From IMG/VR virus record IMGVR_UViG_3300035208_003515: DNA of 64,000 nucleotides. One strand, given 5' to 3'. This document shows positions 1 through 64,000 of the stretch, piece by piece. Within the stretch, counting starts at the first letter, position 1. Every line of letters begins with the position of its first letter. The notes beneath the pieces are model-generated. The model worked only from the letters and a program-made list of their open reading frames with translations. It did no database searches and had not been told where the DNA came from. This DNA is from an uncultured virus (IMG/VR IMGVR_UViG_3300035208_003515). Taxonomy: Duplodnaviria; Heunggongvirae; Uroviricota; Caudoviricetes. Made by a program: the position numbers and the translations under genes.

Positions 1-304
1 GACTGGCATTTGGTTGCAGCAAATCACTGCATATTCGCTCCATAAGTCCGGCAACAGTCGTTTTTTCAGCTATTGCCTGGTCTTTGACGGCTATCCAGAG
101 GTCTAAACTTTTTTTGAAAATAATTTTATCACTTTTTTTGTTCGATTCCACTTCACCAATATTTTTTTGACTTTTATTTTGCTGTTTCTCTTTGATGTAA
201 TTTTCTGCACAGTAGACAATGTAATCGGCAGCGCCAACAAGTCCGATCCTCCTGGCCTCTGTTTCACACTGATTATACAGATTTATGTCGTTAAACCAAA
301 TCAT
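1..304 (-). CDS. Partial ORF running off the window edge, possible ribbon-helix-helix-like C-terminus
   Basis: Not in ORF track; ATG at 304 after AAGGGA, open to base 1 (MIWFNDINLYNQ...DLWIAVKDQAIAEKTTVAGLMERICSDLL). Confidence 0.55.
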   Translation of the reverse strand, partial: MIWFNDINLYNQCETEARRIGLVGAADYIVYCAENYIKEKQQNKSQKNIGEVESNKKSDKIIFKKSLDLWIAVKDQAIAEKTTVAGLMERICSDLLQPNAS

Positions 305-333
305 TCCCTTTAACATTGGTGCTCCCTATTCAA

Positions 334-579
334 TTATTTTCCGAAGGTTGTGAATATTCCATAGTTACCTGGTTCTAATTTAATAACTCTCCCTGTACCA
401 AACTGTTTCTTGTAAGCCTCAGCAGATTTCTGTGCTTCTCTTTTACTGGAGGTAGCACCGGCAAGTGAGTAGACCTTACCGCCGATCACTCTTTTTCCCG
501 ATATCTTCTTTCCCTTAACAGTTGTCACACTTCCGCCACTATGGAATACTATTTGCCCTCGTAGTGTTTTCGCTGTCAT
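334..579 (-). CDS. Small basic protein, paralog of 47926..48099
   Basis: KRVIGGKVYSLAGATSSKREAQKSAEAYKKQ pattern shared with 47926 ORF; AGGAG RBS; own promoter. Confidence 0.7.
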   Translation of the reverse strand: MTAKTLRGQIVFHSGGSVTTVKGKKISGKRVIGGKVYSLAGATSSKREAQKSAEAYKKQFGTGRVIKLEPGNYGIFTTFGK

Positions 580-608
580 TTCTAACTCCTATTCTTACGT
601 ATAGTTTA

Positions 609-637
609 ATAGTACACTATTCTATCTACCTTGTCAA
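609..637 (-). promoter_or_regulatory. sigma70 promoter (leftward)
   Basis: TTGACA-17-TACTAT on minus strand. Confidence 0.7.
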
Positions 638-705
638 GTAAAACTGTATATTTATTTTGTATCTGCAAATTCCAGCCTGTTTTATAAAGATTTCACCATA
701 AATAC

Positions 706-734
706 TTGACAACTTACCTTATATTATATATTAT
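706..734 (+). promoter_or_regulatory. sigma70 promoter (rightward)
   Basis: TTGACA-17-TATTAT, divergent from the 609-637 promoter. Confidence 0.75.
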
Positions 735-753
735 TTTAGTACAGAGGTAGCGT

Positions 754-948
754 ATGGATTACAAAGAACTTAAAGAGAAGGCTGAATCAGTCAGGGACGC
801 ACAGAACTCAAGGGCAAAGGAGAACTACCACTATGCCCGTAGCCTGGGATTCACCTCGGTAGAGGCCATGCTTATCCAGTACAAAAGCAAAGAAGAGATT
901 GACCGGTTGGCAGCAGAAAGGAATAAAGAGGTGAATGATGTCCCGTAG
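754..948 (+). CDS. Hypothetical protein
   Basis: GAGG RBS, directly after promoter. Confidence 0.7.
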   Translation: MDYKELKEKAESVRDAQNSRAKENYHYARSLGFTSVEAMLIQYKSKEEIDRLAAERNKEVNDVP

Positions 949-1342
949 GAGATGGATCAAGCTCTGGACACAAGAAGTCCTACACGGCACTACCCTCAAG
1001 GAATTAGAGCCGGATGAACGGGCAGTATGGTTTGAGCTACTGTGTGCTGCCGGAGATTCAGTGATACCAGGTATAGTGTGCGTGGCTGAAGATTGTGGGT
1101 TTACGGACGAACAGTTATGTAAGTTGTTAAAGGTTAACAGTAAACTTTTACAGCGTGGTTTACAGGTCTTAGAGCGGGTAGGCAAAATAAAGAGGAACGG
1201 CGCAAATATAATTGAGATATGCAATTTCGTAACATATCAAGGCAGTGATGAAGACCTCGAAAAACGCAGGGAGTATATGGCGAATTACATGAAGTCTTAC
1301 CGGAAAAAGCACAAAAGTGACCCTCCGGCAGATACAGAGTAA
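935..1342 (+). CDS. Phage replisome-organizer-like replication initiator, N-terminal domain only
   Basis: WIKLW...WFELLCAAG...IEICNFVTYQ then charged helix, typical of phage replisome organiser N-termini. Confidence 0.7.
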   Translation: MMSRRRWIKLWTQEVLHGTTLKELEPDERAVWFELLCAAGDSVIPGIVCVAEDCGFTDEQLCKLLKVNSKLLQRGLQVLERVGKIKRNGANIIEICNFVTYQGSDEDLEKRREYMANYMKSYRKKHKSDPPADTE

Positions 1343-1352
1343 ACTGTTTACG

Positions 1353-1455
1353 TTAACATTATTAACATTAGCAGACTTAACATTAACAGGGTTTACATTA
1401 ACGAGTAGAACAGAACAGACAAGATATAAGAATAGAGAAGATAAGAATAAAGAGT
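1353..1455 (+). repeat. Iteron-like repeats and purine-rich tract, candidate replication origin
   Basis: TT(A/T)ACATTA at 1353, 1362, 1377, 1392, then AGAACAG/ATAAGA repeats, directly after the initiator ORF. Confidence 0.55.
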
Positions 1456-1474
1456 TACAGCTACTAACGTAGCT

Positions 1475-1494
1475 GACGGCAAAAGCCGTCTTTT
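1475..1494 (+). terminator. Intrinsic terminator-like hairpin
   Basis: GACGGC-AAAA-GCCGTC-TTTT, preceded by hairpin CAGCTAC-TAAC-GTAGCTG. Confidence 0.5.
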
Positions 1495-1510
1495 GAAATG
1501 GTGTTAGCTT

Positions 1511-1912
1511 ATGAATAATAGAGTTAGATTTTCAGTACTGGCAAGAGATAATTATACCTGCATATATTGTGGCAGAAAGCCTCCTGCAGTAGCATTAGAA
1601 GTAGATCATGCCATCTCTCGTAGTAATAATGGGGATGATACTATAGATAATTATGTGACTTCTTGTGAAGAGTGCAATAGAGGAAAGAACAGTAAGAATT
1701 ACAACAAGGCATTTGACAGTTGGGATGAAGAGTTATTGTGTTTAGTCAGCAGGTTCAGGGAATATGAGAATCTATTAGAATCAATAAAACAACAAAGAGA
1801 TGTTGTGCATAAAAGAATAAGTGTTATGCTACAAGAATATCTACCTGGATACAAAATAGTAGATACTAAGACTGGCAAAGTATTAAGTGGTTTAAATGGA
1901 AGTAAACTATGA
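1511..1912 (+). CDS. HNH endonuclease
   Basis: RDNYTCIYCG...LEVDH...N...CEECNRGK. Confidence 0.9.
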   Translation: MNNRVRFSVLARDNYTCIYCGRKPPAVALEVDHAISRSNNGDDTIDNYVTSCEECNRGKNSKNYNKAFDSWDEELLCLVSRFREYENLLESIKQQRDVVHKRISVMLQEYLPGYKIVDTKTGKVLSGLNGSKL

Positions 1913-1936
1913 GCCATTTTTGCCAGGACAAATACA

Positions 1937-2725
1937 ATGCTTGAACTAACTAAACCCCTCGCCTTCCTTGATCTTGAAACTACCGGACTTAATATCATGG
2001 AAGATCGGATAGTGGAATTTGCCATTATGAAAGTCAATATAGATGGTAGCAAGGAATATTTAAGTGGCAGAGTAAATCCTGGTATTCCAATTACACCTGG
2101 AGCTACTGCTGTTCATCATATTACCAATAAAGACGTATCCAATTCTCCAAACTTCGCTGAGTATGCTGTAAAAATTGCAGGTATTTTAAATGACTGTGAT
2201 ATAGCAGGCTTCAATAACATCCGCTTTGACTTACCTCTATTGTGCGAGGAGTTTAAGCGGGCAAAAGTAGTTTTCACGTTAGAAGGTCGAAATATTATTG
2301 ACTGCCTATCCATTTACTATTTAAAAGAAAGACGCAACTTAGAGGCAGCGTATCTATTTTACTGTAACTCACAACTGCCGGTAGCCCATACTGCTGAGGG
2401 CGATACATCTATACTGGTGGATATTTTGGAAGCTCAACTTAACAAGTATCCTGATTTACCTAAAGATATGAAATTATTGGCTGCTTACTGCCATCAAATT
2501 CCTGATAACTTCATAGACAAAGAGGGCAAATTCATCAGCCTCAACGGTAAAGTGATCTGCAATTTTAGTGATAAACATAGAGGGCACGACATTGAGTACA
2601 TCCAAAAGAACGATCCTAACTTTTTACACTGGATTATGAGAGAAGGATTTTCACAAGAAGTAAAAGCACTCGTCAAAGAGTATTTACCCGTAACCATCAA
2701 GCAATTACCATTAGAGAAGAAATAG
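1937..2725 (+). CDS. DEDDh 3'-5' exonuclease (DnaQ/PolIII-epsilon-like)
   Basis: DLETTG, GFNNIRFD, HTAEGD motifs. Confidence 0.9.
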   Translation: MLELTKPLAFLDLETTGLNIMEDRIVEFAIMKVNIDGSKEYLSGRVNPGIPITPGATAVHHITNKDVSNSPNFAEYAVKIAGILNDCDIAGFNNIRFDLPLLCEEFKRAKVVFTLEGRNIIDCLSIYYLKERRNLEAAYLFYCNSQLPVAHTAEGDTSILVDILEAQLNKYPDLPKDMKLLAAYCHQIPDNFIDKEGKFISLNGKVICNFSDKHRGHDIEYIQKNDPNFLHWIMREGFSQEVKALVKEYLPVTIKQLPLEKK

Positions 2726-2751
2726 GCCGTTGCTATCAGGAGGATTTTAAA

Positions 2752-2886
2752 ATGCAACCTACTTATAAAGAACCAGAGTACAAAGTAAAGCCTACATGGA
2801 GTTTAGCCTGGGGCTTACTATGGAGGATGTGGGTACTCTGTATCCCTATCTATATTCTGGCAGCTATCTTTAATGCAGTGGGGTAA
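2752..2886 (+). CDS. Small membrane protein (44 aa)
   Basis: Not in ORF track; AGGAGG RBS; MQPTYKEPEYKVKPTWSLAWGLLWRMWVLCIPIYILAAIFNAVG. Confidence 0.6.
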   Translation: MQPTYKEPEYKVKPTWSLAWGLLWRMWVLCIPIYILAAIFNAVG

Positions 2887-3133
2887 GATGCCGACTTGCT
2901 ACAAGGGCGCTATCATTATCAGTGGGATAGAATGGGCAGAGCGTTCACAAGTATACTGCGCTCTGTTAAATCATTTTGAGGGGATGGTTAGATTAGATAG
3001 ATTTGATGTTATAGCAGAATGTGACCTGACAGAATGTGAGGTGGTTGCCATTATTAGTTTTTGTGATAGATATAAATATTTGGGCAAACTACAAATAACA
3101 GACTTAAATAGAAAGTGTGAGATAAACCCATGA
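2873..3133 (+). CDS. Hypothetical protein (start may be 2888)
   Basis: ORF track; ATGA overlap with next gene. Confidence 0.55.
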   Translation: MQWGKMPTCYKGAIIISGIEWAERSQVYCALLNHFEGMVRLDRFDVIAECDLTECEVVAIISFCDRYKYLGKLQITDLNRKCEINP

Positions 3134-3459
3134 AAGTAACCGAACAATACTTCCGCCCCCGCAACCGTGATCTACACTCCTGCCATATATGCAAAAAAGA
3201 AATAGACTTTAGAAAACTAATTCAATATAAATATCCAGGTGCAGATGCCTTAGTCTTTGCTCAGGTAGGCTTTATGAATGGAGAAGGTAATCCGGTATGC
3301 CTATGTCCTGAATGCCGACTGCTGGCCTATAAACGATTAGGGCAGAACATGGCTGAGGCCTCTTATTCTATTGCAGAGGCTGAAAATCTAAGAAAGCCCA
3401 AGAGTAGCAGTACCAATCCCATTAAAAAAGGTCGTGGCAGGCCAAGAAAAGGCTGTTAG
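3130..3459 (+). CDS. Cys4 zinc-binding protein with C-terminal AT-hook-like motif
   Basis: CHIC...CPEC and KKGRGRPRK. Confidence 0.6.
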   Translation: MKVTEQYFRPRNRDLHSCHICKKEIDFRKLIQYKYPGADALVFAQVGFMNGEGNPVCLCPECRLLAYKRLGQNMAEASYSIAEAENLRKPKSSSTNPIKKGRGRPRKGC

Positions 3460-3494
3460 GCGGCAAAAAAGCATGGTGTGGCGGTGGTCGGAGG

Positions 3495-4781
3495 TCAAGA
3501 ATAACGTCCATTAAACCAGTTGACTGTTACAATACAGGGGTCGCCCCGTAGTCTGTCTTTCAGGATGTGGAGTTCGCTCTGGTCGGGGTTTTCGCTGCGT
3601 GCCAGCATTATCAATAAATCCACACTCTCTTCGCCACCTTCTCTTAAATCCGTGATCTTAGGGTTGCGGTTTTCCCCAGTCCGATACTCAGATTCCCTGT
3701 TCATTTGGTGAAGCACGCACATAGGGATTCGGTATTCTTTGGGCATCCGGCTTAACTCTTCACTCAGGAAGTTATATCTATCATGTCCATCCTTTCCCTG
3801 CCGTTCCCGTATCAATCCGAGATAATCTATGAATACCATATCACAGCCGGTAGAATTTAACTGTTTTTCTACTAACCTGCGGATCGAATCAAGGGAGCGG
3901 TTGCCCTCTGCTATATAGAGATTGAGCTTCGATAGTTTTTCAATCGCTGCCAGTATTGATTTCCACTGTGGATCGGTGAACCCGTTATGCCGGATAAACC
4001 GCCCATCATCTAACTTCTCAGTATAAATACCTTTCAGGGCTATCGCCATCTCAGGTAGTCCTGTAATCCTGGCGATGTTCTTATTCGTTACCTGCTGTTG
4101 GAACATCTCCATTGAGAAAAATAACACCTGTTTTGTCTCCGCAATATGACACGCTTGTTGTAAAGCGAGTGTAGTTTTGCCTTTCCCTGTCCTTCCGGCG
4201 AGCATGACATATTCCCCGACTAAATACCCACTTTTTACTTCATCAAAGGGCTGTAAGCCTGTAGATATAGATTGCTGTTTATTTGCGTTTGTGTAAAATT
4301 CAAAGGCATTGACAGCTACTTTATCAGGGGTTAAAACAGATTCATCCTGTGTGCTGCTGATTAACCGTTTATTCAATTTAGTCAATTCATCTACTGCATC
4401 AGGGACAAGAAGATTTTTGTATCCCAATGTCTCTATTTGTCCGGCTGCTGATATAAGTCTGCGGTTAAAGGCGCACTTTTTAACAATATCGGCGTAGTAA
4501 TTCAAGTGGAGCGAAGTCGGAGTATTTGCTGTCAAGTGGAAAAGGTAGGCTGCGCCTCCTGCATCGTCAAGTTTGCCCATCCGTTGTAATTCGTGGGCTA
4601 CTGTAATCTGGTCTACCTGTCCTTTTGTAGCAAGCATGGCAGCAAATACGTGCTGGTTTTGCTCACTAAAAAAGTCTGATACCTCAATATCAACTGTACC
4701 TATGGCTTCACCATCAATAAGAAGTGATCCGAGAACGGAAGTTTCTGCATCCAAATCATACGGCGGTAATGCGTCTTTCAA
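3495..4781 (-). CDS. dnaB: Replicative DNA helicase, DnaB family
   Basis: LPPYDLDAETSVLGSLL N-domain; Walker A AGRTGKGKT; FSMEM; FIDYL; QMNRESE; DLREGG. Confidence 0.93.
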   Translation of the reverse strand: MKDALPPYDLDAETSVLGSLLIDGEAIGTVDIEVSDFFSEQNQHVFAAMLATKGQVDQITVAHELQRMGKLDDAGGAAYLFHLTANTPTSLHLNYYADIVKKCAFNRRLISAAGQIETLGYKNLLVPDAVDELTKLNKRLISSTQDESVLTPDKVAVNAFEFYTNANKQQSISTGLQPFDEVKSGYLVGEYVMLAGRTGKGKTTLALQQACHIAETKQVLFFSMEMFQQQVTNKNIARITGLPEMAIALKGIYTEKLDDGRFIRHNGFTDPQWKSILAAIEKLSKLNLYIAEGNRSLDSIRRLVEKQLNSTGCDMVFIDYLGLIRERQGKDGHDRYNFLSEELSRMPKEYRIPMCVLHQMNRESEYRTGENRNPKITDLREGGEESVDLLIMLARSENPDQSELHILKDRLRGDPCIVTVNWFNGRYS

Positions 4782-4782
4782 A

Positions 4783-5097
4783 TTAATACCTCTTCAACTG
4801 CTGCACCGGCGGCTTCTTTTCAGTAAGTTTCTTATCAAGTATAGCCTGTATATAGTTCAAGTGACTGCCATTCGGGTTTTTCGCTGCTGTTACCCATATC
4901 AATTCGAGCAAATATCCTGTATCTTTGTGGCAGCGTGTCCATAATCCGGCTATCCGGCCTCCAGTATTAAGTAAATCATCTGCTGGAGCGTGGGGATGCA
5001 GGCGTTTAAATGCCAAAGTTAAAAATCCTACTTTATCAGTAACCTCTTTGGAGAGGTTGATATAATTTACAAACGAGATGCAGTCGGTGAGTTCCAT
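4783..5097 (-). CDS. DnaD-like domain protein (possible helicase loader or initiator C-terminal half)
   Basis: NPNGSHLNYIQAIL resembles the YIxxIL motif of DnaD domains; directly upstream of dnaB. Confidence 0.5.
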   Translation of the reverse strand: MELTDCISFVNYINLSKEVTDKVGFLTLAFKRLHPHAPADDLLNTGGRIAGLWTRCHKDTGYLLELIWVTAAKNPNGSHLNYIQAILDKKLTEKKPPVQQLKRY

Positions 5098-5640
5098 TAC
5101 TTAATCCTCGGACATTTGGTTAGATGCCCATGTTCATCATCCACACAGTCAGGATGAGTACACCATTCCCATAGGTAATCATCATCACCCTGCGTAGTCT
5201 CCTCGTTTTCATAGTATTTGCAGAAGGGAAGCTCAAATTTACCACTACCGCAAGGTGCGTTAATCTCAATTTTAATAATGTGTGGCATAGCCCTCTCCTA
5301 TTTAAGATTTGGTGAGTCCTTCGTTCCATAAACCAAAATCATGCCATCTTTTTCGTCAATGCTAACACTACGGTAGCCTTCCCTTAGTATGATTGCTACT
5401 ACTTCAGCAATATAGTCAATAGAATGGGAAGGCACAAATCCCCAACAATCCTGTCCTGGTTCTAATCCCCAATCGACTGAAGGTAATCTATCACCAAGTG
5501 GATGGTCACATTCAGTCATAATGTTATCATCGCAGGATGATCCGGTTGTAATGCCTTGTTTGCAGAATGAGCACAAAGACCAGTCAATTTCAGATACCAA
5601 TGCTAAATATATTTCACGCTGTTTTGCTTTCATACACGCC

Positions 5641-6021
5641 TCAATATAAATTCGATCCGCACTTTTCGCCTCCGAGTAGGTAGATTATTTGCACAACATT
5701 TCCTTTTTCGCAACTACCAGGATAGTGTAGGACAAAGTTTATCAAGTCTTTTCTTTCTACTGTCCCGTTGCCCCTCAATTTACTTTCTAAGATAAGATTC
5801 TGTATTTCTTTGACAGATATACCAGTGATTAATTCAACATCTCCATAAGAGAAGATATCTTCTGGCTCTGTTTTTGGGATATGGGTAGCTTTGTAGATGG
5901 CTTTAAAACAAGCGCCTTCAGTCTCCCCCATCTCAGAGGCAATATCTTTCATCTTCTTACCCTGGGATTTGAGGGAAAGTAAGAGGTTGATGCGTTCCGG
6001 TGTCCATTTTATTGTTGTCAC
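5641..6021 (-). CDS. Helix-turn-helix protein (GcrA/Myb-like N-terminus)
   Basis: WTPERINLLLSLKSQGKKMKDIASEMG. Confidence 0.55.
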   Translation of the reverse strand: MTTIKWTPERINLLLSLKSQGKKMKDIASEMGETEGACFKAIYKATHIPKTEPEDIFSYGDVELITGISVKEIQNLILESKLRGNGTVERKDLINFVLHYPGSCEKGNVVQIIYLLGGEKCGSNLY

Positions 6022-6524
6022 TGGAATAATAATCCTTTGATACGTTTAAATATTGATATATGAGCAGCCTTGCCCTTTTCAGTAAATATACGCTTTTTAT
6101 CTTTTGTGCCACCTGCCCAGAAGTTCCTACCATAATCCTTGCCCCAAAATAAATACCCCATCTTTTCGTAAAACCCAGTAGGATCGGTGAAGTTATCCCT
6201 TTGTGCTTTTGATAAATGCCCTATAGGTTCGTTCTTGACACGGATAGTATTAGGCATACACACTTCCATTAGCATCTTACCAATCCCTTCACTACGGTAA
6301 TCTTTATCTACAACTATATTCCACAATGTTAATCTCCCAATACGAACACCCACTATTTGTTCATCTACTAAAGCAACGTATACAGAACCACGATTTACCT
6401 CAGTGTTGACCTGCATTTTATTAACGAAACCAAACCCTTCAGCAGATAGGTTATTATCAAGGCAATTTACCACAGCATCAAAATCACTGGCTGTAGCCTT
6501 GCGTAATTTAACATCATGTTTCAT
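6018..6524 (-). CDS. GNAT-family acetyltransferase
   Basis: VVDKDYRSEGIGKML acetyl-CoA motif; FYEKMGY. Confidence 0.8.
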   Translation of the reverse strand: MKHDVKLRKATASDFDAVVNCLDNNLSAEGFGFVNKMQVNTEVNRGSVYVALVDEQIVGVRIGRLTLWNIVVDKDYRSEGIGKMLMEVCMPNTIRVKNEPIGHLSKAQRDNFTDPTGFYEKMGYLFWGKDYGRNFWAGGTKDKKRIFTEKGKAAHISIFKRIKGLLFQ

Positions 6525-7149
6525 AACTAATCTACCGGATCAGGAGAATGAAGTCCCTCTAAAGGATAGAGATACAGGGGATGCCATTGACTCAGACACG
6601 AATGACAATAGGCATTTTCATTTACTCCTGTAGTCCCTCCACATACCGGACACCTCACAAAAAGAGCTTTTAAGGGGGCGATCTTAGAATAATCAAAGTG
6701 CGCCATCTCGGTAGTCTTTTCCTCATGTAAATGCTTCCACATTGCCATCACACAAAGATAAGATAAATTCATCTGGTCTACCGTAGGAACTTCGGAACTT
6801 GGGCACACCCTCAGTACGGCCTTTTCGCTCACTGTCCACTTATGGTAGATTCTTTCAGCAGTCTGTTGCATCTTTACTCTCCTGTATTATATTTCCGTCC
6901 TCATCTACTAAAACGTCACAATGTTTGCAATAGAGTCCATCTACTATCCCCTCATCAAACTGGACAAAATCATCGTCTTTGCACTTTGGGCACTTAATTT
7001 TCGGTGTTTTCATCAAAATCCCCCTTAAAACGCTTAAATTTAGGCATGTCATTGTTTTTAGGTAGTTCACCATACTCCATGATAAAAAATGCCCAGAAAA
7101 GGCTTAGAAGGGCTGTTTTGGCACGGATTATAACAGGCCGGATGTCCAT

Positions 7150-7395
7150 TTATAACCCTCCGTGGAACTTTTCATGGCAGGATCGGCAGATTAAACAGCA
7201 ATTTTCCTCTGTGGATTGCCCTCCACGAGATTTAAACAACTTATGGTGGAGGCTCAAACCAAAAACATCAGGCCATTTTCCACATTCCATGCACAGTCCC
7301 CCATGCTCTTCAAGAAGTTTAGCTCGCAGGTCGGATTCAAGTCGTTTTTCAGCAGCTTTTTTCTTAGATATTTTACGGATGGGGGAGTGCTTCAT
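7150..7395 (-). CDS. Small HNH endonuclease
   Basis: CMECG...LHHK...N...CRSCHEKFH; start moved to 7395 (ATGA overlap with upstream ORF). Confidence 0.8.
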   Translation of the reverse strand: MKHSPIRKISKKKAAEKRLESDLRAKLLEEHGGLCMECGKWPDVFGLSLHHKLFKSRGGQSTEENCCLICRSCHEKFHGGL

Positions 7396-10300
7396 GGCCT
7401 TTTCAATTCCATCATTGCTTTGAGTATTGAGTTTGCGCCAAACTCCCATAGATCACGTTCGCTCATGTCCTTTGGCCGATCCTCAAAATACTTTACGAAC
7501 TTAGGCCAGGATTCAGGTCGCCACTTGATATCTGTGATTTCGATAGTATCCCTTTCGTCATATCCTTGCGCCACATACTTGAATTTCCCTTTGGCATCAC
7601 GAATACAGCCATCCATATCGCCAGTTTCTACACCATCCGGTATTATCCTCATTTCAATTCCTCCAATTCCTTGAGCATTAACCGTATTTTGAAATACAAC
7701 GGAGACTCTTTGTGCGAGTGGATAAAGTCTTTGAGATATTCCAGCAGCCGCTTTTGGGCTTCAACTTGGGAGATATAAGAATACATTGTTTGACAGTAAC
7801 AGTTATTCTCAAAATCATACCCGTGGTCTCTCTCGTATTTCAGGTCAGTAGTACAACCTATGCACGGATTGACCAGCTTCCAATCTACCTTTTTGTTACC
7901 AGTAACAATATGGTCTGTCATGGCTTCACCTCTCCAATTTTATCTCGCTTTTCTAAAGCAGATTTTAGAAGCATTTGTATTTGATCTAACCTGATCTCCA
8001 GGTTTCTTTCTTGATTGCGAAGTTTCTCAATACGAAGATTTAATTTATCCCTATCTTCTTGATTCATAGCCCCACACTCCTCTTGCGTTCCTGCCAACAG
8101 ACAGGGCACTCTCTTGCTATCGCATCAGGCGGGTCGTGGGGGAATTTACTACCTGCCCACTCTACCCACTCTGCATTTACAGCAGCAGTGGTCAGGTCAC
8201 GTTGGGCAGTCAAGCCAAATATAGTTTCCTCGCATGGCTCTGCATTGGCAATCGCCTTTTGATATTCCTCCGGCGTAAGCAATCTATCGCTCATCTGTAG
8301 CCTCCCGTAGTTTCGTTTTACTCCAAGCAATTCCACGAGTAAGCCTGTTGATTTCTTCTTTGTCGGTACTCTCTGAAATTCTGGCCTTAAACTCTTTGAT
8401 TTCCTTTGCCCATATAATCAAATCATAGCCCTCCGTAGAAGGCTCATGCTCATGTTCGCTCATCTGTAACCTCCTTAATTCCTAACTGTTTCAACATAGA
8501 ATTGAGACAGTCTTTCGATACAGCGTCCATCCCTCCTTCAAGTAATCTACCCGATCCATCAGATAATTGTCGCAATAATTCTACTTGCCCTTCATAGTGA
8601 CCATTTTCATAGTCCGATTGCCGGATATTATCGCTGTGGTACTGTCTCGCTTCATACCAAGGTTTCATTTTATGTAGCCTCCTTCTTGATCTGCTGCCAC
8701 TCATCAGCACTTATAGTATTCTTAAATTTGAAACAACCTCCGCCTAAATCTTCAACGAAGGCCTTGTCTATCTTCTCTATCCACCACTTATCACGGGCAG
8801 CGATGGCTTTTTGTTTTGACTTAGATTTAGATATTGCATGTTGCCATTGTTTAAGCAATATTCTTGTAGTTTCGTCACGTTGGGCTTGGGCTATTTTTCT
8901 ATAGTCCTGCAAATAACCACAATCTTTATCAGATTTGGCATCCTCACAGTCTACCAAACGGCAAAGGTTACATATTTTCTCTCGGCTTAAAAGTCCTTCA
9001 CTCATTTTACTCACTCTCCTTGAAAAAACTACAAATATCCTTACACCACGGAACAGTTATTATTGTTGGCAACGCTTTACACGCACCATACCCGCTGTCT
9101 ATAAATCCATAGAATTTACAGTCTTGGCATGATTGCTTTAATAATGTTTCACAGTCGCACAAATCGGCGTTCATACAACTTATTGGCTTCTGTTTCATTT
9201 CTCCTCCTTCCATTTGGCATAGCAGATTGGACACAAATACTTGTGTGCTGGATATTCTAGCCTTGTTGAGCCATCAAGAGATGAATCGTTATATACCGAA
9301 ATCGGATGCTCAGTGCAAGCCCCATCCAAGTATTCTGCATCTGCATTGTGCATGGCTGAGGCCCCATCTTCAAATATTCCATGTTTTTCGTTTGGATATT
9401 TACGCCCATGTTGGGCAACATCAATTATCTTTTCAGGATATGGATTCTGTGGTCGCCATTCTTTATCTGCCATCAAATCATCCTGTTTTGCTTGCCAGTT
9501 ACCCTGTTCTGCTATTTCGCCATCAAAATTATTTGCCATCTTGTATCTCTTTGAGCATCTGAATTATTTTATCTCTTAAATCAATAGGATGGCCTTGCCA
9601 TGCCCTCAACTCTTCCAATATTTCCTTTTTACCAGCGTTCTTACCGGCTCGGAATGCACTATTGACTGCGGATGCTCTTGTAAAGTCCATTATTTCTCAC
9701 TATCCCTTGTGGTTTTCAATTCTTGGAGCATATCATAGAAATTCATGCCTGGTTTCCAGTTGATTTCTAACCAAGTTAATAGTTTATCCTGTGCATTGTC
9801 GCATTTTATCTGATCCCAGGGGTTATCATCCTTAACCCTCCACGCTAATCTGGTCATTTCGTATTCCTGACAGCGTTACTTGCCATCATAATTGAGTTGA
9901 AATCAGACTGTGGCATAGTGCGCTTCCGGCGGGTCTTATATTCAACCATATCTTTTAAAGGGACTATGTATAAGACTGTATGGTTGAAATCGTTGAGCAC
10001 CATGTCTTTATACTTGACTACTTCTGAACACTCTATGTCAAAGGGATAGGGATAAACTAACTTCCAACCACGGGGGTTTCCTTGATCTGTTTCTTTGTAG
10101 TCGATCCATATTCGTATTTTACCCTTTGCAGGATTTCCTTGTTTATCAAGGACACGGTGGCGGGCTATTCCGCACATTGGATTTGACCGGTCTCCGAGCC
10201 ATAAGGGTTGGCGCAAATGTAGTTCTCTCATTTTGCCCTCCTAAAACAGTAGTTCTCCAGGCTCCGTTACAGAGCAATTAAGTCTGCCATCTTCACAGTT

Positions 10301-11798
10301 AGGGTTGGTACAGACTATCCAACTTATGACGTGACCTTCGGCATCTTTGATTTCTATGGGGTTTTTAAAATCTGAGGCTATCCCCATGAATACTGATTGA
10401 AGTAATTTACCACACTTAGGGCACTTCATTTCAATGCACTCCTTAACCACTCAATAGTGGCATCTACAATATCCTGTGGTAATACACTCCCGTGTTCAGA
10501 AGCAAGTAAATCGCAGACACATTTTACTGCAACTTGGCGCTCAATACTTGCATCTTTAGGATTCTTTGGTGCAGGCTGGCTTAATTCTGCCATTTTATCC
10601 ATTGTTAAGTCGTAGCAGCGGTCAAAGTCTTTGACGTATGTAGTAACTTCGTTTCCTTTTTGGAATGTATCCATAATGAGTCTCACTGCTACTCCAGGTT
10701 GCAACAATCCCCACTTGGCTTCTAACCGTTCCCCGATCTTAAAATCCTCACCGGACTTAGTAATTATCACCTTGTATTTCTTGGTTTTGCCACCGGATGC
10801 CCACTCGTCATCCTCTACACGGTCTATTACTGCTATTATCTCGTTATTCTGCATCTTACCTGCCTTCGGCCTTTGCTATCACCTTTAATCTGCTTTCTCT
10901 TTCAGTACAAGATGTACAGTTCTCGTGTTGTGGATTAAGACGGACGCACAGTTCACAAATCAATGTATCTGCCTCTTTAAGTGCCTCATACATATCAGGA
11001 GCAGCAGCAGCCAATTTTGCGTTAGATATCAGTACATCCTCTTTTGTGCGGTCACCATTGTCAGTATTCCCTGATTGGAAGCCAGCATAAAAGATGTTAG
11101 TGCCTTTTCTGTTAAGCGCATAAACTGTTGCACTGTCAGATTTCCATTCACTTTTCGTGTATTCCATTTTTCACCTCACAAAACTTATTTGATCTGTATG
11201 CATCATCCATTCGTTGGCTGCTCGTCTAACATCTAAAATAGGGGCTTTTACTGAGAAGTAGGCTACTCTATGTCCGTTCCTGGTCTGCAAGGAAAGAATA
11301 TCATCCCTGATCTGTACCAGTTTTAATCCGGCCTTGTGATGCTGTGGTTGGAGTGCTCCATCTAAAATTGCCTGTCTCATTTCTTAATCTCCATTCCACA
11401 GTATTCGCAGAATGAATTGATTGGCGCTTGCTCCTTGCCGCATTTCAGGCAAGTAGGGTAGTTTTTAAGCTCAGTGCCATCTTTCCAACAGAACCTGACT
11501 TCTGCATCTCCACTTATGTGGCGGCATGTTGGGCAGTATTTCATTTTGCCTCCCTCTCCTTCTTATCCTGAGCAGATTTATAGCCCTGACACTTGGCAAC
11601 ATTCTCAGGATCGGGTGATTTTATTACCTTGCACTTGACTTCATCGTGTGTGGCAAACTGTAGGTCATTGAGTACCATATCAGTTGCCCGTTCATCATCC
11701 AACTCAAACCCATCTGCTACCCACACTTTGTCTACCGTGATTTCGACTGTCCATTTAAACTTTGCCATTTTGCATCCTCCTACTATCTTAGTAACTAA

Positions 11799-11827
11799 AC
11801 TATAATGACTTACTAACCACTTGTCAA
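11799..11827 (-). promoter_or_regulatory. sigma70 promoter (leftward)
   Basis: TTGACA-17-TATAGT on minus strand, upstream of GGAGG-ATG at 11768. Confidence 0.75.
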
Positions 11828-11857
11828 GTTTGTATCTATGGTAATCGTAAAAATGTA

Positions 11858-13465
11858 CTATTGTAAAGATATTTCCGTTGACTGTAGTAAAGATTTTGGA
11901 GTTAAAGTTTCTTTCTGTAATATGCTTATATCCAGTGCAGTAGAGGTATATTGCTTTAATAAATCCGATCCCTTTACAGGATAGTCAGAGTACATACGCT
12001 TAACTTCGTTCAAAACCACCGCCCGTTCCGACATTTCAAGTTCACCCAGTTTATCCAATTTGTGATTTTTTAGAGCATTGCCGATTGTAACCGGCGCTAA
12101 CCTGGTCATTGTATAATCTGCGGCCTCTGGATTTGCTTCGATTTGGGATTTTAGCCAGTCGTAGGTTAAAGCGAAAGCGCCTTTGCCTTCTTTGCCTTGA
12201 ATACAACCTATGCCTGAGCTTACTATAAAGGCCGGTGCTGTCATATTTAATCGCCAATCCCCCATTTTATCTGAGGTTTGGACAGGGATTTCACGGGAAA
12301 ACTTCAATCCGTCCACTTCGATTGATAAAAGGGCATCTTCAGCGTGGTTGGAGATTACAAAATTAGCGACCTGTAGTTTAGTTTGATCTTGTACCCAGCA
12401 GTACCAGGGGAGATTGTAGAGCTTGCCCTCTTTGGTATCATCCCCATTGCCGAAGGTTTCAATGAGTTTACCGGTGAGGCCGACTAAAATGCGTTTGATT
12501 ACCTCCCGCTCAAATCCCTTCAAATATTGCTTCCACTCAAAAAGCCTTTCAACGTGCTCACGCAGCGGGTAGACTAAATCCCCATCAGGTTTCCAGTACC
12601 AGGCATCGGTAATCTTGAAGCGACCTTCGCCGTTATCGTAAAGTTCCCGAATGTGAGCGTTGGTCAGGTAATCAGGGCGTTCGCCTACGGGTGTGTAGTC
12701 TATGGTTTGGCTTTCACTGTCTTTATGGGTATAGATGACTGAGTTGAAGTTTCTTTCAACATCTACTACCCCTCTACAGAAGCCATAAGGTACTTTGGAA
12801 GGGGAGTAGAATTTATCACTCTTAAACCACGTCCCATATCGGGTGTCTATTAAATTCGCTGTGTGGTAGGAGAAGGCAGAGTTTACATCATAATCGTAGG
12901 TCTCGAAGTGCCCTCGTTGATGCGCCTCCATCCAACCACCATGTAGACATTTATGAGCATAGTATTGTGCTTCTGGAGGAATATCAATAGGTTTCGGAAG
13001 GTCTAAAGTAGTTAAAATCTCTTTCTGGTAGGCCGCTATGGGGCTTGACAGTGTAGCCGGATGAAGCTCAAGGCGTGATAGCACATCATAAACCCGTTGT
13101 CCTATCTCTTGGGCTTTACGGGCAGCATCCATAGAGTCAACTTCAAAGGGAAGTGAGGGATCGTATTGTGAAATATCCGAAAACTCCGCTGATTTTCCGA
13201 GTTTTATTGACAAGTAGCGGTGTCTCACGAAAAATATTGTGTAGTTATTGACAAACAACGATCCCGACTTCCAAAACTTCTGTAACTGATCTTCTGGGAC
13301 TTTCAACAGAAAACATAGGCGTGCCATTGCCCAATCCAGGTTGTAGAAAACTCTCAAAGTTTCAGGGCGGTCTTTAAGTAAAAATTCCAGATAATCTTGA
13401 TCTTCAAATGTGCCATCAGAGCAGGTCAAGATTTGACCTTGCAGGTGGAATCCGAGCACTCGCAT
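11858..13465 (-). CDS. Divergent family B DNA polymerase
   Basis: Motif A YDYDVNSAF, motif B-like KRILVGLTGK, motif C-like SIEVDG, upstream GGWME; exonuclease acidic residues not evident. Confidence 0.75.
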   Translation of the reverse strand: MRVLGFHLQGQILTCSDGTFEDQDYLEFLLKDRPETLRVFYNLDWAMARLCFLLKVPEDQLQKFWKSGSLFVNNYTIFFVRHRYLSIKLGKSAEFSDISQYDPSLPFEVDSMDAARKAQEIGQRVYDVLSRLELHPATLSSPIAAYQKEILTTLDLPKPIDIPPEAQYYAHKCLHGGWMEAHQRGHFETYDYDVNSAFSYHTANLIDTRYGTWFKSDKFYSPSKVPYGFCRGVVDVERNFNSVIYTHKDSESQTIDYTPVGERPDYLTNAHIRELYDNGEGRFKITDAWYWKPDGDLVYPLREHVERLFEWKQYLKGFEREVIKRILVGLTGKLIETFGNGDDTKEGKLYNLPWYCWVQDQTKLQVANFVISNHAEDALLSIEVDGLKFSREIPVQTSDKMGDWRLNMTAPAFIVSSGIGCIQGKEGKGAFALTYDWLKSQIEANPEAADYTMTRLAPVTIGNALKNHKLDKLGELEMSERAVVLNEVKRMYSDYPVKGSDLLKQYTSTALDISILQKETLTPKSLLQSTEISLQ

Positions 13466-13486
13466 CCGTGCCTCCTTATTTTCTGT

Positions 13487-14629
13487 TTAATTTGGCGTGA
13501 TAAGCAGTTTATAGCAAGGCAACAAGTTATTAGCGACAACCATTTTCTCGCTATTCATAATAATCCTGAAGTGTGCTATCCAGTAATCTCTATGAGTCCC
13601 AGTCTTTGCATGGCATGACCTACATAGAGTGATAAGGTTCTGTGGGTCGCAGTTGCGTTTATTATAATCAATGTGGTGGACACATAACTTAAGCGTACTG
13701 CTACATGAGTAGCAACAGTTACCATCTCTGCTTTTAATAGACTTCTTTAGCCATCTGTTGAAATCAGGTGTATAGTATTGGGCATCCCTACCGCCTCGCC
13801 AACATGGATTATTTGCCCCTGATCTTTTTTCATGGAATCCAGGCTTCCTCCACATTTGTTTACTAGATTTGCTCAGTTTTAGTTTGGTATCAGCAGAAAC
13901 TATTCTGCCTTTACAAGCCTGTCCTACTTTAAGTTTATGTTCGGTAGAAAGTTTTCGGCCTGTAAGCGCTTGGCTAATTTTTTGTCTACTTTCAATAGTG
14001 CGATGGCTACCTTTGTTGTTTTCTTGCATCTCTATTAGCTTCTCTAAAGACTTTGCGGAAAGTGGTTTTCCTTTTTTGCCTAAGCTTATTTTGAGTCTAG
14101 CTTCGGCAGTATGGCATACCCCTTTCTTGGCTATACTTATCTGCATCCGTTTCTTTGGAGTTCTATTTGCCTCAGCTATTTTCGCTTTGTGTTCAGCAGA
14201 GAGTGACACACCTTTATGTGCTTGGCTCATTTTCAGTCTAAATTCAGGTGTTCTACGTAATGCCACGTGATTTGCTCTACGTTTAGCGGTAAAAGGTACT
14301 CCTTTATGGTTCTGACTGAGTTTCAATTTAGTTTCAGCAGTATGAGGATGCCCAGGCTTTCCTGTCTTTGATAGACTTATCTTTAGTTTAGTTTCAATGG
14401 AATGGTGTGTACCTCTCCTCGCTTCCTGTGCCTTTCTTAGTGCAGCCATTGAATTTTCAGAAGCTGGTTTACCTTTTTGGGCTTGGCTCATATGGAGTTT
14501 GGCTTCATCCGAAAGCGACTTACCTTTCTTTGCTAAACTTATCTTCAACTTAGTTTCAGCAGAACGTGGTATGCCAATCTTCGATTGGCTAATGTGTAAT
14601 CTGTGCTCAGCAGATAGTATTCTCTTCAA
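13487..14629 (-). CDS. Homing endonuclease with many NUMOD3 repeats and C-terminal HNH
   Basis: Repeated (H/R)(S/T)xETKLK(I/L)S units; RDGNCCYSC...VHHIDYNKRNCDPQNLITLCRSCH. Confidence 0.9.
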   Translation of the reverse strand: MKRILSAEHRLHISQSKIGIPRSAETKLKISLAKKGKSLSDEAKLHMSQAQKGKPASENSMAALRKAQEARRGTHHSIETKLKISLSKTGKPGHPHTAETKLKLSQNHKGVPFTAKRRANHVALRRTPEFRLKMSQAHKGVSLSAEHKAKIAEANRTPKKRMQISIAKKGVCHTAEARLKISLGKKGKPLSAKSLEKLIEMQENNKGSHRTIESRQKISQALTGRKLSTEHKLKVGQACKGRIVSADTKLKLSKSSKQMWRKPGFHEKRSGANNPCWRGGRDAQYYTPDFNRWLKKSIKSRDGNCCYSCSSTLKLCVHHIDYNKRNCDPQNLITLCRSCHAKTGTHRDYWIAHFRIIMNSEKMVVANNLLPCYKLLITPN

Positions 14630-14640
14630 TTAATATCCTA

Positions 14641-17600
14641 TTAATCTGGTCTATGTGGTATATTGCGAGGCATTACAGTAGGCTTAATGCCACGAGAATA
14701 GCTACCGCCTAGCGAAGCTCTGACCCTAGCTAATTTTAGGAGCCTCCGAGCCAAAGAATTATCGGTCTCCCTCTTTCCCCGAATCCCTACACTTTGCTCA
14801 ATTTGGAGCATATCAAATGCGCTTCGCTTACTCCGATGCTTTTCACTGTAGTAACTGCCGATTAGATAGGCTATCCTGCGGTCATTCCACCCCGCTTCTT
14901 TGAGACTTTTAACCCTGCGTATTCTGTTACGAATCATGTCCTGGAAATTTGAAGCGTTGAAATTCAAATCCTGTTGCGTTCCGTCTATGGCTACAGCCTT
15001 GTCAAAGTCCTCTATCTCACGGGGAATGAAACCTGATCGGCGTAGGATGTCCTTTTCTTTCGGAGTGAGTGCGCCCATTATTTAATCATCCAACTAAATC
15101 CGATTTTAAATCCAGTCTTAGCTAGCATTGTATCTACTACAGCAGTAAAAAGTGGGCTATCCTTAATACCGTAAACACAAAAGAAATGAGGCAGTATTTG
15201 GTTAGCTGGCATTTTGGTTTCGGAAATACGGGAAACCCAATGGTCAACCAACTCATCAAATGTCCATAGTGTGAACGGATACTTTAAATAGTGTTTTCTT
15301 TGCCTCATTTCACCCTCGCCAGTTTAAAGTCCTCTTCATCCGCTTCTTTAAGTAGATAACCAATGAACTTTTCTACCTCTGGTACTGTAACCTCCCCTAC
15401 TCCAAGTATATTCTCAAAGTTGGGCAGGGTTAGATACTGGTCTATAATTTCCTTTGGAAGAGGCAGCCGGTCATTATCAGCAAGGAATTGTGAGATATCT
15501 TTAATAGCCACTTCACCTATAAATTCCATTACTGAAGTACGTCCTGTGGTTTTATCACGGATGATGGAGTGGAGAGTTCTTAATTCTACTTCGGTCATTA
15601 GAATTTACCTATACCTGGTATAGTAATCGAATGTCCCTGAGACTTCATAATCATAATATACACGAAATATAAAGCTATCGCTGCTAATATTATACTAAAT
15701 ATGATGCCCTTCTGCTTGTACCACGGCGGCTTTACCTTTGGCTCAGGCTCCTCAATAACAGGCTTCGACCTTTTAGTAAATGTAGGTACGTTGGGATTTA
15801 CTGGCTCTTCTACCGGCGCAGGATAAATATTCTGCGGTTGTGAATATTGTTGCTGGACATACGACTGTGAAGATTGCTGGTAGTTTTGTATAAGGAACTG
15901 GTAGGGATTAGGTTGAGTCTGGGGATTCCAGTTCACAAGTTCAGGAAAAGCAGTTAAGACTTTATTCGTCATATTTACTAACCATATGGTAGTCTCATAT
16001 AGTTCAAACATCTGCTTCTGATAATCAATGGCAGTGGTCTTTTTCGGTTGGAGCTGTTCCTGTGGCTCTTCTGTGGGCATCTGCATACTCATAAACTCTA
16101 CTCACTTCTTATTGATGAGCTTTTCAATTCGCTCTAAATGGTATCCTATGAAAAAGTATAGTGAAAAAATCAATGCTAAAAGTGCCCAGTCGTGCATGTT
16201 AAAAATCATCCATAACTCAGCAGCTATTGCCAGTAACACGATTGATACTATTAGTGGTATGTACTTCATTCTGTCACCTCGTCATAAATTTCTTTAACTT
16301 CAACCACAGTCCACCAAAGCTACCCTTAATTTTTTCCTGCAACTTAGGATTACGCTTATAGGCTGTGTAAAAGACTACTCCTAAGACAACTAAGACAGGG
16401 ATAGATATATACCAGAAATATACGGCAGCATATACTACGGCTGCACAGGCCATAATTATAATAGCAGGACGGTTATTTTCTTTTTGCTCAGTCATCACAA
16501 ACATCCTCACATTCCCATGCCTTGACCTGTTCAAGCAGGCCGATTACTTCTAAACCGTTAAGCCCTGCTACTTTCCATGCGATTTTACCATCGTGATCCT
16601 GTGTAATAACTAATATACCATCTACATTGGCCTTGTCTTTGATAACATCGTTCAATAGAGAATTGATTTCATTTTGTCCTAATAGATCGCTAACTGTGAT
16701 CTTCTTGGATTTGGGGAGTTTAAAGACACGCTGCTTCATGCAAATACCTCCGTCAATTTTTTCTCAATCTCAGGCCAGGTCTCAGCACCTTCAATAATAA
16801 TCTGTGTAGGATAGAGATCAGAGGGTCGATAGTGTACTACATAGCCCTTCTTTTCTATCGCTGACTTTATTTTAGCATAGTCAAGGCCAGCGACATTGCG
16901 CTCTAACTCTATGTTAAGGATTAACAACATGGCGATCTCACAATGTTATAACATAGTGGCAACCAGCATCTAATTTGTAATCATTGTAGAAAGTAATAGT
17001 GATATAAGTCGTGTTGCCAACGTGGTTCAATTGTTGTGTGTATAGGGTCTGGTCTAAAATGATAAGTCTGCCTTTTGTTGAATGAGACGTACAGGCAAGG
17101 TTAGAGCACACACATATAAATAACGCTACTATTCCAAGATATATAAGTATATCAAATAAAATGTCTGTTTTTATCCCTTTTACCATTTTATCCTCCAATG
17201 TGCATTATTCGTTGTCCTTATAGCGAATATAAGCAACGTGGTATCTCCGATATTAGAACTTCCCTGTTCCGATACTAAAAGATATGCAAGATAGTAAGAA
17301 AACAAACAAGTAGACAGACAGTGAAATTCTATTAATAGTCGAATACATTGCAGAGTATTCGGGGAATTTGCGGAATGTGATGATTACGCCACTTACAAAG
17401 CCTAATGCTGCAAGTACAATAGGGATAAGATTAACTTGCTCATTACTAAATATGATCTGCCCAATAATACTTGATAGAAATACGGTAGTGAACCCTGCCA
17501 AGCCATTAAAGAATCCAACAAATAAAAATCCTCCAATCCCCAATTTGTCATTTCCATCGTCTGCTATATTGTGCATTGTATAGTTCCTCCTGTTTTGCGC

Positions 17601-18524
17601 TCTGACTTTATATCAAGGATGAGCAACATTCAACAATTCCTGCCTTTCCTTCGATTCAATGTAGTCTGCCGTTACAGCTATTAAGATACCAAAATCCTCT
17701 GGCATATGTGAGAAGAATAAACCAAATTTAGGGTCAATCTTTCTTGCTCGTGCGATAATAATAGGAACATCCTGTTCTGTTAATTTCATAAATCCCTCCT
17801 AATTGTCTTTTCTGCTTTTATATCAAGGATTAACAGCATGGCGCATACCTTTCCAATTTTGCAACAATGCGTTCTTTATTTCTAAGCCAGTTCCTTATTT
17901 GATTTACTGAGATATGGGAGTACCACCTGGAAATCTGGTCAATGCTCATACCGCTATCATAACATACTAAGACATTTTGGATTATGTCACTTTTAAAGAT
18001 CAACCCTTTTTCTTTCGGCTTCAACTCATGTATGCAATCATTGAAAGGGCAATTTATGGTACAGTAAGATTGAGTAAAAGTCCCATTCCTTTCTGACAAA
18101 TAGGTGGTTACTTCTTGGCATCCCTTATGTTGTATATAGCCATTGATTGTAGCTTCACAACATCCTTCTACCATTAATGGCCTCCTTAACTAAATATTAG
18201 CGGTTCACCCAGAGCAGAAAGCAACTCCATGTCTTTAGCCAACATGACAAGCTGTTTCTTATCGTAGTCATCGTCCCAGTTTTCTACGAGTTCCAGTATC
18301 CGCTTAGACAGTATTCCACAGGTATTAGAATCAATTTCACCTTCACAATCACTGTGATCTAAGAACGGAATGATGGGGTCTTTGAAACTATCCCAGGATT
18401 TATTACCACCAAAGCCCTGCATTTCACATAAACGGATACCGATGTCATTTGCCAAGCGGTCACGCATCCTATTGAAACCACTGTATGACCAATGTGCATT
18501 TGAGCCTATGAAATCTAATCCCAC
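14641..18524 (-). other. Second array of small hypothetical ORFs, several with TM helices
   Basis: 14641-15078, 15078-15308, 15305-15598, 15598-16092, 16274-16534, 16488-16739, 16736-16930, 17253-17576, 17613-17789 (not in track), 17830-18174, 18186-18524. Confidence 0.7.
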
Positions 18525-18540
18525 ATTGCCTCCTTTTTTA

Positions 18541-18833
18541 CTTTAACTACTGAATAGTCCGGAGATATTACACCGCTGGATACACAAGCTCGCTCCGAGG
18601 GCTGAGTCGCTGGCTTTTAAGTCCCCGCAGAGACTACAGATTGGTTACTGCACCCCAGATGTGGCTGCCTCTATCTCGTAGAGCCTGCAAACTCGCTTTT
18701 CACTATTCTGCCGAAACAGAGTCCGAAATAGCCGTGAAGCCTACGGATTCTTTTCGCTACTCAGGTCTGCCACAGGATACGCCGTCTTGCCAACACCAGT
18801 TACTCTTTACTCCGGCCTATTCAGTTGTTAAAG
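18541..18833 (-). ncRNA. Unassigned ~290-nt structured RNA or 5' leader
   Basis: 24-bp terminal stem with 2 mismatches (CTTTAACAACTGAATAGGCCGGAG / CTCCGGACTATTCAGTAGTTAAAG); internal UUCG- and GAGA-containing hairpins; GC-richer than flanks; directly downstream of a promoter. Confidence 0.7.
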
Positions 18834-18850
18834 TTCCTTACTTACTAAGT

Positions 18851-18879
18851 ATAATAAACTAATTATCTGTGTTTGTCAA
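18851..18879 (-). promoter_or_regulatory. sigma70 promoter driving the structured RNA and leftward operon
   Basis: TTGACA-17-TATTAT on minus strand. Confidence 0.75.
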
Positions 18880-18891
18880 GTATCTATCAAT

Positions 18892-18925
18892 AACTATTGA
18901 CACATAATTAAGGTTTAGTTATTAT
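18892..18925 (+). promoter_or_regulatory. sigma70 promoter with AACTA-TTGAC motif
   Basis: AACTA-TTGACA-17-TATTAT. Confidence 0.75.
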
Positions 18926-18951
18926 AAAATCACAATTAATAGGAGTACATA

Positions 18952-19125
18952 ATGGGAGCAATAGAAAAGCGTGGTAGTATTATACTCTGTACCTGTCAAT
19001 TAGACAGATGCAAGCACCAGTGGGCATCCCGCAGGAAGGTAGATGGTGAACCAGAGAAGCCCATCGTCTGCCCTAAATGCCATAGCCCTTACTGGTATAT
19101 AGAGAAAAAAGAGGTGAAAGAATGA
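18952..19125 (+). CDS. Small zinc-ribbon protein (57 aa)
   Basis: Not in ORF track; AGGAG RBS; C..CKHQW...PIVCPKCHSPYW. Confidence 0.7.
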   Translation: MGAIEKRGSIILCTCQLDRCKHQWASRRKVDGEPEKPIVCPKCHSPYWYIEKKEVKE

Positions 19126-19418
19126 AAACTATTGAAATTACCTTGATGGATGCCAAGATACGTATATTGCGGATAGAGACTGCGGGGGTATTTATGCTGA
19201 TGATGTGCGTGATTATGGTAATTATGCTCAAAGTCGCTCCACTCGAAGGCATTATGCTGATACTTATTGGCATAGCGATAGGGGTTATGGCACTAACTGC
19301 CGTGTCAATCATGGGGATTTCAGTGTTCTGTAAGTCGGAGATCAAAGAACTAAATATATGGAATTGGCCGATCAAAAAATACGTACTCAAAGTGGAGGCT
19401 AAAGATGGCAAAGACTAA
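19122..19418 (+). CDS. Two-TM membrane protein
   Basis: Two hydrophobic segments. Confidence 0.65.
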   Translation: MKTIEITLMDAKIRILRIETAGVFMLMMCVIMVIMLKVAPLEGIMLILIGIAIGVMALTAVSIMGISVFCKSEIKELNIWNWPIKKYVLKVEAKDGKD

Positions 19419-19785
19419 TAAAGAGATTTTAGACGAAATGGATACAAAGTCTGCAAGGGAACATGAAGAGTGGATAAGGAAAGTCACAAAGCACGAAATT
19501 AAATGGATGGCAATTCGGTTTTTAATTGGCGTAGCCAATGGTATATTTTGTGGTGGTATTGTAGCACTGCTCACTATCATACTCATTAACACATATGTTG
19601 AGATAGCGAAGATACTCGGTGCAACCAATTGGCTATTGGTAAGTGTGCTTGTTGTAGGATTGCTTTGCATAGCCAAACTGATGATTCTTTATTTCGGAAG
19701 CAAATTTCAACTCATCAACTATGATGCTAAAACACCATTATTCATAGATAAAGTAGACAAAAAAACGGAGGCTAAAGATGAATAA
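19405..19785 (+). CDS. Two-TM membrane protein
   Basis: Two hydrophobic segments; GGAGG RBS. Confidence 0.65.
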   Translation: MAKTNKEILDEMDTKSAREHEEWIRKVTKHEIKWMAIRFLIGVANGIFCGGIVALLTIILINTYVEIAKILGATNWLLVSVLVVGLLCIAKLMILYFGSKFQLINYDAKTPLFIDKVDKKTEAKDE

Positions 19786-20602
19786 ACTCTGGTTACTACT
19801 CTTAATTCCTTTACTTCTCACTGGTTTTGCCTGTGTAGGAAATGATGACACGGCAGCGGCAGATTCACTTGCTTCAAAGTTGGCTGCAATGCAGGCTACC
19901 ATACTTCAACATACGGCGGTCATCGATTCCTTAAAATCCGACATAAATCAAAAGGCCTCCAAATCTGAGATAGATGATCTCAATAGAAAAATAAACAATC
20001 TACCCCAGGGTGGCACTTCCTCTGATGTCTACACAAAGGCACAGGTCAATGAGGAAATAAACAAGGCTATTAAGGCACTAAAAGAAGACACTGACCAGTC
20101 GTGGATAAAGAAGACCACAACTACTACGACCACTACAACTGGTACTATATCTGATTATGCTAAACTCATGGATTCAGACGGTGAACTTGAACTATGGTTA
20201 GAGTGGACAGACCCAGACCGTGACGATATAAGGTTCTCTTCTAATTCGGTAGATTTCCAGGTCGCAGTTAAAAATAAGAGTGATAGCACCTGTAAATATA
20301 CAATAGAAATGCGGTTCACTCCTGATGTGGAAGTAGCAGTAAGTTCTTTATCTACGGATGCTACTCAGATACCCAACCCTAACGGTAGCCCTTCTACTAT
20401 CACCGAAAGACCGGATATGGGCACATGGACTATGGAAGGGGCAAGATATCCAGATGGGAGCAAGAGTGCGATTACTCTTGTCTCAGCAGAAGGTAGAATA
20501 TCCCGCAATGCCATAGATAAATATACCATCACCTTGAGACTATCAGAGGGAACACAGAAAGCATACTGGTCAAGAAAATTCTACATTGCAGAAATAGACT
20601 AA
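19778..20602 (+). CDS. Putative lipoprotein with coiled coil and Thr linker
   Basis: Signal peptide with lipobox-like GFA-C; poly-Thr; beta-rich C-terminus. Confidence 0.7.
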   Translation: MNKLWLLLLIPLLLTGFACVGNDDTAAADSLASKLAAMQATILQHTAVIDSLKSDINQKASKSEIDDLNRKINNLPQGGTSSDVYTKAQVNEEINKAIKALKEDTDQSWIKKTTTTTTTTTGTISDYAKLMDSDGELELWLEWTDPDRDDIRFSSNSVDFQVAVKNKSDSTCKYTIEMRFTPDVEVAVSSLSTDATQIPNPNGSPSTITERPDMGTWTMEGARYPDGSKSAITLVSAEGRISRNAIDKYTITLRLSEGTQKAYWSRKFYIAEID

Positions 20603-20689
20603 ATTGCCCCGTCAACTCAAGAATAAATACAAGTGGTATATAAGACAGATACTCGTCTACTCTTGTATGCCATTTAGAAAATTTATAAA

Positions 20690-21610
20690 TTGGATACTAT
20701 GGAAATAAAAACCTGTTCTAAATGTAATCAAGAGCTGCCGGTGGAGGCCTTTCGTAAGAAGAAAGGTTGCAAATACGGAGTTGCTGCTGTTTGCAAATCT
20801 TGTCTTAATGCTGTGGTAAATGAATGTCATTATGGGGAAGGGATTACAAAAGTCTGTAGTACCTGTAAACAAGAATTACCATTAGAGCAGTTCAGTAGGC
20901 ATATCCGCATGAAAGATGGCGTTAGGGCACGATGTAAAGGGTGTGAGGCTAAACGTAGTGCTGTTTATGACAAAACAAAGCAAGGGAAATCTCGTTTTGA
21001 GCGCTTTAGAAAAACAGAAAAGGCAGAAGCTATAAGGCAGCGTTATCAAGGTAGCCCAAAGCAAAAAGCGTGTAAAAAGAGACACGAAAAAACTCCTAAA
21101 TGCAAAGCTACAAGGGATGCATACAGGGCTTCACCAGAAGGTGCTGCTAAAACTAAAGCCACAAATCAGAAGCATAAGAAAACTGAAAGACACAGGATTA
21201 CTACACACCTTTATAATCAAAAACGCAGTAAAATAGCGGGTGTCCGGTTAGATGCAGCCATACGAAGTGGCATATGGTTAGGGTTAAAAGGTAAAAAGAA
21301 TGGGCGTAAATGGGAATCACTCGCAGGGTATACTCTTAAAGAATTAATGGATCATATCGAGAACTTATTCCAACCAGGGATGACTTGGGATAATTATGGA
21401 ACGTGGCATCTCGATCACGTGATCCCAAGAGTGGCATTTTTCTATACAGAGGCCGAGGACAATGATTTCAAGCGATGTTGGGCGTTAGATAACCTACAAC
21501 CGTTATGGTGGCAGGATAATTGTAGGAAGCATTCTAAAATCATTAAACCATTCCAACCTACACTTGATTTACTGTTTAAGAGCAAACATTCACTTGACAA
21601 GATTAACTAA
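20690..21610 (+). CDS. Free-standing HNH homing endonuclease with tandem Cys4 zinc fingers
   Basis: KTCSKC..CKSC, KVCSTC..CKGC; GMTWDNYGTWHLDHVIP...NLQPLWWQDN. Confidence 0.88.
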   Translation: MDTMEIKTCSKCNQELPVEAFRKKKGCKYGVAAVCKSCLNAVVNECHYGEGITKVCSTCKQELPLEQFSRHIRMKDGVRARCKGCEAKRSAVYDKTKQGKSRFERFRKTEKAEAIRQRYQGSPKQKACKKRHEKTPKCKATRDAYRASPEGAAKTKATNQKHKKTERHRITTHLYNQKRSKIAGVRLDAAIRSGIWLGLKGKKNGRKWESLAGYTLKELMDHIENLFQPGMTWDNYGTWHLDHVIPRVAFFYTEAEDNDFKRCWALDNLQPLWWQDNCRKHSKIIKPFQPTLDLLFKSKHSLDKIN

Positions 21611-21682
21611 AGTATGCAATGCTAAGATATTGACCTCACTTCAAATGAAAAGGCATTGTTTTGATGCCAGGTAACTTTTAAG

Positions 21683-22352
21683 ATGGTTCTTGATGGTAGA
21701 GATGCCCCCATCCAGGCAACTGGAATGGTGAACCCTGTAAACTCGGTGAACCCTAAACCTTTTAGGCATGGGAATACCGAACCAAGCATGAGAGATAATC
21801 TCAAGGCGTGCGTAGAGAACGGACACAGGGCATCCAATTTGGATGAAGGTACGTTCCGAACCAAAGCGAAAACTTTGGAACAGCACAGAAATGATGCTGT
21901 CACCTGTAAAGGTAGTAACATTTTTGATCGTTTCAACCATAGTCGGGATCATCGGCTTCGCCCTTATGGTGGGCTTCATTGCCTCCATGAACACCAGCGG
22001 CATGACCACGATGGACATCCTGGTGCTGGGCTTCATCCCGACCCTTTTCTTGATCGCCATCCTCTACGGGGTAAAGAAAAACTGCCCACAATTTCAGCAA
22101 TGAGATTGCACAAACAATCCGTAAATTCGGTGAACCCTAAACTCTATGAGCAAGGGAATACCGAGCCAAGCATGAATCTTAGATTCAAGGCGTGTGTAGA
22201 GAACGTACACGGATCATCCCAAGTGGATGAAGATTCGTTCCGAACTGCGAAGAAATTTGCAGAACCAACCAGAAATGAGTTGGTCGCCTGTTAATCAGGT
22301 GTAACAAATTTGAGTCCGTATGATTACTGGCGGTCGCAGCGGCGGCATCTAA
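21683..22352 (+). CDS. Intron-split 66-aa two-helix membrane protein, putative major coat protein (exons 21683-21697, 21927-22072, 22313-22352)
   Basis: Splicing at the P1/P10-defined sites gives one open frame: MVLDGIVSTIVGIIGFALMVGFIASMNTSGMTTMDILVLGFIPTLFLIAILYGVVRMITGGRSGGI*; C-ending codon bias; strong 3' hairpin. Confidence 0.82.
21698..21926 (+). mobile_element. Group I intron 1 (229 nt, ORF-less)
   Basis: P1 exon GGU with IGS GCC (U-G at splice site); P10 GAU/AUC; P2 GCAA loop; P3 CCCUGU/ACAGGG; P4 UCGGU/ACCGA; P7 GAACG/CGUUC; P8 CAUCCA/UGGAUG; P9 hairpins; terminal G at 21926. Confidence 0.88.
22073..22312 (+). mobile_element. Group I intron 2 (240 nt, ORF-less), paralog of intron 1
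   Basis: P1 exon GGGU with IGS GCCC; P10 ACU/AGU; P2 CAAUUUCA-GCAA-UGAGAUUG; P3 AUCCGU/ACGGAU; P7 GAACG/CGUUC; terminal G at 22312. Confidence 0.88.
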
Positions 22353-22360
22353 GCCGTTTC

Positions 22361-22400
22361 AGGGGAGAGGCCTCAATAAAAGGGGCTTCTCCCCTACTTT
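22361..22400 (+). terminator. Strong hairpin after the spliced gene (terminator or mRNA stabiliser)
   Basis: AGGGGAGAGGCCTC / GGGGCTTCTCCCCT 14-bp stem, then ACTTTT. Confidence 0.7.
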
Positions 22401-22418
22401 TAAAAAATAGGAGGCTTA

Positions 22419-22553
22419 ATGGAGAAACAATTTAAGACTTATACAGGAGCAGAAAACTTCTGGGCTAAAATGCGGAAGTCAGGATATAATGCTCGTGTTG
22501 TGACACAGAAAGGCAAATGGACAGTCATTTATACTAAACCAAGAAAGAAATAA
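22419..22553 (+). CDS. Small basic protein (44 aa)
   Basis: Not in track; AGGAGG RBS; MEKQFKTYTGAENFWAKMRKSGYNARVVTQKGKWTVIYTKPRKK. Confidence 0.75.
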   Translation: MEKQFKTYTGAENFWAKMRKSGYNARVVTQKGKWTVIYTKPRKK

Positions 22554-22565
22554 CAGGAGGACAAA

Positions 22566-22670
22566 ATGAAGTTTCAGGGAATAAAGATAAGCAAAGTGAA
22601 AAAGTACAAGGGTGTTACCCTTAAAGGCGGTAAAAAGAAAAAGGCCGACCTTATCAAAATAAAACTATAG
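22566..22670 (+). CDS. Lys-rich peptide (34 aa)
   Basis: Not in track; AGGAGG RBS; MKFQGIKISKVKKYKGVTLKGGKKKKADLIKIKL. Confidence 0.7.
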   Translation: MKFQGIKISKVKKYKGVTLKGGKKKKADLIKIKL

Positions 22671-22680
22671 GAGATTAGTT

Positions 22681-22803
22681 ATGGCGAAAAAGAAAGACGC
22701 ATTAGGTAAGATACTGGACTTTAAAGCTGTGAGACTTCATGGCTTAAAGAAAAAGAAGGCAGTAAAGACACCTAAACAGACTAAAATACACTTTGCATTT
22801 TAA
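22681..22803 (+). CDS. Lys-rich peptide (40 aa)
   Basis: Not in track; AGGAG RBS; MAKKKDALGKILDFKAVRLHGLKKKKAVKTPKQTKIHFAF. Confidence 0.7.
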   Translation: MAKKKDALGKILDFKAVRLHGLKKKKAVKTPKQTKIHFAF

Positions 22804-22813
22804 GGAGCAGAAT

Positions 22814-22972
22814 ATGGCTAAGAAAGTGGTCAGCATTAAATATAATGAAGGCCCGTTCACTTATAGGGCTGATGCTGTTAAAGTGCAGAGGCAATATAAA
22901 TTGCGTGGTCACAAGGCAGTAATTGTTAAATTAGCAAAGGGATACCGTGTTGCTGTCACTAAGTATAAATAG
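22814..22972 (+). CDS. Small basic protein (52 aa)
   Basis: Not in track; AAGGAG RBS; GPFTYRADAVKVQRQYKLRGHKAVIVKLAKGYRV. Confidence 0.75.
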   Translation: MAKKVVSIKYNEGPFTYRADAVKVQRQYKLRGHKAVIVKLAKGYRVAVTKYK

Positions 22973-22981
22973 AGGTGTGCG

Positions 22982-23431
22982 ATGGCCTTTAATTTAAAGA
23001 GATCAGCAGGGGAACTCTATAATAAGGGTGTATTAAAAGCCCGTGAATTAAGGGATGAGGATCAGGTTAAAAAGGGCTTAAAGGTTGCTGTTGTAGTAGA
23101 AAGGGCAGATGGTAAACGTCTCTTAATTAATACCTATGGGGTACGAGGACATGTACAAATAGATGATTTTGAAGAAGAAAGGGTCAAGAACTTCTTAGGT
23201 CATAATCTGGGGCAAATCCGTACTGCACTGAAAGCAGGGAAAAAATGGGTTGATAATAAAGAGAGGATAACCTTTGACTTTTCCACTCCGGCTAAAGCAC
23301 CATCAATGAAAACACCATCAATTAAACTTCCGAAAAAGCGTAAGAGTGCGCCGGTCAGACGGATAGTCACGCCACGATCTCACAAGCAGGGATTTTATTC
23401 AATAACAGAAGGCAGGTGGGTAGATTGGTAA
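22982..23431 (+). CDS. Basic hypothetical protein
   Basis: GAGGTG RBS; K/R-rich C-terminus. Confidence 0.7.
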   Translation: MAFNLKRSAGELYNKGVLKARELRDEDQVKKGLKVAVVVERADGKRLLINTYGVRGHVQIDDFEEERVKNFLGHNLGQIRTALKAGKKWVDNKERITFDFSTPAKAPSMKTPSIKLPKKRKSAPVRRIVTPRSHKQGFYSITEGRWVDW

Positions 23432-23649
23432 AATGGTATCATCCTGGTGTTCAGATGAACTGGCATCACTCTGATCTAAGAGAGGTAAGACGAAGGAACG
23501 CTCTACGAGCGCATAAAGGTGATCTCTTAGCTACAGCACGGGCACTTCAACAGTTAGCTAATGTTACTAATGTAGGAGTAGTAGAGAAAGCGGCACGCCA
23601 GGATGCGGTACATTTCTTTGCGAAATATCATTCTAAGAAGGGGAGATAA
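23416..23649 (+). CDS. Basic hypothetical protein
   Basis: ORF track; R/K/H-rich. Confidence 0.65.
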   Translation: MGRLVKWYHPGVQMNWHHSDLREVRRRNALRAHKGDLLATARALQQLANVTNVGVVEKAARQDAVHFFAKYHSKKGR

Positions 23650-23654
23650 CTGAT

Positions 23655-26600
23655 TTGAGATTGAAAGTATTTAAGCCTGTGATGCAGGTTTTGTTTGTTA
23701 TAGTGCTTCTACTATCAGAAGCATCAGTTTTTTTTACACCGTATAAAGTAGATGCTGCTCCCATAGTAGAGGGAAACACAGTCAGGATATCACTGAATGA
23801 TGCCTATATTGAAGCTACTCCGGCTACTCTTACATCTTCGGGGTGGGTAGATGTTACATTCTGGACACGATACTATGAAGGGCCGGTGGATGTAGTTTAC
23901 GGGTTTAATGGGTTGGATAATGTCAAAGCTGTCAATCCCCAGGTGTGGGAAAGCTATGTCCATAATAAAACACGTCAAGTTCCTGCCGTTCTAACAGGAA
24001 CATTCAAACCGGATAAAGTTATCTCAACTAATACGGCAGCACTTCGACCATTGAAGGCTGATACGGATTTGAGCCTTAATTCTAAATACACAGAGATTAC
24101 ATATGAGCAAACTGATCCAATCATAGCAAAAGCAGAACGTCAGACTATTAAATTAGCCTATGATACCTATGATTCAAAAACGGGCACGTATTCTTATAAA
24201 TACAATGGGCAGGTTGCTGAAAACTATACAGAAACTTACGTTGACTGGAATCCTAAATCACAGCCAGTCACTAATACTTTATCTCATGCAGGAGCAAATA
24301 AATGGGACGTAGCTCAATATAAATCAGTCGCAAAGAACGAAGTGCAGAAGGCAAGGGTATGGATTGACATACCTTTCAACGGCACTAATGTAGTTTCAGG
24401 CAAATATAACATCGGCATAAAACCGTCTAATTTAACACTTCAACAGGCAAAGGATCAGAGCAAATTATGGTTACTTGACCCCTGGTATAACGCAAGTTGG
24501 TTGTATCGCAAAGCTATAGTTATTGGTCAAACAGACGACTTGGGGCCTGGTATTTATTATCAAGTTAAATTGCTAATTGGAAAATCAAATGGCGCAGATT
24601 TAGAGGACTTTGATTGTGAGAATCATTGCGAGGAGGATTTCGATGACCTGAGATTCACTAAAGACGATGGGACAACCTTACTTGACTACTGGATAGAATC
24701 TTCAGGTGCATCTGGTACATCTTATCTGGCTACTGTATGGGTGGAAGCTGAAATGGAAGATGCCGCAGCAGATACTACGATATATGTTTATTATGGTAAT
24801 GTAGGGGCACCAGCAGCCAGCAGCGGCGCAAATACTTTCATTAAATTTGATGACATTGGGCGTGGCAATGATGGCGATGCTGTAGGGGGTAGCTGGACAA
24901 ATGTGAATAATGTGGAGATAGATACTGCAATATATTGGCCTGGTGCTGGCTCGTCTCGGTCAGGAAGGTGGGCTGGGACAGTTTCAGATGCACGGGTAGC
25001 GCAGTTGTCATCATCTACTATCGCAATACAATTCAGGATGCAAAAGACTGATGCGGCGGGCCCTGTGGTGTGGCATGGTGACGGCGTTACCACAATGTAT
25101 CCGGTGTTCAGGGCTACTGAGGGTTGGGAATACTACGATGGGGTGGGGTACACCAATGTTGAGACCCTGTCTCATAGTACGTGGTATCTATTCGAGTACA
25201 GGAATTTTGACTACGATGCTAACACTTTTGACATGGTTCGGGATGGTGTGGTTAAAAAAGTGGGAGCCGATATGGCGGCATCCGCATTGGGGGCTAATAG
25301 TATACGCCCATACCAGTTAAGCGGGTCTGGTGATTTTTATATAGACAATCTCATCGTCCGCAAATGGACTGCCAATGAACCTGTTTTCTCAAGCGCAGGC
25401 GTAGAAGAGGGATTCCCTACATGTGCCTTAACAGGCACAATAACTACGGCTACAGATGCAGATATAATAACAGGTGGGGAAACCATTATCTTAACATTAA
25501 CAGGTGATACGTGGGTAGCCGCAGGTGCAACTTTCAATGCAATAAGAGATGATATTATTGCAGGTATGGATTCAGCACAAAGTGAGGCAAATGGTTGGGA
25601 TGCAGAATATAAAGCTAACGCAGCAGCATATGTGGCGGATGTAGTAAGAACAAATGATACTGTAGTTACGGTTACAATGTCAGCGTTAGCAACTTATTCA
25701 GTAACAGCATCCGAAACTATTACAGTTACAGTTCCGGCAGCAGCATTAACGTTAGGAGCTGATGTCGTAGCCTCTCCCACTTTTACCATTACAAAGGTGT
25801 TACCATTAGTTTCAACACAGGCAACATCAGTAATTACTACAACCTCTGCATTGGGGAACGGAACTATCACAGATTTAAACGGCGGCGGTAATGCAACTGT
25901 TAGGGGATTTGAGTATGATGTTGATACAGGCGCACCTTATGCACATGAAGTACATGATAATGGTTCTTACGGTGTAGGAGCCTATACCAAAACAATGTCG
26001 GGCTTAACGTCAGGAGAGCTTTACTATAATAGGGCATATGCTACATCTCCCCTCGGAACTGGATACGGAACAGAGGTAACTTTTCTTACCTTGCCATCCG
26101 ATCCTGCTTCTATAACAGCAACGGTAGTCAGTGATTCTGAAATAGACTTAACCTGGCCTGCTGTTGTTTGCGGTGCTGGTACAGTTGTTAATTATTATGT
26201 AAGAGCGAATCTCGGCTCTGCGCCGACATTTAGCGGAGCAGGCGGGACAACAATTTATGATAGTACACTTCTGGCCTATAATCACACTCCACTTGGATCG
26301 GGTGAACACTGGTATTATAGGATGTGGGTTAGGATTACTGACGGAGGGTTAGAACAGTATTCGACAAACTTTGCCGCAGATGATGGTACAGTATTTATTG
26401 CTCCGACAGTCACTACAGGTATATGTTCAGGATCAGGGACTACGTGGGCGTTATTAAATGGGAACGTGACTGCAACGGGTATACCTACAACTGTGACACA
26501 AACAGGCTTTGAGTATGGGTTGACTACAGCGTATGGAACGCTATCTCCCATGAATGTAGGTTCTTTTGGTGCAGGAGCATTTTTTTCAAATCTAACAGGA

Positions 26601-28520
26601 TTATCTCCATCTACTGTTTATCATTATCGTGCAATGGCAACTAATGGAGCATGGGGGTATGGATCAGATGCTATCTTTGCAACCAAAGGCTCACCGGCTA
26701 TTACGACCTACTTTAATACTGGCAGTGATTCTTGTATGCCGATCTATGGCACTACCGTAGCTGCCCAAACATTCACAACATCAGCAACTACACAATATTC
26801 AGTTACATCTGTACGATTAGAGATGCTGAGAGTTCTAACACCTGGTACTGTTACTGTTTCGGTGAGGCGTGCTTCCGGTGGTGTCCCAACAGGTGTTGAT
26901 TTAACCAGTGGAACGATAAATGGGGATAGTTTAAGCACATCTCCACAGTGGTATGACATTCAAATGACTACAGAAACGTCTCTTGAATTAAATTCATCAT
27001 ATGCTATTGTAGTTAGTGCAGCCAGTGGAGATGCTGCTAATTATGTTTGCTGGAGATATGCTTCAGCCGGAGGCTATGCGGGGGGAAATGGAGCAACATC
27101 AACAGATGGCGGAATCACATGGTCAACTTCCCCTGCTGAGTTTGCAGGGTTAGGTGCTTCCCTTTCGAGTGCTCCGTATGATGATGATGCGTGGGTTGCT
27201 CCAACTAATATATATGTAGATGATTCTGTTTATGCATCCGTAACGGCAGCTACTTTTGATACTAATGATTATACTGAAGTTCTGAATGCGTCCACTTTTG
27301 GGTTTGCGATACCATCTTCTGCAACTATTACAGGTATAAAGGTAGAAGTTGACCGTTACTGCGGTGCTGGCGCAGCTAAAGATGGTGTAATCCAGTTGAC
27401 TAAAGATGGTGCTGCAAGGGTAGGAGCAAGTGCAGCCACGGCTACGGCATGGCCTGCTACGTCTACTACAGTCTCTTATGGAGGGGCTGCTGATTTATGG
27501 GGTACTACATGGACTCCAGCGGAAGTAAACACTGCAACTTTTGGTGTGCATATTGCTGCACAAGCCACAGGTGATGATACAGATGTTTATGTAGATTTCG
27601 TCAGGATAACGGTCTATTATTCGTATGATTACATGTTTGAGATATGGGGTAATCAGTCTCTTGAAATCCAGGATGCTAAAGTATTTCAATCATATAAAGA
27701 TACAGGAGATTGGTTAGTTGCAGTCAGGTACGTAAATATTTATGCTCCGTACTATGACACTTACGATGTGAAAAAGTATTTCACTCTCCAGTTAGTAGAT
27801 TCTCTTGGAAATGTTAAAGCCTCAACTGTAATGCCCGCATGGGGCAATAGGGTAGGTTCAATATATCTTTCAGCAACAACTGTGGCATCTTTGACTTACG
27901 GTGGCAGTTATAGGGTACGTATTCAAGGGACTTTTACGGGCACACCATATTCTGAGTATGCGCTTGCATCTACAGATTGGATGGGGGACGATCTTGTTAA
28001 TCTGGATTCATGGGTTATTACCTCCGCCTCGGTTTTGGGGACATATTATTCAACTACAATGACTACCTATATTGCTGAAAGAGGTGAGGTCTTAAACTCC
28101 ACGGGATCGGGGATATTCTCATCTGGTATAGCAGGGCTTTCTACTGTCCGGCCTGCCATCTTTCAGACCTATACAATACCTTCAGCTTACACACCAGGGA
28201 CTATTACTCAAGCAGGAAGATTGGGGATACCAGCATGGCAAACTAATATCGGTACTACGGGAACAGTGATGCTTACACGGTTAGGGAATATAGTTGGGGT
28301 AGGTGGTGATATAATAGCAGTAATAGCGTTTTTGATTATGATATTTATTTTAGCAGCGTTGGCTTTCCCTGCCGGACATACTACGGCTGCATTGGGTCTA
28401 TCTCTTCCAATGTTAGGTGCAGCTATATGGTTCGGTATGGACTTACTCTATATAGGAGTGCTTGCTTTAATAGCGGCGTTCCTGTTTATCAAAAACTTCT
28501 GGATTGATAAAGGTAACTGA
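23655..28520 (+). CDS. 1621-aa membrane-anchored surface protein (DUF2341-like + FN3/Ig-like repeats), putative spike/adhesin
   Basis: Signal peptide; WYNASWLYRKAI...DFDDLRFTKDDGTTLLDYWIE (DUF2341-like); L.P.T.YHYRA.ATN FN3 signature; C-terminal TMs; many N-x-S/T sequons. Confidence 0.8.
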   Translation: MRLKVFKPVMQVLFVIVLLLSEASVFFTPYKVDAAPIVEGNTVRISLNDAYIEATPATLTSSGWVDVTFWTRYYEGPVDVVYGFNGLDNVKAVNPQVWESYVHNKTRQVPAVLTGTFKPDKVISTNTAALRPLKADTDLSLNSKYTEITYEQTDPIIAKAERQTIKLAYDTYDSKTGTYSYKYNGQVAENYTETYVDWNPKSQPVTNTLSHAGANKWDVAQYKSVAKNEVQKARVWIDIPFNGTNVVSGKYNIGIKPSNLTLQQAKDQSKLWLLDPWYNASWLYRKAIVIGQTDDLGPGIYYQVKLLIGKSNGADLEDFDCENHCEEDFDDLRFTKDDGTTLLDYWIESSGASGTSYLATVWVEAEMEDAAADTTIYVYYGNVGAPAASSGANTFIKFDDIGRGNDGDAVGGSWTNVNNVEIDTAIYWPGAGSSRSGRWAGTVSDARVAQLSSSTIAIQFRMQKTDAAGPVVWHGDGVTTMYPVFRATEGWEYYDGVGYTNVETLSHSTWYLFEYRNFDYDANTFDMVRDGVVKKVGADMAASALGANSIRPYQLSGSGDFYIDNLIVRKWTANEPVFSSAGVEEGFPTCALTGTITTATDADIITGGETIILTLTGDTWVAAGATFNAIRDDIIAGMDSAQSEANGWDAEYKANAAAYVADVVRTNDTVVTVTMSALATYSVTASETITVTVPAAALTLGADVVASPTFTITKVLPLVSTQATSVITTTSALGNGTITDLNGGGNATVRGFEYDVDTGAPYAHEVHDNGSYGVGAYTKTMSGLTSGELYYNRAYATSPLGTGYGTEVTFLTLPSDPASITATVVSDSEIDLTWPAVVCGAGTVVNYYVRANLGSAPTFSGAGGTTIYDSTLLAYNHTPLGSGEHWYYRMWVRITDGGLEQYSTNFAADDGTVFIAPTVTTGICSGSGTTWALLNGNVTATGIPTTVTQTGFEYGLTTAYGTLSPMNVGSFGAGAFFSNLTGLSPSTVYHYRAMATNGAWGYGSDAIFATKGSPAITTYFNTGSDSCMPIYGTTVAAQTFTTSATTQYSVTSVRLEMLRVLTPGTVTVSVRRASGGVPTGVDLTSGTINGDSLSTSPQWYDIQMTTETSLELNSSYAIVVSAASGDAANYVCWRYASAGGYAGGNGATSTDGGITWSTSPAEFAGLGASLSSAPYDDDAWVAPTNIYVDDSVYASVTAATFDTNDYTEVLNASTFGFAIPSSATITGIKVEVDRYCGAGAAKDGVIQLTKDGAARVGASAATATAWPATSTTVSYGGAADLWGTTWTPAEVNTATFGVHIAAQATGDDTDVYVDFVRITVYYSYDYMFEIWGNQSLEIQDAKVFQSYKDTGDWLVAVRYVNIYAPYYDTYDVKKYFTLQLVDSLGNVKASTVMPAWGNRVGSIYLSATTVASLTYGGSYRVRIQGTFTGTPYSEYALASTDWMGDDLVNLDSWVITSASVLGTYYSTTMTTYIAERGEVLNSTGSGIFSSGIAGLSTVRPAIFQTYTIPSAYTPGTITQAGRLGIPAWQTNIGTTGTVMLTRLGNIVGVGGDIIAVIAFLIMIFILAALAFPAGHTTAALGLSLPMLGAAIWFGMDLLYIGVLALIAAFLFIKNFWIDKGN

Positions 28521-30382
28521 TGCGAAGGTTTATATTTGCGGTTTTATTGGCAATAGTGACAGTAGTGTCGTCAAGTGTACCTGCCTATGCCGCAACGGAG
28601 ACTATAACTGTCAATGGTGAGGGTACGCATACAAGCGGGTCATATGTGGGCGGAACAGGGGACTGGCAAAACATCACAACTAATGAAAGTCCGCCGACTA
28701 CGTATCTGTCAAATACAACTCCTATTAGTTCTACTACTATCTATCACGACTATGCGTTCAGTGATATGGTAGCTACTCCTACTTTGGTTAATAGTGTTAC
28801 GATCACTGGTGTGTTACAGAGAGTACAAGCAGCCACGCTCACGTTTTATTATTGGGATGGGGGTACGTATTACAACAGTCCATCGCTATCTGCGACTGGT
28901 GGATGGGACACGCTAACATACACATGGAATACTAATCCAGCCACAGGCGTTGCATGGACAAAGGCAAATATAGACGCAGCTCAATTCGGAGTAAAGGCTG
29001 CAACAGGTTCCTCACCTTTTGCAATGGGCTATTACTTATCTTATATGAAAGTAGACATTGATTATACTGCCGTCTCCGCCCCTTCCGTTACTACCTCATC
29101 TGCATCCTCTATTGCTGCAACCTCTGCAACAATGAATGGAGAGGTTACAGATGACGGCGGTGGAACCATAGATTACTACGGCTTTGTATGGGATACTTCA
29201 GATAAAGGCGATGGTGGTAATGTTGATCCGTCTACTCCCCCTGGTACGTGGTCAAATGGGTGGAAATCAGCAGTTGGAGATTATGGGGAAAATACATTCG
29301 ATCATTCTACAGGTGCAACTTTAATCAAAGGCACAACATATTATTATCGTGCAGCAGCACATAATGCAACAGGGTGGGAATATGGGAGTGCTGTTTCGTT
29401 CACTACGATAGGCGATCCTACAATCTCTACGTTAGCAGCTACGGATGTAGCCTCAACTACAGCCCGTATCAACTCAAATGTAACCTTTGATGGCAATGTT
29501 CTAACAGGTGAACCTTGTACAATAAGATTTGTATATATAGCAGGAACAGGATATGCAGATTATGCCGCTATCGTAGCAGGAGCGGAAACTACGGTAGATG
29601 TAGCAGGGACATGGATTACAGGGCAATCTCCCTATGCCGATATTACAGCGTTAGCTGTGTCAACAACCTATTCTTATGCGGTGAGAATAGTCAACTCCAC
29701 GGCTACATATGCTTATGGATCAGTAATGACCTTTACCACTGAGTCAGGCGTTTATACCCCGACTAATTTTACAGCCGTCCCTACAGCTTCTACAGTATCG
29801 TTACTATGGGTCAAAGGAGTAGGCGCACAGTATACCTTAGTTAAATACTCGGATGCTACTTATCCCCCTACTACGGCTGATGGAATTTCAGCGTATCTTG
29901 GCACGGGTAACTCTGAAACATTGACTGGCTTAACCCCAGGTACGACTTATTACTTTTCTGCATGGGGGTTGACTGCGGGTGTATATTCAGGAACAGCGAT
30001 TACAGCGCTTGCTACGACTTTAGCGTATGATACCGCCACTTCGACTGGAACAATAGAAGCCCCTCCATCTAACTCGTGGTGGAATCAAACCCCTTCAACT
30101 ACCAATGTAGGCTCTATCCCTATGGTTAGTGGGCTTGTACAGGCAAACGCTACGGCTTATGCTATACCAGAATCTTCACTATGGTACTTTTTATGGTCTT
30201 TATTCAGTGTAGGTATGGGTGTGTTTGTTTACGGGAGAGGTGGAAATAAACTTCCTTTAGGTTTGGGGGCAACTGCTTTGATGTTTTCTCTTGGTGCGGT
30301 ATTAGGTTTGGTTATGTTATGGATAATGGTAATATTTGCTTTAATAGGGGCAGGTTTTGCCTTATGGGGAGATAGGCGATGA
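28520..30382 (+). CDS. 620-aa membrane-anchored FN3-repeat surface protein
   Basis: Signal peptide (AYA cleavage); LTGLTPGTTYYFSAW; Thr-rich; C-terminal TMs. Confidence 0.8.
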   Translation: MRRFIFAVLLAIVTVVSSSVPAYAATETITVNGEGTHTSGSYVGGTGDWQNITTNESPPTTYLSNTTPISSTTIYHDYAFSDMVATPTLVNSVTITGVLQRVQAATLTFYYWDGGTYYNSPSLSATGGWDTLTYTWNTNPATGVAWTKANIDAAQFGVKAATGSSPFAMGYYLSYMKVDIDYTAVSAPSVTTSSASSIAATSATMNGEVTDDGGGTIDYYGFVWDTSDKGDGGNVDPSTPPGTWSNGWKSAVGDYGENTFDHSTGATLIKGTTYYYRAAAHNATGWEYGSAVSFTTIGDPTISTLAATDVASTTARINSNVTFDGNVLTGEPCTIRFVYIAGTGYADYAAIVAGAETTVDVAGTWITGQSPYADITALAVSTTYSYAVRIVNSTATYAYGSVMTFTTESGVYTPTNFTAVPTASTVSLLWVKGVGAQYTLVKYSDATYPPTTADGISAYLGTGNSETLTGLTPGTTYYFSAWGLTAGVYSGTAITALATTLAYDTATSTGTIEAPPSNSWWNQTPSTTNVGSIPMVSGLVQANATAYAIPESSLWYFLWSLFSVGMGVFVYGRGGNKLPLGLGATALMFSLGAVLGLVMLWIMVIFALIGAGFALWGDRR

Positions 30383-30756
30383 GCAGTCGATTATGGATCG
30401 GAATGTTAATGTTCTATGTCCTAGCTATTGTCATCTGTAATGTCATAGAAGGCGCTCAAATGACTACAGGTGTCAATACAGACATGACTTCAATGGTACA
30501 GCACTCACAGACAAAATCCACTGACACGGCAGGGAATGTAGCTGACTTCTGGACAGTAGGCGCAAGCACACTCTCTACTATAGGTAAGGTTATAACATTT
30601 GATTACACGATGTTTAAAGATGTGAATAATCTTGACCCAGTAACAGGATTACCTATGGCTAATGATTTTGCCATATTCAGATATTTATTAATTGCTATTG
30701 GTGTAGTAATGGTAGTTGAGTTAGTGATAGTATTAAGGCAGGTGATAAGTAAATAA
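30379..30756 (+). CDS. Two-TM membrane protein
   Basis: N- and C-terminal hydrophobic helices. Confidence 0.7.
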   Translation: MSSRLWIGMLMFYVLAIVICNVIEGAQMTTGVNTDMTSMVQHSQTKSTDTAGNVADFWTVGASTLSTIGKVITFDYTMFKDVNNLDPVTGLPMANDFAIFRYLLIAIGVVMVVELVIVLRQVISK

Positions 30757-31028
30757 TGGGGAAGTTTGGACGTATAATGTTTGACCTCTTAATACTTGGG
30801 ATAACCCTCCCCATAGTAATAGGGACATATGACTTATTTACCCATCCCCGTACTGCCGGAGTAGGGACTGGTGGGATTTTAGTGGAGATGGTAGGTGTAG
30901 GCACGGCAGGGTTGGCATTGACCGACCAGACGCTCGCTTTAGTAGGCGCTATACCGTGGGCATTACCGTTATTTGTTCTGATTTGGACTATAATTGACAT
31001 TGCAAGGCCGGAGCAGCCAAAACTATGA
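30756..31028 (+). CDS. Two-helix membrane protein, possible minor coat paralog of the spliced gene
   Basis: LTDQTLALVGAIPWALPLFVL aligns by eye with MTTMDILVLGFIPTLFLIAIL. Confidence 0.6.
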   Translation: MGKFGRIMFDLLILGITLPIVIGTYDLFTHPRTAGVGTGGILVEMVGVGTAGLALTDQTLALVGAIPWALPLFVLIWTIIDIARPEQPKL

Positions 31029-34000
31029 GTGACATATTGAAGTCGGCTAAATCAGACGTGACAGTTGATGTTGCCCAATTAGAGAGAAGGAGGCAGGAAT
31101 TAAGCCGTCCTGACACTTATCAAGAGCCTGTACGTGATACAGGCGCAATTCAGCGAAGTGAGCAATTCAAAGAGGACAACGTACAGCTAAAGAATGGTGA
31201 GTGGATCAATAAATCCGTCTATGAAAAGTTAAGCAAAGAGGAACAGGATATCCTTATGGAGAGGGGTGTAAGTGGGTACAATGCGTATTTAGTAGACCAG
31301 GCAGATAAACAGGCAAAAGAAGCCTATGAAAAAGCACTGGCTGAGTATAACAAAGAGAAAGCTAAGTTTGAATCTGAAAACATTAAACTCAGCACGGGTG
31401 AATGGGTAACAAAAGAGAATTATAATAGCCTCCCGTCATATTTGCAACCTGAACTTGATAAAAGGGGCGTGTCTGGATTCAATACCCTTTTAAATAATCC
31501 GACTGAGTTAAACCAAATACATCAGACATACCTTAACACTGTTAAACAAGCAGAAATTAAAAATGTTAGATTACAGATACAAGAAGCTCAAAATCAGGTC
31601 AACCAGTGGCAGGTTATTGTAAACAGGAATCCTAATGATCTGAGGGCGCAAAGGACATTAGCGGATGCTATAGTACAGCGTGATAACTTGCAGTCACAAC
31701 TCAATTACATGCTTGAGCCTCCCAATCCCAAAACACTACCGAAAGTCACTGATAAGACTTCCACCACTCCAACTACTCCGGTGTTGATACCAAAAGTCGT
31801 CTTACCGTTGAATGCCACACTTGCAGAGAAGATTGCCTATAACATGGCTTTAGAAGGTTACGGGACAGGGGAGACCGTTAAAAAGGAAGGATATAGTGGG
31901 GAGAAAGTATTAGCCCAACAGCAGGCGCAGGCTATTCAATTAGCACAGATACAGGCCGGTATTTCTCCGACTATATTTGCTGAAGGGTCAGCCACTAAGT
32001 CTATTTCACAAGTTCCTGGTACTGAATATGTACAGTTAGATAATGGGTTATTAATTGCAAAAGAAGCCTTAGAGCAACTTCCAGAGGGTGTAAGGGAAGC
32101 GATTAAAGAACAGGTAGAGGGTAAAGAGACCTTTGTATTAACAAAGGATACTGGTGATAAACAATTTATAAGCCAGTCTGACCTTGCTAAATTAACAGAA
32201 AAAGAGCAGTTGGTTTTGCTGGGGAAAGATATCACAGAGATTGCAGCAGAGACTCGTCCTGGTGTTATCAGCGAAACACTCTATGATGATAAAGGCAATT
32301 TGCTATCTGAGATGTCTTTGACTTCTGTTGTACAGTCGTTAAGAGCGCAGGGTTATTCTGATATGCAAATAGCTCAGTACATTGCTAAACAGAAAGGTGA
32401 AACAGTACCAAAACCAACAGTATTTGATAGTGACGAAAAATGGAGTATATATTTAGCAAATCAAGGGCTTGATAATAAACCTTCATCTATTGCTGTTGCA
32501 AGATTATCGGAAGTTTTAGTACATGCTACTCCACTTACTACGTTGGATTCTATTCCTTCAGAGGCTCAGTCATGGCTTAGAGACACATTGGGGCTGTCGT
32601 TGCCTTCACCCGCTGAATTAAGGGAATACCAAGAGATACAAAAACTAAATCCTAATTGGAATAAAGTTGGTAATGTAGACGTATCCCCTGATGTCATGTC
32701 AGCAATGGCAAAAGCTGAATACCAAGCCAAAGATATGTTATTACTTTTAGGTATCGAAACTACTCCGCCTCCAGATATAAAAGTGCAAGGTGAAAGTTCA
32801 CCTGAGTATGCCAGATGGGCTGCATTGCAGGGCATAAAAGCTGTAGCTGTAGCATTATCATTTGGTGGTAGTGCTGCTGGTAATGTCGCTCTGAATAGTA
32901 CTGGGAGAATTTTGATGCCATTAGCTTTCGGTGCTGACACAGCAGTTAATTGGGACAAAATGGATACGACAGGCAAAGCCGTATCGTCTGCATTTGTGGG
33001 ATTAATGGCATTAGGAGCGGTTGGCCCTATCAAAGAAATAGTAAAAGGGATGGCTGGCAATAGGATCAGTTTACCTAAAACTGGGATGCTTCGCCCTGAA
33101 TATCAAAATACAGGTACTAAAATTGTCGCTGCTATGGATAATGTCAGGTCTAAGACTATTGAAAATGTAAAAGCTGTAGCAGGGGATGAATTAGCTGTGA
33201 AGTTTGAAAGTGCAAGTGATGATTTAGTGAAGGCGATAGAAACTAAAAATGAAGTGCAAATCAAGCAAGCAGGTAATGAATTGAAGCAGGTAGTTAAAGA
33301 TATAAAGGCTGTTGATACAACAAATTCAATGTCTACAGCCGATTATATGACTGAAGTAGATAGAATTGCGAATAAGGCAGCAAGTAAGCCATTAGAAGCG
33401 GTGCAAGAGGTACAAAGTACGACTAATGAAGTTATAAAAGAGATTCCTAAAGCATACGATATACTTGATGATGCAGGGAAGGTTGCAGATGAGACATGGA
33501 ATAAACCCGTAGTATCTCGCATTGATGAATTAATGCAACAGGACAAATATTATAACCCTCGTGTTAGTGTATTCGAAGATGGAAATATACCCCGCAAAGG
33601 AAACCCTAATACTGCACTAAATAGTTTAGGTAGTGATGTAGAGAGCTATGTGCGCTATACGCTGGCGGATAGTGGTATTAGCATGGCGGAGATAAGTAAA
33701 TTAGAAATTAACTTTATCAAAGAAGAAGGGTTTGGAGGAAAGATAATTAAAGTAGAGATAAGTCCAATAGGATTAGAGGAAGATAAAATAGCAACTTTAG
33801 TTGCTCAAAGGGGAGTAAGGATTGATCCATATGACGAAAGGATATGGATTGAACTAAGACAACCAGAGATAGAACCTAAAGGGTATGCTCCTTCTTTAGA
33901 GGAGAATTTACCCCCGCCTGAATCTTTAGAAAGACCAGAGTGGCAAGGGAAAGGTGGTGGAGCAACAAGTGGTAAACCTCCTGAACCTACTACCGTAGAG

Positions 34001-35236
34001 ACAAGAACCATTAAGTATAAAGCGATTGATCCTAAAACTGGAGAAAGCCTTACTGTAGCTAAAGAAGTGCCAGTCGAAAGAAAACCAGAGGTGGCTGTAA
34101 AAGAAAGGATAGATGTGGATACAATACTTGAAGATATACAAAAAGAAAAACTGACACCTGAAGAAAAGGCAAAATTAAAGGAATTAATTAAAGAAAAAGA
34201 AATACCAAAAGATGAAGCAAAGCAACTACGTAAATTGGCTGAAAAGATAGCTAAAGGTGAAACTGAGTTCACAGAAGAAGAATTACAGTTACAAGCCAAT
34301 TTTAGTAAGGAATTAGAAGAGATATTATCTTCGATTAGATTTATTAAACCTAAAGGTGCAGCTATTTTAGAAGCAAAAGAGATAAAGCCTACGACCCCTA
34401 AAGAATTCAAAGTAGGGAAAACTAAACCAGTAGAGGTTGCAACAAGTACAATAGTTACCGAACCTTCAATATCTCCGGCAACTCGTGCTTCTTATCTTGC
34501 AGTAGCAAAACCATCTCCTATCCCGTTTGAATATGCCACGCCTGCACCTGCACCTGCACCTGCACCTGCACCTGCACCTGCGCCAGCACCTGCGCCTGCA
34601 CCTGCACCTGCGCCAGCACCTGCGCCAGCACCTGCACCTGCACCAGCACCTGCGCCAGCACCTGCACCTGCACCAGCACCTGCGCCAGCACCTGCACCTG
34701 CACCAGCACCAGCACCTGCACCTGCGCCAGCACCTGCACCTGCACCTGCACCTGCGCCAGCACCTGCACCTGCGCCAGCACCTGCACCTGCGCCATTCCA
34801 AATGATTACTCTTAAAATACCCCCTCTTGAAAAACCGCCTACGAAGACACCCCCAATTATAATAATAAAAACACCAAAGGGTGATAAAGAATTAACCCAA
34901 GAACAAAGGGATAGCGCAATTGCATGGAAGCAAGGATTTATATATATCATGCTCTATGCTCCGTGGGGTCAGGGAGATGTTATATATTCACGCAAGCCAT
35001 TACCAGGAGTAAAATACTATAAGGGCGTAGGATCAGCAGCAGCATCAATTATTTCCAAGTATGGAGATATCCCCGTCCATATAAAAAGAGACATGGGTAT
35101 AGTCGATATCAATATATACAGAACAGCCAATAAACGTAAACCAAAGATACAATTTAAGCCGGACAGTAAACAAAAGACCAAATACTCAGGTGTAGTCACA
35201 AGTCAAATAAATACATCAAAAGGCGGTGAATTATGA
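31025..35236 (+). CDS. 1403-aa protein with internal repeats, central hydrophobic segments and a (PA)42 tract
   Basis: Repeated N(V/I)xLxxGEW unit; hydrophobic stretch near the middle; Pro-Ala repeat; basic C-terminal domain. Confidence 0.75.
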   Translation: MSDILKSAKSDVTVDVAQLERRRQELSRPDTYQEPVRDTGAIQRSEQFKEDNVQLKNGEWINKSVYEKLSKEEQDILMERGVSGYNAYLVDQADKQAKEAYEKALAEYNKEKAKFESENIKLSTGEWVTKENYNSLPSYLQPELDKRGVSGFNTLLNNPTELNQIHQTYLNTVKQAEIKNVRLQIQEAQNQVNQWQVIVNRNPNDLRAQRTLADAIVQRDNLQSQLNYMLEPPNPKTLPKVTDKTSTTPTTPVLIPKVVLPLNATLAEKIAYNMALEGYGTGETVKKEGYSGEKVLAQQQAQAIQLAQIQAGISPTIFAEGSATKSISQVPGTEYVQLDNGLLIAKEALEQLPEGVREAIKEQVEGKETFVLTKDTGDKQFISQSDLAKLTEKEQLVLLGKDITEIAAETRPGVISETLYDDKGNLLSEMSLTSVVQSLRAQGYSDMQIAQYIAKQKGETVPKPTVFDSDEKWSIYLANQGLDNKPSSIAVARLSEVLVHATPLTTLDSIPSEAQSWLRDTLGLSLPSPAELREYQEIQKLNPNWNKVGNVDVSPDVMSAMAKAEYQAKDMLLLLGIETTPPPDIKVQGESSPEYARWAALQGIKAVAVALSFGGSAAGNVALNSTGRILMPLAFGADTAVNWDKMDTTGKAVSSAFVGLMALGAVGPIKEIVKGMAGNRISLPKTGMLRPEYQNTGTKIVAAMDNVRSKTIENVKAVAGDELAVKFESASDDLVKAIETKNEVQIKQAGNELKQVVKDIKAVDTTNSMSTADYMTEVDRIANKAASKPLEAVQEVQSTTNEVIKEIPKAYDILDDAGKVADETWNKPVVSRIDELMQQDKYYNPRVSVFEDGNIPRKGNPNTALNSLGSDVESYVRYTLADSGISMAEISKLEINFIKEEGFGGKIIKVEISPIGLEEDKIATLVAQRGVRIDPYDERIWIELRQPEIEPKGYAPSLEENLPPPESLERPEWQGKGGGATSGKPPEPTTVETRTIKYKAIDPKTGESLTVAKEVPVERKPEVAVKERIDVDTILEDIQKEKLTPEEKAKLKELIKEKEIPKDEAKQLRKLAEKIAKGETEFTEEELQLQANFSKELEEILSSIRFIKPKGAAILEAKEIKPTTPKEFKVGKTKPVEVATSTIVTEPSISPATRASYLAVAKPSPIPFEYATPAPAPAPAPAPAPAPAPAPAPAPAPAPAPAPAPAPAPAPAPAPAPAPAPAPAPAPAPAPAPAPAPAPAPAPAPAPAPAPAPAPAPFQMITLKIPPLEKPPTKTPPIIIIKTPKGDKELTQEQRDSAIAWKQGFIYIMLYAPWGQGDVIYSRKPLPGVKYYKGVGSAAASIISKYGDIPVHIKRDMGIVDINIYRTANKRKPKIQFKPDSKQKTKYSGVVTSQINTSKGGEL
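34541..34795 (+). repeat. Coding tandem repeat CC(T/A)GC(A/G), 85 codons = (Pro-Ala)42-Pro
   Basis: Directly visible 6-bp repeat with synonymous variation. Confidence 0.95.
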
Positions 35237-35610
35237 AAAAAAGGCTCGAAGATTTACTGGCATGGTGCAAAAGTAAAGATATAAAAGTCACTTTTGTAGA
35301 CTCACGTACCTTGAAGGACTATGCGGGCATGAATCCAGCCATTGCTAAGAAGATGGGCTTTACTAACATTGAGAAGAACGAGATTTTGATTGATGTAGAG
35401 CTACCAGAGGATACCCAGTTTAAAAACCTGATACATGAGCTTATTGAACAGGAATTGATGCGAGATGGAGATTCTTACTGGGAAGCACATAAAAAATCTT
35501 TAGCTGCGGAAAAGTGGGCTATAGGGAAGGTTAAGAAGTTCGTGGTAAAACGGAAGGGCAAAGCTCCGCTAAAGAGTGTCAGAATAAACGTCAGCAGGAG
35601 AGGCAAATGA
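35233..35610 (+). CDS. Hypothetical protein with zincin-like HExxE motif
   Basis: LIHELIE...YWEAH. Confidence 0.5.
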   Translation: MKKRLEDLLAWCKSKDIKVTFVDSRTLKDYAGMNPAIAKKMGFTNIEKNEILIDVELPEDTQFKNLIHELIEQELMRDGDSYWEAHKKSLAAEKWAIGKVKKFVVKRKGKAPLKSVRINVSRRGK

Positions 35611-35798
35611 TATATATTGATACTCGTGATACTTTGAAACAAGCGAGAAAAGTAGCAGCATCATTGAAAAAGAAGCATCCTGAATCTCGGCCTGTCATTA
35701 AAAAGGAAAGAGGTGAGCCTACAGTATGGACAGGGCTTAAATTTGTCCCTTCAATGTTTGAAAGTAAAAAGTATGTCTATAATATCTACGATAGGTAA
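35607..35798 (+). CDS. Small basic protein
   Basis: TLKQARKVAASLKKKHP resembles the other small basic paralogs. Confidence 0.6.
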   Translation: MIYIDTRDTLKQARKVAASLKKKHPESRPVIKKERGEPTVWTGLKFVPSMFESKKYVYNIYDR

Positions 35799-35801
35799 CT
35801 T

Positions 35802-37115
35802 ATGAAACAGCTTCTGTTCGTTCTATTTGCGTTTATAGTGGTATTTGCCTCTTGTCTCCCTCTAATTGAACCGGCCACTATGTCCGACCAGTCAGGGACA
35901 CTGGATATATCTAAGACAATTACACTGGCTGGTGATATAGTTATGATCCCAGGAGCTACCGTGGATGGAGTGGATATCTCTACCATCGGAGGTGCATCTC
36001 ACGCTCAAGGGACAGACACTACACTTGGAATACAGACAGCAGATGCTAACTGGGGTGGATTTGATATTACCAATGTAGGCCTCGTAGATGGAGTAGATAT
36101 CTCAGCCTCAGTCCATGCACAGAATACTGACTGGACACTATTAAATGCCACCGGAGGCGTAAACCTAATTCATAACGGCTATATAGCCAGCGACTTGAGG
36201 ACGGATAGATGGTCACTCAATGATGATAATACATTGTTCGGCGTTGATGTGGCAGGGGGTTTGGGTGGACTGACCGGTGATATGAACACTGCCTATGGTA
36301 CTCAAGCTATGTATAGTATCACTTCAGGAGATGCAAACACAGCCGTAGGGTGGAGATCACAGAGAGGACTTACAGATGGTGATTTCAATACAGCAATAGG
36401 GGAGCAGTCACTTACAGCACTAACTACAGGACATGGCAATACGGCTGTAGGAGTATCTACACTTGCTTCAGTAACTACCACAGGTTATAACACAGGTGTT
36501 GGTGCAGACGTATTATGGAATGCTACCAGCGCATATAACACAGGGGTAGGGGCTTTTTCCGGCGCAGCCGTAGTAGATGGCGGCTACAATACCTATTTGG
36601 GTTACGATGCTGGAAACGATAATGTCAGTGGTGACAATAACGTAGCCATAGGCGCACATGCAGGCCACACTAACACCGGATCAGGCAATGTATTCTTAGG
36701 TTATAAAGCAGGAGAAGATAGTGGAGCGGTCAGTAACACACTTTGGATTGATAATTCAGACGATACCACTCCCCTAATCTATGGGGATTTTTCGACTGAT
36801 AAAGTCACAATCAATAATACTCTGGTAGTAAATGGTTCATTTAACTATGGTGCAGATGCAGAGGCCTCTGATGCCTATGTGGTTACAATTACAGGGATAA
36901 CAGCCTACACTATAGGGCTTCCGGTATATTTCAAGGCAAACACGGCTAACACAGGGGCGTGTACTCTAAATATCAATTCATTAGGGGCAATATCATTGAA
37001 ATCAAAAGGTGGGTCGTCTGATCCTGAGAATAATTATATAATAGCTAATGAAATAGTACATTGTGTCTACGATGGCACTAATTTTCAAATAATAAATCCT
37101 GATGCGGAGCCTTAA
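35802..37115 (+). CDS. Fibre/adhesin-like protein with Gly-Asn-Thr-Ala repeats, possible lipoprotein
   Basis: N-terminal FAS-C; ~14-aa NTA(V/I)G repeats typical of beta-helical fibres; FKANTANTGACTLNIN C-terminal module. Confidence 0.7.
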   Translation: MKQLLFVLFAFIVVFASCLPLIEPATMSDQSGTLDISKTITLAGDIVMIPGATVDGVDISTIGGASHAQGTDTTLGIQTADANWGGFDITNVGLVDGVDISASVHAQNTDWTLLNATGGVNLIHNGYIASDLRTDRWSLNDDNTLFGVDVAGGLGGLTGDMNTAYGTQAMYSITSGDANTAVGWRSQRGLTDGDFNTAIGEQSLTALTTGHGNTAVGVSTLASVTTTGYNTGVGADVLWNATSAYNTGVGAFSGAAVVDGGYNTYLGYDAGNDNVSGDNNVAIGAHAGHTNTGSGNVFLGYKAGEDSGAVSNTLWIDNSDDTTPLIYGDFSTDKVTINNTLVVNGSFNYGADAEASDAYVVTITGITAYTIGLPVYFKANTANTGACTLNINSLGAISLKSKGGSSDPENNYIIANEIVHCVYDGTNFQIINPDAEP

Positions 37116-37117
37116 AA

Positions 37118-37474
37118 ATGACAAACTTTTATGCGGTATATCTATTTATAATAATATCTATTGTCCTCTTAGCTATGGGGCTTTACTTTAAAAGGGGATG
37201 GCTTCTACTCCTGGCAGCGTTGGGATGGCTATTCTCTTCTTTCTATTGTTTTACCACGGCAACAGCAACTACCCAGTATATTTACTTGTTTGGGGTCTTC
37301 TGCTTGGTGTTTGCCATAGTTTGTGTAATTATGTCGATGGGAGTTAATAAAAAGCCCAAAGAGCCGCCTCCGGCTGAAATAAGCCACTCTGATCATTTAT
37401 ACAATGAAGTAGAAAGAGTACGTAAATTAAGGGGCAAGCATTCACTTCAAAATAAGAAGGGGTTATTCGATTGA
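37118..37474 (+). CDS. Three-TM membrane protein
   Basis: Three hydrophobic segments. Confidence 0.7.
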   Translation: MTNFYAVYLFIIISIVLLAMGLYFKRGWLLLLAALGWLFSSFYCFTTATATTQYIYLFGVFCLVFAIVCVIMSMGVNKKPKEPPPAEISHSDHLYNEVERVRKLRGKHSLQNKKGLFD

Positions 37475-37773
37475 GAAATCCATTTCGGCGTGAATATTTC
37501 TATGTTGTCACCAAGTCCAAAGATGGGCGTGTGGTCGTGTGGATGAAAGAAAATTGGAAGACGGAGAGTGAAGCTAATCAGGCAGCGTTCAATGCTATCA
37601 AGGGACGCTTCTTTTTGGTAGTCAAAAAACCTTTTAAGGATACGGCTCGTGTAACTCAGGAAATGAAGTCAGCCCATCTCGAAGAGTCGGGCGATCTTGA
37701 TAGCTCAATACAGAGGGCAGTACACGATCCTAAACGATTTAAGTTTGAGGATAAAAAAGATGATGGACTATAA
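37471..37773 (+). CDS. Hypothetical protein
   Basis: ORF track; overlaps upstream stop. Confidence 0.6.
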   Translation: MRNPFRREYFYVVTKSKDGRVVVWMKENWKTESEANQAAFNAIKGRFFLVVKKPFKDTARVTQEMKSAHLEESGDLDSSIQRAVHDPKRFKFEDKKDDGL

Positions 37774-37925
37774 AACCTTAGAGCATATTGATAAGAATTT
37801 AAACGCAAAGCATTATGGTAAACACTGGGCATTATGTGGATCATTAGCCTTAGATACTTCTCAGTTGACCGAAATAAAAGAAAAAGTCACATGTCCTTAT
37901 TGCCGTGGCCTATTAGACAAACAAT

Positions 37926-37959
37926 AACTATTGATTAAAAGTAAATCAATACGTATAAT
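37926..37959 (+). promoter_or_regulatory. sigma70 promoter with AACTA-TTGA motif, ahead of the HNH gene
   Basis: AACTA-TTGATT-17-TATAAT. Confidence 0.65.
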
Positions 37960-37981
37960 AAGATACAATGCTTAATAAGAA

Positions 37982-38788
37982 ATGAAAACGTGCGCAAGAT
38001 GTAAGCAACTGTTGCCGTCAGATGCATTTGGTAAAGTTAGTAGTAGCAAGGATGGTTTATCGTGGTCGTGTAAAGGGTGTATAAAGGAACGGTTAGAAGA
38101 GCGTATTAAATCAGGCAGATATGGTGCTGCTGCTATTGTATACGCACAAACGCATATAAGTAGGGTCTGTACTAAATGCCATCGTGATTTACCTTTGAGT
38201 TCATTCTATAAAGATAGTAGGTTAAAGTCAGGATTATACTCATACTGTAAAGAATGCATGGCTAAAGCATCCGCTGATTATAGGAGAACTCCACGAGGGA
38301 AAGCATCAGCAGTTGCTATATCTCTACGATATCAGAAGACAGATAGAGGAAAAGAAATGGTGGAGAATTGGAAAAACTCAGATATTGGGAAAGCTTCTGC
38401 TAAAAAGAGAGATCATAAGTTCCGTCAGTCTAAGAAAGGGATAGCTGCACGTAAGAAGAGAGTCAAAACAGAGAAATATAAAGCAATGATGAGACGGTAT
38501 ATGCTATCTGATAAAGGCAGAGCAAAGATAGCGAGGGATCGTCACAAGCGCAGGAGTAAAACAAGATCATTGCTGGCAACACTTACTGCTGAAGAGTGGA
38601 ATAGTATCAAGGGTAGATATAAAAATAGGTGTGTTTATTGTGGTGAGAAGAAATCTTTAACAATGGATCACATCATTCCACTTAGCAAAGGTGGGACGCA
38701 TACTAAAGATAATGTTGTTCCAGCATGTGTTAGCTGTAATTCAATTAAAGGTAATAGGCCAGTTTTATTACAGTTGCTTGTGATATAA
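37982..38788 (+). CDS. HNH endonuclease with tandem Cys4 zinc fingers
   Basis: KTCARC, RVCTKC repeats; CVYCG...TMDHIIPLSKGG..DNVVPACVSCNSIK. Confidence 0.9.
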   Translation: MKTCARCKQLLPSDAFGKVSSSKDGLSWSCKGCIKERLEERIKSGRYGAAAIVYAQTHISRVCTKCHRDLPLSSFYKDSRLKSGLYSYCKECMAKASADYRRTPRGKASAVAISLRYQKTDRGKEMVENWKNSDIGKASAKKRDHKFRQSKKGIAARKKRVKTEKYKAMMRRYMLSDKGRAKIARDRHKRRSKTRSLLATLTAEEWNSIKGRYKNRCVYCGEKKSLTMDHIIPLSKGGTHTKDNVVPACVSCNSIKGNRPVLLQLLVI

Positions 38789-38822
38789 TAATATAGATTA
38801 GATAATAGGAGTCAATAAATAA

Positions 38823-39557
38823 ATGTTTAACATCCTGAAAGCAGAGATGCCAGGGATACCAGAATATTTCAATGCTACTACAATCTTAGGACTTCCCGTG
38901 GCAACTTTCGCAGTGGTACTCTTTATATCACTGATAGTTCTTGGTGCTTTAGGATTCTTTTGGTGGGATAGATACAAACTAAACAAGAATAAACAATCAA
39001 CACATAATCGGGTAGTGGTTGTTATTATGAGCGAAGGTGGTGGACGTGTACGCCGTGAACTATGTGAAGTCTATAAAATGGAAGCCAAGAAAATAGAGAC
39101 ACGTAGCAGGGCGACCTTCATGGCTTCGGCCTACGTCAAGCCAGTACATGGAAGCATGGACGCATATTATTGTTTGCCCGAACACGACTACTTAGATGCT
39201 TGGCCTATTAATGCAAGGCCAGCACAGCAGGTCATACTACAGACATATTATTTCAAAGAAAATGATCCTTGCCCTCAAATGCCACACGACCCAAGCTCTT
39301 GGGACACGGAAAGGTATGTAAGGATAACCTCTGCCATCGCTAAACTTGCCAAAGATGAGAGTAATTTGCAAGTGTTGGTATCAGAAATGTCTGGTGTGTG
39401 GCAGAATATAGCTGACTTTGTAAAGAAGTTGAGTTTAATTCAGATACTCTTATATATGGTAGGAGCTGACATACTTTTAGATTTATTCAATGCGTTTATG
39501 GGTTTTCAAAGCAGTAATGGAATATCACAGTTAGTTAAGTTCTTAGTAGGCAAATAG
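38823..39557 (+). CDS. Membrane protein (N- and C-terminal TMs) in the ATPase gene block
   Basis: Hydrophobicity; AGGAG RBS. Confidence 0.7.
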   Translation: MFNILKAEMPGIPEYFNATTILGLPVATFAVVLFISLIVLGALGFFWWDRYKLNKNKQSTHNRVVVVIMSEGGGRVRRELCEVYKMEAKKIETRSRATFMASAYVKPVHGSMDAYYCLPEHDYLDAWPINARPAQQVILQTYYFKENDPCPQMPHDPSSWDTERYVRITSAIAKLAKDESNLQVLVSEMSGVWQNIADFVKKLSLIQILLYMVGADILLDLFNAFMGFQSSNGISQLVKFLVGK

Positions 39558-39559
39558 AA

Positions 39560-40102
39560 ATGAGAGAGCCACCAAAGAATCCTTTTAAAGAAGCAGAAGA
39601 GACTGAGCAGGAAGAGATGGCTTTGCCCAAAATCCCTGAACGGATAGCTACACCTGTTATGGCTTCCGAACTACCCAAAGTAGAAAAAGAGACAGTTAAG
39701 GGTAATGGGCATAACCCTGATGCTGATGAACAGGCACTCCAAGATAAGAAAGAGGAAGAACAGCAGAAAAAGGAAGAGGAGGAAGAGCTTGAGCGGATGC
39801 GGGAAGAGGCCGAAAACTCTAAAATCCCAGGCTCAGGCTACCTCTTTAATGTCAAGAAAAAACACCTTCCTGAAGCCACTCGCTTGAATGAAAGGGAAAT
39901 ATTTACCTTTGGGGTAGGCGCAGTACAGGATGCTGTGCTTGACCTTAATCGCAAGGAATCCGTGTTTGACATATTTGCTGCCAATATCTTCCGACTTAAA
40001 ATCTCAGCCGGTGGCAAAGGCCGTGAAGAAAATATCGCTGTCCGGCAGGTAGACGCTGAGGAAAAAGCCAATGCACGTAACGGAGCTATGAATGGCCTAT
40101 AA
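39560..40102 (+). CDS. Acidic hypothetical protein upstream of the ATPase
   Basis: Glu-rich N-half; overlaps ATPase start. Confidence 0.65.
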   Translation: MREPPKNPFKEAEETEQEEMALPKIPERIATPVMASELPKVEKETVKGNGHNPDADEQALQDKKEEEQQKKEEEEELERMREEAENSKIPGSGYLFNVKKKHLPEATRLNEREIFTFGVGAVQDAVLDLNRKESVFDIFAANIFRLKISAGGKGREENIAVRQVDAEEKANARNGAMNGL

Positions 40103-41105
40103 AATCCCTGAAGTGGTCATAATCCCCGACTCCAATTCTAAGAAGCTGTACGGGATTGAGCCTGTTATCATTACGAGAGAAGATATGACCTCAATATCAG
40201 GCTGGTATAAACTCGCAGTCAACCATGATATGTTCCTGAATGAAAGAGAGTTTAAAAACCGTGATACCTTTATGAAATACTGGATGATCTCAATGGGTAT
40301 GACAGAATATCCATTTATGATCTTCTATGGTAATGAAGGTGGTGGGAAGTCAATGGGGATGGCGGTTACGGCGCATCGTCTTATAAAATACTTTGGTAGG
40401 AAACCTACGCTGGACTTCACTCCACCGGAGGGCGAATACTACAGACCTTTTAATTCAGTCATAGTAAGGGAACAAGCTATAGAAGTCCTGCAAAAGATGG
40501 GCGATCCTGAAGGCAAAATCCCCAGGTATCAGGCTGAAATAGCGGAATTAAAGAAAACCCCTCCATTCTTCAACTTCTACGATGAGGACTTTGTAGAACG
40601 AATTAAGAACGAACTTGACCGGCTGCAAAGGACTGAAAAAGAACTCACCGCAAAGGGTGAGCAAGTCCCACAGGAAGAGTTTGAGAAATTAGTCATTTAT
40701 AATGCCGTGTTTGCTTTAGATGAAGGTGACTCATACGGTGATATCCAGGCACAGACTAATTTAATTAAACTGATCGGTAGGATAGCCCGCAGACGTAGGC
40801 ACACCCACACTACTATATTAATGGCCTATGTTGATTTAAAAGACATACCGGAGAGGATTATCTTAAATAGGGCTACACATCAAGTAATGTGTGCTAAGAA
40901 CTGGGTATATGACGGATACTGTTCTTATAGAGTGACAGACGTAAGACAGGGCGGAAGTGGCGAGTCTAAGTTCATGCATTTAAAGCCTCAAGACTGTACT
41001 CACCTTTGGAATAGTCATAACTTAGTATCAATCAGTCACGATGTTGAAATAAAGTTTGGCAATAAGGGAGCAAAGAAAAAGAAAGTCTCCGTGGAGGAAA
41101 AGTAA
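40092..41105 (+). CDS. P-loop ATPase, Zot/FtsK-HerA-like morphogenesis or packaging type
   Basis: Walker A GNEGGGKS; Walker B FALDEG; RRH arginine-finger-like motif, then hydrophobic strand and DIPERI. Confidence 0.75.
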   Translation: MAYKIPEVVIIPDSNSKKLYGIEPVIITREDMTSISGWYKLAVNHDMFLNEREFKNRDTFMKYWMISMGMTEYPFMIFYGNEGGGKSMGMAVTAHRLIKYFGRKPTLDFTPPEGEYYRPFNSVIVREQAIEVLQKMGDPEGKIPRYQAEIAELKKTPPFFNFYDEDFVERIKNELDRLQRTEKELTAKGEQVPQEEFEKLVIYNAVFALDEGDSYGDIQAQTNLIKLIGRIARRRRHTHTTILMAYVDLKDIPERIILNRATHQVMCAKNWVYDGYCSYRVTDVRQGGSGESKFMHLKPQDCTHLWNSHNLVSISHDVEIKFGNKGAKKKKVSVEEK

Positions 41106-41106
41106 A

Positions 41107-41367
41107 ATGGGATTTTTCGATAGGATAAGTGGCGGAGGGCAAATACCCGTCCACGAAAAAGTAACCAATGTACAGATCACTCCTATAGGCGTAGAGAAAG
41201 TAGAGAAATCTTTAGCTAATGGTTTGGAGTTTGACGTTTTAGTATCTATTAAAAAGTGTCAGCCATGCTCAGTAGATGAAGTAGCCCGTGACCTTAATAG
41301 ACCGGAGAATAAGATACGGTATGTCATGCGTTGCCTAAAAAACAAAGGATGGATACAAACTTTATGA
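41107..41367 (+). CDS. Winged-helix DNA-binding protein
   Basis: SVDEVARDLNRPENKIRYVMRCLKNKGWI; start chosen at 41107 after GGAGG. Confidence 0.7.
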   Translation: MGFFDRISGGGQIPVHEKVTNVQITPIGVEKVEKSLANGLEFDVLVSIKKCQPCSVDEVARDLNRPENKIRYVMRCLKNKGWIQTL

Positions 41368-41478
41368 AAGCGTTTCTTGGCGGATTTGCTACTTTTCTTG
41401 GATACCTGTGTACCTTTGTAATTGGAGTAGGCGTAGGCTTCTTACTCTGTCTATTGGCTAAAATTTAGGAGGATCAAA

Positions 41479-42582
41479 ATGGGAAAGAATATAGCGAAGG
41501 ATTTTGAAAGAATGTGGAAAGTGGCAAATGATAAGGCTATTGATGCTGTCTTATCAGCAGCAGATGATGAAGATATGAAAGATCGTAAACTAATAGACTG
41601 TCGAATTGCAGATCAAAGGGCACAGTATCTTAAAATGATGTTTGATATGTACAATCCTTCACAATCTACTAACTTCAGTATATAAGATGAAAAAGCACTG
41701 GAAAACAATCTTAATATGGATAGGTGGGATAACTCTTGGTGGAGTCATATCTTACTTTATGGGCTTGGCTGTGCAAAGTATTTTGAAGCAACAGAAGGTA
41801 TCTTATACACTTGACATCGGTAACAACTGGTGGCTGGTATCAGCGATATTTATACTGATGTTCGGGCTTGTTGTAGCCGGATTCTTTTTGGGACGGAAAC
41901 TTGAAAATCATTAAAGCCATCTGTGCGTTTATCGACTGGTTATTGATTTTTCACGGCTATGACCTGTATGGTAACTATGAGCGAAAAGGATTTCCCGTAG
42001 CATCCTTTAAATGCAAGTACTGTGGAGATTTTTATAAGTCTATACTAAGGAATGATACCTGTAGTAAACTAAGATGTTTCGTAGGCTACAGAGCGAGGTA
42101 AAGAAATGGAGTTCGTGTCAACCTGTTATTCAATCCAAACCATAGAGGAGCTATGTAAAATCCTTGTTGCAAAAAAACACGCCCGTCTTTTACATGATAG
42201 TTCTAAGTATCTAAAGACACCGGACGGACGTATTGACCATCCTGGTAATAAATTTAATGTTAAACAGTATGAAGTAGAGGCGCACAACCATTACGAAGCC
42301 AACTATCAGGTATTCGTGGGCAAATCATTTGAAGCCATAGATGTATCTGTACGCTTCTGGTATGACAAGAGAATAGACAAAGCCGGAGTCAAGATCAGCA
42401 GGGCAGGGCTTAATCTTATACTTAAATCTATGACTGTAGTGGGGCTTCTCCGACAATTGAATTTAAAGGTCACTAATAATGGGACGGATGAGGTTAATCT
42501 TGACCTTGTAAAAGACGTACTTACACAGGCTATTAAACTAAAATCAGCAGTTGATTCTAAGATTGAAATTGTAACTGAATAG
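41479..42582 (+). other. Four small hypothetical ORFs (41479-41685, 41642-41914, 41901-42101, 42106-42582)
   Basis: ORF track; contiguous with RBS. Confidence 0.6.
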
Positions 42583-42584
42583 CT

Positions 42585-44156
42585 ATGAAGTGGATCGCTC
42601 CTACAATTCTATCCCTTTCAATCGGTTTAGCTATTTTATTTCGTGTTGTGTTGCCGTGGGCACAGGTCTTTGGTGGTAGTGTCCTTTTAAACACACCTGA
42701 TGCCTATATTATGGTAAGGTATGCAGACTGCTGGCCTGATATCCCATCTTATGATTACTTTATGGACTTTCCACAAGGTTCTAACGTCTTAATTACAGTA
42801 TGGCCTTCAGCTATTGCTATGTTTGCCCGAATCATCGGTGTGAGTAATATGATCTCGGCTGCGGTTTTACCTCCTATCCTTTTCCTATTTACGTTAATTC
42901 CAGTCTATATAATAGGCCGTACTCTTTTTAATAAGTGGGTAGGTGTAGGCGCTGTGGCGATTTTTTGTCTATTACCAGGGGAGATTCTAAACCGGACAAT
43001 GCTTGGCGCTGCGGATTATCACGCATGGGAGATATTCTTAGTCTCTAATATAATGATGCTGGTCATTATCGCTGCCGAGAATTATAAGCGTCCTATAGAC
43101 CTATTCTTTTACTCTGTCGGAGCTATCGGGTTGTGGGTTCTCTACTGGTATTCATGGGTTGGTTCGGTATGGTTATTATTCGTCCTGGGAGTTTGCTTGA
43201 CAATATGGGTTGTCCTGAATACTCGTAAACCTGTGCTTCTCGGGATGTATATGCTTGGTGGACTTGGGATGCTGGCAGGTGCGCTTTTAATCTCACCTGA
43301 AAGAACGAAGTTTTATGCCCTGCAATTCCTCAATATTTTTACCGTCAACCTTTCTAACGTAGTGACTGAGGAATTTCCGGTGTTCTTTTCGTACGGAAAG
43401 TTCGACCTTAATACAATCTGGTTGTACTTCGGGATTACCTTTTATATCGTCTTGATAGGGTTGGGATGGCTGGTTTACCGTTACTTAAAAGAGAGGAAGC
43501 CGGTTGACCTTGTATTCTTGATATGGACGATAGTTTCGCTGGCTATGATGATAGCGAGGCGCAGGTTTGATTATTACTTTGCTATCAATGCTGCCATTAT
43601 CACTTCGTTCGTTCTTGTCTCAGTAGCGCAGTACCTAAGTATAAACAAAGCTACAATAGTTAAGATAGGAGTGGTGGTTGCACTCGCTGTCTGTCTACCA
43701 TTGATACGGGCTGATATCTATATTTCAACAGCAGATACCTATATGCCAAAAGACTGGCAAAATGCCACACAATATCTTAAAGAGGAAAGCGACTACAAAA
43801 CTTACGTAAAAGGCGGTGAATACAAGTTTGGTGTGTTTTCATGGTGGGACTATGGATACTGGATTATTAAAGAGTCCCATTTGCCCACATATTGTCAAGG
43901 ATCAGAGCGGGACTTAGAGGGTAGTATATTGGTATCGACAGAGCCAGAAAAGGCCGTGGCGAGCCTTAGAGCGCTGAAAATGCGGTTCGTGGTAGTGGAC
44001 ACGGATATGCTAAAAGACAAGTGGTATCCAATTTCAAAAGGGAGGGTAGTTGAAAAGGAGAAGACGCTGGTATATAAATTGTGCAATTCAGAAGCAGTGG
44101 AAGGGTTTAAAATGGTTTACGAATCAGGTCAAGTTAAAGTTTACGAGGTAAAATGA
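42585..44156 (+). CDS. aglB: Oligosaccharyltransferase, STT3/AglB/PglB family
   Basis: Multi-TM; TPDAY, ADYH, VVTEE, RRF, WWDYG and DxxMxxxK (DTDMLKDK) motifs. Confidence 0.92.
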   Translation: MKWIAPTILSLSIGLAILFRVVLPWAQVFGGSVLLNTPDAYIMVRYADCWPDIPSYDYFMDFPQGSNVLITVWPSAIAMFARIIGVSNMISAAVLPPILFLFTLIPVYIIGRTLFNKWVGVGAVAIFCLLPGEILNRTMLGAADYHAWEIFLVSNIMMLVIIAAENYKRPIDLFFYSVGAIGLWVLYWYSWVGSVWLLFVLGVCLTIWVVLNTRKPVLLGMYMLGGLGMLAGALLISPERTKFYALQFLNIFTVNLSNVVTEEFPVFFSYGKFDLNTIWLYFGITFYIVLIGLGWLVYRYLKERKPVDLVFLIWTIVSLAMMIARRRFDYYFAINAAIITSFVLVSVAQYLSINKATIVKIGVVVALAVCLPLIRADIYISTADTYMPKDWQNATQYLKEESDYKTYVKGGEYKFGVFSWWDYGYWIIKESHLPTYCQGSERDLEGSILVSTEPEKAVASLRALKMRFVVVDTDMLKDKWYPISKGRVVEKEKTLVYKLCNSEAVEGFKMVYESGQVKVYEVK

Positions 44157-44308
44157 AACACAAGCTTGTATGTCTTAGATGTGGCAAGGAATGGGAGTCA
44201 GAAGATAAGTTTGTTGACCGTTGCCCTTGCTGCAAAAGCTATAAATATGATACTCCACCAGAGTCAAATTATATTCATATAGTAAGGATAAAGAAAAATG
44301 AAGTGTGA
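44153..44308 (+). CDS. Small zinc-ribbon protein (51 aa)
   Basis: Not in track; CLRCGKEW...RCPCCKSY; similar pattern to the 18952 ORF. Confidence 0.6.
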   Translation: MKHKLVCLRCGKEWESEDKFVDRCPCCKSYKYDTPPESNYIHIVRIKKNEV

Positions 44309-44486
44309 AAAATGTGGCAGGGACAACCTATCCGAACGTGAATTAGAGGTACATTTGAAATATTATCATATGCAAGATAATAACCAGCAGCGGATTAGCG
44401 CCGGTGTATGTCCTGATTGCCGTGGGGATTTATGGCATGAAAGCGGCTGTATTTCCTGCCATTCCTGCGGGTATAGTAAGTGTTAG
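44298..44486 (+). CDS. Small double zinc-finger protein
   Basis: CEKC..H...H plus CPDC...GCISCHSCGYSKC. Confidence 0.7.
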   Translation: MKCEKCGRDNLSERELEVHLKYYHMQDNNQQRISAGVCPDCRGDLWHESGCISCHSCGYSKC

Positions 44487-44495
44487 GAGAGTAAA

Positions 44496-45167
44496 ATGAT
44501 AGCAGCAGTAATTCCAGCCTACAATTCAGAAAAGCATATAATGGATATAGTCAAGAAAACCTCTGCATTTGTTGATATAGTCATAGTAGTAGACAATAAT
44601 TCGCATGATAAAACAGCCAGGTTAGCGGAATGTGTAGGTGCTATGGTAATACATGAATATATCCAGGGTGCAGGTGCAGCTACTAATCGAGGTATGCAGA
44701 TAGCGAAAGCGATGGGGGCAGACATAGTAGTGACCTTAGATGCGGATGGTCAACATAATCCAATGGATATTCCACGGGTAGTAGAACCTGTCTTGAGAAA
44801 TGATGCTGATGTGGTATTCGGGTCACGTTTCAAGAATCAGAATGTAATCCCATATTATCGTAGGTTTGGGATTAAAGTAATTACGTTATGCTGTAATTTG
44901 TACTCAAAGGAGTGGCTAACGGATGCTCAGTGCGGGCTAAGGGCTTTCAGTAAATTCGCACTAAAGGCTTTTAATATAGAAGAGCATGGGTACGGTGTTA
45001 TGATAGAAGAGGTAATGAAAGCCAAGAAGCTCTATTTAAGAATAAGTGAAGTACCTGTGCAATGCTTCTATCACGGGTTAAAAAATGACTCACATATGAA
45101 TCCGGTTAAACAGGGGATTTTAACTTTACTCTGTATTTTGAAATGGCGACTTAAATTAATGATTTGA
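44496..45167 (+). CDS. GT2 glycosyltransferase (polyprenol-phosphate sugar synthase-like)
   Basis: IPAYN, VVDNNSHDKT, LDADGQH, GSRF, TDAQCGLRAF. Confidence 0.9.
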   Translation: MIAAVIPAYNSEKHIMDIVKKTSAFVDIVIVVDNNSHDKTARLAECVGAMVIHEYIQGAGAATNRGMQIAKAMGADIVVTLDADGQHNPMDIPRVVEPVLRNDADVVFGSRFKNQNVIPYYRRFGIKVITLCCNLYSKEWLTDAQCGLRAFSKFALKAFNIEEHGYGVMIEEVMKAKKLYLRISEVPVQCFYHGLKNDSHMNPVKQGILTLLCILKWRLKLMI

Positions 45168-45177
45168 GGAGTGAGAT

Positions 45178-45504
45178 ATGACTGAAAGACCAAGTTGTAA
45201 GAATTGCGAAGAGGCACTGGTTAAGATTAAACACGGCTACCACTGTCCCAACTGTCATTCTCTTTATACAAAAGAACTGAAGATGGTATGGGATGGTGCG
45301 AAAATGAGCAGGGTCATAGTATTGAAGGTATGTAAATATTCAGGGTGTGGGAAAGAATTGGTACAAAAGCCAAATGAGCACCCTGCGGTTTTCAAAAAGC
45401 GGGTCTATTGTGATACCAGGTGCGCTATCGCCGGTCAAAGGGAAGCAAAACACTGGAGGCATGACGGATGGCTCACTATGCCGTCAAAGGACAAGGATTT
45501 ATAA
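45178..45504 (+). CDS. Cys-rich zinc-binding protein
   Basis: Several CxxC motifs. Confidence 0.6.
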   Translation: MTERPSCKNCEEALVKIKHGYHCPNCHSLYTKELKMVWDGAKMSRVIVLKVCKYSGCGKELVQKPNEHPAVFKKRVYCDTRCAIAGQREAKHWRHDGWLTMPSKDKDL

Positions 45505-45536
45505 CTATTGACTAATTATAAATAAGTAAGTAAGAT
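45503..45536 (+). promoter_or_regulatory. sigma70 promoter with AACTA-TTGAC motif (near-leaderless mRNA)
   Basis: AACTA-TTGACT-17-TAAGAT; ATG at 45546. Confidence 0.7.
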
Positions 45537-45545
45537 AGTAGAACG

Positions 45546-45908
45546 ATGTTTAAGCAGCGCAAAATTGGCATATTCTTAGGGATGGCGAAGACTATTATTG
45601 GGAATATCTCGCCCTATGCCGGATACTTGACACTGGCATTGGTGGGGATAATGAGCTTTTACAATACCATCTATCCGTTGTTTAGTAGTTGGGGGATTGA
45701 GATATCGTTTTGGGTATTCTGTGCTGTGCTTGTTTTAATCATATTTATAGTGGCAGTATTGGAGTATGTGTTTATGATGCCCTCATATTATGAAGCAGGC
45801 AATAGGCAGGCGTGGGATGCAGGCGGGCCATTACAAGACAAGATCACTCAGATGGAAAAAGATATTAGCGAAATAAAGAGACTGATAAAAGATGGGCAAA
45901 GAAATTAA
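45546..45908 (+). CDS. Two-TM membrane protein with C-terminal coiled coil
   Basis: Hydrophobicity. Confidence 0.65.
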   Translation: MFKQRKIGIFLGMAKTIIGNISPYAGYLTLALVGIMSFYNTIYPLFSSWGIEISFWVFCAVLVLIIFIVAVLEYVFMMPSYYEAGNRQAWDAGGPLQDKITQMEKDISEIKRLIKDGQRN

Positions 45909-46386
45909 ACTCCGTGGATTTGAACATTCCGACCTTGAAACCTATCGTGGATGGGTAAACGACACTAAAATCGGTGCTTTAATAGGCCGGTCAAAACCTG
46001 TTACTCAGCAGGAACATGAGCAGTGGTATTCAGATTTAATGACAAACAGGGATGCCTTAGTGTTTGCTATTGAAGTAAATTCCCAATATATAGGTAATGT
46101 ATGGCTATGGGATATTGATTGGTTGAATAGAAAAGCTGAAGTCAGAATCTTGATAGGTGAAAGGCATGGACTTGGATTCGGCACTGAGGCGCTTGAATTA
46201 ATCACAAAACACGCCTTCGATAAACTGAACCTTAACCGGCTTTATGCTTATGTGTTCACTCATAATAAACGGGCAAAAGGCGCATTTGAACAGGCACGTT
46301 TCCAGGTTGAATGGACTTTAAAGAGTGAGCGGTTTATTGATGGGGGATATGTAGATACATTAATAATGGCGAGGTTAAAGGAATGA
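45892..46386 (+). CDS. GNAT N-acetyltransferase (RimL/PseH-like)
   Basis: HGLGFGTEAL...LNLNRLYAYVFTHNKRA. Confidence 0.85.
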   Translation: MGKEIKLRGFEHSDLETYRGWVNDTKIGALIGRSKPVTQQEHEQWYSDLMTNRDALVFAIEVNSQYIGNVWLWDIDWLNRKAEVRILIGERHGLGFGTEALELITKHAFDKLNLNRLYAYVFTHNKRAKGAFEQARFQVEWTLKSERFIDGGYVDTLIMARLKE

Positions 46387-46787
46387 GTAAACGATATTGG
46401 CATAAATTACAGGATTCTACTATCAAGCGGTTGGTCAAGAATAAAGTAACGATTCAAGAATGTATGAAGCGATATAAGCAGCCTGATTGGTGCGAGTATC
46501 CTAATGCTCTTGAAGGTGTAATGGGATGTTGGTCACTTATGGACTCAATGGACTTGAGACACAAGATATCATTGGAATACTGTGCAAGTTGTGAATGTTG
46601 CAAAGGGATTACTCAAAAAGAACACAAGCACAAAGGTGATAGTATTGTATGTCCATTCTGTGGTCATAAAGTGTGGTGGAACAACAAACTACACTCTACT
46701 TGTGGTCACGTTTATAGTCAGAAGGAAGATAATATGCATACGCCAAGTCGCTTTGTTACGTATTTTCATCCTGCTAAAAGGAATTAA
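46383..46787 (+). CDS. Cys-rich hypothetical protein
   Basis: ORF track. Confidence 0.6.
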   Translation: MSKRYWHKLQDSTIKRLVKNKVTIQECMKRYKQPDWCEYPNALEGVMGCWSLMDSMDLRHKISLEYCASCECCKGITQKEHKHKGDSIVCPFCGHKVWWNNKLHSTCGHVYSQKEDNMHTPSRFVTYFHPAKRN

Positions 46788-46790
46788 GTA

Positions 46791-47696
46791 ATGGAATTTG
46801 ACAGAGAGGCCATAAAAGACAACTTAAAGCTCTACGATTTCCCCATCAATGTCATAGTAGAGACAAGCTCATATTGTAATTTAGAATGTTCTATCTGCCC
46901 TAATCCCTTTATGAAGCGGAAAAAGGGTAATATGGACTTTGAAGTATTCAAGAAAATAGTAGATGAAGTTGCAGAGCGACCTGAAACTACTTTATGGCTG
47001 GCATTACTGGGTGAACCTTTAATGAATGCCGACCAGTTGATAGATATGGTCTACTATGCCAAAAGAATAGGCTTAAAAGATGTCCGGCTGAATACCAATG
47101 GGTTACTTTTAACAGAGAGGATTTCCTCTGAATTAGTAGATGCTGGATTGGATTATGTCTTGGTATCAGTAGATGCCTTCGAACCTTCAACCTATAAAAA
47201 GATACGGGTAGGTGGGGATTTATGGAAACTGGAAGCAAATGTTGAAAACCTAATTATGATCCGGTATGAGAATAAATCACAATTAAAGGTAGTGGTGCAG
47301 TTTATTGTAATGGAAGAGAATGAAGAGGAAGTGGAGCTTTTCAAGGACTTCTGGTTAGAAACCGGAGCAATCGTCAAAATCCGCCCGAAGCTCAGTTGGG
47401 GAAATACAATCGAGGCCAAGAACCTCAACCTTGAGCAGAAAGATAGGACATATCCCTGCCCCTGGTTAGCAAGGACAGTATCTATTCAGTGGACAGGAAG
47501 ATTAGCACAATGTGATTTTGATTATGAGGGCGTTTATTCTCCAGGTGATATAAGAACACAGTCTATTAAAGAGATATGGGATGGTGAAATATTAAAACGC
47601 AGACAAAAGCACGTTGCGGGGGATTTTACACATCCTTTATGCGCTACTTGCAAAGACTGGCAGGTGGGGCTGGCACAGTATTTTGGAGTTAAATGA
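46791..47696 (+). CDS. Radical SAM protein with SPASM/twitch domain
   Basis: CNLECSIC; GEPL; C-terminal CPW...C...CATC. Confidence 0.9.
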   Translation: MEFDREAIKDNLKLYDFPINVIVETSSYCNLECSICPNPFMKRKKGNMDFEVFKKIVDEVAERPETTLWLALLGEPLMNADQLIDMVYYAKRIGLKDVRLNTNGLLLTERISSELVDAGLDYVLVSVDAFEPSTYKKIRVGGDLWKLEANVENLIMIRYENKSQLKVVVQFIVMEENEEEVELFKDFWLETGAIVKIRPKLSWGNTIEAKNLNLEQKDRTYPCPWLARTVSIQWTGRLAQCDFDYEGVYSPGDIRTQSIKEIWDGEILKRRQKHVAGDFTHPLCATCKDWQVGLAQYFGVK

Positions 47697-47725
47697 TTGA
47701 CAAATAGGCTTTGTGTCTATAATAT
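47697..47725 (+). promoter_or_regulatory. sigma70 promoter of an inserted two-gene cassette
   Basis: TTGACA followed by overlapping TATAAT/TAATAT. Confidence 0.6.
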
Positions 47726-47749
47726 AGATAGTAAATAGGAGTGAATGGC

Positions 47750-47917
47750 ATGGACATGTTTCGTGCGGATAACTTAGCAGCAGCTAAAGGAATAGCCAAA
47801 GTAGAGGGCAAGCGGTTAGGAAAGAGGTTGCAGGTCTATCATCCCCGTGGCACAAAGACTTGGTGGGTATGCACAGCAAAGAGATGGAAGGCCAGCGGCT
47901 TGAAATTTGATAAGTAG
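47750..47917 (+). CDS. Small basic protein (55 aa)
   Basis: Not in track; AGGAG RBS; MDMFRADNLAAAKGIAKVEGKRLGKRLQVYHPRGTKTWWV... Confidence 0.65.
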   Translation: MDMFRADNLAAAKGIAKVEGKRLGKRLQVYHPRGTKTWWVCTAKRWKASGLKFDK

Positions 47918-47925
47918 GAAGTAGC

Positions 47926-48099
47926 ATGAGCATATTCAATAAAGTCATCAATGGCAAGACATATCATTTTCGTGGAATAGTCAAGACAAGGCAAGAGGCA
48001 AAGGATAGATGCAAAAAGATTAGGGAATCAGGATATGAAGCAATTGTCCGTGAGTCGCTTGCCAAGAGTCAACCAGGTTATATAATCTGGGGAAGATGA
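47926..48099 (+). CDS. Small basic protein (57 aa), paralog of 334..579
   Basis: Not in track; KVINGKTYHFRGIVKTRQEAKDRCKKIRESGYEAIVRE. Confidence 0.7.
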   Translation: MSIFNKVINGKTYHFRGIVKTRQEAKDRCKKIRESGYEAIVRESLAKSQPGYIIWGR

Positions 48100-48180
48100 C
48101 TAACTACCAGCAGATTCGTCAGGGCTTTCTGATTGCAACAGAAAGAGCAAAGAGGACTGGAAACAGCGATTAGACGAATA

Positions 48181-48212
48181 AGCCCCGACCTTAATTGGAA
48201 GGGGCTATTTTT
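48181..48212 (+). terminator. Intrinsic terminator closing the cassette
   Basis: AGCCCC...GGGGCT then ATTTTT. Confidence 0.6.
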
Positions 48213-48214
48213 AT

Positions 48215-48248
48215 AACTATTGACTAAACACTACTTAATAAGTAACAT
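48215..48248 (+). promoter_or_regulatory. sigma70 promoter with AACTA-TTGAC motif (near-leaderless mRNA)
   Basis: AACTA-TTGACT-17-TAACAT; ATG at 48257. Confidence 0.7.
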
Positions 48249-48256
48249 AAGTAGAT

Positions 48257-49180
48257 ATGAAGATAAAAGAGCTTGATTTTCCCCGCATGGTTGTCCTATC
48301 AGTAACCTATCGCTGCAATTCAAAGTGCCCCTCTTGCCCCTATGTACAGAGTAAAATCCGACAGAGTTACAAAGACACACCCTTCATGCCTCCAGGAGTA
48401 TTTAAAAAGATAGCGGATGAATGTGGTAAATATCATTCAGTCATAAGATTAACAGGTGGTGGTGAACCTCTCTTACATCCACAGATGGTAGAATTAATTG
48501 AATATGCCAAAGATAAAGGCGCAAAGATCGGGTTGATAACTAACGGGTCACTTCTAAACCTTTTTAAAGTACACCGATTGTTAAATTGTGATATTGATGC
48601 AATCGAAATTTCCGCAGATGCAGCAGATAAAGAGACATATTCTAAGATAAGAGTGGGATTAGACTTTGACCGACTACTTACTAATGTAAAGCTACTGATG
48701 CATTGGCGTAACCAGTTAGAAGCTGAAACAAAGGTAATCGTCAGCATCGTCAATCAGAAGGGAGTAGATGTAGAAAACGCAGTCAAATTCTGGGACAAAA
48801 TAGTAGACAAGGTGCAGGTCAGGAAATACTTAACCTGGAATATAGGGGATGCTGAAAAGTCCGGTGATCCTGAACCACTGATGAAAGACAGAGAGCCTTG
48901 CCCCTATCCTTTTGAAAGATTAAATTTCGACAGCAGGGGGAAAGCAGTGCTCTGTTCATTTGACATAGCAGGGGAAACAGACTTCGGTAACGTAAAGGAA
49001 CAGTCTATTCAAAGTATATGGAAAGGCGCAAAACTTACTCTGTTGCGTAAACTTTTACTTGCAGGTAAATATGAGAAAATAGACATATGCAAAAAGTGTC
49101 CTGATTGGAGATATAGGTCTTGGAATTATAACTATTGGAAGATCATTGAAGATGCGGAAAGGAAGCGGATAAGTGGGTAA
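48257..49180 (+). CDS. Radical SAM protein with SPASM/twitch domain
   Basis: CNSKCPSC; GGGEPLLHP; CPYPF...C...CKKC. Confidence 0.9.
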   Translation: MKIKELDFPRMVVLSVTYRCNSKCPSCPYVQSKIRQSYKDTPFMPPGVFKKIADECGKYHSVIRLTGGGEPLLHPQMVELIEYAKDKGAKIGLITNGSLLNLFKVHRLLNCDIDAIEISADAADKETYSKIRVGLDFDRLLTNVKLLMHWRNQLEAETKVIVSIVNQKGVDVENAVKFWDKIVDKVQVRKYLTWNIGDAEKSGDPEPLMKDREPCPYPFERLNFDSRGKAVLCSFDIAGETDFGNVKEQSIQSIWKGAKLTLLRKLLLAGKYEKIDICKKCPDWRYRSWNYNYWKIIEDAERKRISG

Positions 49181-49868
49181 AACAGCCGTAGTTTTGCAAC
49201 CCTCGTATCTCCCGTGGAGCGGCTATATGGCTCAGATGGATCAATCAGATGTATTTGTGATATACGATCTTGCCCAATTTGACTCACACGGCTGGAGAAA
49301 TCGTAACCGCATTAAAACAGCACAAGGTACACAATGGTTGACAGTCCCTACTTTTAAAAGCACCTTCCAGACAATCAAAGACGTATTGATAGACAATAGT
49401 GATAACTGGGCAACAAAGCATTTGAAAAGCATCAAACAAAACTACTCACGCTCCAAGTATTATGAAATGTATATCCCTATATTTGAAGATGTCTATTCTA
49501 AACAGTGGAAATACCTCTTAGACTTAGACATGGCGTTTATTCTGAAGATCAAAGACGTACTCAGTATCAATGCAGAAGTAAAATACTCCAGTGATTTAAA
49601 CCCAGAGGGCAACCGGATTACCAAACTAATAGACATATGTATTAAAATAGGAGCTACAGAGTTCCTTGAAGGCCATGCCGGAAAGGGTTATCTACAGGGA
49701 GAAGGTGAGCAGCTATTTAAAGATAATGGTATCAAATTGACATATCAGGACTACAACCATCCCGTATATCCTCAGTTATATGGGGAATTTGTATCTCACT
49801 TGTCGGTGATTGACCTATTATTCAACTGTGGAAAGGAAAGTTTGAATATTATAAGGAAGGGAGCATGA
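49173..49868 (+). CDS. wbqC: WbqC-family protein
   Basis: QPSYLPWSGY...NRNRIKT...WLTVP...YPQLYGEFVSHLSVIDLLFN. Confidence 0.88.
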   Translation: MGKTAVVLQPSYLPWSGYMAQMDQSDVFVIYDLAQFDSHGWRNRNRIKTAQGTQWLTVPTFKSTFQTIKDVLIDNSDNWATKHLKSIKQNYSRSKYYEMYIPIFEDVYSKQWKYLLDLDMAFILKIKDVLSINAEVKYSSDLNPEGNRITKLIDICIKIGATEFLEGHAGKGYLQGEGEQLFKDNGIKLTYQDYNHPVYPQLYGEFVSHLSVIDLLFNCGKESLNIIRKGA

Positions 49869-50878
49869 AAACACTCTTAGTTACCGGTGGCTGCGGCTTT
49901 ATCGGCAGCAACTTTGTACGCCGTATCATCAAAGAATACGATTATAAAGTTATAGTGTTGGATGCTTTAACTTATGCCGGATGTATGGACAATTTGCCAC
50001 GTGACCCACGGGTGCAATTCGTATTCGGAAATGTCTGCAACGCCGAGCTTGTCAATAAGTTGATTACTCAGGTTGACGCTGTAATCCACTTCGCCGCCGA
50101 ATCGCATGTCACCCGATCAATCTTCGACAACCTTTTATTCTTTGAAACAGATGTCTTAGGGACACAGGCCGTAGCCAATGCAGTAGCAGAACATGGCAAA
50201 CACATAGAACGGTTCATACATATATCAACTTCCGAGGTTTACGGGTCAGCGCATGGGGATTATATGAGTGAAACCGATCCACTTGAACCCGCCTCACCTT
50301 ATGCAGCAGCCAAAGCAGGAGCAGATAGATTAGTCTACTCATACTGGAATACCTATGATATACCAGCAGTCATACTTAGACCTTTTAATAATATGGGAGC
50401 TTTCCAGCACCTTGAGAAGCTCATTCCGAGATTTATCACGTCCTGTATCTTGAATGAGCCTTTGAATATTCATGGTGACGGATCGGCAAGCCGTGACTGG
50501 GTATATGTAGATGATACCTGTAGAGCCGTAGATTTAGCTTTACACTGTGATTTAAAAAAGGTCAAAGGTGAGGTCATAAACATAGGTACAGGCCGGAGCA
50601 TCGACATTCTAACTATCGCTAAAATGGTCATCAAAATGATGGGCAAATCAGAAAAACTCATCCACTACATAGAGGACAGGCCAGGGCAGGTCATAAGGCA
50701 TACATCCTCTACTGATAAATCATTAAAACTCTTAAACTGGAAAGCAGAAGTTAAATTTGAAGATGGTTTAGAGCGTACAATAGCATGGTATAAAGATAAT
50801 CAACAGTGGTGGGAACGGATGATTTGGATGCGGTCTATCCCTATCGTTACAAAGGACGGTAAGAAGGTGACGCATTGA
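49865..50878 (+). CDS. rmlB: NDP-sugar 4,6-dehydratase (RmlB-like SDR)
   Basis: GGCGFIG; DALTYAG; HFAAESHV; YAAAK. Confidence 0.88.
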   Translation: MKTLLVTGGCGFIGSNFVRRIIKEYDYKVIVLDALTYAGCMDNLPRDPRVQFVFGNVCNAELVNKLITQVDAVIHFAAESHVTRSIFDNLLFFETDVLGTQAVANAVAEHGKHIERFIHISTSEVYGSAHGDYMSETDPLEPASPYAAAKAGADRLVYSYWNTYDIPAVILRPFNNMGAFQHLEKLIPRFITSCILNEPLNIHGDGSASRDWVYVDDTCRAVDLALHCDLKKVKGEVINIGTGRSIDILTIAKMVIKMMGKSEKLIHYIEDRPGQVIRHTSSTDKSLKLLNWKAEVKFEDGLERTIAWYKDNQQWWERMIWMRSIPIVTKDGKKVTH

Positions 50879-51978
50879 AGGTTGAGTTTTTCAAGCACAA
50901 TCTGAACCAAGATGATATAAACAGCGCAGTAGAAGTATTGCGTAATCCTATTTTAACTACAGGACAATGGACAGCAGACTTTGAAGATAAATTCTCTAAA
51001 TATATGGGATGTAAATATACAGTCGGCGTGACTTCGTGTACCGCTGCCCTGCATTTATCATTATTAGCCTATGGAATAGGCCGTGGAGACGAAGTAATCA
51101 CAACACCGATGACCTTTATAGCTACAGCAAATTCAATTTTAATGGCAGGCGCAAAACCTGTGTTTGTTGATGTAGAGCCGGAGACGGGCAACATTGATGT
51201 AAACCTGATTGAAAACGCCATTACCTCAAAGACTAAAGCCATAATACCTGTACATTTATACGGGCAACTTTGTGATATGGTTAAACTACGCAAAATCGCA
51301 GACAAGTATCATCTCTTTATCGTAGAAGATTGCGCTCATGCAGTAGAATCAGAGAGAGACGGTGTACGGCCTGGACAGCTTGGGGAAACGGCGTGCTTTA
51401 GCTTCTACCCTACGAAGGCGTTGAGCAGCGGCGAGGGTGGAGCAATTTGCACAAATTCTAATCTGATAGCGGATAATCTTAAAATCTTACGCTCTCATGG
51501 TATGAGTGCAGATGCCGGTGAAAGATATTCTAAAAGATATAAACACTGGGACATGGAAGTCCTCGGCTGGAAATATAATATGGATAATATTCAGGCTGCG
51601 CTCTTAATTAACCAAATAGATCGGCTTGAGATAAATTGGTGGGAACGGGAAGTGATAAGTGGGATATATGAGGATGCACTTAAAGGTGTTGTGGGATTTA
51701 CAAAGGTCATAGGCAAATCCGGCAGGCACTTATTTACTATATGGGTAGAAAACAGGGATGAAGTCTTAGGTAAACTACAGGATGCAGGGATCGGCGTAGC
51801 CGTAAACTACAGGGCAATCCATTTATTATCCTATTATCGTAAAAGGTATGGTTATAAAGAAGGTAAATTCACTGTAGCAGAGAGGATAGGCAACCAGACA
51901 ATCTCACTTCCTTTATATCCTAAGTTGACTGATACGGAAGTGGAATATGTTATTAAAACCGTAAAGGCGTGCGTGTGA
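50875..51978 (+). CDS. DegT/DnrJ/EryC1/StrS sugar aminotransferase
   Basis: EDCAH; SFYPTK; GEGG; SLPLYP. Confidence 0.92.
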   Translation: MKVEFFKHNLNQDDINSAVEVLRNPILTTGQWTADFEDKFSKYMGCKYTVGVTSCTAALHLSLLAYGIGRGDEVITTPMTFIATANSILMAGAKPVFVDVEPETGNIDVNLIENAITSKTKAIIPVHLYGQLCDMVKLRKIADKYHLFIVEDCAHAVESERDGVRPGQLGETACFSFYPTKALSSGEGGAICTNSNLIADNLKILRSHGMSADAGERYSKRYKHWDMEVLGWKYNMDNIQAALLINQIDRLEINWWEREVISGIYEDALKGVVGFTKVIGKSGRHLFTIWVENRDEVLGKLQDAGIGVAVNYRAIHLLSYYRKRYGYKEGKFTVAERIGNQTISLPLYPKLTDTEVEYVIKTVKACV

Positions 51979-52763
51979 TAGTTCCCGACTACCTCTTATC
52001 CCAAATTGCCGCTGCTGAATCTGATTCATGCTGGCGTGTACGTCGGTCAACTCCTATGAAAACACTTAGGAAGTCCGTTGCCGGATGCCAATACCCGTTT
52101 ACTGTTTTAAATAAGCTATTAGACGTAAAGACAGCCAAGATACTTGAAATAGGTAGTGGTAATGGGTTTTCCTTATGCCATGGTCTTTTACAGGGGTTAG
52201 ATATTACCGGCATAGAACCAGGGGCACAGGGATTTGACGGTAGGTATTTACGGGCAGTCGAATTATTGAAGATCAATGGAGTGGATGAAAAACGCCTCAT
52301 AAACGCAAACGCAGAGGTTTTACCATTTGAAGATAATACCTTTGATGCTGTATTCAGTGTAGCAGTCTTAGAACACGTCAATGATGTGAAAAAAGCTATG
52401 AGTGAATCGCTGCGGGTACTGAAACCCAACGGCGTGCTGTGGGCAAACGTACCAAATTACAGCAGTTTCTATGAAGGTCACTATAACTTACCGTGGATAC
52501 CAAATATGAGCAAAGAAAACGCTAAGAGATACGTTGGATTATTCGGGCGTGACCCTGATTTTATAGACGGATTGAATTTCCTCAATCCCAAGATGTTTAA
52601 GGGTACTATCTATCTATACGGGTACGGACTTTTAAACTACGTATTTGTAGCTTGTAATCGTTTGATGGAAGTGCCTGTATTAAAATATCCAGCTAAATTA
52701 TGTGTGAAGGTACTTGAATGGTTGGGGATGGCTATTATATTTGATGTGGTGGTCAGGAAATGA
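51969..52763 (+). CDS. Class I SAM-dependent methyltransferase
   Basis: LEIGSGNG; LPFEDNTFD; VLEHV; LKPNG. Confidence 0.88.
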   Translation: MRVIVPDYLLSQIAAAESDSCWRVRRSTPMKTLRKSVAGCQYPFTVLNKLLDVKTAKILEIGSGNGFSLCHGLLQGLDITGIEPGAQGFDGRYLRAVELLKINGVDEKRLINANAEVLPFEDNTFDAVFSVAVLEHVNDVKKAMSESLRVLKPNGVLWANVPNYSSFYEGHYNLPWIPNMSKENAKRYVGLFGRDPDFIDGLNFLNPKMFKGTIYLYGYGLLNYVFVACNRLMEVPVLKYPAKLCVKVLEWLGMAIIFDVVVRK

Positions 52764-53920
52764 GAGTTTTATTCATCGATCCCCTCAACACACAGAATAA
52801 CTTTTATATATACGCTAAATACCTTCGTCAGTATGGCATGGATGCTGAAGTGGTCATGGGGAAGTCAATCGTCCCTCAAGATTCACTACCCAACTGGCAT
52901 GACAGTGAAACTTACGACTGGATACATTATTTTGATTTGCCCTACTTCGTGCCTTTTAAGAATCCGGTCAAGTATTTAATTCAGACTAAGAGACTGATTG
53001 ATTTTGCTCGACAGTTTGACCTTATAGTATGCTCAGGGCTTGCCCCTATATGGATGAGGTGGACAGGTAAACCGTTTATTTTCTTTTCTTATGGGGCTGA
53101 CTTAGACCAGGTTGCCTTAAAAGGATGGTCAGGGATACCCACACAGAAAGTTACTCCGTTTCAGCGAATTATCTATTTCATTCTAAAACATCATTTAGTC
53201 GGATCGCTACGGAAGGCAAAGGCTACGGTGCTTGCGCCACACCAAATACCCACGGCTGAAAAGGTGGGATTAAAGAACCTTGTATTCTTACCTCATATCA
53301 TAGATATAGATACCTTCAAACCTTTAGAGAATGGGGAATGGTTAAGGGATGAATTAAAGTGTGATTTTATCGTCTTTCATCCACCACGGCAGGCATGGCT
53401 TGACCGGACAGTAACCGACTGCAAGGGTAATGACAAAGTATTCAGGGCATTCCGCAGGTTCACCCAAATCTATAAAGGCAAAGCGAAGTTAATCGTCATA
53501 GAAAAAGGATGGGACTTGGAAGATAGCAAGCGGCTTGTTAGGCAATTAGGAATAGCGGATAGTGTTTACTGGTTAGATTCTGTCCCTAAGAAAGAGATGT
53601 GCAGGTTATACAATGCTTCTGATGTGGTATTAGATCAGTTTGTAGTTGGGGTTTTAGCTCTGGTAGCCATTGAAGCGATGGCTTGTGGTACTCCGGCTAT
53701 GACCTACGTATCTCAGGCTACAGAAGATAATCTCTATCCCGTAATGCCACCAATAATTAACGTCCATTCAGAAGATGAAATATTACATAACCTGTGTGTA
53801 CTGGCAAGGGATAGTGAATTAAGGAATAGTCTCGGTAAGCAGGGTAGGAAGTGGATAGAGATGTATTGCAGTCCTGAAAAGGCAGTACCAAAGCATATAG
53901 AGTTCTTGCATAACTATTGA
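52760..53920 (+). CDS. GT4 (GT-B) glycosyltransferase
   Basis: EAMACGTP; YNASDVVLDQF. Confidence 0.85.
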   Translation: MRVLFIDPLNTQNNFYIYAKYLRQYGMDAEVVMGKSIVPQDSLPNWHDSETYDWIHYFDLPYFVPFKNPVKYLIQTKRLIDFARQFDLIVCSGLAPIWMRWTGKPFIFFSYGADLDQVALKGWSGIPTQKVTPFQRIIYFILKHHLVGSLRKAKATVLAPHQIPTAEKVGLKNLVFLPHIIDIDTFKPLENGEWLRDELKCDFIVFHPPRQAWLDRTVTDCKGNDKVFRAFRRFTQIYKGKAKLIVIEKGWDLEDSKRLVRQLGIADSVYWLDSVPKKEMCRLYNASDVVLDQFVVGVLALVAIEAMACGTPAMTYVSQATEDNLYPVMPPIINVHSEDEILHNLCVLARDSELRNSLGKQGRKWIEMYCSPEKAVPKHIEFLHNY

Positions 53921-53945
53921 CATACCACTGATTAGTTATTATAAT
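53912..53945 (+). promoter_or_regulatory. Consensus sigma70 promoter with AACTA motif
   Basis: AACTA-TTGACA-17-TATAAT. Confidence 0.85.
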
Positions 53946-53979
53946 TAATTCAATTAAGTAAAGAAAGAGGAGATAGATA

Positions 53980-55455
53980 ATGGATGCAAATGTAAAGGTT
54001 ATCACACAGAAAGATTTTGAGAGCAAGTGGCAAGTTGAAGGTTGGAGCTTATTACATATCGGCCCTACATTTAATTGGAGAGTTGAGTGGGATGAGTGGG
54101 CAAGTATCCGTGATTTGATACAGAATGCGCTTGATGAGTCAGAGTCTTTTGTAGTTACCCAGACCGGAACTGACCTTATTATCAGCGACAAAGGCAGAGG
54201 TCTATCTGTCCGTGACTTATTTTTAGGAGCGCAGAAGCCTAAAGAGTCACATATGCGTGGCAAATTTGGTGAGGGTTTGAAGGTTGCTGCATTATCATTG
54301 CTACGTTCCGATTATATGGTATCTATGCAAACAGTTGGCAAAGATGTTGTGTTCTGCATGTTTAATCAGGATATCGACAATGAATCTATAGGTACGTTGT
54401 CGGCACTGTGGCGCAACAATGAAATTGCCGAAGGCACTCAGGTCGTTATTCATGGGTATGACTATTCAAAACCTACTTACGAAGATAGGTTTACACAAAC
54501 GGCTAACATGGATGTGCTACATAAATCAAAATCTCATATAACAAAACCTGTGCAGCGTTACAATATCATCTATAAAGCGCAGAAGGGTAAGGCTGCTGTC
54601 TTTGCCCGTAATATATTTATGAAAGAAATTGAAGGTCAATGGTCGTATGATTTATGGGATTTTGAACTAAGTCCTGATCGCCATGCCCCACGCTATGATT
54701 TCCAATTATGGCAATGTGTCTCTCGTCTTTGGCAGACAGTAACGGATGAAAGTTTGATGGTGGACTTTTTTAAGGCAGTCCGTGATAACCAAGCAAAATA
54801 CCTAAAATTCGATCTTGATATGTCTATACATGATTGGAATATGACCCCTGACAATGTACCATATATTCATGTTATGGAGTCTAATGCTGAAAAATGGAAT
54901 CGTGCCTTTATAAAAGTGTTTGGAGAAAGTAGTGTTTTGCGTACCGGCCCTTATGAAAATCAAATGGAAGCATTGGGACATACAAGTGTAGCCTTGCCTC
55001 AAGGTATTACTGATGCAATGAAAAGAACCTTGCGGAATGATGAGGAGTTAATTAAATCAGTTAGAGATAAGACTACTGAGGTAGAGGTTATAGACGACAG
55101 CAAGTTAGATACACGCCAACTATTAATACTTAACTCTGCAAGGGAGCTGAATGAAGGACTGACTAAACACGTATCTGGATTGTTTGCCTCGCATTTGCCG
55201 TTGGTTGATGGTAGTCCCATTGAGGCGCTCTATCATATTCCCACAGAACAGGTATTATTTACGCCTGCTATACTTTCATCTTGGAGTGAAATGTTTAAGG
55301 CGTTTGTGCATGAATTAGGACATTGTTATAGTGGTGCTGCAGATTGCACTTATGGGCACACATTTGGTATGACAACAGTAGCAGCCGAGTTGGCAGTTTA
55401 TATAGCGTCACATCCTAACTATTACCAGCGATACAACAGTGTGATAAAAAAGTAG
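53980..55455 (+). CDS. GHKL ATPase fused to a C-terminal HExxH domain
   Basis: RDLIQNALDE, ISDKGRG, GKFGEGLK; VHELGH near C-terminus. Confidence 0.8.
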   Translation: MDANVKVITQKDFESKWQVEGWSLLHIGPTFNWRVEWDEWASIRDLIQNALDESESFVVTQTGTDLIISDKGRGLSVRDLFLGAQKPKESHMRGKFGEGLKVAALSLLRSDYMVSMQTVGKDVVFCMFNQDIDNESIGTLSALWRNNEIAEGTQVVIHGYDYSKPTYEDRFTQTANMDVLHKSKSHITKPVQRYNIIYKAQKGKAAVFARNIFMKEIEGQWSYDLWDFELSPDRHAPRYDFQLWQCVSRLWQTVTDESLMVDFFKAVRDNQAKYLKFDLDMSIHDWNMTPDNVPYIHVMESNAEKWNRAFIKVFGESSVLRTGPYENQMEALGHTSVALPQGITDAMKRTLRNDEELIKSVRDKTTEVEVIDDSKLDTRQLLILNSARELNEGLTKHVSGLFASHLPLVDGSPIEALYHIPTEQVLFTPAILSSWSEMFKAFVHELGHCYSGAADCTYGHTFGMTTVAAELAVYIASHPNYYQRYNSVIKK

Positions 55456-55472
55456 TATTCGAGTAGATTAAC

Positions 55473-56237
55473 ATGAGTGGTTACGTTGACAACTTTAGTT
55501 ATGAGTGGGCAAAGCACAACCGCACCCAAGTAATAGATATAGAAGATGCCATCAAAACCTTCTTTGAAAAGACTGAATTATCGGTAGATGAAATAAAAGG
55601 TAAAAGAGTATTGGATGCCGGATGTGGAGCAGGACGTTTTACTCAAGTAGTAGCCATGATGGGAGCAAAAGAAGTAGTAGGTGTTGACCTATCAGAATCA
55701 GTTATAGCTGCTCAGGAAAATACTAAACAATTCAAGAATGTACGGATAGTACGTGGTGATTTGACTGATTTACACGATGTTGGAATGTTTGACGTGATCT
55801 TTTCGATAGGAGTTTTACACCACACACCCAATACAAAACAGGCGTTTGATTCACTCGTTAGATTATTAAAACCAGGTGGAATTATGGCAATCTGGGTATA
55901 TTCAAATGAAGGCTGGAAGGCACGAGCGTTTAACTTTGTCTCAGGAATACACCGGCTATACACTACGAAAATGAATCGAAACTTGCTCTATTCAATCTGC
56001 AAACTGGCAGTACCTTTTTACTATTTACATAGGATACCAATTATAGGGCTTTTTACCATTGCTTTATTTCCAAGTTCACTTCATCCAAAGGCCGAATGGC
56101 GAGTTCTTGATACTTTTGATTGGTATTCACCCAAATATCAGTGGAAACATTCTTATAAAGAAGTAGTTGGATGGTTTAAGGGATTTAAGGACATAAGGAA
56201 ACTCGGTTTTCCAGTAGCGGTTAGGGGAGTTAAATGA
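55473..56237 (+). CDS. Class I SAM-dependent methyltransferase
   Basis: LDAGCGAGRF; SIGVLHH; paralog of 61459..62226. Confidence 0.9.
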   Translation: MSGYVDNFSYEWAKHNRTQVIDIEDAIKTFFEKTELSVDEIKGKRVLDAGCGAGRFTQVVAMMGAKEVVGVDLSESVIAAQENTKQFKNVRIVRGDLTDLHDVGMFDVIFSIGVLHHTPNTKQAFDSLVRLLKPGGIMAIWVYSNEGWKARAFNFVSGIHRLYTTKMNRNLLYSICKLAVPFYYLHRIPIIGLFTIALFPSSLHPKAEWRVLDTFDWYSPKYQWKHSYKEVVGWFKGFKDIRKLGFPVAVRGVK

Positions 56238-56406
56238 AGTTGCTCAAATGGTATATCAGATGGATAGATGCGCACCCATTCTGGTCAGTTGCCATTGCTA
56301 TGTTGCCGTTCATGCCATTTTTTATTGTATATTGGTGTAAATATCATGGCACAGATGAATATAATGATATCAATACATGGAAATATTGGATAGGGGCAGG
56401 CGTTAA

Positions 56407-58323
56407 ATGAAGAATATTGACCGTTACGCTGCCGTATCCGGATACATCCTTATCTTTGCCTCAATCATTGTCTTGAAAGTAAGGGACTTTCACCCTATCT
56501 ATATGGTTGCAGCAGTCATTGGCCTACTGGCAATCACGGTTTACTTATTATGCAGGGATAGGCTATTTGTCGATGAGAAGTTAGATATTGTGGTCAAGGC
56601 TTTATGGAGTCTGCTGAAGGATAGATTAACAGCAATCCACAAATCGAATGGGTATGGGTGGTTTGGCATCTTTGTAGCATTATCTTACCTTATAATTGCG
56701 CTGGTTATCTTCCTGATGTGCCCCGATCAATATGAAAAGCCTTTACCTTATTATATATTCGTTGCTGTGGCAGTTGGGATACTATTTTATCTGTCAGTCT
56801 ATGAAAGTAAAAGAGTGAGGATTTACGCTATCTTGGTGTTGGCCTGTGTAATAGGGTTGATGCATATATGGACTGAGACTTTGATGTTTTCAGGATTGAT
56901 AGGGATTGATCCCTGGTCACACATGAGGATGGTTACTCAGGAACTTAAAGATGTAAAAGACTGGACGTACTTGGGTGGATATTACTCAGCCGTCCATTTT
57001 TACTTGAAGTGGGCTATGGATTTGGGGTTGGATTACCGGATGGCTGCGCTAATATTCTTGGGTAGTGTCCAGATGGTAGGCAATATCGTCTTTTCATTCT
57101 TACTTGGTAAAGAGTTATTCAATATCAAGGTAGGCGTAGTCGCTGCGCTCATGCTTTCCTGTGCAAACTGGAACATAACCTTTGGGGAGTGGATCATCCC
57201 GAATAGCATTGGAGCGACTTTTGCACTGGCTACGGCCTATCTCATGATTAAACAGTACAAGCATCACTGGACAATCTTTATAATCGGGGCGATTTTAGCG
57301 GTAAGCTACTTCTCCCACATGATAATTATGGTATGGGTGACAGGGACAATTATTTGTTTTACAGTGTTTCCTATCATATTTACACCGGATAAAAGCATAA
57401 AGCAAGTCTTAATTATGCTGGCGAAGCTAAGTGTTGTCCCAGTGATATTGATAGGGTTGGTGATAGCGTGGTTGATGTTTACTACAAATGGCCCAGGACT
57501 CTATGATACGGCAGTATCAACTAACTTCAATCCAGCATTTGGGATGACCTACGCAATAGGCAAAGCCCCTCTCTATGAAGGTCAACCTGTGGCTGTAGTG
57601 GTACAGGATAGTTTAAAGATATTTGACGAAATGTTTGTCAATTCAATAGGGTTTTTGTCTTTTATAGGGATAGCATTGATAGGGGTTTTAATGATGCTGA
57701 GGCGCAGCCGCTTCAATATTACCTTCTCTATCTTGTGTGTGACGGTGTTAGCGATAGGCTTTTTCCCACCTCTGTTCGGGTTTTCACTGGTTGAAATGCG
57801 CTGGTGGTATCTTGCTCAGTGTTTGATGGCAGTGCCTCTGGGTGCTGCACTGGTTTATTTAACACAGGGTAAACGCTATGCAGTGTTGATAATGAGTGTA
57901 CTGGTAATGGCAGTCGTGTTTTTTAACATTATCGGGCTTATGAGTAACAATACGCAGCGTGCCTTATCCCCAAATCAAATCGTCCGATATGGATTGACAG
58001 ATAAAGAGATGGCAGGATTGATTGTTGCCACAAGCTATAACCCAAATAAAATAGGATCGGACACCTATTATCTCTCGTATGTAGTCAGTGATATAAAACG
58101 CCTATCAAGGGCAGAATGGATAGAAGATCACATATTTAAAGGTGACTTCAGAGATTGTGAAGCGGATGTGCTTTTAATAAGGGATTCACTCTACCGTGAA
58201 CCATTCGGATATGGTGGAGGGACAATTTACCGTCTAAACTTCAATCCGGCTGACATAGCAGCGAAGCAGGGATACCGGTTAGTCTATTCAAATGGTGATA
58301 TTCAGTGCTTAATACGGAGGTAA
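56407..58323 (+). CDS. Polytopic membrane protein, GT-C-like
   Basis: Many TM helices; DPWSH luminal acidic motif; [18 protein letters not shown] resembles the OST segment IGRTLFNKWVGVGAVAIF. Confidence 0.6.
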
Positions 58324-58324
58324 T

Positions 58325-58606
58325 GTGATGAAATATAGAAAGAAGCCAATAGTGGTTGATGCAGATATCTATCGTGCAGGAATGGAAGATGGTTTTCTGT
58401 TAGAATCATATCTACCCATAACCCCGACTCCAATGATGCGAGCTATTAGTAAGATTGTGCTTGAAGGGCAAGTTGCATTTCCTTATATAAACACTCTTGA
58501 AGGTCGTCATTTCATAAGTCGTGGTGATTATATCATTATAGGTGTGCAAGGTGAACGATATCCCTGTAAGCCCGATATTTTCGAAGCAACTTATGAAAAG
58601 GTATAG
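58325..58606 (+). CDS. Conserved phage protein ([16 protein letters not shown] family)
   Basis: KYRKKPIVV...[25 protein letters not shown]. Confidence 0.75.
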
Positions 58607-58609
58607 TCT

Positions 58610-59656
58610 ATGAAAATAGCTATTCTTGTAGCTGGTCTACCCCCTCTCTATAATGGTGGGACTGAAATAGCCACTGTAGAATTAGCTAAGTGCGCCTCTA
58701 AGAAACACGAGGTACACATAATAGCAGGAACAACACAGGATGGGGAGTATAAAATCAACGGCTTAAACATCCACACAGTTAAAACAGTCAAGGCACACTA
58801 CTTAGATGCCATACATTTCGTTCCAGGGGCTTTAAAAACGATGTTAAAGATAAAGCCTGATGTAATCCATGCCCAGGGTACTAAAATGGCACTGGCGGCC
58901 TTTGTAGCGTCAAAAATGACACGAATCCCGTATATACTCTATGGCAGAGGTGAGATTTATACAAAATGGTTTGGGAAAGACTTTATGACCTGGCTTTTAG
59001 TGAATGGGGCAGATCGTGTAATCGCTCAAACACAACATATGGCAAAAGCCTTTGAAAATTACACTGATAAAGAGATCGAAGTCATACCTAACGGAATAGA
59101 TGCAGGGCGATTTCAGTTTGACAGGTGGGCGAAGTCCTCTCATTTAAAGGTAGCTGTCACAGTTGGAAGGGCAAGGCCGGAGAAAAACCTTGCCTGCTTT
59201 GTAGATGCCATGAAATATCTTGAAAAAGAACTGAAGTTCGATCATGCTATGGGTGTTATTGTTGGTGATGGTGAGCAAATCCCTGAATTAAAGAAGAGAG
59301 CGGAAGGTTCAAATATAAGGTTCATGGAAGCAGTAGACAATTCTGAAGTGCCCATGATTCTTAAAAGCGCCGATGTACTTGTGAATACCAGTCTTTCAGA
59401 GGGTTTTCCGATGGCTATTTTAGAGGCAATGGCAGCCGGTTTACCTGTTGTAGCATCAAGGGTAACGGGAATACCTGAGATAGTAGGCAATTTAATTAAC
59501 GGAATAGTAGTTGAGTCTGATGATTATAAGGCTACAGCGTTGGCAATTCATCAGATTTTCACTAAAACCATCATGGCTGACCTATTCAAAAGGAATAATC
59601 AGGCGAAAGCTAAGTTGTATAATTGGGATAGTGTAGTGGAAAGGCTTTATAGATGA
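58610..59656 (+). CDS. GT4 glycosyltransferase
   Basis: GGTE; IPNGID; EKN; SEGFPMAILEAMAAGLPVVAS. Confidence 0.92.
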   Translation: MKIAILVAGLPPLYNGGTEIATVELAKCASKKHEVHIIAGTTQDGEYKINGLNIHTVKTVKAHYLDAIHFVPGALKTMLKIKPDVIHAQGTKMALAAFVASKMTRIPYILYGRGEIYTKWFGKDFMTWLLVNGADRVIAQTQHMAKAFENYTDKEIEVIPNGIDAGRFQFDRWAKSSHLKVAVTVGRARPEKNLACFVDAMKYLEKELKFDHAMGVIVGDGEQIPELKKRAEGSNIRFMEAVDNSEVPMILKSADVLVNTSLSEGFPMAILEAMAAGLPVVASRVTGIPEIVGNLINGIVVESDDYKATALAIHQIFTKTIMADLFKRNNQAKAKLYNWDSVVERLYR

Positions 59657-61462
59657 GCGATATTAAGCAGAAGCGCAAACGAAAGCGAATATTCATTATA
59701 GTTGGGTTGGCTCTATTTGCATGTGGGGCAGCAGTTGGTGGATATTTCTATTATCAGCACCAACAAGAGAACAAAATACCTGAAATTCCTCTAAGTGAAG
59801 CTGTGCTGTTATCTAAGGCGCATGTATTTAGTGATATGAAGATAGGCGATAGTCAGATTACTTTAACAGTGGCATCAGGATTTACTGATTGGGATTCAAT
59901 AGCTACCGTAGATACTGATAAAAAGTCTGTCAATTTAAATACAAATAGTAAGGTTACTGTTGATGTAGGTAGTCTATCGTTAAATGACTTGCAGGATATA
60001 GGCTTTGTTGCACCGAAATCATATACTCACAACAGCCAATCAGAAGGTTTTAATTGGGGTTCACTTCCTGGTATTGTATTACCACTATTGTTTCTTGGTT
60101 GGTGGGTTTATATGGCTGTTGTTCTTCTCTGACATAATAGCAGGTGGATTTAATAAGTATAAGAAGGATAAAACATCCATATTGTTCTCTGATATTGGTG
60201 GATTGTTAGATGCCAAAGAAAAACTGTTAGAGGCTTCACGGTTTATAACAGACAAGTCTTATTTCCTTAACGTAGGGGCAAAAGTCCCACGTGGAATATT
60301 ATTAACCGGTGCGCCAGGAGTAGGTAAGACTATGCTTGCACGGGCAATGGCTACTGAGGCGGGTATAGGATTCTATTATGCTTCAGGAACAGAGTTTCAT
60401 AGCTATTTTGTGGCGATGGCATCAAGGCGTGTCAAAAAGCTATTCAGATTGGCAAAACAGCATCCAAGTATTGTGTTTATTGACGAGTTTGATTCGATAG
60501 GTATGGCTCGTAGTTTCAGAGGAACGGATATGTCTACTGATAACGAACATACTCTTAATCAGCTACTTGCTGAAATGGATGGGTTTAAAAAAGATACTCA
60601 GGTTATCGTTATTGCAGCTACTAACCATCCCGAAGTGCTTGACCCTGCATTGTTAAGGCCAGGTAGATTCGATAGGCAGATAACCATATCGTTACCTACA
60701 CTTGCTGAAAGAAGTGAGATAATCAAGATACATCAGAAGGGCAAACCTATAGCAGACGATGTTGATATAGATGTTATAGCAAGGCAAACAGGCGGTTTAA
60801 GTGGTGCTGATTTGGCAGGAATGATGAATGAGGCAGCGTTGATAGCTGGACGACAGTGTAAAGATAAGATCAATATGGTTGATATCTCCAATGCCATAGA
60901 CAATGTTACTGCTGGGAGTGAGCGTAAAGCACTTGTATTGACTGATGTTGATAAAAAGGTACTTGCTTATCATGAATCAGGCCATGCGCTTGTAGCCTCA
61001 ATGTTCCCTGAGTGCGGGAAGGTACAGCGGATATCTATTTTGCCTCACGGAATGGCAGGTGGATTCACACGATTATCAGAAGATAAAGAGAAGTTGGTAA
61101 TCACAAAGAAAATAGCAATGGAGAATATTTCAATATTGTTTGCCGGACGTGTTGCAGAGGAAGCAGTTACAGGTGATCTAAGTAGTGGCGCACAAAACGA
61201 CATAATGAAAGCCAACCAAATAGCTACTGAAATGGTCGCTCATTATGGGATGGGAGCAAAGTTCGGACTGAGATATTATGATACATCGAGCAAAGAAGCT
61301 AATCCTATTATTAATGAAGATATAAAAAGCATCTTGGATGATTGCTACGTGACAGCAAAACAGGTTATCGAAGGCAACCAGGACAAGTTAAATAAGCTGG
61401 CAAGCAAACTCATTGAAGTGGAAGCCTTAAATGCTGATGAAGTAGAGGATTTGTTGAAATGA
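59653..61462 (+). CDS. ftsH: FtsH AAA+ zinc metalloprotease split by a +1 frameshift near 60091
   Basis: N-terminal TM/extracellular ORF 59653-60132; second frame has GAPGVGKT, FIDEFD, LLRPGRFDR, HESGH. Confidence 0.88.
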
Positions 61463-62226
61463 CCTTAAAAGAACGTACTGCTGCAAGTTTTGGCTTTGAA
61501 TGGGCAAAGTTCAATGATATATTTGCTGAATATGAAGCCAATTTCCTCAGTTATATCGCTCCCATAGATAAAGACTTTTTCAAAGGTAAATTAGTCTTAG
61601 ATGCTGGATGTGGCGCTGGTAGACACTCGTACTTTGCAGCCAAATATGGGGCAAGTGTTGTAGCAATTGATCTCAGTGAAAAGTCAGTTCAGTCAGCCAG
61701 AGATAATCTAAGTGATATGGATGCTCATGTTATACAGAGTGATATCTGCACTTTTGAACACCACAGGAAATTTGACTACATCTTTTCAATAGGAGTGCTT
61801 CATCACCTTCCCGATCCGCAGGCCGGATTTAATCATTTAGTCACACTTTTAAAAGAAGGTGGCACTATATCAATATGGGTTTACAGTAAAGAGGACAATT
61901 GGCTGGCAATTAATTTCTATGAGCCTATAAGGAAGATCACAACCAGGTTGCCACATAAACTACTCTACTATTTATCTTATATTCCTGCTTTAATAGTGGA
62001 GATATGTAATAGGTTGAAGCTTCCAATCTTCAGTTATTACATCAAGTTCCCTTTTAAGACGAAATTGAATGATGCCTTTGATGTGTTTTCAGCACCGTCA
62101 GCAAGGTATTATTCGCTTGGGGATATTTACGATTGGCTTTTACAGGCTGGCTTGCGGGATTGCCACCCCCATTATCGTGTATTAGATGGAGTAATTAAAG
62201 GAATCATAGGGATGGGTAGAAAGTAA
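61459..62226 (+). CDS. Class I SAM-dependent methyltransferase
   Basis: LDAGCGAGRH; SIGVLHH. Confidence 0.9.
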   Translation: MTLKERTAASFGFEWAKFNDIFAEYEANFLSYIAPIDKDFFKGKLVLDAGCGAGRHSYFAAKYGASVVAIDLSEKSVQSARDNLSDMDAHVIQSDICTFEHHRKFDYIFSIGVLHHLPDPQAGFNHLVTLLKEGGTISIWVYSKEDNWLAINFYEPIRKITTRLPHKLLYYLSYIPALIVEICNRLKLPIFSYYIKFPFKTKLNDAFDVFSAPSARYYSLGDIYDWLLQAGLRDCHPHYRVLDGVIKGIIGMGRK

Positions 62227-62264
62227 CTAAAACCTTTGCCGTAGTAAACAAAATTTATCACTAA

Positions 62265-62299
62265 AACTATTGACAGTGACATATAACACATGGTATGCT
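62265..62299 (+). promoter_or_regulatory. Promoter of the tRNA operon
   Basis: AACTA-TTGACA-18-TATGCT with extended -10 TG. Confidence 0.75.
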
Positions 62300-62308
62300 A
62301 CTAAAACA

Positions 62309-62449
62309 ATGCTCAAGCAAATAGGTACACAAACATCAACAAGTGAACGCCTTACTAAAACGGCGGTTAGATTTGCATTGCCATCTTATTTACACAATAT
62401 TGATATATCACAGGATTGGCAATCGAATTTGAGGGTTTGTAAAGTCTAA
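62309..62449 (+). CDS. Putative attenuator leader peptide (46 aa)
   Basis: ATG a few nt after predicted TSS; MLKQIGTQTSTSERLTKTAVRFALPSYLHNIDISQDWQSNLRVCKV*; 3' end overlaps antiterminator strand. Confidence 0.6.
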   Translation: MLKQIGTQTSTSERLTKTAVRFALPSYLHNIDISQDWQSNLRVCKV

Positions 62450-62479
62450 GTACAAAGACTAAGTAATAAGGATAACATG

Positions 62480-62511
62480 AACCCTCAAGGATAAAACCAA
62501 GAGGGTTTTTT
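62480..62511 (+). terminator. Conditional terminator upstream of the tRNA array
   Basis: AACCCTC-AAGG-ATAAAA-CCAA-GAGGGTT-TTTT; 5' arm can alternatively pair with TTGAGGGTT at 62429-62437. Confidence 0.75.
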
Positions 62512-62536
62512 AGTGGACTTTAATAATTGAATATGT

Positions 62537-62610
62537 GGCTGTGTCAGCTAATGGCAGGCTAGAAGTTTTTCACACTTCCAATCAGAGTTCGATCCTCTGT
62601 ACAGCCACCA
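62537..62610 (+). tRNA. tRNA-Glu(TTC)
   Basis: Cloverleaf; anticodon arm GAAGT-TTTTCAC-ACTTC; CCA. Confidence 0.85.
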
Positions 62611-62611
62611 C

Positions 62612-62686
62612 GGTCTATTGGTGTAGCGGTTTGCATGTTTGCTTGTCAAGCAATTGGTGATGGTTCAACTCCCTCATAGACCGCCA
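62612..62686 (+). tRNA. tRNA-Asp(GTC)
   Basis: Loop TTGTCAA; GCCA end. Confidence 0.85.
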
Positions 62687-62711
62687 AAGAACTTTAATAA
62701 TTTTATATTGT

Positions 62712-62801
62712 GGAGAGTTGGCAGAATATGGTAATTGCGGCGGTTTGCTAAACCGTTGACCCTAAAAAGTCACACTGGTTCAAATCCAGTACTCTCCGCC
62801 A
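62712..62801 (+). tRNA. tRNA-Ser(GCT)
   Basis: Loop TTGCTAA; long variable arm; GCCA. Confidence 0.9.
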
Positions 62802-62805
62802 ATGT

Positions 62806-62882
62806 GGTGGGAATAGTGTTAGTGATTAGCACGAGTGGTTGTGACCCACTTAGGACTGGTTTGAGTCCAGTTTCTCACCCCA
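62806..62882 (+). tRNA. tRNA-His(GTG)
   Basis: Loop TTGTGAC; G-1:C73; CCA. Confidence 0.88.
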
Positions 62883-62886
62883 AAAT

Positions 62887-62963
62887 GGGGCTGTAGCTCA
62901 ATTTGGGAGAGCGACTCGTTTGCACCGAGTAGGTTGGAGGTTCAATTCCTCTCAGTTCCACCA
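62887..62963 (+). tRNA. tRNA-Ala(TGC)
   Basis: G3:U70; loop TTTGCAC. Confidence 0.92.
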
Positions 62964-62964
62964 T

Positions 62965-63042
62965 GCCAGCGTAGCTCAGTCTGGTAGAGCGGTTGTTTTG
63001 TAAACAACGGGTCGCAGGTTCAAATCCATGCCGTTGGCTCCA
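62965..63042 (+). tRNA. tRNA-Thr(TGT)
   Basis: Loop TTTGTAA; CCA. Confidence 0.9.
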
Positions 63043-63098
63043 AAGTATTTTTGCGTTAGTAGCGTGAATATAGCACCTTAATATATGAATAGTTGTTT

Positions 63099-63175
63099 GC
63101 AAGAGTAGCTCAATTGGATAGAGTACGTGCTTGCCAAGTACGAGGTTGCGAGTTCGATGCTCGTCTCTTGCTCCA
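63099..63175 (+). tRNA. tRNA-Gly(GCC)
   Basis: Loop TTGCCAA; U73. Confidence 0.9.
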
Positions 63176-63176
63176 T

Positions 63177-63251
63177 TGAGGGTTCGTCTATAGGAAGGAC
63201 ACTGTGTGGCCGCACAGTAACGGTAGGTTCGAGTCCTATCACCCTCAGCCA
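63177..63251 (+). tRNA. tRNA-like gene, Gln-type body with aberrant anticodon loop
   Basis: Acceptor TGAGGGT/ACCCTCA-GCCA; normal T arm; anticodon stem CTGTG/CACAG closes a 6-nt loop TGGCCG. Confidence 0.7.
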
Positions 63252-63252
63252 T

Positions 63253-63327
63253 ACTTCGGTAGTTCAATGGTAGAACACCTCCCTGTTAAGGAGATAGTTG
63301 AAGGTTCGAGTCCTTCCTGAAGTGCCA
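63253..63327 (+). tRNA. tRNA-Asn(GTT)
   Basis: Loop CTGTTAA; GCCA. Confidence 0.9.
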
Positions 63328-63328
63328 T

Positions 63329-63404
63329 ACTCTCATCGTCTAGTGGTTCAGGATATCACCCTCTCACGGTGAGGACATCGGTTCAAATCCGATTGGGAGT
63401 ACCA
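63329..63404 (+). tRNA. tRNA-Glu(CTC)
   Basis: Loop CTCTCAC. Confidence 0.9.
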
Positions 63405-63417
63405 TATTTGTCTTCAT

Positions 63418-63492
63418 AGGTCAGTCGTTCAGCGGCTAGGACATTTGCCTCCAAAGCAAAATACGAGGGTTCGAGTCCTTCTTGACCTGCCA
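63418..63492 (+). tRNA. tRNA-Trp(CCA)
   Basis: Loop CTCCAAA; GCCA. Confidence 0.9.
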
Positions 63493-63498
63493 AAATAC

Positions 63499-63573
63499 GC
63501 AATCGTAACTCAATGGCAGAGTGCCTGCCTTTTAAGCAGTACGTTGTGGGTTCGACTCCCACCGATTGCACCA
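63499..63573 (+). tRNA. tRNA-Lys(TTT)
   Basis: Loop CTTTTAA. Confidence 0.9.
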
Positions 63574-63574
63574 A

Positions 63575-63650
63575 CGAAGCGAAGTTCAATTGGCAGAACA
63601 TCGGTCTCTTAAACCGAAAGGTATGGGTTCAACTCCCATCGCTTCGACCA
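63575..63650 (+). tRNA. tRNA-Lys(CTT)
   Basis: Loop CTCTTAA. Confidence 0.88.
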
Positions 63651-63651
63651 T

Positions 63652-63726
63652 CAGAGCGAAGTGTTTATGGCAGCACACGTGCCCTGGGAGCACGAAGAGA
63701 GTGTTCGAATCACTCCGCTTTGACCA
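63652..63726 (+). tRNA. tRNA-Pro(TGG)
   Basis: C1:G72, A73; loop CCTGGGA (C33). Confidence 0.85.
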
Positions 63727-63728
63727 AT

Positions 63729-63804
63729 GCCTCTTAAGTGTTTACGGATTACACATCTGCCCTCCAAGCAGAGGTAGAGGGTTCAAGTCCCTCAAGAGGC
63801 TCCA
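63729..63804 (+). tRNA. tRNA-Gly(TCC)
   Basis: Loop CCTCCAA (C33); U73. Confidence 0.85.
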
Positions 63805-63805
63805 A

Positions 63806-63882
63806 AGGCGAGTAGCCCAATTGGCCGTGGCAACCGGCTTAGAACCGGAAATATGCGAGTTCGAATCTCGCCTCGCCTACCA
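63806..63882 (+). tRNA. tRNA-Leu(TAG) with short variable loop
   Basis: Loop CTTAGAA; variable region only AATAT; A73. Confidence 0.75.
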
Positions 63883-63883
63883 T

Positions 63884-63958
63884 ACAGTCGTGGCTTGATA
63901 GGGAAGCAACTCTTTTACACGGAGTGATATGCAGGTTCGAATCCTGCCGACTGTACCA
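63884..63958 (+). tRNA. tRNA-Val(TAC)
   Basis: Loop TTTACAC; ACCA. Confidence 0.88.
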
Positions 63959-63982
63959 AAAGTATATAAACCATTGTGTTGT

Positions 63983-64000
63983 GCTTGGGTAGCTCAGTCT
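63983..64000 (+). tRNA. 5' part of a further tRNA, cut by the window edge
   Basis: GCTTGGG-TAGCTCAGTCT acceptor/D-arm start. Confidence 0.6.

Follow-up and report, generated by a model that had tools for sequence, protein, structure and literature searches.

What is the roughly 295-nt stretch without reading frames that heads the leftward operon of this uncultivated phage, and what would it do once transcribed? We approach this question through comparative analysis of the window, by which we mean the whole 64,000-nt stretch of DNA that was analysed. The element lies on the minus strand (18834-18540), behind a near-consensus promoter and within a divergent promoter region. The leftward side, an early/replication operon of ~15 kb, comprises about 30 small genes together with an HNH endonuclease, a polymerase-like ORF and DnaB, and rightward lie further small genes followed by very large ORFs that are probably structural. 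The window has few PHROG or Pfam matches, and INPHARED held no match to 20 kb of it by megablast or to the 535-aa polymerase-like ORF by tblastn, which places the phage far from deposited phages.

The promoter that the initial annotation had read on the minus strand, TTGACA-17-TATTAT, is indeed present (18879..18851) and agrees with the sigma-70-type consensus at 11/12 positions. Transcription is predicted to start ~7 nt 3’ of it and ~10 nt 5’ of the stalk described below, and the block ACTTGACAAA...TAGTTTATAnTA to which the promoter belongs is also kept in the alignment of three related elements (L127, L128 and L132). The same annotation saw no credible ORF here, and we agree: from ~18836 to 18538 each frame of the sense strand carries 5-8 stops in the window, and each of the three sense frames is interrupted by 5-12 stops across the six members of the family to which the RNA belongs. 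An antisense frame of 73 aa (18641-18862, plus strand) does overlap the stretch; its differences from L127 are distributed 18/14/17 over codon positions 1/2/3, and those listed for a metagenome variant (36) are distributed 14/11/11. Because this even spread in two homologs carries no coding signature, we read the stretch as non-coding. Its G+C content is 49%, against 41% for the window. The first early gene begins immediately beyond the RNA, with a Shine-Dalgarno sequence AAGGAGG (18535-18529, minus strand) 5 nt past the stalk and a GTG start (18524-18522, minus strand) that is fixed by homologs beginning MGLDF. It encodes a small, widespread phage protein of 112 aa (18186..18524, minus strand), for which the largest contig on record is ~76 kb.

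The outstanding feature of the locus is a terminal inverted repeat of 25 nt, with 23 Watson-Crick pairs (92% complementarity) and arms 245 nt apart, which is clearly the best of the 37 such repeats detected over the 64 kb, the runners-up reaching 70-86% complementarity. What had been described as a closing stem of 24 bp is thus recovered with a slight change in length. Its 5’ strand (18810..18834, minus strand), judged from the repeat, the family and a comparison with the host as the equivalent of a host pre-16S leader strand, pairs with a 3’ strand (18540..18564, minus strand) that the repeat and the family mark as the equivalent of a 16S trailer strand. We call this stalk P1. It comprises 22-29 pairs in 6/6 family members, with duplex energies of -29.6 to -45.8 kcal/mol, whereas shuffling the 3’ arm brings the mean to between -13 and -20; in 5/6 the stalk leads to a ribosome-binding site, 5-20 nt past it, and then to a start codon.

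At the base of the 5’ strand lies a boxA-like element, GAACUUUAACAA (18825..18836, minus strand; family consensus G-Y-A-C-Y-U-U-A-A-Y-A-A). The initial annotation had pointed to a boxA-like sequence in this strand, and CTTTAACAACTGAATA is indeed present, in an arm that matches the boxA-bearing leaders of Dehalococcoidia 16S and 23S genes. Phages are known to borrow boxA, which in rrn operons nucleates the Nus-factor antitermination complex. Measured against GYTCTTTAANA, the gamma-proteobacterial consensus according to the available text of PMC5725501, all six members fit at 8-9 of the 10 specified positions, and the rrsH leader of E. coli contains CTTTAACAATT exactly as L128 and L130 do (11/11 nt). 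In the window the boxA stands 17 nt past the -10 hexamer; in L131 it stands 29 nt past the upstream ORF, with no evident promoter. Closure of the stalk buries it within the helix in 4/6 members, and since NusB/NusE bind boxA as single-stranded RNA (PMC2800207), an antitermination complex may be lost before the polymerase enters the operon.

Is this a known RNA? The initial annotation could not match it to tmRNA, RNase P, SRP, 6S or a riboswitch and suggested a comparison with Rfam. That comparison, in Rfam 15, yielded no family for the window RNA at the gathering score or at E ≤ 10, and no match on the RNA for the five other members at E ≤ 5; the families left unmatched include tmRNA, RNase P, SRP, 6S, riboswitches, ribozymes, GOLLD, ROOL, HEARO and raiA, among others. 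ARAGORN found no tmRNA at the stretch, in line with the earlier failure to place it, and covariance models for SSU, LSU and 5S rRNA matched none of the members. We therefore describe a structured RNA family of ~300 nt that is missing from Rfam 15 and resides in phages whose host group has received little study. PMC10690425 reports more than ten thousand candidate phage RNAs, and this family may be among the unnamed ones, although the numbers of two IMG/VR contigs did not occur in the four supplementary files of that study that were searched.

The family has six full members, namely the window, three metagenome contigs (L127, L128 and L130) and two IMG/VR records (L131 and L132), the latter five retrieved with core words; two pairs among the six are close relatives, and two further scans of IMG/VR added none. 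All six share one plan, in which conserved blocks lie between the 5’ arm, ACYUUAAYAAYURAAU, and the 3’ arm. The setting of the RNA varies: the first gene downstream differs among members, only L127 has neighbouring proteins in common with the window, and even there the first gene is a different one. Indeed, the 112-aa first-gene protein of the window is unlinked to the RNA in the other members, none of 120 loci of this ORF carries the RNA by blastn or nhmmer, and inverted repeats upstream of the ORF at these loci occur at background level. The neighbouring 274-aa ORF has no close relative in IMG/VR.

Closer variants came from contigs of four landfill/groundwater DNA runs that we aligned to the region. 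One metagenome homolog of the RNA differs over 18543-18862 by 48 substitutions and 14 gap positions, and contigs of runs X4 and X5 contain the 45-nt core (18631-18675) with 2 differences, set in flanks unlike those of the window. A relative in run X3, 89% identical in the downstream ORF, is without the whole cassette, 309 nt (18525-18833) being replaced by 13 other letters that include a ribosome-binding site; the cassette is therefore dispensable. No RNA run containing the stretch was listed among public runs, INPHARED gave no blastn match to the whole RNA (E ≤ 0.01) or to its core (E ≤ 10), and the E. coli genomes searched held no match to the RNA. Several candidate members were discarded. 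Two IMG/VR records (L001 and L002) that match the 18-mer CTTTAACAACTGAATAGG have no inverted repeat, and on a rough estimate ~2 such matches are expected by chance; they could instead be boxA-type leaders. Core-word matches in L123-L126, L129, L133, L134, L137 and L138 were judged to be chance and their carriers non-members.

The six sequences support a nested, Y-shaped fold in which the P1 stalk is continued by the short helices P2 and P2b, beyond which a three-way junction opens into two arms. We number the RNA as i = 18837 minus the window position. P2 pairs CUGG (18796..18799, minus strand) with CCAG (18576-18579; i38-41/i258-261) in the window and L127, and L128 has CUAGC/GCUAG in its place. 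P2b, which closes the three-way junction, pairs GCAAG (18786..18790, minus strand) with CUUGU (18584-18588; i47-51/i249-253) and recurs with 4-5 bp at the same relative place in 6/6 members. Its versions, GCAAG/CUUGU, GCGAG/CUUGU, AUAGG/CCUAU, CAAG/CUUG, CCAAG/CUUGG and CCGG/CCGG, include compensatory swaps of sequence in L128, L131 and L132.

Arm A (18677..18781, minus strand) consists of helix P3, with 9 bp and an internal loop, and hairpins P5 and P6, the latter variable. P3 encloses two near-invariant, purine-rich strands, GUAGCGAA and AUAGYGAAA. In the six-member alignment 53 of its 54 cells are paired and 6/9 pairs have changed on both sides in a compensatory manner; 0/500 shuffles reach its score, and slid controls are only 22-41% paired. 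Double changes from G-C to A-U also appear in the metagenome variant, at 18773+18687 in P3 and at 18744+18725 in P5. Arm B (18597..18671, minus strand) is the most conserved part of the RNA, with helices Hd (GAGG/CCUC) and He (CUGG/CCAG), an internal loop AGCCAYAU / YGAYUCAGY (9/9 nt), and hairpins Ha (GCRG-UAAYCAAU-CYGU) and Hb (AGUC, a variable loop, GACU). All 90 of its 90 cells are paired across the six members, and two pairs show compensatory change, one in Ha (A-U/G-C, 3:3) and one in Hd (A-U to U-A in L130). The fold rests on six full sequences, among which He, Hb and most of Hd are invariant.

This comparative structure departs from what a single sequence would give. The optimum for the window RNA alone is -103.4 kcal/mol (z = -2.86 vs shuffles), as against -78.5 kcal/mol for the comparative fold, and only 34 of the 74 pairs of the comparative fold recur in the optimum; we set the single-sequence optimum aside because it is not the structure that the family conserves. 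Two other pairings were also tried and dropped: UCUGGGGY/RYCC(U)CGGA gave way to Hd/He since the double change in L130 and a G-to-A change in L131 fit only the latter, and CUGGU paired with RCCAG of the core fails in 4/6 members. The structural details proposed in the initial annotation, which had asked for homologs and covariation, can be judged by the same alignment, with its six members and compensatory changes in P2b, P3, Ha and Hd. The hairpins TCTGT-TTCG-GCAGA and AGTCTC-TGCG-GGGACT occupy conserved hairpin positions, those of variable P6 and of Hb respectively. The bases of a third, CTCTA-CGAGA-TAGAG, are paired elsewhere by the family, in the 3’ strand of P3 and in Hd. The crossing pairings that had suggested a pseudoknot do not survive either, for TGTGGC/GCCACA keeps only 2-6 of 6 pairs in the members and CTGAGT/ACTCAG keeps 5-8 of 9 with zero compensatory changes.

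The source of the stalk emerges from a comparison with the likely host. The closest named cellular relatives of the phage DnaB are in Dehalococcoidia/Chloroflexi MAGs (34-36% identity), and we therefore examined a Dehalococcoidia MAG, G003. Ahead of its 16S gene stand ttgaca-17-taacat and, following that, gcaccttaacaactggatag, with gcaccttaacaactggatagcagaagg ~50 nt before the gene. The family matches this 16S leader at 17/18 positions in L127, 12/12 in L131 and 14/15 in the window, and the 3’ arm of L131 matches the G003 16S trailer at 15/17. More generally, the first 15-22 nt of the phage 5’ strand are near-identical to Dehalococcoidia leaders, and in one 16S leader (L171) ~22 nt agree fully with the family consensus. 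The resemblance extends to pairing: leader and trailer of G003 are complementary and form a long helix whose A·A mismatch agrees with that of the phage stalk within one position, and a helix of the same kind is present in three further genomes (G065, G126 and G020).

To gauge how specific this leader is, we counted the 17-mer CYTTAACAAYTGRATAG with ≤1 mismatch, using the reversed pattern as a control. The motif is found in 97/151 genomes of the class of G003, the Dehalococcoidia (63 exact; control 3 genomes), in 50/151 Bacilli genomes (2 exact among the 57 matches listed; control 29 genomes) and in 21/81 genomes of the class of G004 (0 exact among the 30 matches listed; control 9 genomes), where the listed matches are mostly CTTTGACAA forms and related leaders carry UUGACAA. 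At 8/8 loci checked, a 16S gene begins 43-129 nt downstream of the motif; among 20 further sites, it stands upstream of 23S in 4, upstream of 16S in 2 and in the 16S trailer in 1. We also observed that several genomes of the class of G003 carry two copies of the motif 1.6-1.8 kb apart on opposite strands. Dehalococcoidia are the probable host class, as judged indirectly from DnaB and these matches, and phyla outside the sample may share the UUAACAA leader form. Matches above the cut-off were found in genomes of this class to RNase III (5/5), NusB (5/5) and Rho (4/5).

The likeness stops at the borrowed strands. Local alignment of the RNA body with 16S gave scores of 18-22, compared with shuffled means of 20-21, and nhmmer comparison with 16S flanks returned the leader only, with nothing beyond leader and trailer. 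A search of 401 genomes of the Dehalococcoidia class found no homolog of the body; three matches of 19-25 nt (E 0.001-0.009) were taken as chance.

Taken together, these observations lead us to favor, with somewhat better than even confidence, the view that the locus is a phage-borne ncRNA cassette that mimics a host rRNA gene, recruiting Nus factors and probably being cut by RNase III at its stalk. The available text of PMC10250234 describes the leader-trailer helix and boxA as acting in pre-16S biogenesis, and such helices as RNase III substrates essential for pre-16S maturation. On this model the early leftward transcript would begin at a host-type promoter, and its first ~30 nt would form a boxA leader of the kind found before Dehalococcoidia 16S and 23S genes. 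The Y-shaped conserved body of ~245 nt would come next, after which the 3’ strand would pair back on the leader to close a stalk of 22-29 bp, the counterpart of the leader-trailer helix in host pre-16S. By analogy with rRNA operons, NusB/NusE and their partners would load on boxA and render the polymerase resistant to termination. The same complex may hold the 5’ strand until the 3’ strand emerges, helping the stalk to close, and may protect both the untranslated RNA and the operon that follows from termination. Host RNase III would then cut the stalk as it does in pre-rRNA, freeing the body as a discrete stable RNA and leaving an early mRNA that would start a few bases before its ribosome-binding site, while the modified polymerase would proceed into the ~15-kb early/replication operon. 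We infer Nus loading, cleavage and read-through from the precedent of rRNA operons. A simple scan of the leftward operon identified no convincing intrinsic terminator that such a complex would have to overcome, a point against this part of the model.

The initial annotation had offered an excised ncRNA or ribozyme, or an antitermination element. Excision and antitermination are each probably right in part. The match to boxA leaders strongly upholds the boxA-like call, and excision is plausible because the stem corresponds to the host leader-trailer processing helix, while the ribozyme finds no counterpart among Rfam ribozyme families. As for the body itself, the invariance of its loops and the purine-rich character of its internal loops hint at a scaffold for proteins, and our guess is that it acts in trans. 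A bolder extension, which we regard as possible but doubtful, is that of a “pseudo-rRNA”: a non-16S RNA that would enter host ribosome biogenesis by way of its leader, boxA and trailer and later redirect or disable ribosome assembly or translation. On that doubtful reading the RNA would be transcribed by the rRNA antitermination/chaperone complex, excised by RNase III, and persist as a stable RNA or ribonucleoprotein.

How do other explanations compare with that of an rRNA-gene mimic? We think it rather unlikely, if worth serious thought, that the whole folded RNA stays on the transcript as a cis-acting antitermination leader, modifying RNA polymerase directly or with Nus factors and yielding no separate product, as the put RNAs of HK022 and the EAR element would parallel. 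Its promoter-proximal position at the head of a ~15-kb operon and its boxA would suit such a role, as would the boxA without a trailer that heads a multi-copy ORF in Dehalococcoidia MAGs, since this implies that boxA alone can head operons in the host group. However, the known antitermination RNAs are unmatched here (no Rfam match at E ≤ 10) and are, to our knowledge, much smaller than the ~295-nt element; furthermore, the stalk copies a helix with a known processing role, and a conserved body of 245 nt exceeds what boxA needs. That conserved body also weighs against a decoy, in which an RNA made early from a strong promoter would soak up Nus factors, RNase III or other pre-16S-binding factors and thereby lower host rRNA production. 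The close copy of a host rRNA leader in the 5’ arm, the stalk that corresponds to the host leader-trailer helix and a place as the first item transcribed from an 11/12 promoter are all what a decoy would call for, but boxA and the stalk would suffice for it, leaving a covarying body unlike 16S unexplained, and we consider this improbable. A riboswitch-like sensor, whose stalk would open and close beside the ribosome-binding site to control the first early genes, would draw on the highly conserved junction and loop nucleotides and on the ribosome-binding site 5-20 nt past the stalk in 5/6 members. We hold it to be very unlikely: neither a terminator 3’ of the element nor an alternative anti-SD pairing is present, the Shine-Dalgarno sequence lies outside the structure in the members, which is not the arrangement of a riboswitch expression platform, no riboswitch family matches, and a stalk of 22-29 bp at -30 to -46 kcal/mol is too stable for switching.

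The locus might also have no function at all, being either a mobile DNA element whose ends are inverted repeats or the decayed remnant of an rRNA operon captured from the host. The presence/absence polymorphism has one border at the 5’ base of the stalk, as the run X3 relative joins 18524 to 18834 and so skips 309 nt, and the terminal repeats do resemble host leader and trailer. Yet the gap there holds 13 unrelated letters and is not a clean empty site, and the flanks of the RNA are unlike each other (GUAAGGA / AAAAAAGG), which argues against a target-site duplication. The RNA is found in one copy in the window and in one copy in each of two phage records searched, so that the multiple dispersed copies expected of a MITE or DNA transposon were not seen in these three either. 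With internal helices that covary and a body unlike 16S or its flanks, we rate an inert insert as less probable still than a sensor. Least probable of the readings considered is a self-cleaving or otherwise catalytic RNA; the conserved core and complex fold would be in keeping with one, but no ribozyme family in Rfam 15 matches any member and no conserved cleavage-site context is seen.

If the locus does mimic an rRNA gene, its nearest relatives in design would be the pre-16S control regions of E. coli rrn operons and Dehalococcoidia, with which it shares a sigma-70 promoter, a boxA within the first tens of nucleotides and a long helix between the flanks. Unlike them, it is carried by a phage, encloses ~245 nt unrelated to 16S in place of 1.5 kb, and runs straight into protein-coding early genes. 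BoxA-type signals and RNase III sites are also familiar from phage early transcripts, in lambda nutL/nutR and the T7 early leader, and here too an early transcript would combine the host boxA/Nus system with a duplex of the RNase III type close to the 5’ end. In contrast to lambda nut, we identified no boxB hairpin (~10 nt precede the boxA and the stalk follows it directly), and the element copies an rRNA leader and holds a large conserved body inside its stem. A third comparison is with bacterial rRNA intervening sequences, which RNase III cuts out at their long stems; like them, the cassette is a discrete insert with a long closing stem, is present in some relatives and missing from others, and presumably owes its removal to RNase III. 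Those sequences lie inside rRNA genes and are not known to have a conserved body, whereas the phage element heads an mRNA and its body covaries. In the literature searched we found no other case of a phage in which promoter, boxA and leader-trailer helix of an rRNA gene are all copied to enclose a conserved RNA of different origin.

Several consequences would follow. Should the “pseudo-rRNA” reading prove true, it would represent a new viral way to exploit rRNA maturation. Since the stalk tracks the host’s rRNA leader, a match between the two could, if borne out, serve as a sequence-based host predictor for uncultivated phages. A stalk that is processed like pre-rRNA would offer a natural “expression cassette” for stable RNAs, as well as a handle on how the antitermination complex aids long-range helix formation. 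Beyond the phage RNA itself, the same boxA stands, with no trailer strand, before an ORF that Dehalococcoidia MAGs carry in multiple copies (L167-169, L177 and L184), and its occurrence at multi-copy genes points to a wider use of Nus-dependent control by mobile elements of the class.

The rRNA-type boxA that precedes the 16S and 23S genes of Dehalococcoidia also recurs in Dehalococcoidia-class MAGs in front of a conserved ORF starting MLDW. At five loci, comprising three contigs of MAG G134 (L167, L168 and L169) and one each of G020 (L177) and G124 (L184), the boxA (GCACCTTAACAATTGAATA...) lies ~100 nt 5' of this ORF, preceded by a conserved block (GTAAATATAGGTTC...TTTTGTGCAAT); hairpins come after it, and a trailer complement is absent. 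Because the unit is present in several copies inside one MAG, it probably represents a prophage or some other mobile element that uses Nus-type control. Repetition is also seen for CTGTAACAACTGAATAG, found seven times in a single genome, G565, from the class of G004 (C15:7882-8059, C27:17431-17605 and three other contigs), where two pairs of copies lie on opposite strands ~160 nt apart; these copies may represent a repeated element bearing a boxA-like word. We additionally observed two tandem c-di-GMP-II riboswitch aptamers, 400 nt apart, in G145:C106 (L183), a contig of a Dehalococcoidia-class MAG, as well as a cobalamin riboswitch in L181.

Within the window, the first gene of the leftward operon (18186-18524, minus strand) encodes a 112-aa protein whose relatives (loci L003-L122) form a small-protein family distributed across phages and prophages of many phyla, including Planctomycetota, Bacillota, Chloroflexota, Actinomycetota and even one archaeal MAG. 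The family has invariant W12 and Y14 and an H-S-D-C motif, and corresponds to no Pfam family. Three further sigma-70-type promoters, each with 11/12 matches, are located at 18897-18925 (+), back-to-back with the RNA's own promoter, 706-734 (+) and 11827-11799 (-); downstream of these three there is neither a boxA-like word nor a long leader. In the rightward small genes, 620-668 nt of 19097-19767 are missing from related contigs of landfill/groundwater runs X2, X3 and X4, which carry 14-20 other letters instead, making this a second presence/absence polymorphism.

A tRNA gene cluster spans 62537-63958, with 17 genes called by ARAGORN and 15 by Rfam; for the tRNA at 63177-63251, ARAGORN calls a four-base anticodon (ggcc) and leaves the amino acid unassigned. 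Lastly, a 523-aa ORF (42585-44156, plus strand) weakly matches oligosaccharyltransferase domains of the STT3/PglB/AglB type, at an E value of 8.6e-06 that lies slightly above the Pfam cut-off; such a match is unusual in phage.

Follow-up and report, generated by a model that had tools for sequence, protein, structure and literature searches.

The closest precedent for the locus described here is the IME1 lineage of Dehalococcoides, whose elements, which encode a pI-like ATPase as well as small hydrophobic proteins, have been proposed to be non-tailed dsDNA viruses that bud or form filaments (bioRxiv 10.64898/2026.09.15.751708). According to that preprint, IME1 elements are much smaller (21 to 28 kb), integrate by a tyrosine recombinase and encode an archaeal-type primase-helicase, whereas our locus lies on a 75.9-kb contig with DnaB, a polymerase, 17 tRNAs, and its own oligosaccharyltransferase and glycan pathway. 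As far as an ATPase profile search of 401 sampled Dehalococcoidia-class genomes shows, the two are not detectably homologous; they are alike in a Chloroflexota-type bacterial host without peptidoglycan (proposed in our case), the lack of tailed-phage hallmark genes, a Zot/pI-like ATPase beside several small transmembrane (TM) proteins, large anchored proteins of the adhesion type, HNH endonucleases and a gene resembling YopX (here in a distant relative).

Other known systems resemble the locus in part. Spindle-shaped archaeal viruses (Fuselloviridae, Halspiviridae, Thaspiviridae and Bicaudaviridae), among which bicaudaviruses reach 62 to 76 kb, share with it a small hydrophobic two-helix candidate coat protein, large anchored adhesins, basic DNA-binding proteins and non-lytic exit from S-layer-only cells (here proposed). 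However, the host signals here are bacterial, the small TM proteins match none of the coat PHROG families of these viruses at E ≤ 1, and we know of no tRNA array, group I introns, DnaB or virus-encoded transferase in these families. Pleolipoviridae and Plasmaviridae, which infect cells that lack a wall or have an S-layer only, are pleomorphic enveloped viruses that leave by budding. Their core consists of a spike glycoprotein with a signal peptide and a C-terminal anchor, small internal membrane proteins with multiple TM segments, and a P-loop NTPase. A similar gene layout and a host without peptidoglycan may recur here, but those genomes are 7 to 17 kb and their glycosylation is performed by the host. 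Filamentous phages (Inoviridae) and icosahedral viruses that contain a membrane and have FtsK-HerA packaging ATPases (PRD1, STIV2) are called to mind by an ATPase fold nearest to HerA, STIV2 B204 and the Zot N-domain (Z 11.2-12.4); yet the ATPase here lacks the TM or periplasmic domain of pI, no jelly-roll capsid candidate was recognized, and a 6- to 10-fold larger genome carries a replisome of its own. Finally, large tailed phages (jumbo and T5/T4-like Caudoviricetes) have in common with the locus a tRNA array, HNH/NUMOD3 endonucleases, group I introns in conserved genes, a DnaB replisome, auxiliary sugar genes and tail-fibre-like repeats, but neither the 64 kb here nor 63.4 kb of a relative contains a terminase, portal, capsid, sheath, tube, tape measure or lysin, and the membrane block is unmatched in 50,697 phage records save for fibre/repeat domains.

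Results

Our scans covered a window of 64,000 nt (the whole stretch of DNA under study), which is all but 11.9 kb of its 75,858-nt source contig. The window comprises a replication arm and, from 19.4 to 44.2 kb, a one-strand membrane block. The block faces the replication arm and so occupies the place in which one expects late or structural genes. Gene orientation and GC skew both change at the strand switch between them (18851-18925), and the rightward arm begins there at consensus sigma70-type promoters. Features outside the block and the adjoining sugar genes are:

3495..14629, minus strand: replication arm with DnaB, polymerase-like and NUMOD3/HNH genes (family profile matches)
3495-4781, minus strand: DnaB helicase (Pfam/PHROGs)
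11858-13465, minus strand: DNA polymerase-like protein, 535 aa (Pfam/PHROGs)
13487-14629, minus strand: NUMOD3/HNH homing endonuclease (Pfam/PHROGs)
18851..18925, both strands: divergent sigma70-like promoter pair, TTGACA-17-TATTAT, 11/12 matches each
60005..61462, plus strand: membrane-anchored FtsH-like AAA protease (Peptidase_M41 E 1.5e-42, AAA E 6e-38, phrog_30773 E 6e-121)
62537..63958, plus strand: array of 17 tRNA genes, CCA encoded in 17/17

Genes are densely packed on a single strand, with numerous small ORFs. Homing endonucleases, group I introns, the tRNA array, DnaB and the polymerase support the idea that the element is viral. A reading of the sequence alone had described the expression signals as bacterial, and Shine-Dalgarno sites, the divergent sigma70-like promoters, the CCA-encoding tRNAs (17/17), DnaB and the group I introns agree with this; the "lipoboxes" listed among these signals are only near-canonical as read from the translations. 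Sigma70-like sites in the region total 39 versus 50 in shuffles, i.e., they show no excess. No integrase was seen in the window. A primase, SSB and clamp were not seen there either (Pfam/PHROGs), so that further genome probably exists.

The window encodes 85 ORFs by our scans with Pfam and PHROGs (31 + 54), and none is a recognizable terminase, portal, HK97 capsid, tail protein or lysin, as first noted for these 64 kb from the letters alone; the only structural-category matches are fibre-like repeats. Three contigs of a single MAG, joined by end-to-end overlaps of 26 and 150 nt, gave 63,433 nt of a distant relative, without terminal repeats or closure. In another assembly it is a single 64,348-nt contig (a length given by 10/10 of the proteins found there), of which 63.4 of 64.3 kb had thus been rebuilt. 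The relative shares with the window the replication genes, the giant anchored proteins, the ATPase module, the transferase and the sugar genes, has Gp157/Gam-like and YopX genes as well, and shows no head, tail, packaging or lysin family in 68 ORFs (PHROGs) or 51 ORFs (Pfam). A head-tail contig in the same MAG was ruled out as part of the element, as it belongs to a different, ordinary myophage. Because the two 64-kb stretches are homologous regions, the absence seen in one is not fully independent of that seen in the other. Among four diverged members, the longest contigs span 64 to 91 kb (75,858, 91,462, 73,094 and 64,348 nt), and none of these genomes was shown to be closed.

The membrane block contains the following features:

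19405..19785, plus strand: 126-aa protein encoded by the arm's first gene, two TM helices predicted (GGAGG upstream; no family)
19778..20602, plus strand: 274-aa secreted or lipid-anchored protein with coiled-coil and Thr-rich linker (N-terminal hydrophobic segment)
20690..21610, plus strand: free-standing HNH homing endonuclease (PHROG endonuclease VII/HNH E 9e-29)
21683..22352, plus strand: gene of a 66-aa two-helix membrane protein, three exons (homolog-defined junctions)
21698-21926, plus strand: group I intron 1, 229 nt (homologs without intron 1)
22073-22312, plus strand: group I intron 2, 240 nt (one homolog without the third-site intron)
22419..23649, plus strand: small basic proteins of 44, 34, 40, 59, 149 and 77 aa (pI 10.3-11.3; no family)
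23655..28520, plus strand: 1621-aa secreted surface protein with C-terminal multi-TM anchor (DUF2341/LamG-like, choice-of-anchor R, Ig/FN3-like repeats)
28520..30382, plus strand: 620-aa secreted FN3-like protein with C-terminal TM anchor (weak fn3 match, E 0.0045, misses the cut-off)
30379..31028, plus strand: two small two-TM proteins, 125 and 90 aa (TM prediction; no family)
31025..35236, plus strand: 1403-aa non-membrane protein (coiled-coil, Gly/Ala-rich hydrophobic stretch, conserved C-terminal domain)
35802..37115, plus strand: 437-aa fibre-like protein, beta-helix-type repeats and an N-terminal signal or anchor (PHROG families)
37982..38788, plus strand: second HNH homing endonuclease (Pfam HNH E 8e-15)
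38823..40102, plus strand: upstream ATPase partners, a 244-aa two-TM and a 180-aa acidic protein (conserved in relatives)
40092..41105, plus strand: 337-aa FtsK-HerA/Zot-type P-loop ATPase (motifs, structure matches, Pfam Zot in family)
41056..42582, plus strand: downstream ATPase partners (103-aa winged-helix, 45- and 90-aa TM, 66-aa Zn-ribbon-like and 158-aa proteins)

Several lines of evidence establish the small two-helix protein as real and spliced. First, exons 21683-21697, 21927-22072 and 22313-22352 (201 nt) join into an open frame of 66 aa, with two predicted TM helices and no internal stop. Second, intron-less alleles occur in another metagenome, where DNA contigs of run X4 join 21677 to 21936 and 22069 to 22320. 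Third, the two introns are ~80% alike, T ends the 5' exons and G ends the introns, and RF00028 matches 22063-22262 over the full model at 31.3 bits (E 3.9e-6; gathering score 50 not reached). Mobile group I introns have invaded the gene of an almost invariant protein: its core has 26 invariant columns in 9 sequences, and the loop sequon N-T-S is invariant in the same alignment. Homology of this protein to spindle-virus coats, as suggested earlier, was not borne out: it has no match to their PHROG families at E ≤ 1 and the likeness is one of architecture only. The "likely paralog" was not confirmed either: the 126-aa ORF (19405-19785) compares with an 86-aa ORF at E = 12, and 30379-30756 does not align with 30756-31028. 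A PHROG search of the small TM proteins recognized no coat protein by homology; that the 66-aa protein is the coat is a guess.

The remaining block is rich in membrane and surface proteins, with TM segments predicted in 13/35 ORFs. Both large proteins have N-terminal signal-like and C-terminal TM segments, as had been proposed, and have repeats in common (E 0.003). The 1621-aa protein matches DUF2341 (E 1.3e-16) and choice-of-anchor R (E 8e-11), bears 16 N-X-S/T sequons (5-16 in each secreted anchored protein) and has a 1259-aa homolog in the distant relative; the 620-aa protein is 33% identical over its full length to a 620-aa ORF there, and the 274-aa protein has a homolog of equal size and position (E 7e-6). 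The 1403-aa protein has a (Pro-Ala) repeat (34541-34792) and no PHROG tape-measure match; its C-end, 55-61% identical in close relatives, recurs in a 3514-aa ORF of the distant relative. The run of basic peptides, with GGAGG-type Shine-Dalgarno sites before several, and the fibre-like protein likewise stood up, the latter matching PHROG virion structural and tail spike families (E 2e-25 to 5e-15) and, by tblastn, tail fibre genes in 48 phage records at coverage ≤48%. Relative L002 has other anchored proteins in its place. Of the HNH genes, the first is strain-variable (an X4 contig skips 20752-21591) and the second is in L003 and missing from L002 and L007. Against the 50,697 phage records, the block gave no near or protein-level match except for fibre and repeat domains.

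The ATPase and its partners are the most widely conserved part of the lineage. Walker A and B are invariant, and the AlphaFold model (pLDDT 90.6) matches HerA (Z 12.4), the STIV2 B204 packaging NTPase (Z 11.9) and the Zot N-domain (Z 11.2), with Zot as the top two matches in BFVD. Pfam Zot is found in 5/42 family members, and the Zot/FtsK-HerA assignment made from the letters was, accordingly, upheld. The ATPase is of the class of membrane-containing and filamentous viruses and not a terminase. Its family is rare (46 clusters among 1.84 billion representatives); at E 1e-5 its profile found 0/401 sampled Dehalococcoidia-class genomes, while Zot-like genes of 12 genomes of this class show a remote likeness of about 20 bits. 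The upstream partners are 57-86% (244 aa) and 52-76% (180 aa) identical in relatives, in kept order, and downstream the order ATPase, winged-helix protein (TrmB-like wHTH, E 2e-5) and 158-aa protein persists even at 39-46% ATPase identity (L014, L015).

The sequon-bearing anchored proteins adjoin glycosylation genes:

42585..44156, plus strand: AglB/STT3-type oligosaccharyltransferase with at least 11 TM segments and WWDYG motif (Pfam STT3, AglB core)
44496..59656, plus strand: glycan synthesis/modification cluster (Pfam/PHROGs, TM prediction)

The transferase matches Pfam STT3 at 25.9 bits (cut-off 24.5), the AglB core, and TIGR04154 at 196 bits (E 8.5e-58; cut-off 450 not reached). The cluster encodes GT2, GT1/GT4, WbqC, 4,6-dehydratase/epimerase and DegT aminotransferase, as well as GNAT, two radical-SAM/SPASM proteins, methyltransferases and a 638-aa protein with 11 predicted TM segments. 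The best full-length cellular relatives of the transferase are in Dehalococcoidia/Chloroflexota MAGs, and the neighbouring GT2 shares 38-40% identity with genes adjacent to transferases in Dehalococcoidia. An earlier guess of a Chloroflexota host thus gains some support from both genes, with the host assignment based on 22-35% identities.

Discussion

The best reading of this locus, with a probability of roughly 50%, is a non-tailed, membrane-assembled virus. At those even odds, the block would be a membrane-associated module for morphogenesis and the surface, in a lineage of large dsDNA bacterial viruses that had not been described before and are probably headless and tailless. Of the new virus type proposed in the sequence-only reading, the viral nature, the bacterial signals, the conserved membrane module with its ATPase and the lack of head-tail and lysis genes in the 64-kb window and 63.4 kb of the relative are supported; the coat homology and the paralog are not.

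A serious rival, possible although we lean away from it, is that the window comes from a large tailed phage, of at least 100 kb, with head, tail and packaging genes beyond the contig. The block would then be an accessory remodelling of the infected cell's surface, with glycoproteins and glycans blocking superinfection or replacing the S-layer and the ATPase serving another membrane task. Large tailed phages typically carry tRNA arrays, numerous homing endonucleases, group I introns and a replisome built on DnaB, features that are not known in non-tailed prokaryotic viruses; moreover, the contig is incomplete or has undefined ends, relatives reach 91,462 nt, replication genes expected alongside DnaB were not seen in the window, and the 437-aa protein has tail-fibre-like repeats. 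However, ~64 kb in each of two diverged, rearranged relatives is free of head-tail genes, the longest contigs of all four diverged members stay within 64-91 kb, and the sole head-tail contig in the relative's MAG is another phage. Nor would one expect an accessory module to be better conserved than the rest of a lineage, and it would be unusual for a terminase to be accompanied by a conserved HerA/Zot-type ATPase.

A second alternative, which fits either virus type, concerns the 66-aa protein, which with the 126-aa two-TM and 274-aa secreted coiled-coil proteins could form a holin-type lysis cassette and not a coat. Its size and two-TM layout are compatible with class II holins, exon 2 has a holin family as its sole PHROG match (E = 1, not significant), and the 274-aa protein has a marginal spanin-like PHROG match (E 0.0016). 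We consider this unlikely: holins usually diverge fast, but the 66-aa core is nearly invariant, in contrast to 69-92% for the ATPase. In addition, the loop sequon does not vary, charged residues at the C-end number just two, the gene is at the head of the arm behind early-type promoters, and no endolysin is among the 85 window ORFs.

It is improbable that the element is not a virus but an extrachromosomal element such as a plasmid, or an island for the cell surface (S-layer and glycosylation), with an ATPase from a conjugation or secretion machine. In favour of this, the ATPase fold also matches VirB4, TcpA, TrwB and EccC (Z 10.4-11.5), the anchored proteins, transferase and sugar genes look like cellular surface loci, and Dehalococcoidales locus L020 has a partial homolog of the 1621-aa protein beside its transferase. 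Against it, Pfam detects neither a relaxase nor a coupling protein, a VirB4-size ATPase or a partition gene, and a tblastn search of 72,556 plasmid records gave no match to the ATPase. The ATPase profile found none of the 401 sampled Dehalococcoidia-class genomes and, among 401 genomes of the phylum of the known MAG, only that MAG, and phage-type genes (HNH, NUMOD3, group I introns and tRNA array; Gp157/Gam-like and YopX in the relative) accompany the dense packing of many small ORFs.

For a non-tailed, membrane-assembled virus, we suggest that the anchored proteins and the small hairpin protein would be inserted into the host cytoplasmic membrane. STT3/AglB enzymes have their active site on the outside of the cytoplasm, and on that outer face the viral transferase may attach a virus-made glycan to these membrane proteins by N-glycosylation. 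The basic proteins would condense the genome, and the ATPase, its DNA-binding partner and the small membrane proteins could act in DNA movement or assembly at the membrane. Particles, whether pleomorphic, filamentous or spindle-shaped, would then exit by budding or extrusion through the peptidoglycan-free envelope of a Dehalococcoidia-like host; an envelope without peptidoglycan would make a lysin unnecessary. Altogether, this element may be a new, non-tailed kind of bacterial virus.

Genome layout and bacterial expression signals

The window (64 kb, G+C ∼41%, zero N) carries two divergent arms, and its expression signals are bacterial, as a reading made from the sequence alone (here, the sequence-only reading) had held: sigma70-like promoters, GGAGG-type ribosome-binding sites ahead of many ORFs, DnaB, FtsH, group I introns, and 17 tRNA genes at the right end, with CCA encoded in 17/17.

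Arms, replication genes and promoters of the window
∼19.4 kb down to 3.5 kb, minus strand: leftward arm with DnaB, a polymerase-like gene, a NUMOD3/HNH endonuclease and numerous small ORFs
3495-4781, minus strand: DnaB (Pfam/PHROGs)
11858-13465, minus strand: polymerase-like gene, 535 aa (Pfam/PHROGs)
18851-18925, both strands: divergent pair of sigma70-like promoters, 11/12 matches each
19.4 kb to window end, plus strand: rightward genes
60005-61462, plus strand: membrane-anchored FtsH-like AAA protease (M41), 485 aa (PHROG family of unknown function, E 6e-121)

Ribosome-binding sites, promoters, CCA-tRNAs, the two HNH and the NUMOD3 genes and group I introns together argue for a bacterial virus. 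Sigma70-like sites in the promoter region total 39 against a shuffle mean of 50 and are thus not in excess. The promoters, DnaB, FtsH, introns and CCA-tRNAs are likewise at odds with the archaeal host that characterizes Fuselloviridae and Halspiviridae. The FtsH-like protease may serve in quality control of the virus's numerous membrane proteins.

Some details of these regions deserve mention in their own right. The tRNA at 63177-63251 is absent from the Rfam gathering list (15 matches), and ARAGORN reads its anticodon as four bases (ggcc) without assigning an amino acid; a tRNA akin to frameshift suppressors, a degenerate gene copy and a miscall are all possible. The NUMOD3/HNH endonuclease gene directly adjoins the polymerase-like gene (11858-14629). 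In a distant relative of the virus, rebuilt from three contigs of the metagenome-assembled genome (MAG) G002, the polymerase-like protein is split into pieces of 390 and 136 aa that lie ∼17 kb apart on opposite strands (L123:16882-18054 and L102:4975-5385). The 390-aa piece matches PF03175, the protein-primed family B polymerases, below threshold (E 7e-5); the window polymerase has no PF03175 match and none in a PDB sequence search, and a protein-primed polymerase is no more than a lead.

Head, tail, packaging and lysis genes

Pfam and PHROGs were scanned with 85 ORFs, 31 from the plus-strand membrane-protein block (∼19.4-44.2 kb) and 54 from elsewhere in the window. Terminase, portal, capsid, tail tube, sheath, tape measure, baseplate and lysin were found in 0/85, in agreement with the absence of terminase, portal, HK97 capsid, tail and lysin that the first inspection had noted. 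No match to an HK97-fold capsid, a terminase large subunit or a portal was thus obtained in the 64,000 of the 75,858 nt of the contig that the window covers. The sole structural-category matches are fibre-type repeats in a 437-aa protein. Proteins from both window ends share one 75,858-nt contig, of which 11.9 kb lie outside the window; the longest contigs of relatives measure 91,462, 73,094 and 46,535 nt. A JGI metagenome scan returned 15 loci, each ≤12.8 kb and all within the range of the window. In IMG/VR, no exact match was seen for the contig of the window, and neither the ATPase, an ATPase alignment nor the oligosaccharyltransferase matched a relative. One IMG/VR locus found with a peptide from exon 2 of the intron-split gene (L103, in G806) was discarded as spurious; it matches through a homing endonuclease only and has no ATPase. 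Among GenBank phages, the block had no DNA match and the ATPase no match, and a 1621-aa protein was matched in its repeat domains only.

The membrane block and its surface proteins

Surface-protein, ATPase and transferase genes of the block
23655-28520, plus strand: 1621-aa protein, DUF2341 (E 1.3e-16), choice-of-anchor R domain
28520-30382, plus strand: 620-aa protein, weak fn3 match
35802-37115, plus strand: 437-aa fibre-like protein, PHROG fibre-type repeats
40092-41105, plus strand: ATPase, 337 aa, invariant Walker A and B
42585-44156, plus strand: STT3/AglB-type oligosaccharyltransferase, Pfam STT3 25.9 bits (cut-off 24.5)

The sequence-only reading had described this block as a morphogenesis region, and most of its parts were recovered. 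TM segments are predicted in 13/35 ORFs at 19405-44486, and the ORFs at 22419-23649 form the proposed run of small, basic peptides (pI 10.3-11.3). Of two large anchored DUF2341/FN3 proteins, the DUF2341 domain and the anchors stand: the 1621-aa and 620-aa proteins both have a signal-like segment at the start and two or three TM segments at the end, and Ig-like repeats are weakly common to both (E 0.003); FN3 in the 620-aa protein is a weak match only. The fibre-like protein was confirmed by its fibre-type repeats and, in tblastn, by tail fibre/tailspike genes in 48 phage records at a query coverage of ≤48%.

A further protein of 1403 aa has no tape-measure PHROG match and scored at chance level in the ESM Atlas, where a 158-aa protein of the block had no usable match. 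Within the 1403-aa protein, ∼42 Pro-Ala dipeptide repeats (CCN GCN) run in perfect frame (34541-34792) and constitute a long flexible linker ahead of its conserved C-terminal domain. Its counterpart in the relative is one 3514-aa ORF (L124:101-10645; G002 C131 13601-24145), inside which lies a LigT-like phosphoesterase domain (E 1.9e-9).

A small membrane protein gene split by two introns

Several lines of evidence show that the small two-helix protein, which had been read as spliced, is real. First, two copies of a ∼230-nt element (21.7 and 22.1 kb; 74% identity in repeat finding, ∼80% aligned) enclose an 86-aa ORF whose homologs have a near-invariant core (26 columns without variation across 9 sequences). 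Five homologs start with a short N-terminal peptide that is found 229 nt upstream in the window, and another, with a read-through insert elsewhere, has a C-terminal peptide equal to window sequence 240 nt downstream. Second, the full Rfam model RF00028 (group I intron) matches 22063-22262 with 31.3 bits, short of the gathering score of 50, and with an E of 3.9e-6 when this stretch is searched. Third, Logan contigs of X4, a metagenome run from another study than the likely source run, join 21677 to 21936 and 22069 to 22320 in DNA, indicating that intron-less alleles exist at both sites.

Structure of the 66-aa gene from homolog alignment
21683-21697, plus strand: exon
21698-21926, plus strand: intron
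21927-22072, plus strand: exon
22073-22312, plus strand: intron
22313-22352, plus strand: exon

The joined exons (201 nt) form an open frame for 66 aa with two TM helices; T ends each 5' exon and G ends each intron. Among 13 listed runs, 0 are of RNA. By family membership, both inserts are group I introns with predicted self-splicing. Across strains, group I introns have hit this 200-nt gene at three different sites.

N-T-S is invariant in the inter-helix loop of the 66-aa protein. The idea that this is a spindle-virus-like coat protein found no homology in its favor, the two-helix architecture alone being in common, and neither the exon-2 product nor any of six further small TM proteins had a PHROG match to VP1-type coat families at E ≤1. 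The likely paralog that had been noted could not be substantiated, as pairwise comparisons of the small two-helix proteins gave no paralogy. A holin role of the 66-aa protein is possible. In G002, the exon-2 peptide had no match; a 72-aa ORF with two TM segments at the matching position of the relative does not resemble the 66-aa protein in sequence and was rejected as its counterpart.

Two related HNH genes with N-terminal zinc-ribbon repeats lie at 20690-21610 and 37982-38788. An X4 contig skips 20752-21591, the first of them; one related contig has the second, and two lack it. The first, just upstream of the intron-invaded gene, could encode its homing enzyme. In all four metagenome runs, Logan contig depth rises several-fold over the HNH motif (21272-21415) and the intron cores (21704-21847 and 22136-22279), and contigs break there; related endonucleases and introns are frequent in these communities and fragment assemblies.

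The ATPase module

The ATPase belongs to a rare family: a set of 5.8 billion proteins contains 11 relatives, and 1.84 billion representatives yield 46 clusters. In Pfam, the window protein has no match of its own; among 42 family members, AAA_22 was matched in 11 (best E 2.5e-4) and Zot (PF05707) in 5 (best E 1.3e-6). The best PDB sequence match of the family profile is 2r2a, titled Zot N-terminal domain (E 0.0024). An AlphaFold model (pLDDT 90.6 with a deep alignment, 51 with a shallow one) gave predicted fold matches with VIA-align Z scores of 12.4 to HerA, 11.9 to the STIV2 B204 packaging NTPase, 11.5 to TcpA, 11.4 to RecA, 11.2 to the Zot N-domain and 11.0 to VirB4, which, within about one unit from HerA to VirB4, are tied. 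Among predicted structures in BFVD, Zot proteins rank first and second as matches of the model, ahead of DnaB-like helicases. Altogether, the protein is an ATPase of the FtsK-HerA/Zot type, as had been proposed, and no terminase. Gene order around it is kept in relatives (244-aa TM protein, 180-aa acidic protein, ATPase, winged-helix protein, small TM proteins, 158-aa protein), and the trio of ATPase, winged-helix and 158-aa proteins persists down to 39-46% ATPase identity.

Glycosylation genes

The ORF at 42585-44156 has the features of the STT3/AglB/PglB family, its activity being predicted: an AglB core match (E 2e-4), TIGR04154 at E 8.5e-58 with a score under the cut-off for that subfamily, 11 predicted TM segments, and a WWDYG motif read in the translation. 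A sugar cluster of 15 kb follows. The best full-length cellular relatives of the transferase, at 22-35% identity, are mostly from MAGs of Dehalococcoidia and other Chloroflexota, and genes next to five of those cellular transferases have 38-40% identity to the adjoining GT2. The anchored proteins hold 16, 9 and 5 sequons, without enrichment over composition (z 0.7, 1.3 and -0.9). Within the sugar cluster, a 638-aa protein (56407-58323) for which 11 TM segments are predicted and no family was matched is possibly a second GT-C-type transferase, a polymerase or a flippase. In the accessible portions of the literature, we came across no paper on a phage that carries an oligosaccharyltransferase, and nothing relevant on jumbo phages of Dehalococcoidia.

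A distant relative and an unrelated myophage

In G002, the ATPase relative (E 2e-63), the best transferase match and the DUF2341 protein lie on contigs C127, C162 and C131, respectively, which join at their ends through overlaps of 26 and 150 nt to a total of 63,433 nt. In another assembly, 10/11 proteins of this relative were found, 10/10 of them on one 64,348-nt contig. The relative has homologs of DnaB (36%), the polymerase (36%) and several small replication-arm ORFs, of the 1621-aa, 620-aa, 274-aa and 125-aa basic proteins and of the C-terminal end of the 1403-aa protein, together with the ATPase module, the transferase and sugar genes. Gene order in the membrane block is preserved within a rearranged overall layout. 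PHROGs with 68 ORFs and Pfam with 51 gave no match to head, tail, packaging or lysin families; they did detect an SSB, a Gam/Gp157-like protein, YopX and a VRR-NUC nuclease. Its 63,433 nt contain no tRNA and no terminal repeat.

Another G002 contig, C269 (L105), carries three clamp-loader genes beside terminase, portal, capsid, sheath and tape measure, and C242 (L107) is a baseplate contig. Close G+C contents (35.8% against 36.3%) and the clamp-loader genes had suggested a link between the relative and C269. We reject this link because their ends do not overlap, they have no genes in common, and, of the 7/9 C269/C242 proteins that were found, 0 map to the 64,348-nt contig; close relatives of these proteins sit together on separate contigs (45,988, 57,821 and 60,203 nt), one of these named from an Anaerovoracaceae MAG. 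C269 and C242 belong to an ordinary myophage of this bacterium. The capsid protein cluster of this myophage has 71 members from many samples.

Discussion

Here, we propose that the element is a non-tailed virus of bacteria, a reading to which we assign a probability of about 0.5. Several lines of argument support it. First, each of two diverged members spans ∼64 kb without head-tail genes. Second, the ATPase is of a class that suits membrane-containing and filamentous viruses. Third, the conserved membrane block occupies the arm opposite replication, and its secreted, anchored proteins lie beside a virus-encoded transferase. Fourth, no lysin was found, and the likely host lacks peptidoglycan. 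Finally, there is a precedent in IME1, proposed non-tailed dsDNA viruses of Dehalococcoides.

A tailed phage whose head-tail genes lie beyond the contig is the strongest rival and a serious contender. The two ∼64-kb stretches cover homologous regions and neither genome is closed, so that the shared absence of head-tail genes weighs less than two independent genomes would, and the 91-kb contig of a relative indicates that further genome may exist. Moreover, large tailed phages are typically marked by tRNA arrays, introns and homing endonucleases, and fibre-type repeats are present in the 437-aa protein. A non-viral element is improbable, and a conjugative pilus, the alternative named at the outset, finds no support: VirB4-size ATPase, coupling protein, relaxase and VirB2-type pilin families of Pfam are absent from the window, the ATPase has 337 aa, and it matches no plasmid record.

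As a non-tailed virus, the element is closest in kind to the membrane-assembled dsDNA viruses of cells with a membrane and S-layer, i.e., IME1, fuselloviruses, pleolipoviruses and plasmaviruses. By the criteria examined it belongs to none of these, from which its size, bacterial replisome, tRNA array, mobile introns and N-glycosylation system set it apart. IME1 is described as having a pI-like ATPase (HOG04), a tyrosine recombinase, a primase-helicase and 21-28 kb (bioRxiv 10.64898/2026.09.15.751708); by contrast, the window has no integrase or primase-helicase in Pfam and the element is three times larger, IME1 proteins being compared by description only. The ATPase profile found 0/401 sampled Dehalococcoidia-class genomes. 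Spindle viruses (Fuselloviridae/Halspiviridae) are alike in two-helix architecture and differ in coat family and in their archaeal host. Inoviridae and other Tubulavirales have small ssDNA genomes of 4-12 kb and rolling-circle replication, whereas here a 75,858-nt contig encodes DnaB and a polymerase; of the pI/Zot ATPase, PF05707 occurs in 5/42 family members and not in the window protein, and the predicted fold score (Z 11.2) is tied with those of HerA, B204 and RecA.

We suggest, tentatively and with doubt as to the whole, that the element represents a new lineage (perhaps a family or a higher rank) of 64-91 kb, non-tailed and enveloped viruses of peptidoglycan-less bacteria. In this scheme, the virion coat would consist of the intron-split 66-aa hairpin protein and giant anchored spikes. 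The virus's own AglB-type transferase would N-glycosylate coat and spikes with a virus-made glycan, and the HerA/Zot-type ATPase would assemble and release the virion at the membrane without lysis.

Irrespective of a tail, it is unusual for a virus to hold an oligosaccharyltransferase, likely substrates and a complete glycan pathway together, as are the rare ATPase family and the invasion of a 200-nt gene by group I introns. The lineage is present in groundwater and landfill metagenomes from several studies, habitats in which Dehalococcoidia matter for pollutant breakdown. To our knowledge, almost all known bacterial dsDNA viruses above ∼20 kb are tailed, and genomes of the present size outside tailed viruses have so far been seen in archaeal viruses only. 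If the proposal is true, the element would be the first virus of bacteria to encode an N-glycosylation system of its own, and it would correspond, in bacteria, to the large spindle or pleomorphic viruses of archaea; a lineage of 64-91 kb that lacks head-tail genes would bring "archaeal-style" budding or extrusion to bacteria with an archaea-like envelope.

Follow-up and report, generated by a model that had tools for sequence, protein, structure and literature searches.

We identified a split gene of 66 codons in DNA from an uncultured virus. The stretch analysed, 64,000 nucleotides long, is referred to throughout as the window. The gene is divided by two inserts that have the sequence and secondary structure of group I introns, and relatives recovered from metagenomic data carry related introns in varying numbers and at varying points. 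We consider it very likely that this is a split gene of a bacterial virus, that its inserts are mobile, self-splicing group I introns, and that its product is an abundant membrane hairpin.

A gene hidden by two inserts

The gene is arranged on the plus strand as follows.

21683–21697, + strand: exon 1, 15 nt, ATG and four further codons (MVLDG)
21698–21926, + strand: group I intron 1, 229 nt, at site A, without an ORF of its own
21927–22072, + strand: exon 2, 146 nt, carrying both hydrophobic helices
22073–22312, + strand: group I intron 2, 240 nt, at site D2, without an ORF of its own
22313–22352, + strand: exon 3, 40 nt including the TAA stop codon

Joining the three exons by coordinates with a script gives a 201-nt ORF (21683–22352) of 66 codons ending in TAA. 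Coordinates, frame and product are exactly those that an earlier note on this DNA had proposed for a hidden gene. The same note had observed that the gene contains more intron (469 nt) than coding sequence (201 nt) and that ORF callers would miss it, and both observations hold. Ordinary ORF listing of the region gives just two ORFs: one of 86 aa that begins within intron 1 and stops within intron 2, and a read-through ORF of 203 aa. Likewise, the database proteins P0001, P0004, P0005 and P0006 are chimeric mis-called ORFs with a start or an end inside introns.

One scan of metagenome contigs returned 17 loci. The exon 2 protein is 92–100% identical in 14 of them; the other three are weak (44–60% identity) and were left out. 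L004 is a duplicate of L003, and L005 is identical to the window over all compared stretches. In L008 the whole gene is present as one uninterrupted ORF (896–1099). The intron at site A (the sites are listed below) is absent, with exon 1 joined directly to exon 2, in L007, L008 and P0001; the last was retrieved by a search with exon 2 only and has the five exon 1 codons fused straight to it. P0005 also lacks the site-A intron and is without introns A, B and C. Intron 1 is missing at exactly its window point in L007, L008, L009, L011, L012 and L015. Intron 2 is missing at its window point in L008, L010, L012 and L013, where exon 2 continues straight into exon 3. P0004 has no site-D intron and carries a single in-frame intron at yet another site. 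Natural alleles without an intron exist for every insertion site, and the computed spliced frames of L003 and L012 are likewise complete. The start codon toggles between alleles, being ATG, GTG (L010) or TTG (L013).

Among 1.84 billion representative proteins, HMMER retrieved 11 at E ≤ 0.001, of which P0007–P0012 are six intron-less homologues of 65–80 aa with 35–49% identity. An intron-less homologue with residues of both exon 1 and exon 3 was thus sought and found. Natural alleles without introns have the exons joined at precisely the nucleotides that were predicted, which puts the junctions far beyond chance. Together with the single-intron alleles they bear out the splice sites previously placed at 21697/21927 and 22072/22313, and this comparison of alleles confirms that the gene and its exact exon junctions are real.

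No clean intron-less joint was seen in the contigs of four DNA sequencing runs. The X2 and X3 DNA runs contain identical intron-bearing DNA, for example a 591-nt contig over 21740–22254 with zero differences. An early stop codon that stalls ribosomes is described for many phage introns (PMC3984707). No in-frame stop codon follows exon 1 within intron 1, so that reading through the intron gives a product of 203 aa, and this counts against the splicing reading.

A family of group I introns

The two introns are paralogous: 82% of their alignment columns are identical, and the differences between their hairpins are compensatory. With the 1-kb region searched alone, intron 2 matches Rfam RF00028 (31.3 bits, E 6.1e-6, below the gathering score of 50), and for intron 1 Rfam returns nothing at E ≤ 10. 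Whole-window Rfam scans return tRNAs only, and the intron match surfaces only when the 1-kb region is searched by itself. The introns of L013 score 51.6 (site A), 48.3 and 30.3 bits against RF00028, and the site-A copy passes the gathering score. An nhmmer profile of the family scores 211.7 bits for intron 1 and 208.5 bits for intron 2, and detects no further copies in the window beyond these two. Intron lengths across the family range from 226 to 242 nt, and none contains its own ORF.

The structural alignment comprises 16 of the 18 complete distinct delimited introns; two extra L013 introns, the L004 and L005 duplicates and two truncated copies were left out. RNAalifold predicts 49 pairs from these 16 sequences, 36 of them with a compensatory change. 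The full hand-written structure consists of P2, P3, P4, P5/5a, P6/6a, P7, P8, P9, P9.1 and P9.2, and includes the P3/P7 pseudoknot. Across its 63 pairs, 95.2% of 923 cells are paired, compared with 23–36% when the partners are slid by 1–3 columns. There are 47 pairs that change on both sides, including all six pairs of P3 and four of the five in P7, and none of 500 shuffles reaches the observed values.

The features that define the splice sites are also conserved. In each of the 16 introns the upstream exon ends in GGU, the 5' splice site has a U.G wobble, and the last intron nucleotide is G (omega-G). The P1 guide starts with G and reads GCC or GCCC, the script having chosen GUUG for L009_B and L016_B. 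P1 is short, with only 3–4 exon base pairs, and intron-side pairs extend it to 4–6 bp. Contiguous P10 pairing reaches at least 2 bp in 11 of the 16 introns, 1 bp in one and 0 bp in four. It is 3 bp long in both window introns and 6–7 bp at site C, and the guide sequences differ by site. Intron 1 has a P1 of GGUA-GAGA-UGCC (a 4-bp stem with a GAGA tetraloop and the U.G pair), a P10 of GAU/AUC, and a terminal G. In intron 2, P1 is GGGU/GCCC, again with the U.G pair, P10 is ACU/AGU, and the last nucleotide is G.

The P1 wobble, the P10 pairing with the 3' exon and the terminal G, which the earlier note had read from the window, are therefore found in both introns. Covariation, the P3/P7 pseudoknot, the U.G pair, the terminal G and the junction alleles together confirm, at the level of comparative sequence analysis, the original assignment of both inserts as group I introns, and they place the two in one family. 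We infer self-splicing catalysis from the same sequences. A P3–P6 core in common is found in introns of the IMG/VR viral contigs L020, L024, L026, L027, L028 and L032. These related cores split Sak4-like, tape-measure and DNA polymerase genes, mostly with an HNH ORF of their own.

Insertion sites and their occupancy

Among 12 distinct DNA alleles there are five insertion sites within 160 nt, and each allele carries 0–3 introns. In the numbering of the uninterrupted gene the sites are:

Site A: after nt 15
Site B: after nt 36
Site C: after nt 59
Site D1: after nt 159
Site D2: after nt 161

Occupancy in the window and in the metagenomic loci is as follows.

Window and L005: sites A and D2
L003 and L004: sites A and D1
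L006: sites A and D1
L007: site D1
L008: no site occupied
L009: sites B and D2
L016: site B; identical to L009 over the overlap, with a truncated 3' end
L010: a single intron spanning from the 5' border of site A to the 3' border of site B, plus site C
L011: sites C and D2
L012: site C
L013: sites A, B and C, leaving microexons of 21 and 23 nt between them
L014: site D1
L015: site C

The L010 allele is without the 21-nt microexon at the DNA level. All five sites lie directly after GGU. At sites A and B the glycine codon is GGT in 8/8 occupied cases and in 3/11 unoccupied ones, a bias that fits the need for a U.G pair.

The number of introns is 0, 1, 2 or 3 among relatives whose protein is 92–97% identical. 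Variable intron content at a near-constant protein suggests selfish mobile elements and not a conserved control step, and the pattern of alleles argues that the introns are selfish, mobile and polymorphic. The earlier note had proposed that the two splicing events form a regulatory checkpoint. This proposal is contradicted by the variation in both number (0–3) and position (five sites) among near-identical proteins.

An upstream nuclease gene and possible routes of intron spread

A nuclease gene precedes the split gene.

20690–21610, + strand: free-standing gene for an HNH / endonuclease VII-like zinc-finger nuclease of 306 aa, a candidate homing endonuclease

The ORF matches phrog_1035 'endonuclease VII' (9.1e-29) and ends 73 nt before the start codon of the small gene. 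The position immediately upstream of the small gene is taken by an HNH ORF in the window and in all 11 loci with enough upstream DNA. These ORFs are of two divergent types, resembling either the gene at 20690 or the second HNH gene of the window at 37982. The HNH ORF also adjoins the intron-less allele L008, which indicates that the linkage between nuclease and introns is not strict.

ORF-less introns of 226–242 nt beside a free-standing HNH gene form the layout called collaborative homing in phages (PMC3984707). The introns probably spread by DNA-level homing aided by the upstream HNH nuclease. As the 3-nt guide is constant and all sites share the GGU context, reverse splicing into new GGU sites is also plausible and could be an additional or alternative route.

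Expression signals and conservation

Three further elements flank the gene.

21594–21623, + strand: putative sigma-70-type promoter, with a -35 element TTGACA (21594–21599) and an extended -10-like element TGCAATGCT (21615–21623)
21652–21668, + strand: 6-bp leader hairpin, just 5' of a Shine-Dalgarno-like GGAG/AGGA
22361–22395, + strand: 14-bp hairpin followed by UACUUUU, resembling an intrinsic terminator (-27.7 kcal/mol)

TTGACA and TG.AA are invariant in all 11 aligned upstream regions. Over 11 sequences, all 66 cells of the leader hairpin are paired, compared with 21–55% in slid controls, and four of its six pairs show compensatory changes. The downstream hairpin has a z-score of -4.3, with none of 200 shuffles folding as well, and L008 and L003 have counterpart hairpins with other stem sequences.

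Third codon positions are 55% C in the small gene compared with 10–26% in 17 other genes of the window. Both the 14-bp hairpin and the C-ending codons unlike those of the neighbours had been pointed out from the window alone as signs of high expression, and the codon counts and folding controls bear this out. Relatives share 73–86% of nucleotides and 92–97% of amino acids. By this measure the protein is under strong purifying selection, also in intron-bearing alleles. The strong conservation and the C-ending codons suggest that the protein is probably abundant, and the gene product is apparently made in large amounts.

The protein product

AlphaFold2, run with a 7-sequence family alignment, models helices at residues 2–24 and 33–63 (pLDDT 84.9), in agreement with the two hydrophobic helices described in the earlier note. 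The product is accordingly modelled as a two-helix membrane hairpin. Two smaller points of that description stand only in part. The N-T-S motif is present and its asparagine is invariant, but Ser or Thr at +2, and with it the full sequon, is kept in only 3/7 members of the wider family. The basic tail amounts to just two arginines.

The small protein has no significant match in Pfam, PHROGs, NCBIfam or PDB sequences, and no match in the phage collection. A BFVD fold search with its model gave 0 matches at E ≤ 0.001, a helical hairpin being uninformative in such a search. Its fold-search neighbours include many small uncharacterised phage membrane proteins. In the ESM Atlas a His1-capsid cluster appears at rank 5 with a score of 0.90, which we treat as a lead only. 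The small protein family gives a probability of 0.3% against His1 VP21 in hhalign, and none of seven members matches PF25665 (His1_capsid) at E ≤ 10; as a positive control, His1 VP21 itself matches this family at 1.5e-37. As for holins, only one of seven family members touches phrog_526, at E 0.71.

The product had been named as probably the major coat protein. This is unproven, as no Pfam, PHROG or PDB family matches and the comparison with His1 VP21 fails; we regard it as plausible but tentative. In broader terms, the product is probably an abundant membrane or virion component.

Genomic context and host

The window is viral and consists of two arms. The minus-strand replication arm contains genes for DnaB and a DnaQ-like exonuclease, a polymerase-like ORF, and HNH genes. 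The plus-strand arm starts near 18.6 kb with small membrane proteins and the split gene, which is followed by a cluster of small genes.

22419–23649, + strand: six small, very basic proteins of 44, 34, 40, 59, 149 and 77 aa

These have 12–33 Lys+Arg residues each, and L003 retains those of 44 and 149 aa downstream of its copy of the gene. They may be DNA-binding virion proteins. The arm continues with proteins of 1621 and 620 aa, each with a signal peptide and C-terminal anchors. Further along it encodes a 1403-aa protein, a P-loop NTPase, an STT3-like transferase, sugar-nucleotide and glycosyltransferase genes, two radical-SAM enzymes and an FtsH-like protease, and then an array of 17 tRNA genes.

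Terminase, portal, HK97 and double-jelly-roll families were not detected in the 64-kb window, and the genome extends beyond it. No lysin domain was detected anywhere in the window, of which 95 ORFs were scanned against Pfam. A 337-aa ORF was considered as a capsid protein and rejected, as Walker A (GGGKS) and Walker B (LDEGD) motifs in its alignment identify it as an NTPase; its AlphaFold2 model has a pLDDT of 51, too low for a useful fold search, and a PDB search returned nothing.

The pattern TTGACW-N16-18-TANNNT occurs 14 times in the window compared with 5.85±2.36 expected, and none of 100 shuffles reaches 14. Most of these matches lie ahead of genes, promoters of the type TTGAC-N17-TAnnnT are found in front of many genes, and the terminators of the window are hairpins followed by a U-run. 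The nearest ESM Atlas clusters of the STT3-like protein are bacterial, mostly Verrucomicrobiota (again a lead only). There are also archaeal hints: a match of the same protein to TIGR04154 archaeo_STT3 (8.5e-58, below the cut-off of that model) and weak TrmB and DUF7575 matches. Based on the sigma-70-type promoters and hairpin terminators we read the host as bacterial, and consider this likely.

In IMG/VR no relatives were found for the small protein, P0007, P0009 or the 149-aa neighbour, and the candidate relatives L001 and L002 proved to be spurious matches. No relative was found among genome contigs. P0007, the 1403-aa protein and the polymerase-like protein have no tblastn match in the phage collection, where DnaB reaches at most 31% identity. 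A literature search found no paper describing the small gene or its virus. Judging from these searches, the virus appears to represent a lineage without described relatives.

A proposed explanation and its alternatives

In the explanation that we prefer, the gene would be a monocistronic unit of a large (>64 kb) virus, most likely with a bacterial host, and would have its own promoter, leader hairpin and terminator hairpin. After transcription each intron would fold into a group I core (P1–P9, with the P3/P7 pseudoknot). The GCC(C) guide would form the U.G wobble by pairing with the GGU at the end of the upstream exon, the downstream exon would be aligned by a short P10 specific to its site, and guanosine-initiated self-splicing would join the exons into the 201-nt frame. 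Relatives would acquire 0–3 copies at the five GGU sites through homing helped by the HNH nuclease, reverse splicing, or both.

A decaying pseudogene, with inserts that are dead intron relics no longer removed, would agree with the scores of both window introns below the Rfam threshold. However, the exons of intron-bearing alleles are under strong purifying selection, helix pairing is kept via compensatory changes, the guides are adapted to each site, and the U of the U.G pair is always kept at occupied sites; we regard decay as extremely improbable. The full first reading, in which the product is the major coat protein and both splicing events act as a checkpoint on virion production, is possible but doubtful. 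The gene opens a virion-like module, in which six tiny basic proteins precede giant proteins with signal peptides and C-terminal anchors; no HK97, double-jelly-roll, terminase or portal family was detected in the 64-kb window; and the protein is highly conserved with a very strong codon bias, with the His1-capsid cluster in the ESM Atlas (rank 5, score 0.90) as a lead. Against this, no capsid family is matched, the hhalign probability with His1 VP21 is 0.3%, and the window is only part of the genome. A checkpoint also fits poorly with 0–3 introns at shifting positions among near-identical proteins, which indicates that such a role is not conserved. We find it unlikely that this small membrane protein instead has a non-structural role, for instance as a holin-like lysis protein or a superinfection-exclusion factor, and is only an incidental target of introns. 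Two transmembrane helices in about 66 aa with a short charged tail are the format of a class II holin, and the fold search returned many uncharacterised small membrane proteins of phages. However, no lysin domain was detected in the window and the holin PHROG is touched by a single member of seven (E 0.71), while the codon bias, the dedicated promoter and terminator, and the 92–97% protein identity at 73–86% DNA identity fit an abundant structural protein better.

Two further readings concern the virus as a whole. It could be an archaeal spindle-shaped or pleomorphic virus, with the gene encoding a capsid protein of the His1/SSV1 type and the group I introns residing in an archaeal virus. The product resembles His1 VP21 in its approximately 70 aa and two hydrophobic helices, and, as annotated in His1, the genes after it encode basic proteins and proteins that combine a signal peptide with a C-terminal anchor. 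The STT3-like protein matches archaeo_STT3 at 8.5e-58, and large spindle viruses with structural and enzymatic arms are described (PMC9894754). However, the bacterial -35/-10 promoter layout is enriched, terminators are hairpins with a U-run, and the window has genes for DnaB, a DnaQ-like exonuclease and an FtsH-like protease. As a lead, the STT3-like protein has its nearest ESM Atlas clusters in bacteria, mostly Verrucomicrobiota. No sequence link to PF25665 is found; VP21 itself scores 1.5e-37 against that family. We therefore consider an archaeal virus highly unlikely. Slightly less improbable, and still speculative, is that the window comes from large (>64 kb) viruses of bacteria that form a new lineage and have a virion that is not head-tailed: a coat of the tiny two-helix hydrophobic protein, small basic DNA-packing proteins and giant membrane-anchored spikes, with a set of protein-glycosylation genes of its own and with the coat gene as an arena for minimal introns hopping between GGU sites. 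This last reading likens the build to that of archaeal spindle-shaped or pleomorphic viruses.

Under the preferred reading, of a split gene with mobile introns in a bacterial virus, a strongly conserved and apparently abundant viral protein escapes standard gene callers and is represented in databases only by chimeric mis-calls. The family offers a small-scale natural experiment on how introns move, with five sites in 160 nt, 0–3 introns and microexons. Site-adapted P10 guides on a constant 3-nt P1 guide, together with an ever-present nuclease gene, would allow homing to be tested against reverse splicing. The virion module of this virus is unusual, and its lineage is without relatives in the phage collection.

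Comparison with known systems

The closest precedent appears to be orf142 of Staphylococcus phage Twort, in which Landthaler and Shub in 1999 reportedly described three group I introns in one gene and a 23-nt microexon. Available accounts place this microexon between similar introns and describe exon skipping (PMC10136302, PMC11878797), and orf142 is stated to have been identified later as the tail tube gene (PMC11878797). Both systems have several similar group I introns in one short phage gene, and the microexon of about 23 nt between related introns has counterparts of 21 and 23 nt in L013. Exon skipping occurs at the RNA level in Twort, whereas here L010 is a DNA allele without the 21-nt microexon. 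The gene described here is also far smaller (201 nt) and is outweighed by its introns, it encodes a membrane hairpin outside known families, and it has five alternative sites among relatives. In contrast to the IA2 class of the Twort introns, the present introns (226–242 nt) leave no room for P7.1/P7.2 between P7 and P3'.

Group I introns of Bastillevirinae average about 800 nt according to PMC11878797. Introns there and in other large phages mostly have their own HNH ORF, whereas those described here are minimal and ORF-less. The arrangement resembles collaborative homing in phages in that ORF-less introns have a free-standing HNH/Endo VII-type gene next door. However, the nuclease gene here is also found beside the intron-less L008, and two divergent types occupy the one slot. 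His1 VP21 and SSV1 VP1 are similar to the product in their approximately 70 aa and two hydrophobic helices (here from the AlphaFold2 model), and in having genes for membrane-anchored proteins nearby. Unlike the case of His1 VP21, to which no sequence or profile similarity was detected, host signals here are bacterial. Features that are unusual compared with these systems are a lineage without described relatives, a protein outside known families, introns that outweigh their gene, and five insertion sites for them.

Other genes of the window

Features in the window
11858-15078 (within), minus strand: polymerase-like ORF, 535 aa (phrog_11768)
11858-15078 (within), minus strand: NUMOD3+HNH homing endonuclease ORF, 380 aa
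11858-15078 (within), minus strand: 145-aa ORF
22419-22972 and 47741-48099: tiny basic proteins, several of which share a motif like K.GY.A.V....W.V.Y
23655-30382: giant proteins of 1621 aa and 620 aa, both with signal peptide and transmembrane anchors
40092-41105: protein of 337 aa carrying the Walker motifs A (GGGKS) and B (LDEGD)
42585-53920: glycosylation gene set
60005-61462: FtsH-like AAA+/M41 protease (TIGR01241, 1.3e-150)
62270-63958: array of 17 tRNA genes

The 337-aa protein is a candidate NTPase for assembly or packaging, given its Walker motifs and its relatives at 69–89% identity, which lie on contigs up to 91 kb. Its AlphaFold2 model is too poor for further use (pLDDT 51). Both giant proteins begin with a signal peptide and have transmembrane anchors at the C-terminal end, an architecture unusual for a head-tailed phage, and the larger contains DUF2341 and choice-of-anchor R domains. 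The tiny basic proteins show weak matches to the SPOR domain (best E 0.0013) and may form a family of small proteins that bind nucleic acid or the cell wall. The glycosylation set encodes an STT3/AglB-like oligosaccharyltransferase, glycosyltransferases, dTDP-glucose 4,6-dehydratase, a DegT-type aminotransferase, WbqC, methyltransferases, and two radical-SAM/SPASM enzymes.

The FtsH-like protease appears to be missing its usual N-terminal part, as the TIGR01241 match begins at position 151 of 598 in the model. In FtsH this part contains the membrane segment. A promoter-like site (TTGACA...TATGCT) precedes the tRNA array, and ARAGORN gives one of the tRNAs (63177-63251) an odd, 4-base anticodon reading.

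Putative mobile elements beyond the small gene

The three minus-strand ORFs (polymerase-like, NUMOD3+HNH and 145-aa) lie head to tail and may represent one polymerase gene split through nuclease insertion. Introns are also dense in another phage locus, the short viral contig L022 from IMG/VR (4435 nt), where several group I intron matches, one scoring 115.7 bits, are accompanied by HNH fragments.

Microexon loss and predicted read-through in the small gene

In the allele at metagenome locus L010 (165-804), one intron covers both site A and site B. Because this intron spans from the 5' border of site A to the 3' border of site B, the allele lacks the 21-nt microexon, which encodes seven residues of helix 1. 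The arrangement resembles exon skipping, but at the level of DNA, or alternatively a recombination between tandem introns.

Intron 1 of the window (21698-21926) has no stop codon in the frame of exon 1, so unspliced RNA of the small gene would encode a 203-aa read-through product (21683-22294). Two introns of related alleles, the site-A intron of metagenome locus L003 and the site-B intron behind the mis-called database protein P0004, are likewise in frame and open over their full length. Many phage introns, by contrast, contain an early stop codon in frame (PMC3984707).

Follow-up and report, generated by a model that had tools for sequence, protein, structure and literature searches.

The locus under study lies in a 64,000-nucleotide stretch of DNA from an uncultured virus of the Caudoviricetes (IMG/VR record IMGVR_UViG_3300035208_003515), which is referred to here as the window. 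On its + strand, positions 21683-22352 hold a gene of 201 nt that is divided into three exons by two ORF-less group I introns and encodes a 66-aa protein with two hydrophobic helices (Table 1). The same phage encodes a replisome organiser domain, a DnaB-type helicase, several HNH endonucleases, glycosyltransferases and radical-SAM enzymes, shows matches to virion structural and tail-spike PHROGs, and carries a run of 15-17 tRNA genes. Relatives of the split gene were found with the exon-2 peptide and comprise nine metagenome loci, two of them identical, together with proteins such as P0002. A further IMG/VR locus from the protein-guided search, L019, matched weakly (55% over 22 residues) and was left out. 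The protein-guided search of 185,579 species genomes gave no match and therefore no host.

Table 1. Features of the intron-bearing gene and its surroundings, with positions in the window.
Feature	Position	Strand	Description
Free-standing His-Me/HNH-type endonuclease gene	20690-21610	+	306 aa; directly upstream of the intron-bearing gene
Hairpin in the 5'-UTR	21652-21668	+	immediately 5' of the ribosome-binding site; read from the sequence, role putative
Exon 1	21683-21697	+	start codon and four codons, the final one GGU; the same five residues are fused to exon 2 in P0002 and L023
Open reading frame of the unspliced DNA	21683-22294	+	203 codons; continues across intron 1, then exon 2 in a shifted frame, then intron 2; ends 18 nt short of the 3' splice site
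Group I intron 1, site A (after CDS nt 15)	21698-21926	+	229 nt, ORF-less, last base G
Intron 1 guide, P10 strand GAU	21701-21703	+	
Intron 1 guide, P1 strand GCC	21704-21706	+	
Intron 1 P7, GAGAACG / CGUUCC	21815-21821 / 21852-21857	+	
Exon 2	21927-22072	+	146 nt; both hydrophobic helices; translation is P0001
Group I intron 2, site D (after CDS nt 161)	22073-22312	+	240 nt, ORF-less, last base G
Intron 2 guide, P10 strand ACU	22081-22083	+	
Intron 2 guide, P1 strand GCCC	22084-22087	+	
Intron 2 P7, GAGAACG / CGUUCC	22199-22205 / 22236-22241	+	
Exon 3	22313-22352	+	13 codons and stop; contiguous with exon 2 in L025 and L027
Terminator-like hairpin followed by a U-run	22362-22402	+	read from the sequence, function putative

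The exons are under strong purifying selection. Compared with its counterpart in locus L020, the window gene is 78% identical at the nucleotide level and 96% at the protein level, and the codon differences comprise 35 synonymous and 3 non-synonymous changes over 67 codons. Distant homologues of 65-78 aa (P0008-P0011) are uninterrupted. PHROG and Pfam searches with the exon peptides and the distant homologues returned no family for the 66-aa protein, its source and cluster names read 'hypothetical protein' only, and its Atlas matches score at most 0.77 and are all without a name. Equivalents of the 5'-UTR hairpin, with other arm sequences, stand 5' of the gene in L020, L022, L023, L024 and L027; a promoter/terminator scan flagged the inverted repeat of the window on the minus strand only. 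The terminator-like hairpin is absent from the + strand list of that scan and has equivalents with altered arms in L020, L023, L025 and L027.

An initial annotation of this DNA had proposed two group I introns at these positions, and the proposal is borne out by empty-site alleles and by covariation across 15 intron copies. More specifically, both splice-junction pairs of the window are matched exactly by intron-less metagenome alleles: site A is empty in L023 and P0002, and site D is empty in L025 and L027. Excision at the U.G pair on the 5' side and behind the terminal G on the 3' side restores the frame of the gene. Each guide matches its own exons, as the initial annotation had stated: intron 1 pairs through GGU/GCC (P1) and AUC/GAU (P10), and intron 2 through GGGU/GCCC (P1) and AGU/ACU (P10). 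P1 is thus only 3-4 bp long, its GGU/GCC core is identical in the two introns, and P10 is the main difference between them. We infer that both introns self-splice with guanosine.

The tandem order is backed by contigs from other sequencing runs. An assembly artefact, in which the repeated intron core would have created the arrangement, is scarcely credible. Run contigs do break at the shared core (X1 records, for example, start or end at 21740-21769), and many variant introns occur together in the same samples; yet X3 record 18 spans 21740-22254 with 0 differences, X2 records tile 21608-22322, also with 0 differences, and multi-intron arrangements recur on the independent contigs L024, L020, L025 and L027. 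An intron-less allele was not seen in the contigs of four DNA runs. Further introns were sought in the window as well: the family HMM returns just the two copies, and Rfam group I searches gave no match near a split-looking DNA polymerase region, nor in the entire window at E ≤ 0.01. Matches to the Rfam families LOOT and SNORA11 were weak and judged to be chance.

Structure was assessed both on the two window copies and on the wider family. RNAalifold, applied to the two copies, predicts P2, P4, P5, P6, P7, P8, P9 and P9.1 with two-sided change in 17 of 55 pairs, and the P3 pseudoknot differs between them (CCCUGU/ACAGGG versus AUCCGU/ACGGAU). The window copies fold far better than shuffled sequences (z of -4.74 and -4.64; 0 of 200 shuffles equal them). 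A family alignment was then built from 15 complete introns of the window and eight metagenome loci, with a structure that includes the P3/P7 pseudoknot and P9.0. Standard pairs fill 95.8% of its 899 cells (60 pairs), compared with 25-38% in slid controls, in which the partners were moved by 1-3 columns. Two-sided change occurs in 43 of the 60 pairs, and 0 of 500 shuffles reach the observed values; because the 15 copies are related, these compensatory changes, like the open frames described below, are non-independent events. By helix, two-sided change affects six of six pairs in P3, five of six in P7 and three of five in P8, and the P9.0 pairs 182-254 and 183-253 covary as well (A-U in 11 copies, G-C in 3). 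The covariation in P2, P3, P9 and P9.1 that had been noticed in the two copies holds up, for P3 on the strength of the larger alignment.

The core of the family consists of P1-P10 with P9.0, P9.1 and P9.2. In all 15 copies the U at -1 is paired to a guide G and the last base is G. A conserved GUAACA tail precedes this G, and the loops L2, G(C/U/A)AA, and L9, GAAA, are GNRA loops on P2 and P9 in 15/15. Subgroup IC3 is characterised by a compact core without P2.1, P5abc and P7.1/7.2 and by GNRA loops on P2 and P9, and the core of the family appears IC3-like on this basis. Compact IC3 introns are known from bacterial tRNA genes such as Azoarcus tRNA-Ile and cyanobacterial tRNA-Leu. The likeness appears to extend to a length of about 200-250 nt, the same missing P5abc, P2.1 and P7.1/7.2, GNRA loops on P2 and P9, a very short guide, and a receptor-like motif in P5 (CCUAA.../...AUGG). 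The P4-P5 sequence is also shared by phage tRNA introns (L004, L007, L016 and L018). Unlike the tRNA introns, the window family sits in a protein-coding gene, has the additional helices P9.1 and P9.2 and the GUAACA tail, and can have GAACG in P7 where the tRNA introns have GACUA.

The standard covariance model, the only one that Rfam has for group I introns, recognizes few of these introns, which agrees with the expectation of the initial annotation. Against a threshold of 50 bits for RF00028, intron 2 scores 31.3 bits (E 7.3e-6) in an alignment that skips the 5' strand of P7, and intron 1 has no match at E ≤ 10. Among the 15 copies, three pass (L024_B with 67.6, L026_C with 55.4 and L027_A with 51.6 bits), four remain below the threshold and eight have no match; our own profiles for the family were built for nhmmer. 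Judged by sequence and predicted structure, this is a genuine group I family that is poorly captured by the standard model.

One reason for the low scores lies in P7. Both window introns carry GAGAACG and, 30 nt beyond it, CGUUCC, as had been reported. The initial annotation had taken this helix for the mark of a distinct intron subgroup. Across the family, the guanosine-binding pair (columns 140-179) is G-C in 15/15, in agreement with what had been seen in the two copies, and the bulged A (column 139) is constant; the second pair is A-U in 13 copies, C-G in 1 and mismatched in 1. Variation sets in deeper. Pairs 142-177 and 143-176 each come in two compensated types (8 A-U/7 C-G and 8 U-A/7 C-G, respectively), the third and fourth pairs switch jointly between A-U/C-G in seven copies (GAAC type) and C-G/U-A in seven others (GACU type), and the last pair is G-C, A-U or U-A. 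Sister introns in the same gene carry GACUG/CAGUC, GACUU/AAGUC, GAACA/UGUUC and, in L028_C, GCAU/AUGC, all of them compensated. At site A alone, P7 is GAACG in the window, GAACA in L022 and GACUG in L020 and L027. GAACG/CGUUC is one of at least five compensated P7 versions within the family.

Outside the family, P7 was surveyed in IMG/VR introns that had been selected on the sequence around it (P4-P6 and J6/7), while P7 itself was unconstrained. The matches listed hold at least 111 distinct related introns, of which 67 have GACUA, 33 GACUU, 4 GACUG and 7 another sequence, and none is of the GAAC type; the helix is therefore indeed unusual. A search of IMG/VR with the exact P7 pattern gave two matches, both of them chance occurrences inside coding sequence. 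When one genome per prokaryote species was scanned with the GAAC-type pattern, 9 of 13 matches were likewise chance in coding sequence, and the other four are group I introns in rtcB genes of Acidobacteriota. In these, the insertion point falls exactly between positions 153 and 154 of the RtcB profile, and the introns fail RF00028 (24.3-27.3 bits for three, no match for one). No paper on rtcB group I introns is among the literature matches listed.

Could GAACG/CGUUC after all be the sign of a structural subgroup of its own, in which the guanosine pocket is altered and another cofactor may be preferred? The absence of GAAC from the related IMG/VR introns would fit such a subgroup, as would the scores of the GAAC-type copies, all seven of which fall below the RF00028 threshold (best 48.3 bits), and the failure of the rtcB introns that share this P7. 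In addition, because the bound G triple is stacked between three further core triples in the crystal structures described in PMC2588497, deeper P7 pairs may tune the pocket. We nevertheless consider a separate subgroup improbable. The G-C pair that binds guanosine, the bulged A and, in 13 of 15 copies, the A-U pair next to it are kept; the GAAC and GACU types alternate in one family, in one gene and even at one site; the changes in P7 are strictly compensatory; and the same source (PMC2588497) mentions that the Candida intron has an A-U pair at a P7 triple. A subgroup set apart by this P7 is also contradicted by the sister introns with other compensated helices, three of which pass RF00028. 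The GAACG P7 is a real, uncommon and compensated helix variant that lowers the score of generic models and is no subgroup marker, and nothing in these comparisons suggests another cofactor.

Across the nine loci compared, members of the family are inserted at five sites in the gene, which follow CDS nt 15 (site A), 36 (site B), 59 (site C), 159 (site D') and 161 (site D). The window has introns at A and D, L020 at A and D', L024 at B and D, and L026 at C and D; L027 has three, at A, B and C, and the exons that separate these measure 21 and 23 nt. Every occupied site is preceded by GGU, and the window CDS holds six GGU, of which two are occupied. Thirteen of the 15 copies have GGU/GCC as P1, the other two have GGGU/GCCC, and P10, 2-7 bp long, is retargeted such that it fits the 3' exon of each copy.

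The initial annotation had explained the window pair by duplication within the gene and retargeting of the guide. This account stands in so far as the family has spread within the gene with changed guides; a recent duplication in this genome is rejected. The introns cluster mostly by site, since the window site-D intron is 93% identical to that of L024 and the window site-A intron 75% identical to those of L020 and L027, compared with 68% identity between the two window introns. The P7-P8 block of the window site-A intron, on the other hand, is closest to that of the window site-D intron (81%), and L025_AB is a hybrid whose first 30 columns are 100% identical to site-A introns and whose last 15 columns are 100% identical to L027_B. 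Copies would accordingly exchange modules by recombination, and new sites would have been colonised because the short constant guide suits any GGU.

The route to a new site could be reverse splicing, or insertion at the DNA level followed by selection for splicing; both routes would give the same site pattern. According to section 9 of a review of group I introns (PMC3984707), 4-6 bases of P1 complementarity suffice for reverse splicing; the section reports no direct evidence and names related rDNA introns at two sites as the best circumstantial support. Like the related group I introns found at separate rDNA sites, the window family sits at sites that have nothing in common but their complementarity to a short guide (PMC3984707, section 9); unlike them, it is found in a phage protein-coding gene, where a stretch of 150 nt holds five sites, each of them preceded by GGU. 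This five-site pattern fits with reverse splicing.

Tandem group I introns with tiny exons are already known from phage genes. A close likeness is to the orf142 gene of Staphylococcus phage Twort, a short phage gene with several ORF-less group I introns and a tiny exon, for which the original intron paper is said to be that of Landthaler and Shub from 1999. The Twort introns belong to IA2, whereas the core of the window family is IC3-like; also unlike Twort, the window gene is only 201 nt long, and five sites are used over its relatives, all of them at GGU and with one 3-bp P1. As described in PMC10136302 and PMC11878797, orf142 is a tail tube gene with three introns, two of which are alike and flank an exon of 23 nt, and exon skipping occurs. 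In Vibrio phage ICP1, the tape-measure and terminase genes, which are essential or structural, are split by neighbouring introns, the splicing of which is documented by RNA-seq and RT-PCR (PMC10448857). The ICP1 introns carry their own endonuclease genes, whereas the window introns are ORF-less, belong to one family and move between sites within one gene.

An unexpected property of the family is that its introns can be read through. According to PMC3073962 (section 8) and PMC3984707 (section 11), in most group I introns of bacteria the 5' splice site is closely followed by an in-frame stop, which bars ribosomes from the core. In the window, by contrast, the frame entered from exon 1 stays open until shortly before the end of intron 2. 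The frame in question divides the P4 strand into the codons UCG-GUG-AAC and is almost free of stops in all 15 family introns. For stop triplets that touch a variable column, the count is 9 of 1040 in that frame, compared with 83 of 1043 and 91 of 1056 for the two remaining frames, and 8 of the 9 fall in the last 35 alignment columns. The core from P4 to P7 is stop-free in 14 of 15 family introns, compared with 3 of 87 related IMG/VR introns; elsewhere, related introns such as L084 and the rtcB intron L158 do have the early stop. A suppressor tRNA was considered as the cause of the stop-free frame and discarded, with none among the 17 tRNA calls.

The open frame also runs across tandem introns. 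In the window (203 codons), L020 (204), L024 (202), L025 (157), L027 (245, through three introns) and L028 (93, with one intron before the contig end), the unspliced frame ends 8-27 nt short of the final 3' splice site; in L022 and L026 it reaches the contig end after at least 157 and at least 180 codons, respectively. The exception is L023, which has 90 codons and a stop at intron nt 112. Introns other than the last have a length of 0 or 1 modulo 3 in 8/8 cases and never of 2. Because a length of 2 modulo 3 would place exon 2 in a stop-rich frame, the lengths of 0 or 1 keep the register. The loop of P1 at site C, similarly, has 8 nt if an upstream intron shifted the frame and 10 nt if the site-C intron comes first. 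The shifted frame of exon 2 is open in 9/9 loci, whether used or not, and this openness may come from the composition of the protein. Because substitutions in the open frame show no codon periodicity (0.327/0.298/0.338), the openness itself appears to be maintained, and not a peptide.

The latter point bears on a reading in which the introns are dual-use coding sequence, that is, the unspliced RNA is translated into a protein of about 200 aa or into an isoform with an in-frame insertion. Such coding is what one might suspect from unspliced frames of 157-245 codons in five complete multi-intron loci, from L020_A (234 nt) and L027_A (219 nt), which are stop-free and divisible by three in length, from P0007, which runs in frame through a site-B intron to the normal C-terminus, and from P6 indels of 3, 6 or 15 nt. 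It is nonetheless unlikely, as the excess of third-position substitutions is absent, six of the eight non-last introns shift the frame, and exon 2 is read in its true frame in some loci and in a shifted one in others, which leaves no common protein.

The open frame, kept in register across tandem introns, would be selected such that ribosomes can pass the unspliced precursor. The reason for the openness is a matter of conjecture. Our leading guess is a need for ribosome passage, which might guard the precursor against Rho or nucleases, or might order the 5'-to-3' folding of look-alike tandem introns. That ORF-less introns were selected to stay translatable while their lineage hopped among five GGU sites with a constant 3-bp guide is a tentative proposal, to which we give clearly less than even odds.

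The missing early stop could also be taken as a symptom of decay. If the elements were inactive relics and the gene were no longer expressed as a spliced 66-aa protein, the very short P1 (3 bp in 13 of 15 copies) and the lack of a stop that bars ribosomes would come as no surprise; in L020_A, which may be impaired, the second P7 pair is an A.C mismatch, and the L025 gene lacks seven codons between sites A and B. We regard decay as very improbable, given that the exons are under strong purifying selection in the spliced frame, all helices are upheld by compensatory change, and the U at -1 and the terminal G are invariant.

The gene directly upstream may account for the inheritance of the introns. 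Its product matches PHROG phrog_1035, 'endonuclease VII' (E 9.1e-29), and other endonuclease PHROGs, with no Pfam match at E ≤ 0.001. Homologues lie directly upstream of the split gene in L024 (76% aa identity), L022 (48%), L023 (46%), L028 (40%) and L026 (38%); upstream of the gene in L020 and L027 there is weak N-terminal endonuclease similarity only, and L025 has just 164 nt of upstream sequence. With 38-76% identity, the endonuclease has diverged far more than its neighbour gene, the exon-2 protein of which is 94-100% identical among relatives. A blastn search of positions 20600-23700 against 50,697 phage records found only a 90-nt match in the endonuclease gene, in six Klebsiella phage records; the introns had no match among the 50,697.

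On its position and similarity, the upstream gene is a candidate homing endonuclease, and it would drive the inheritance of the intron-bearing allele by collaborative, or trans, homing. Section 12 of PMC3984707 reviews two phage systems of this kind, in which a free-standing endonuclease gene stands beside an ORF-less intron, and T4 mobE with I-TevIII is given as an example of trans homing in PMC2790892. The window shares with such cases an ORF-less intron in a conserved phage gene and an adjacent free-standing HNH-type gene. It differs in that several sites of the family lie within 150 nt, such that one cut could co-convert all of them.

Taken together, the observations are best explained by a family of ORF-less group I introns that occupies five GGU sites in one small phage gene and varies in P7, with self-splicing, spread between sites, trans homing and selection for an open frame as its proposed further properties; we put the probability of this joint explanation at roughly 0.85. 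What is new is the P7 series, the dense packing of sites into so short a gene, served by an unchanging guide of 3 bp, the fact that the standard model fails, and the stop-free frame.

These findings have consequences for annotation and for experiment. Because 12 of the 15 family copies and the four rtcB introns of Acidobacteriota fall below the Rfam threshold, pipelines will call broken or read-through genes in their place, as P0002 and P0005-P0007 illustrate. In this family, nature provides a mutational series of P7 beneath the guanosine site, with five compensated versions in introns that are otherwise similar and whose kinetics can be compared side by side. With five GGU sites within 150 nt served by one guide, a small construct would suffice to test guide-directed site change directly. 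The absence of stops from one frame is at odds with the accepted view, in which an early stop keeps ribosomes out of bacterial group I introns. If our reading is true, the gene would hold the densest natural record of guide-directed site change, of the reverse-splicing type, in a protein-coding gene, and the passage of ribosomes would be part of the expression of tandem introns, in reversal of the textbook early-stop rule.

The intron gene, which encodes a 66-aa membrane protein in the window, also occurs at metagenome locus L025 in an allele that begins with GTG and lacks the seven codons between insertion sites A and B, a hybrid A/B intron standing in their stead. This arrangement looks like a trace left in the DNA, either by tandem introns recombining with each other or by exon skipping. 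Many variants of the window intron family, with other P6 and P7 types, are found together in the same samples (sequencing runs X1-X3), and contigs of these runs end or start in the shared intron core (window 21740-21769). The small lysine-rich ORFs downstream of the intron gene in the window have no family match; comparable small ORFs follow the gene in L025 and in a second metagenome locus, L020.

Features in the window and at related loci
Feature	Location	Strand	Source
DNA polymerase-like ORF (535 aa), then NUMOD3 + HNH homing endonuclease ORF (380 aa), then 145-aa ORF	window 11858-15078	-	
Four tiny lysine-rich ORFs (34-59 aa), downstream of intron gene	window 22419-22972		
Large sugar-modification gene block	window 42585-62226		
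tRNA with four-base anticodon (ggcc), within tRNA array	window 63177-63251		ARAGORN
Allele of intron gene with hybrid A/B intron	L025:165-807		
rtcB group I intron region	L158, ~400-900		

Related introns were also observed in other genes. The IMG/VR contig L084 (1152 nt) carries two closely spaced group I introns, and probably a third, in an unannotated protein-coding gene whose product has no Pfam match. The P9.1 motif and GUAACA-type tail are common to these introns and the window family; their P7 reads, in order, GACUA, GAGCA and GACUA, and the first contains an early in-frame stop of the classical kind.

In four Acidobacteriota genome contigs (L151, L158, L159, L160), a group I intron with a GAAC-type P7 lies in the RNA-ligase gene rtcB. 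Its insertion point falls precisely between positions 153 and 154 of the RtcB profile, and GGGGU directly precedes it. The Rfam group I model RF00028 (threshold 50 bits) scores these introns at only 24-27 bits, or gives no match. A short way upstream of the L158 intron is the end of an intein.

Elsewhere in the window, the DNA polymerase-like region, within which no group I intron match was found, may represent a polymerase gene interrupted by a free-standing endonuclease. The tRNA to which ARAGORN assigns a four-base anticodon is not among the matches of the Rfam tRNA model. The sugar-modification block encodes an STT3/AglB-like oligosaccharyltransferase, several glycosyltransferases, WbqC, a DegT aminotransferase, an epimerase/dehydratase, two radical-SAM/SPASM enzymes and methyltransferases; an FtsH-like AAA protease is present as well. 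Such a gene content is uncommon as phage cargo.
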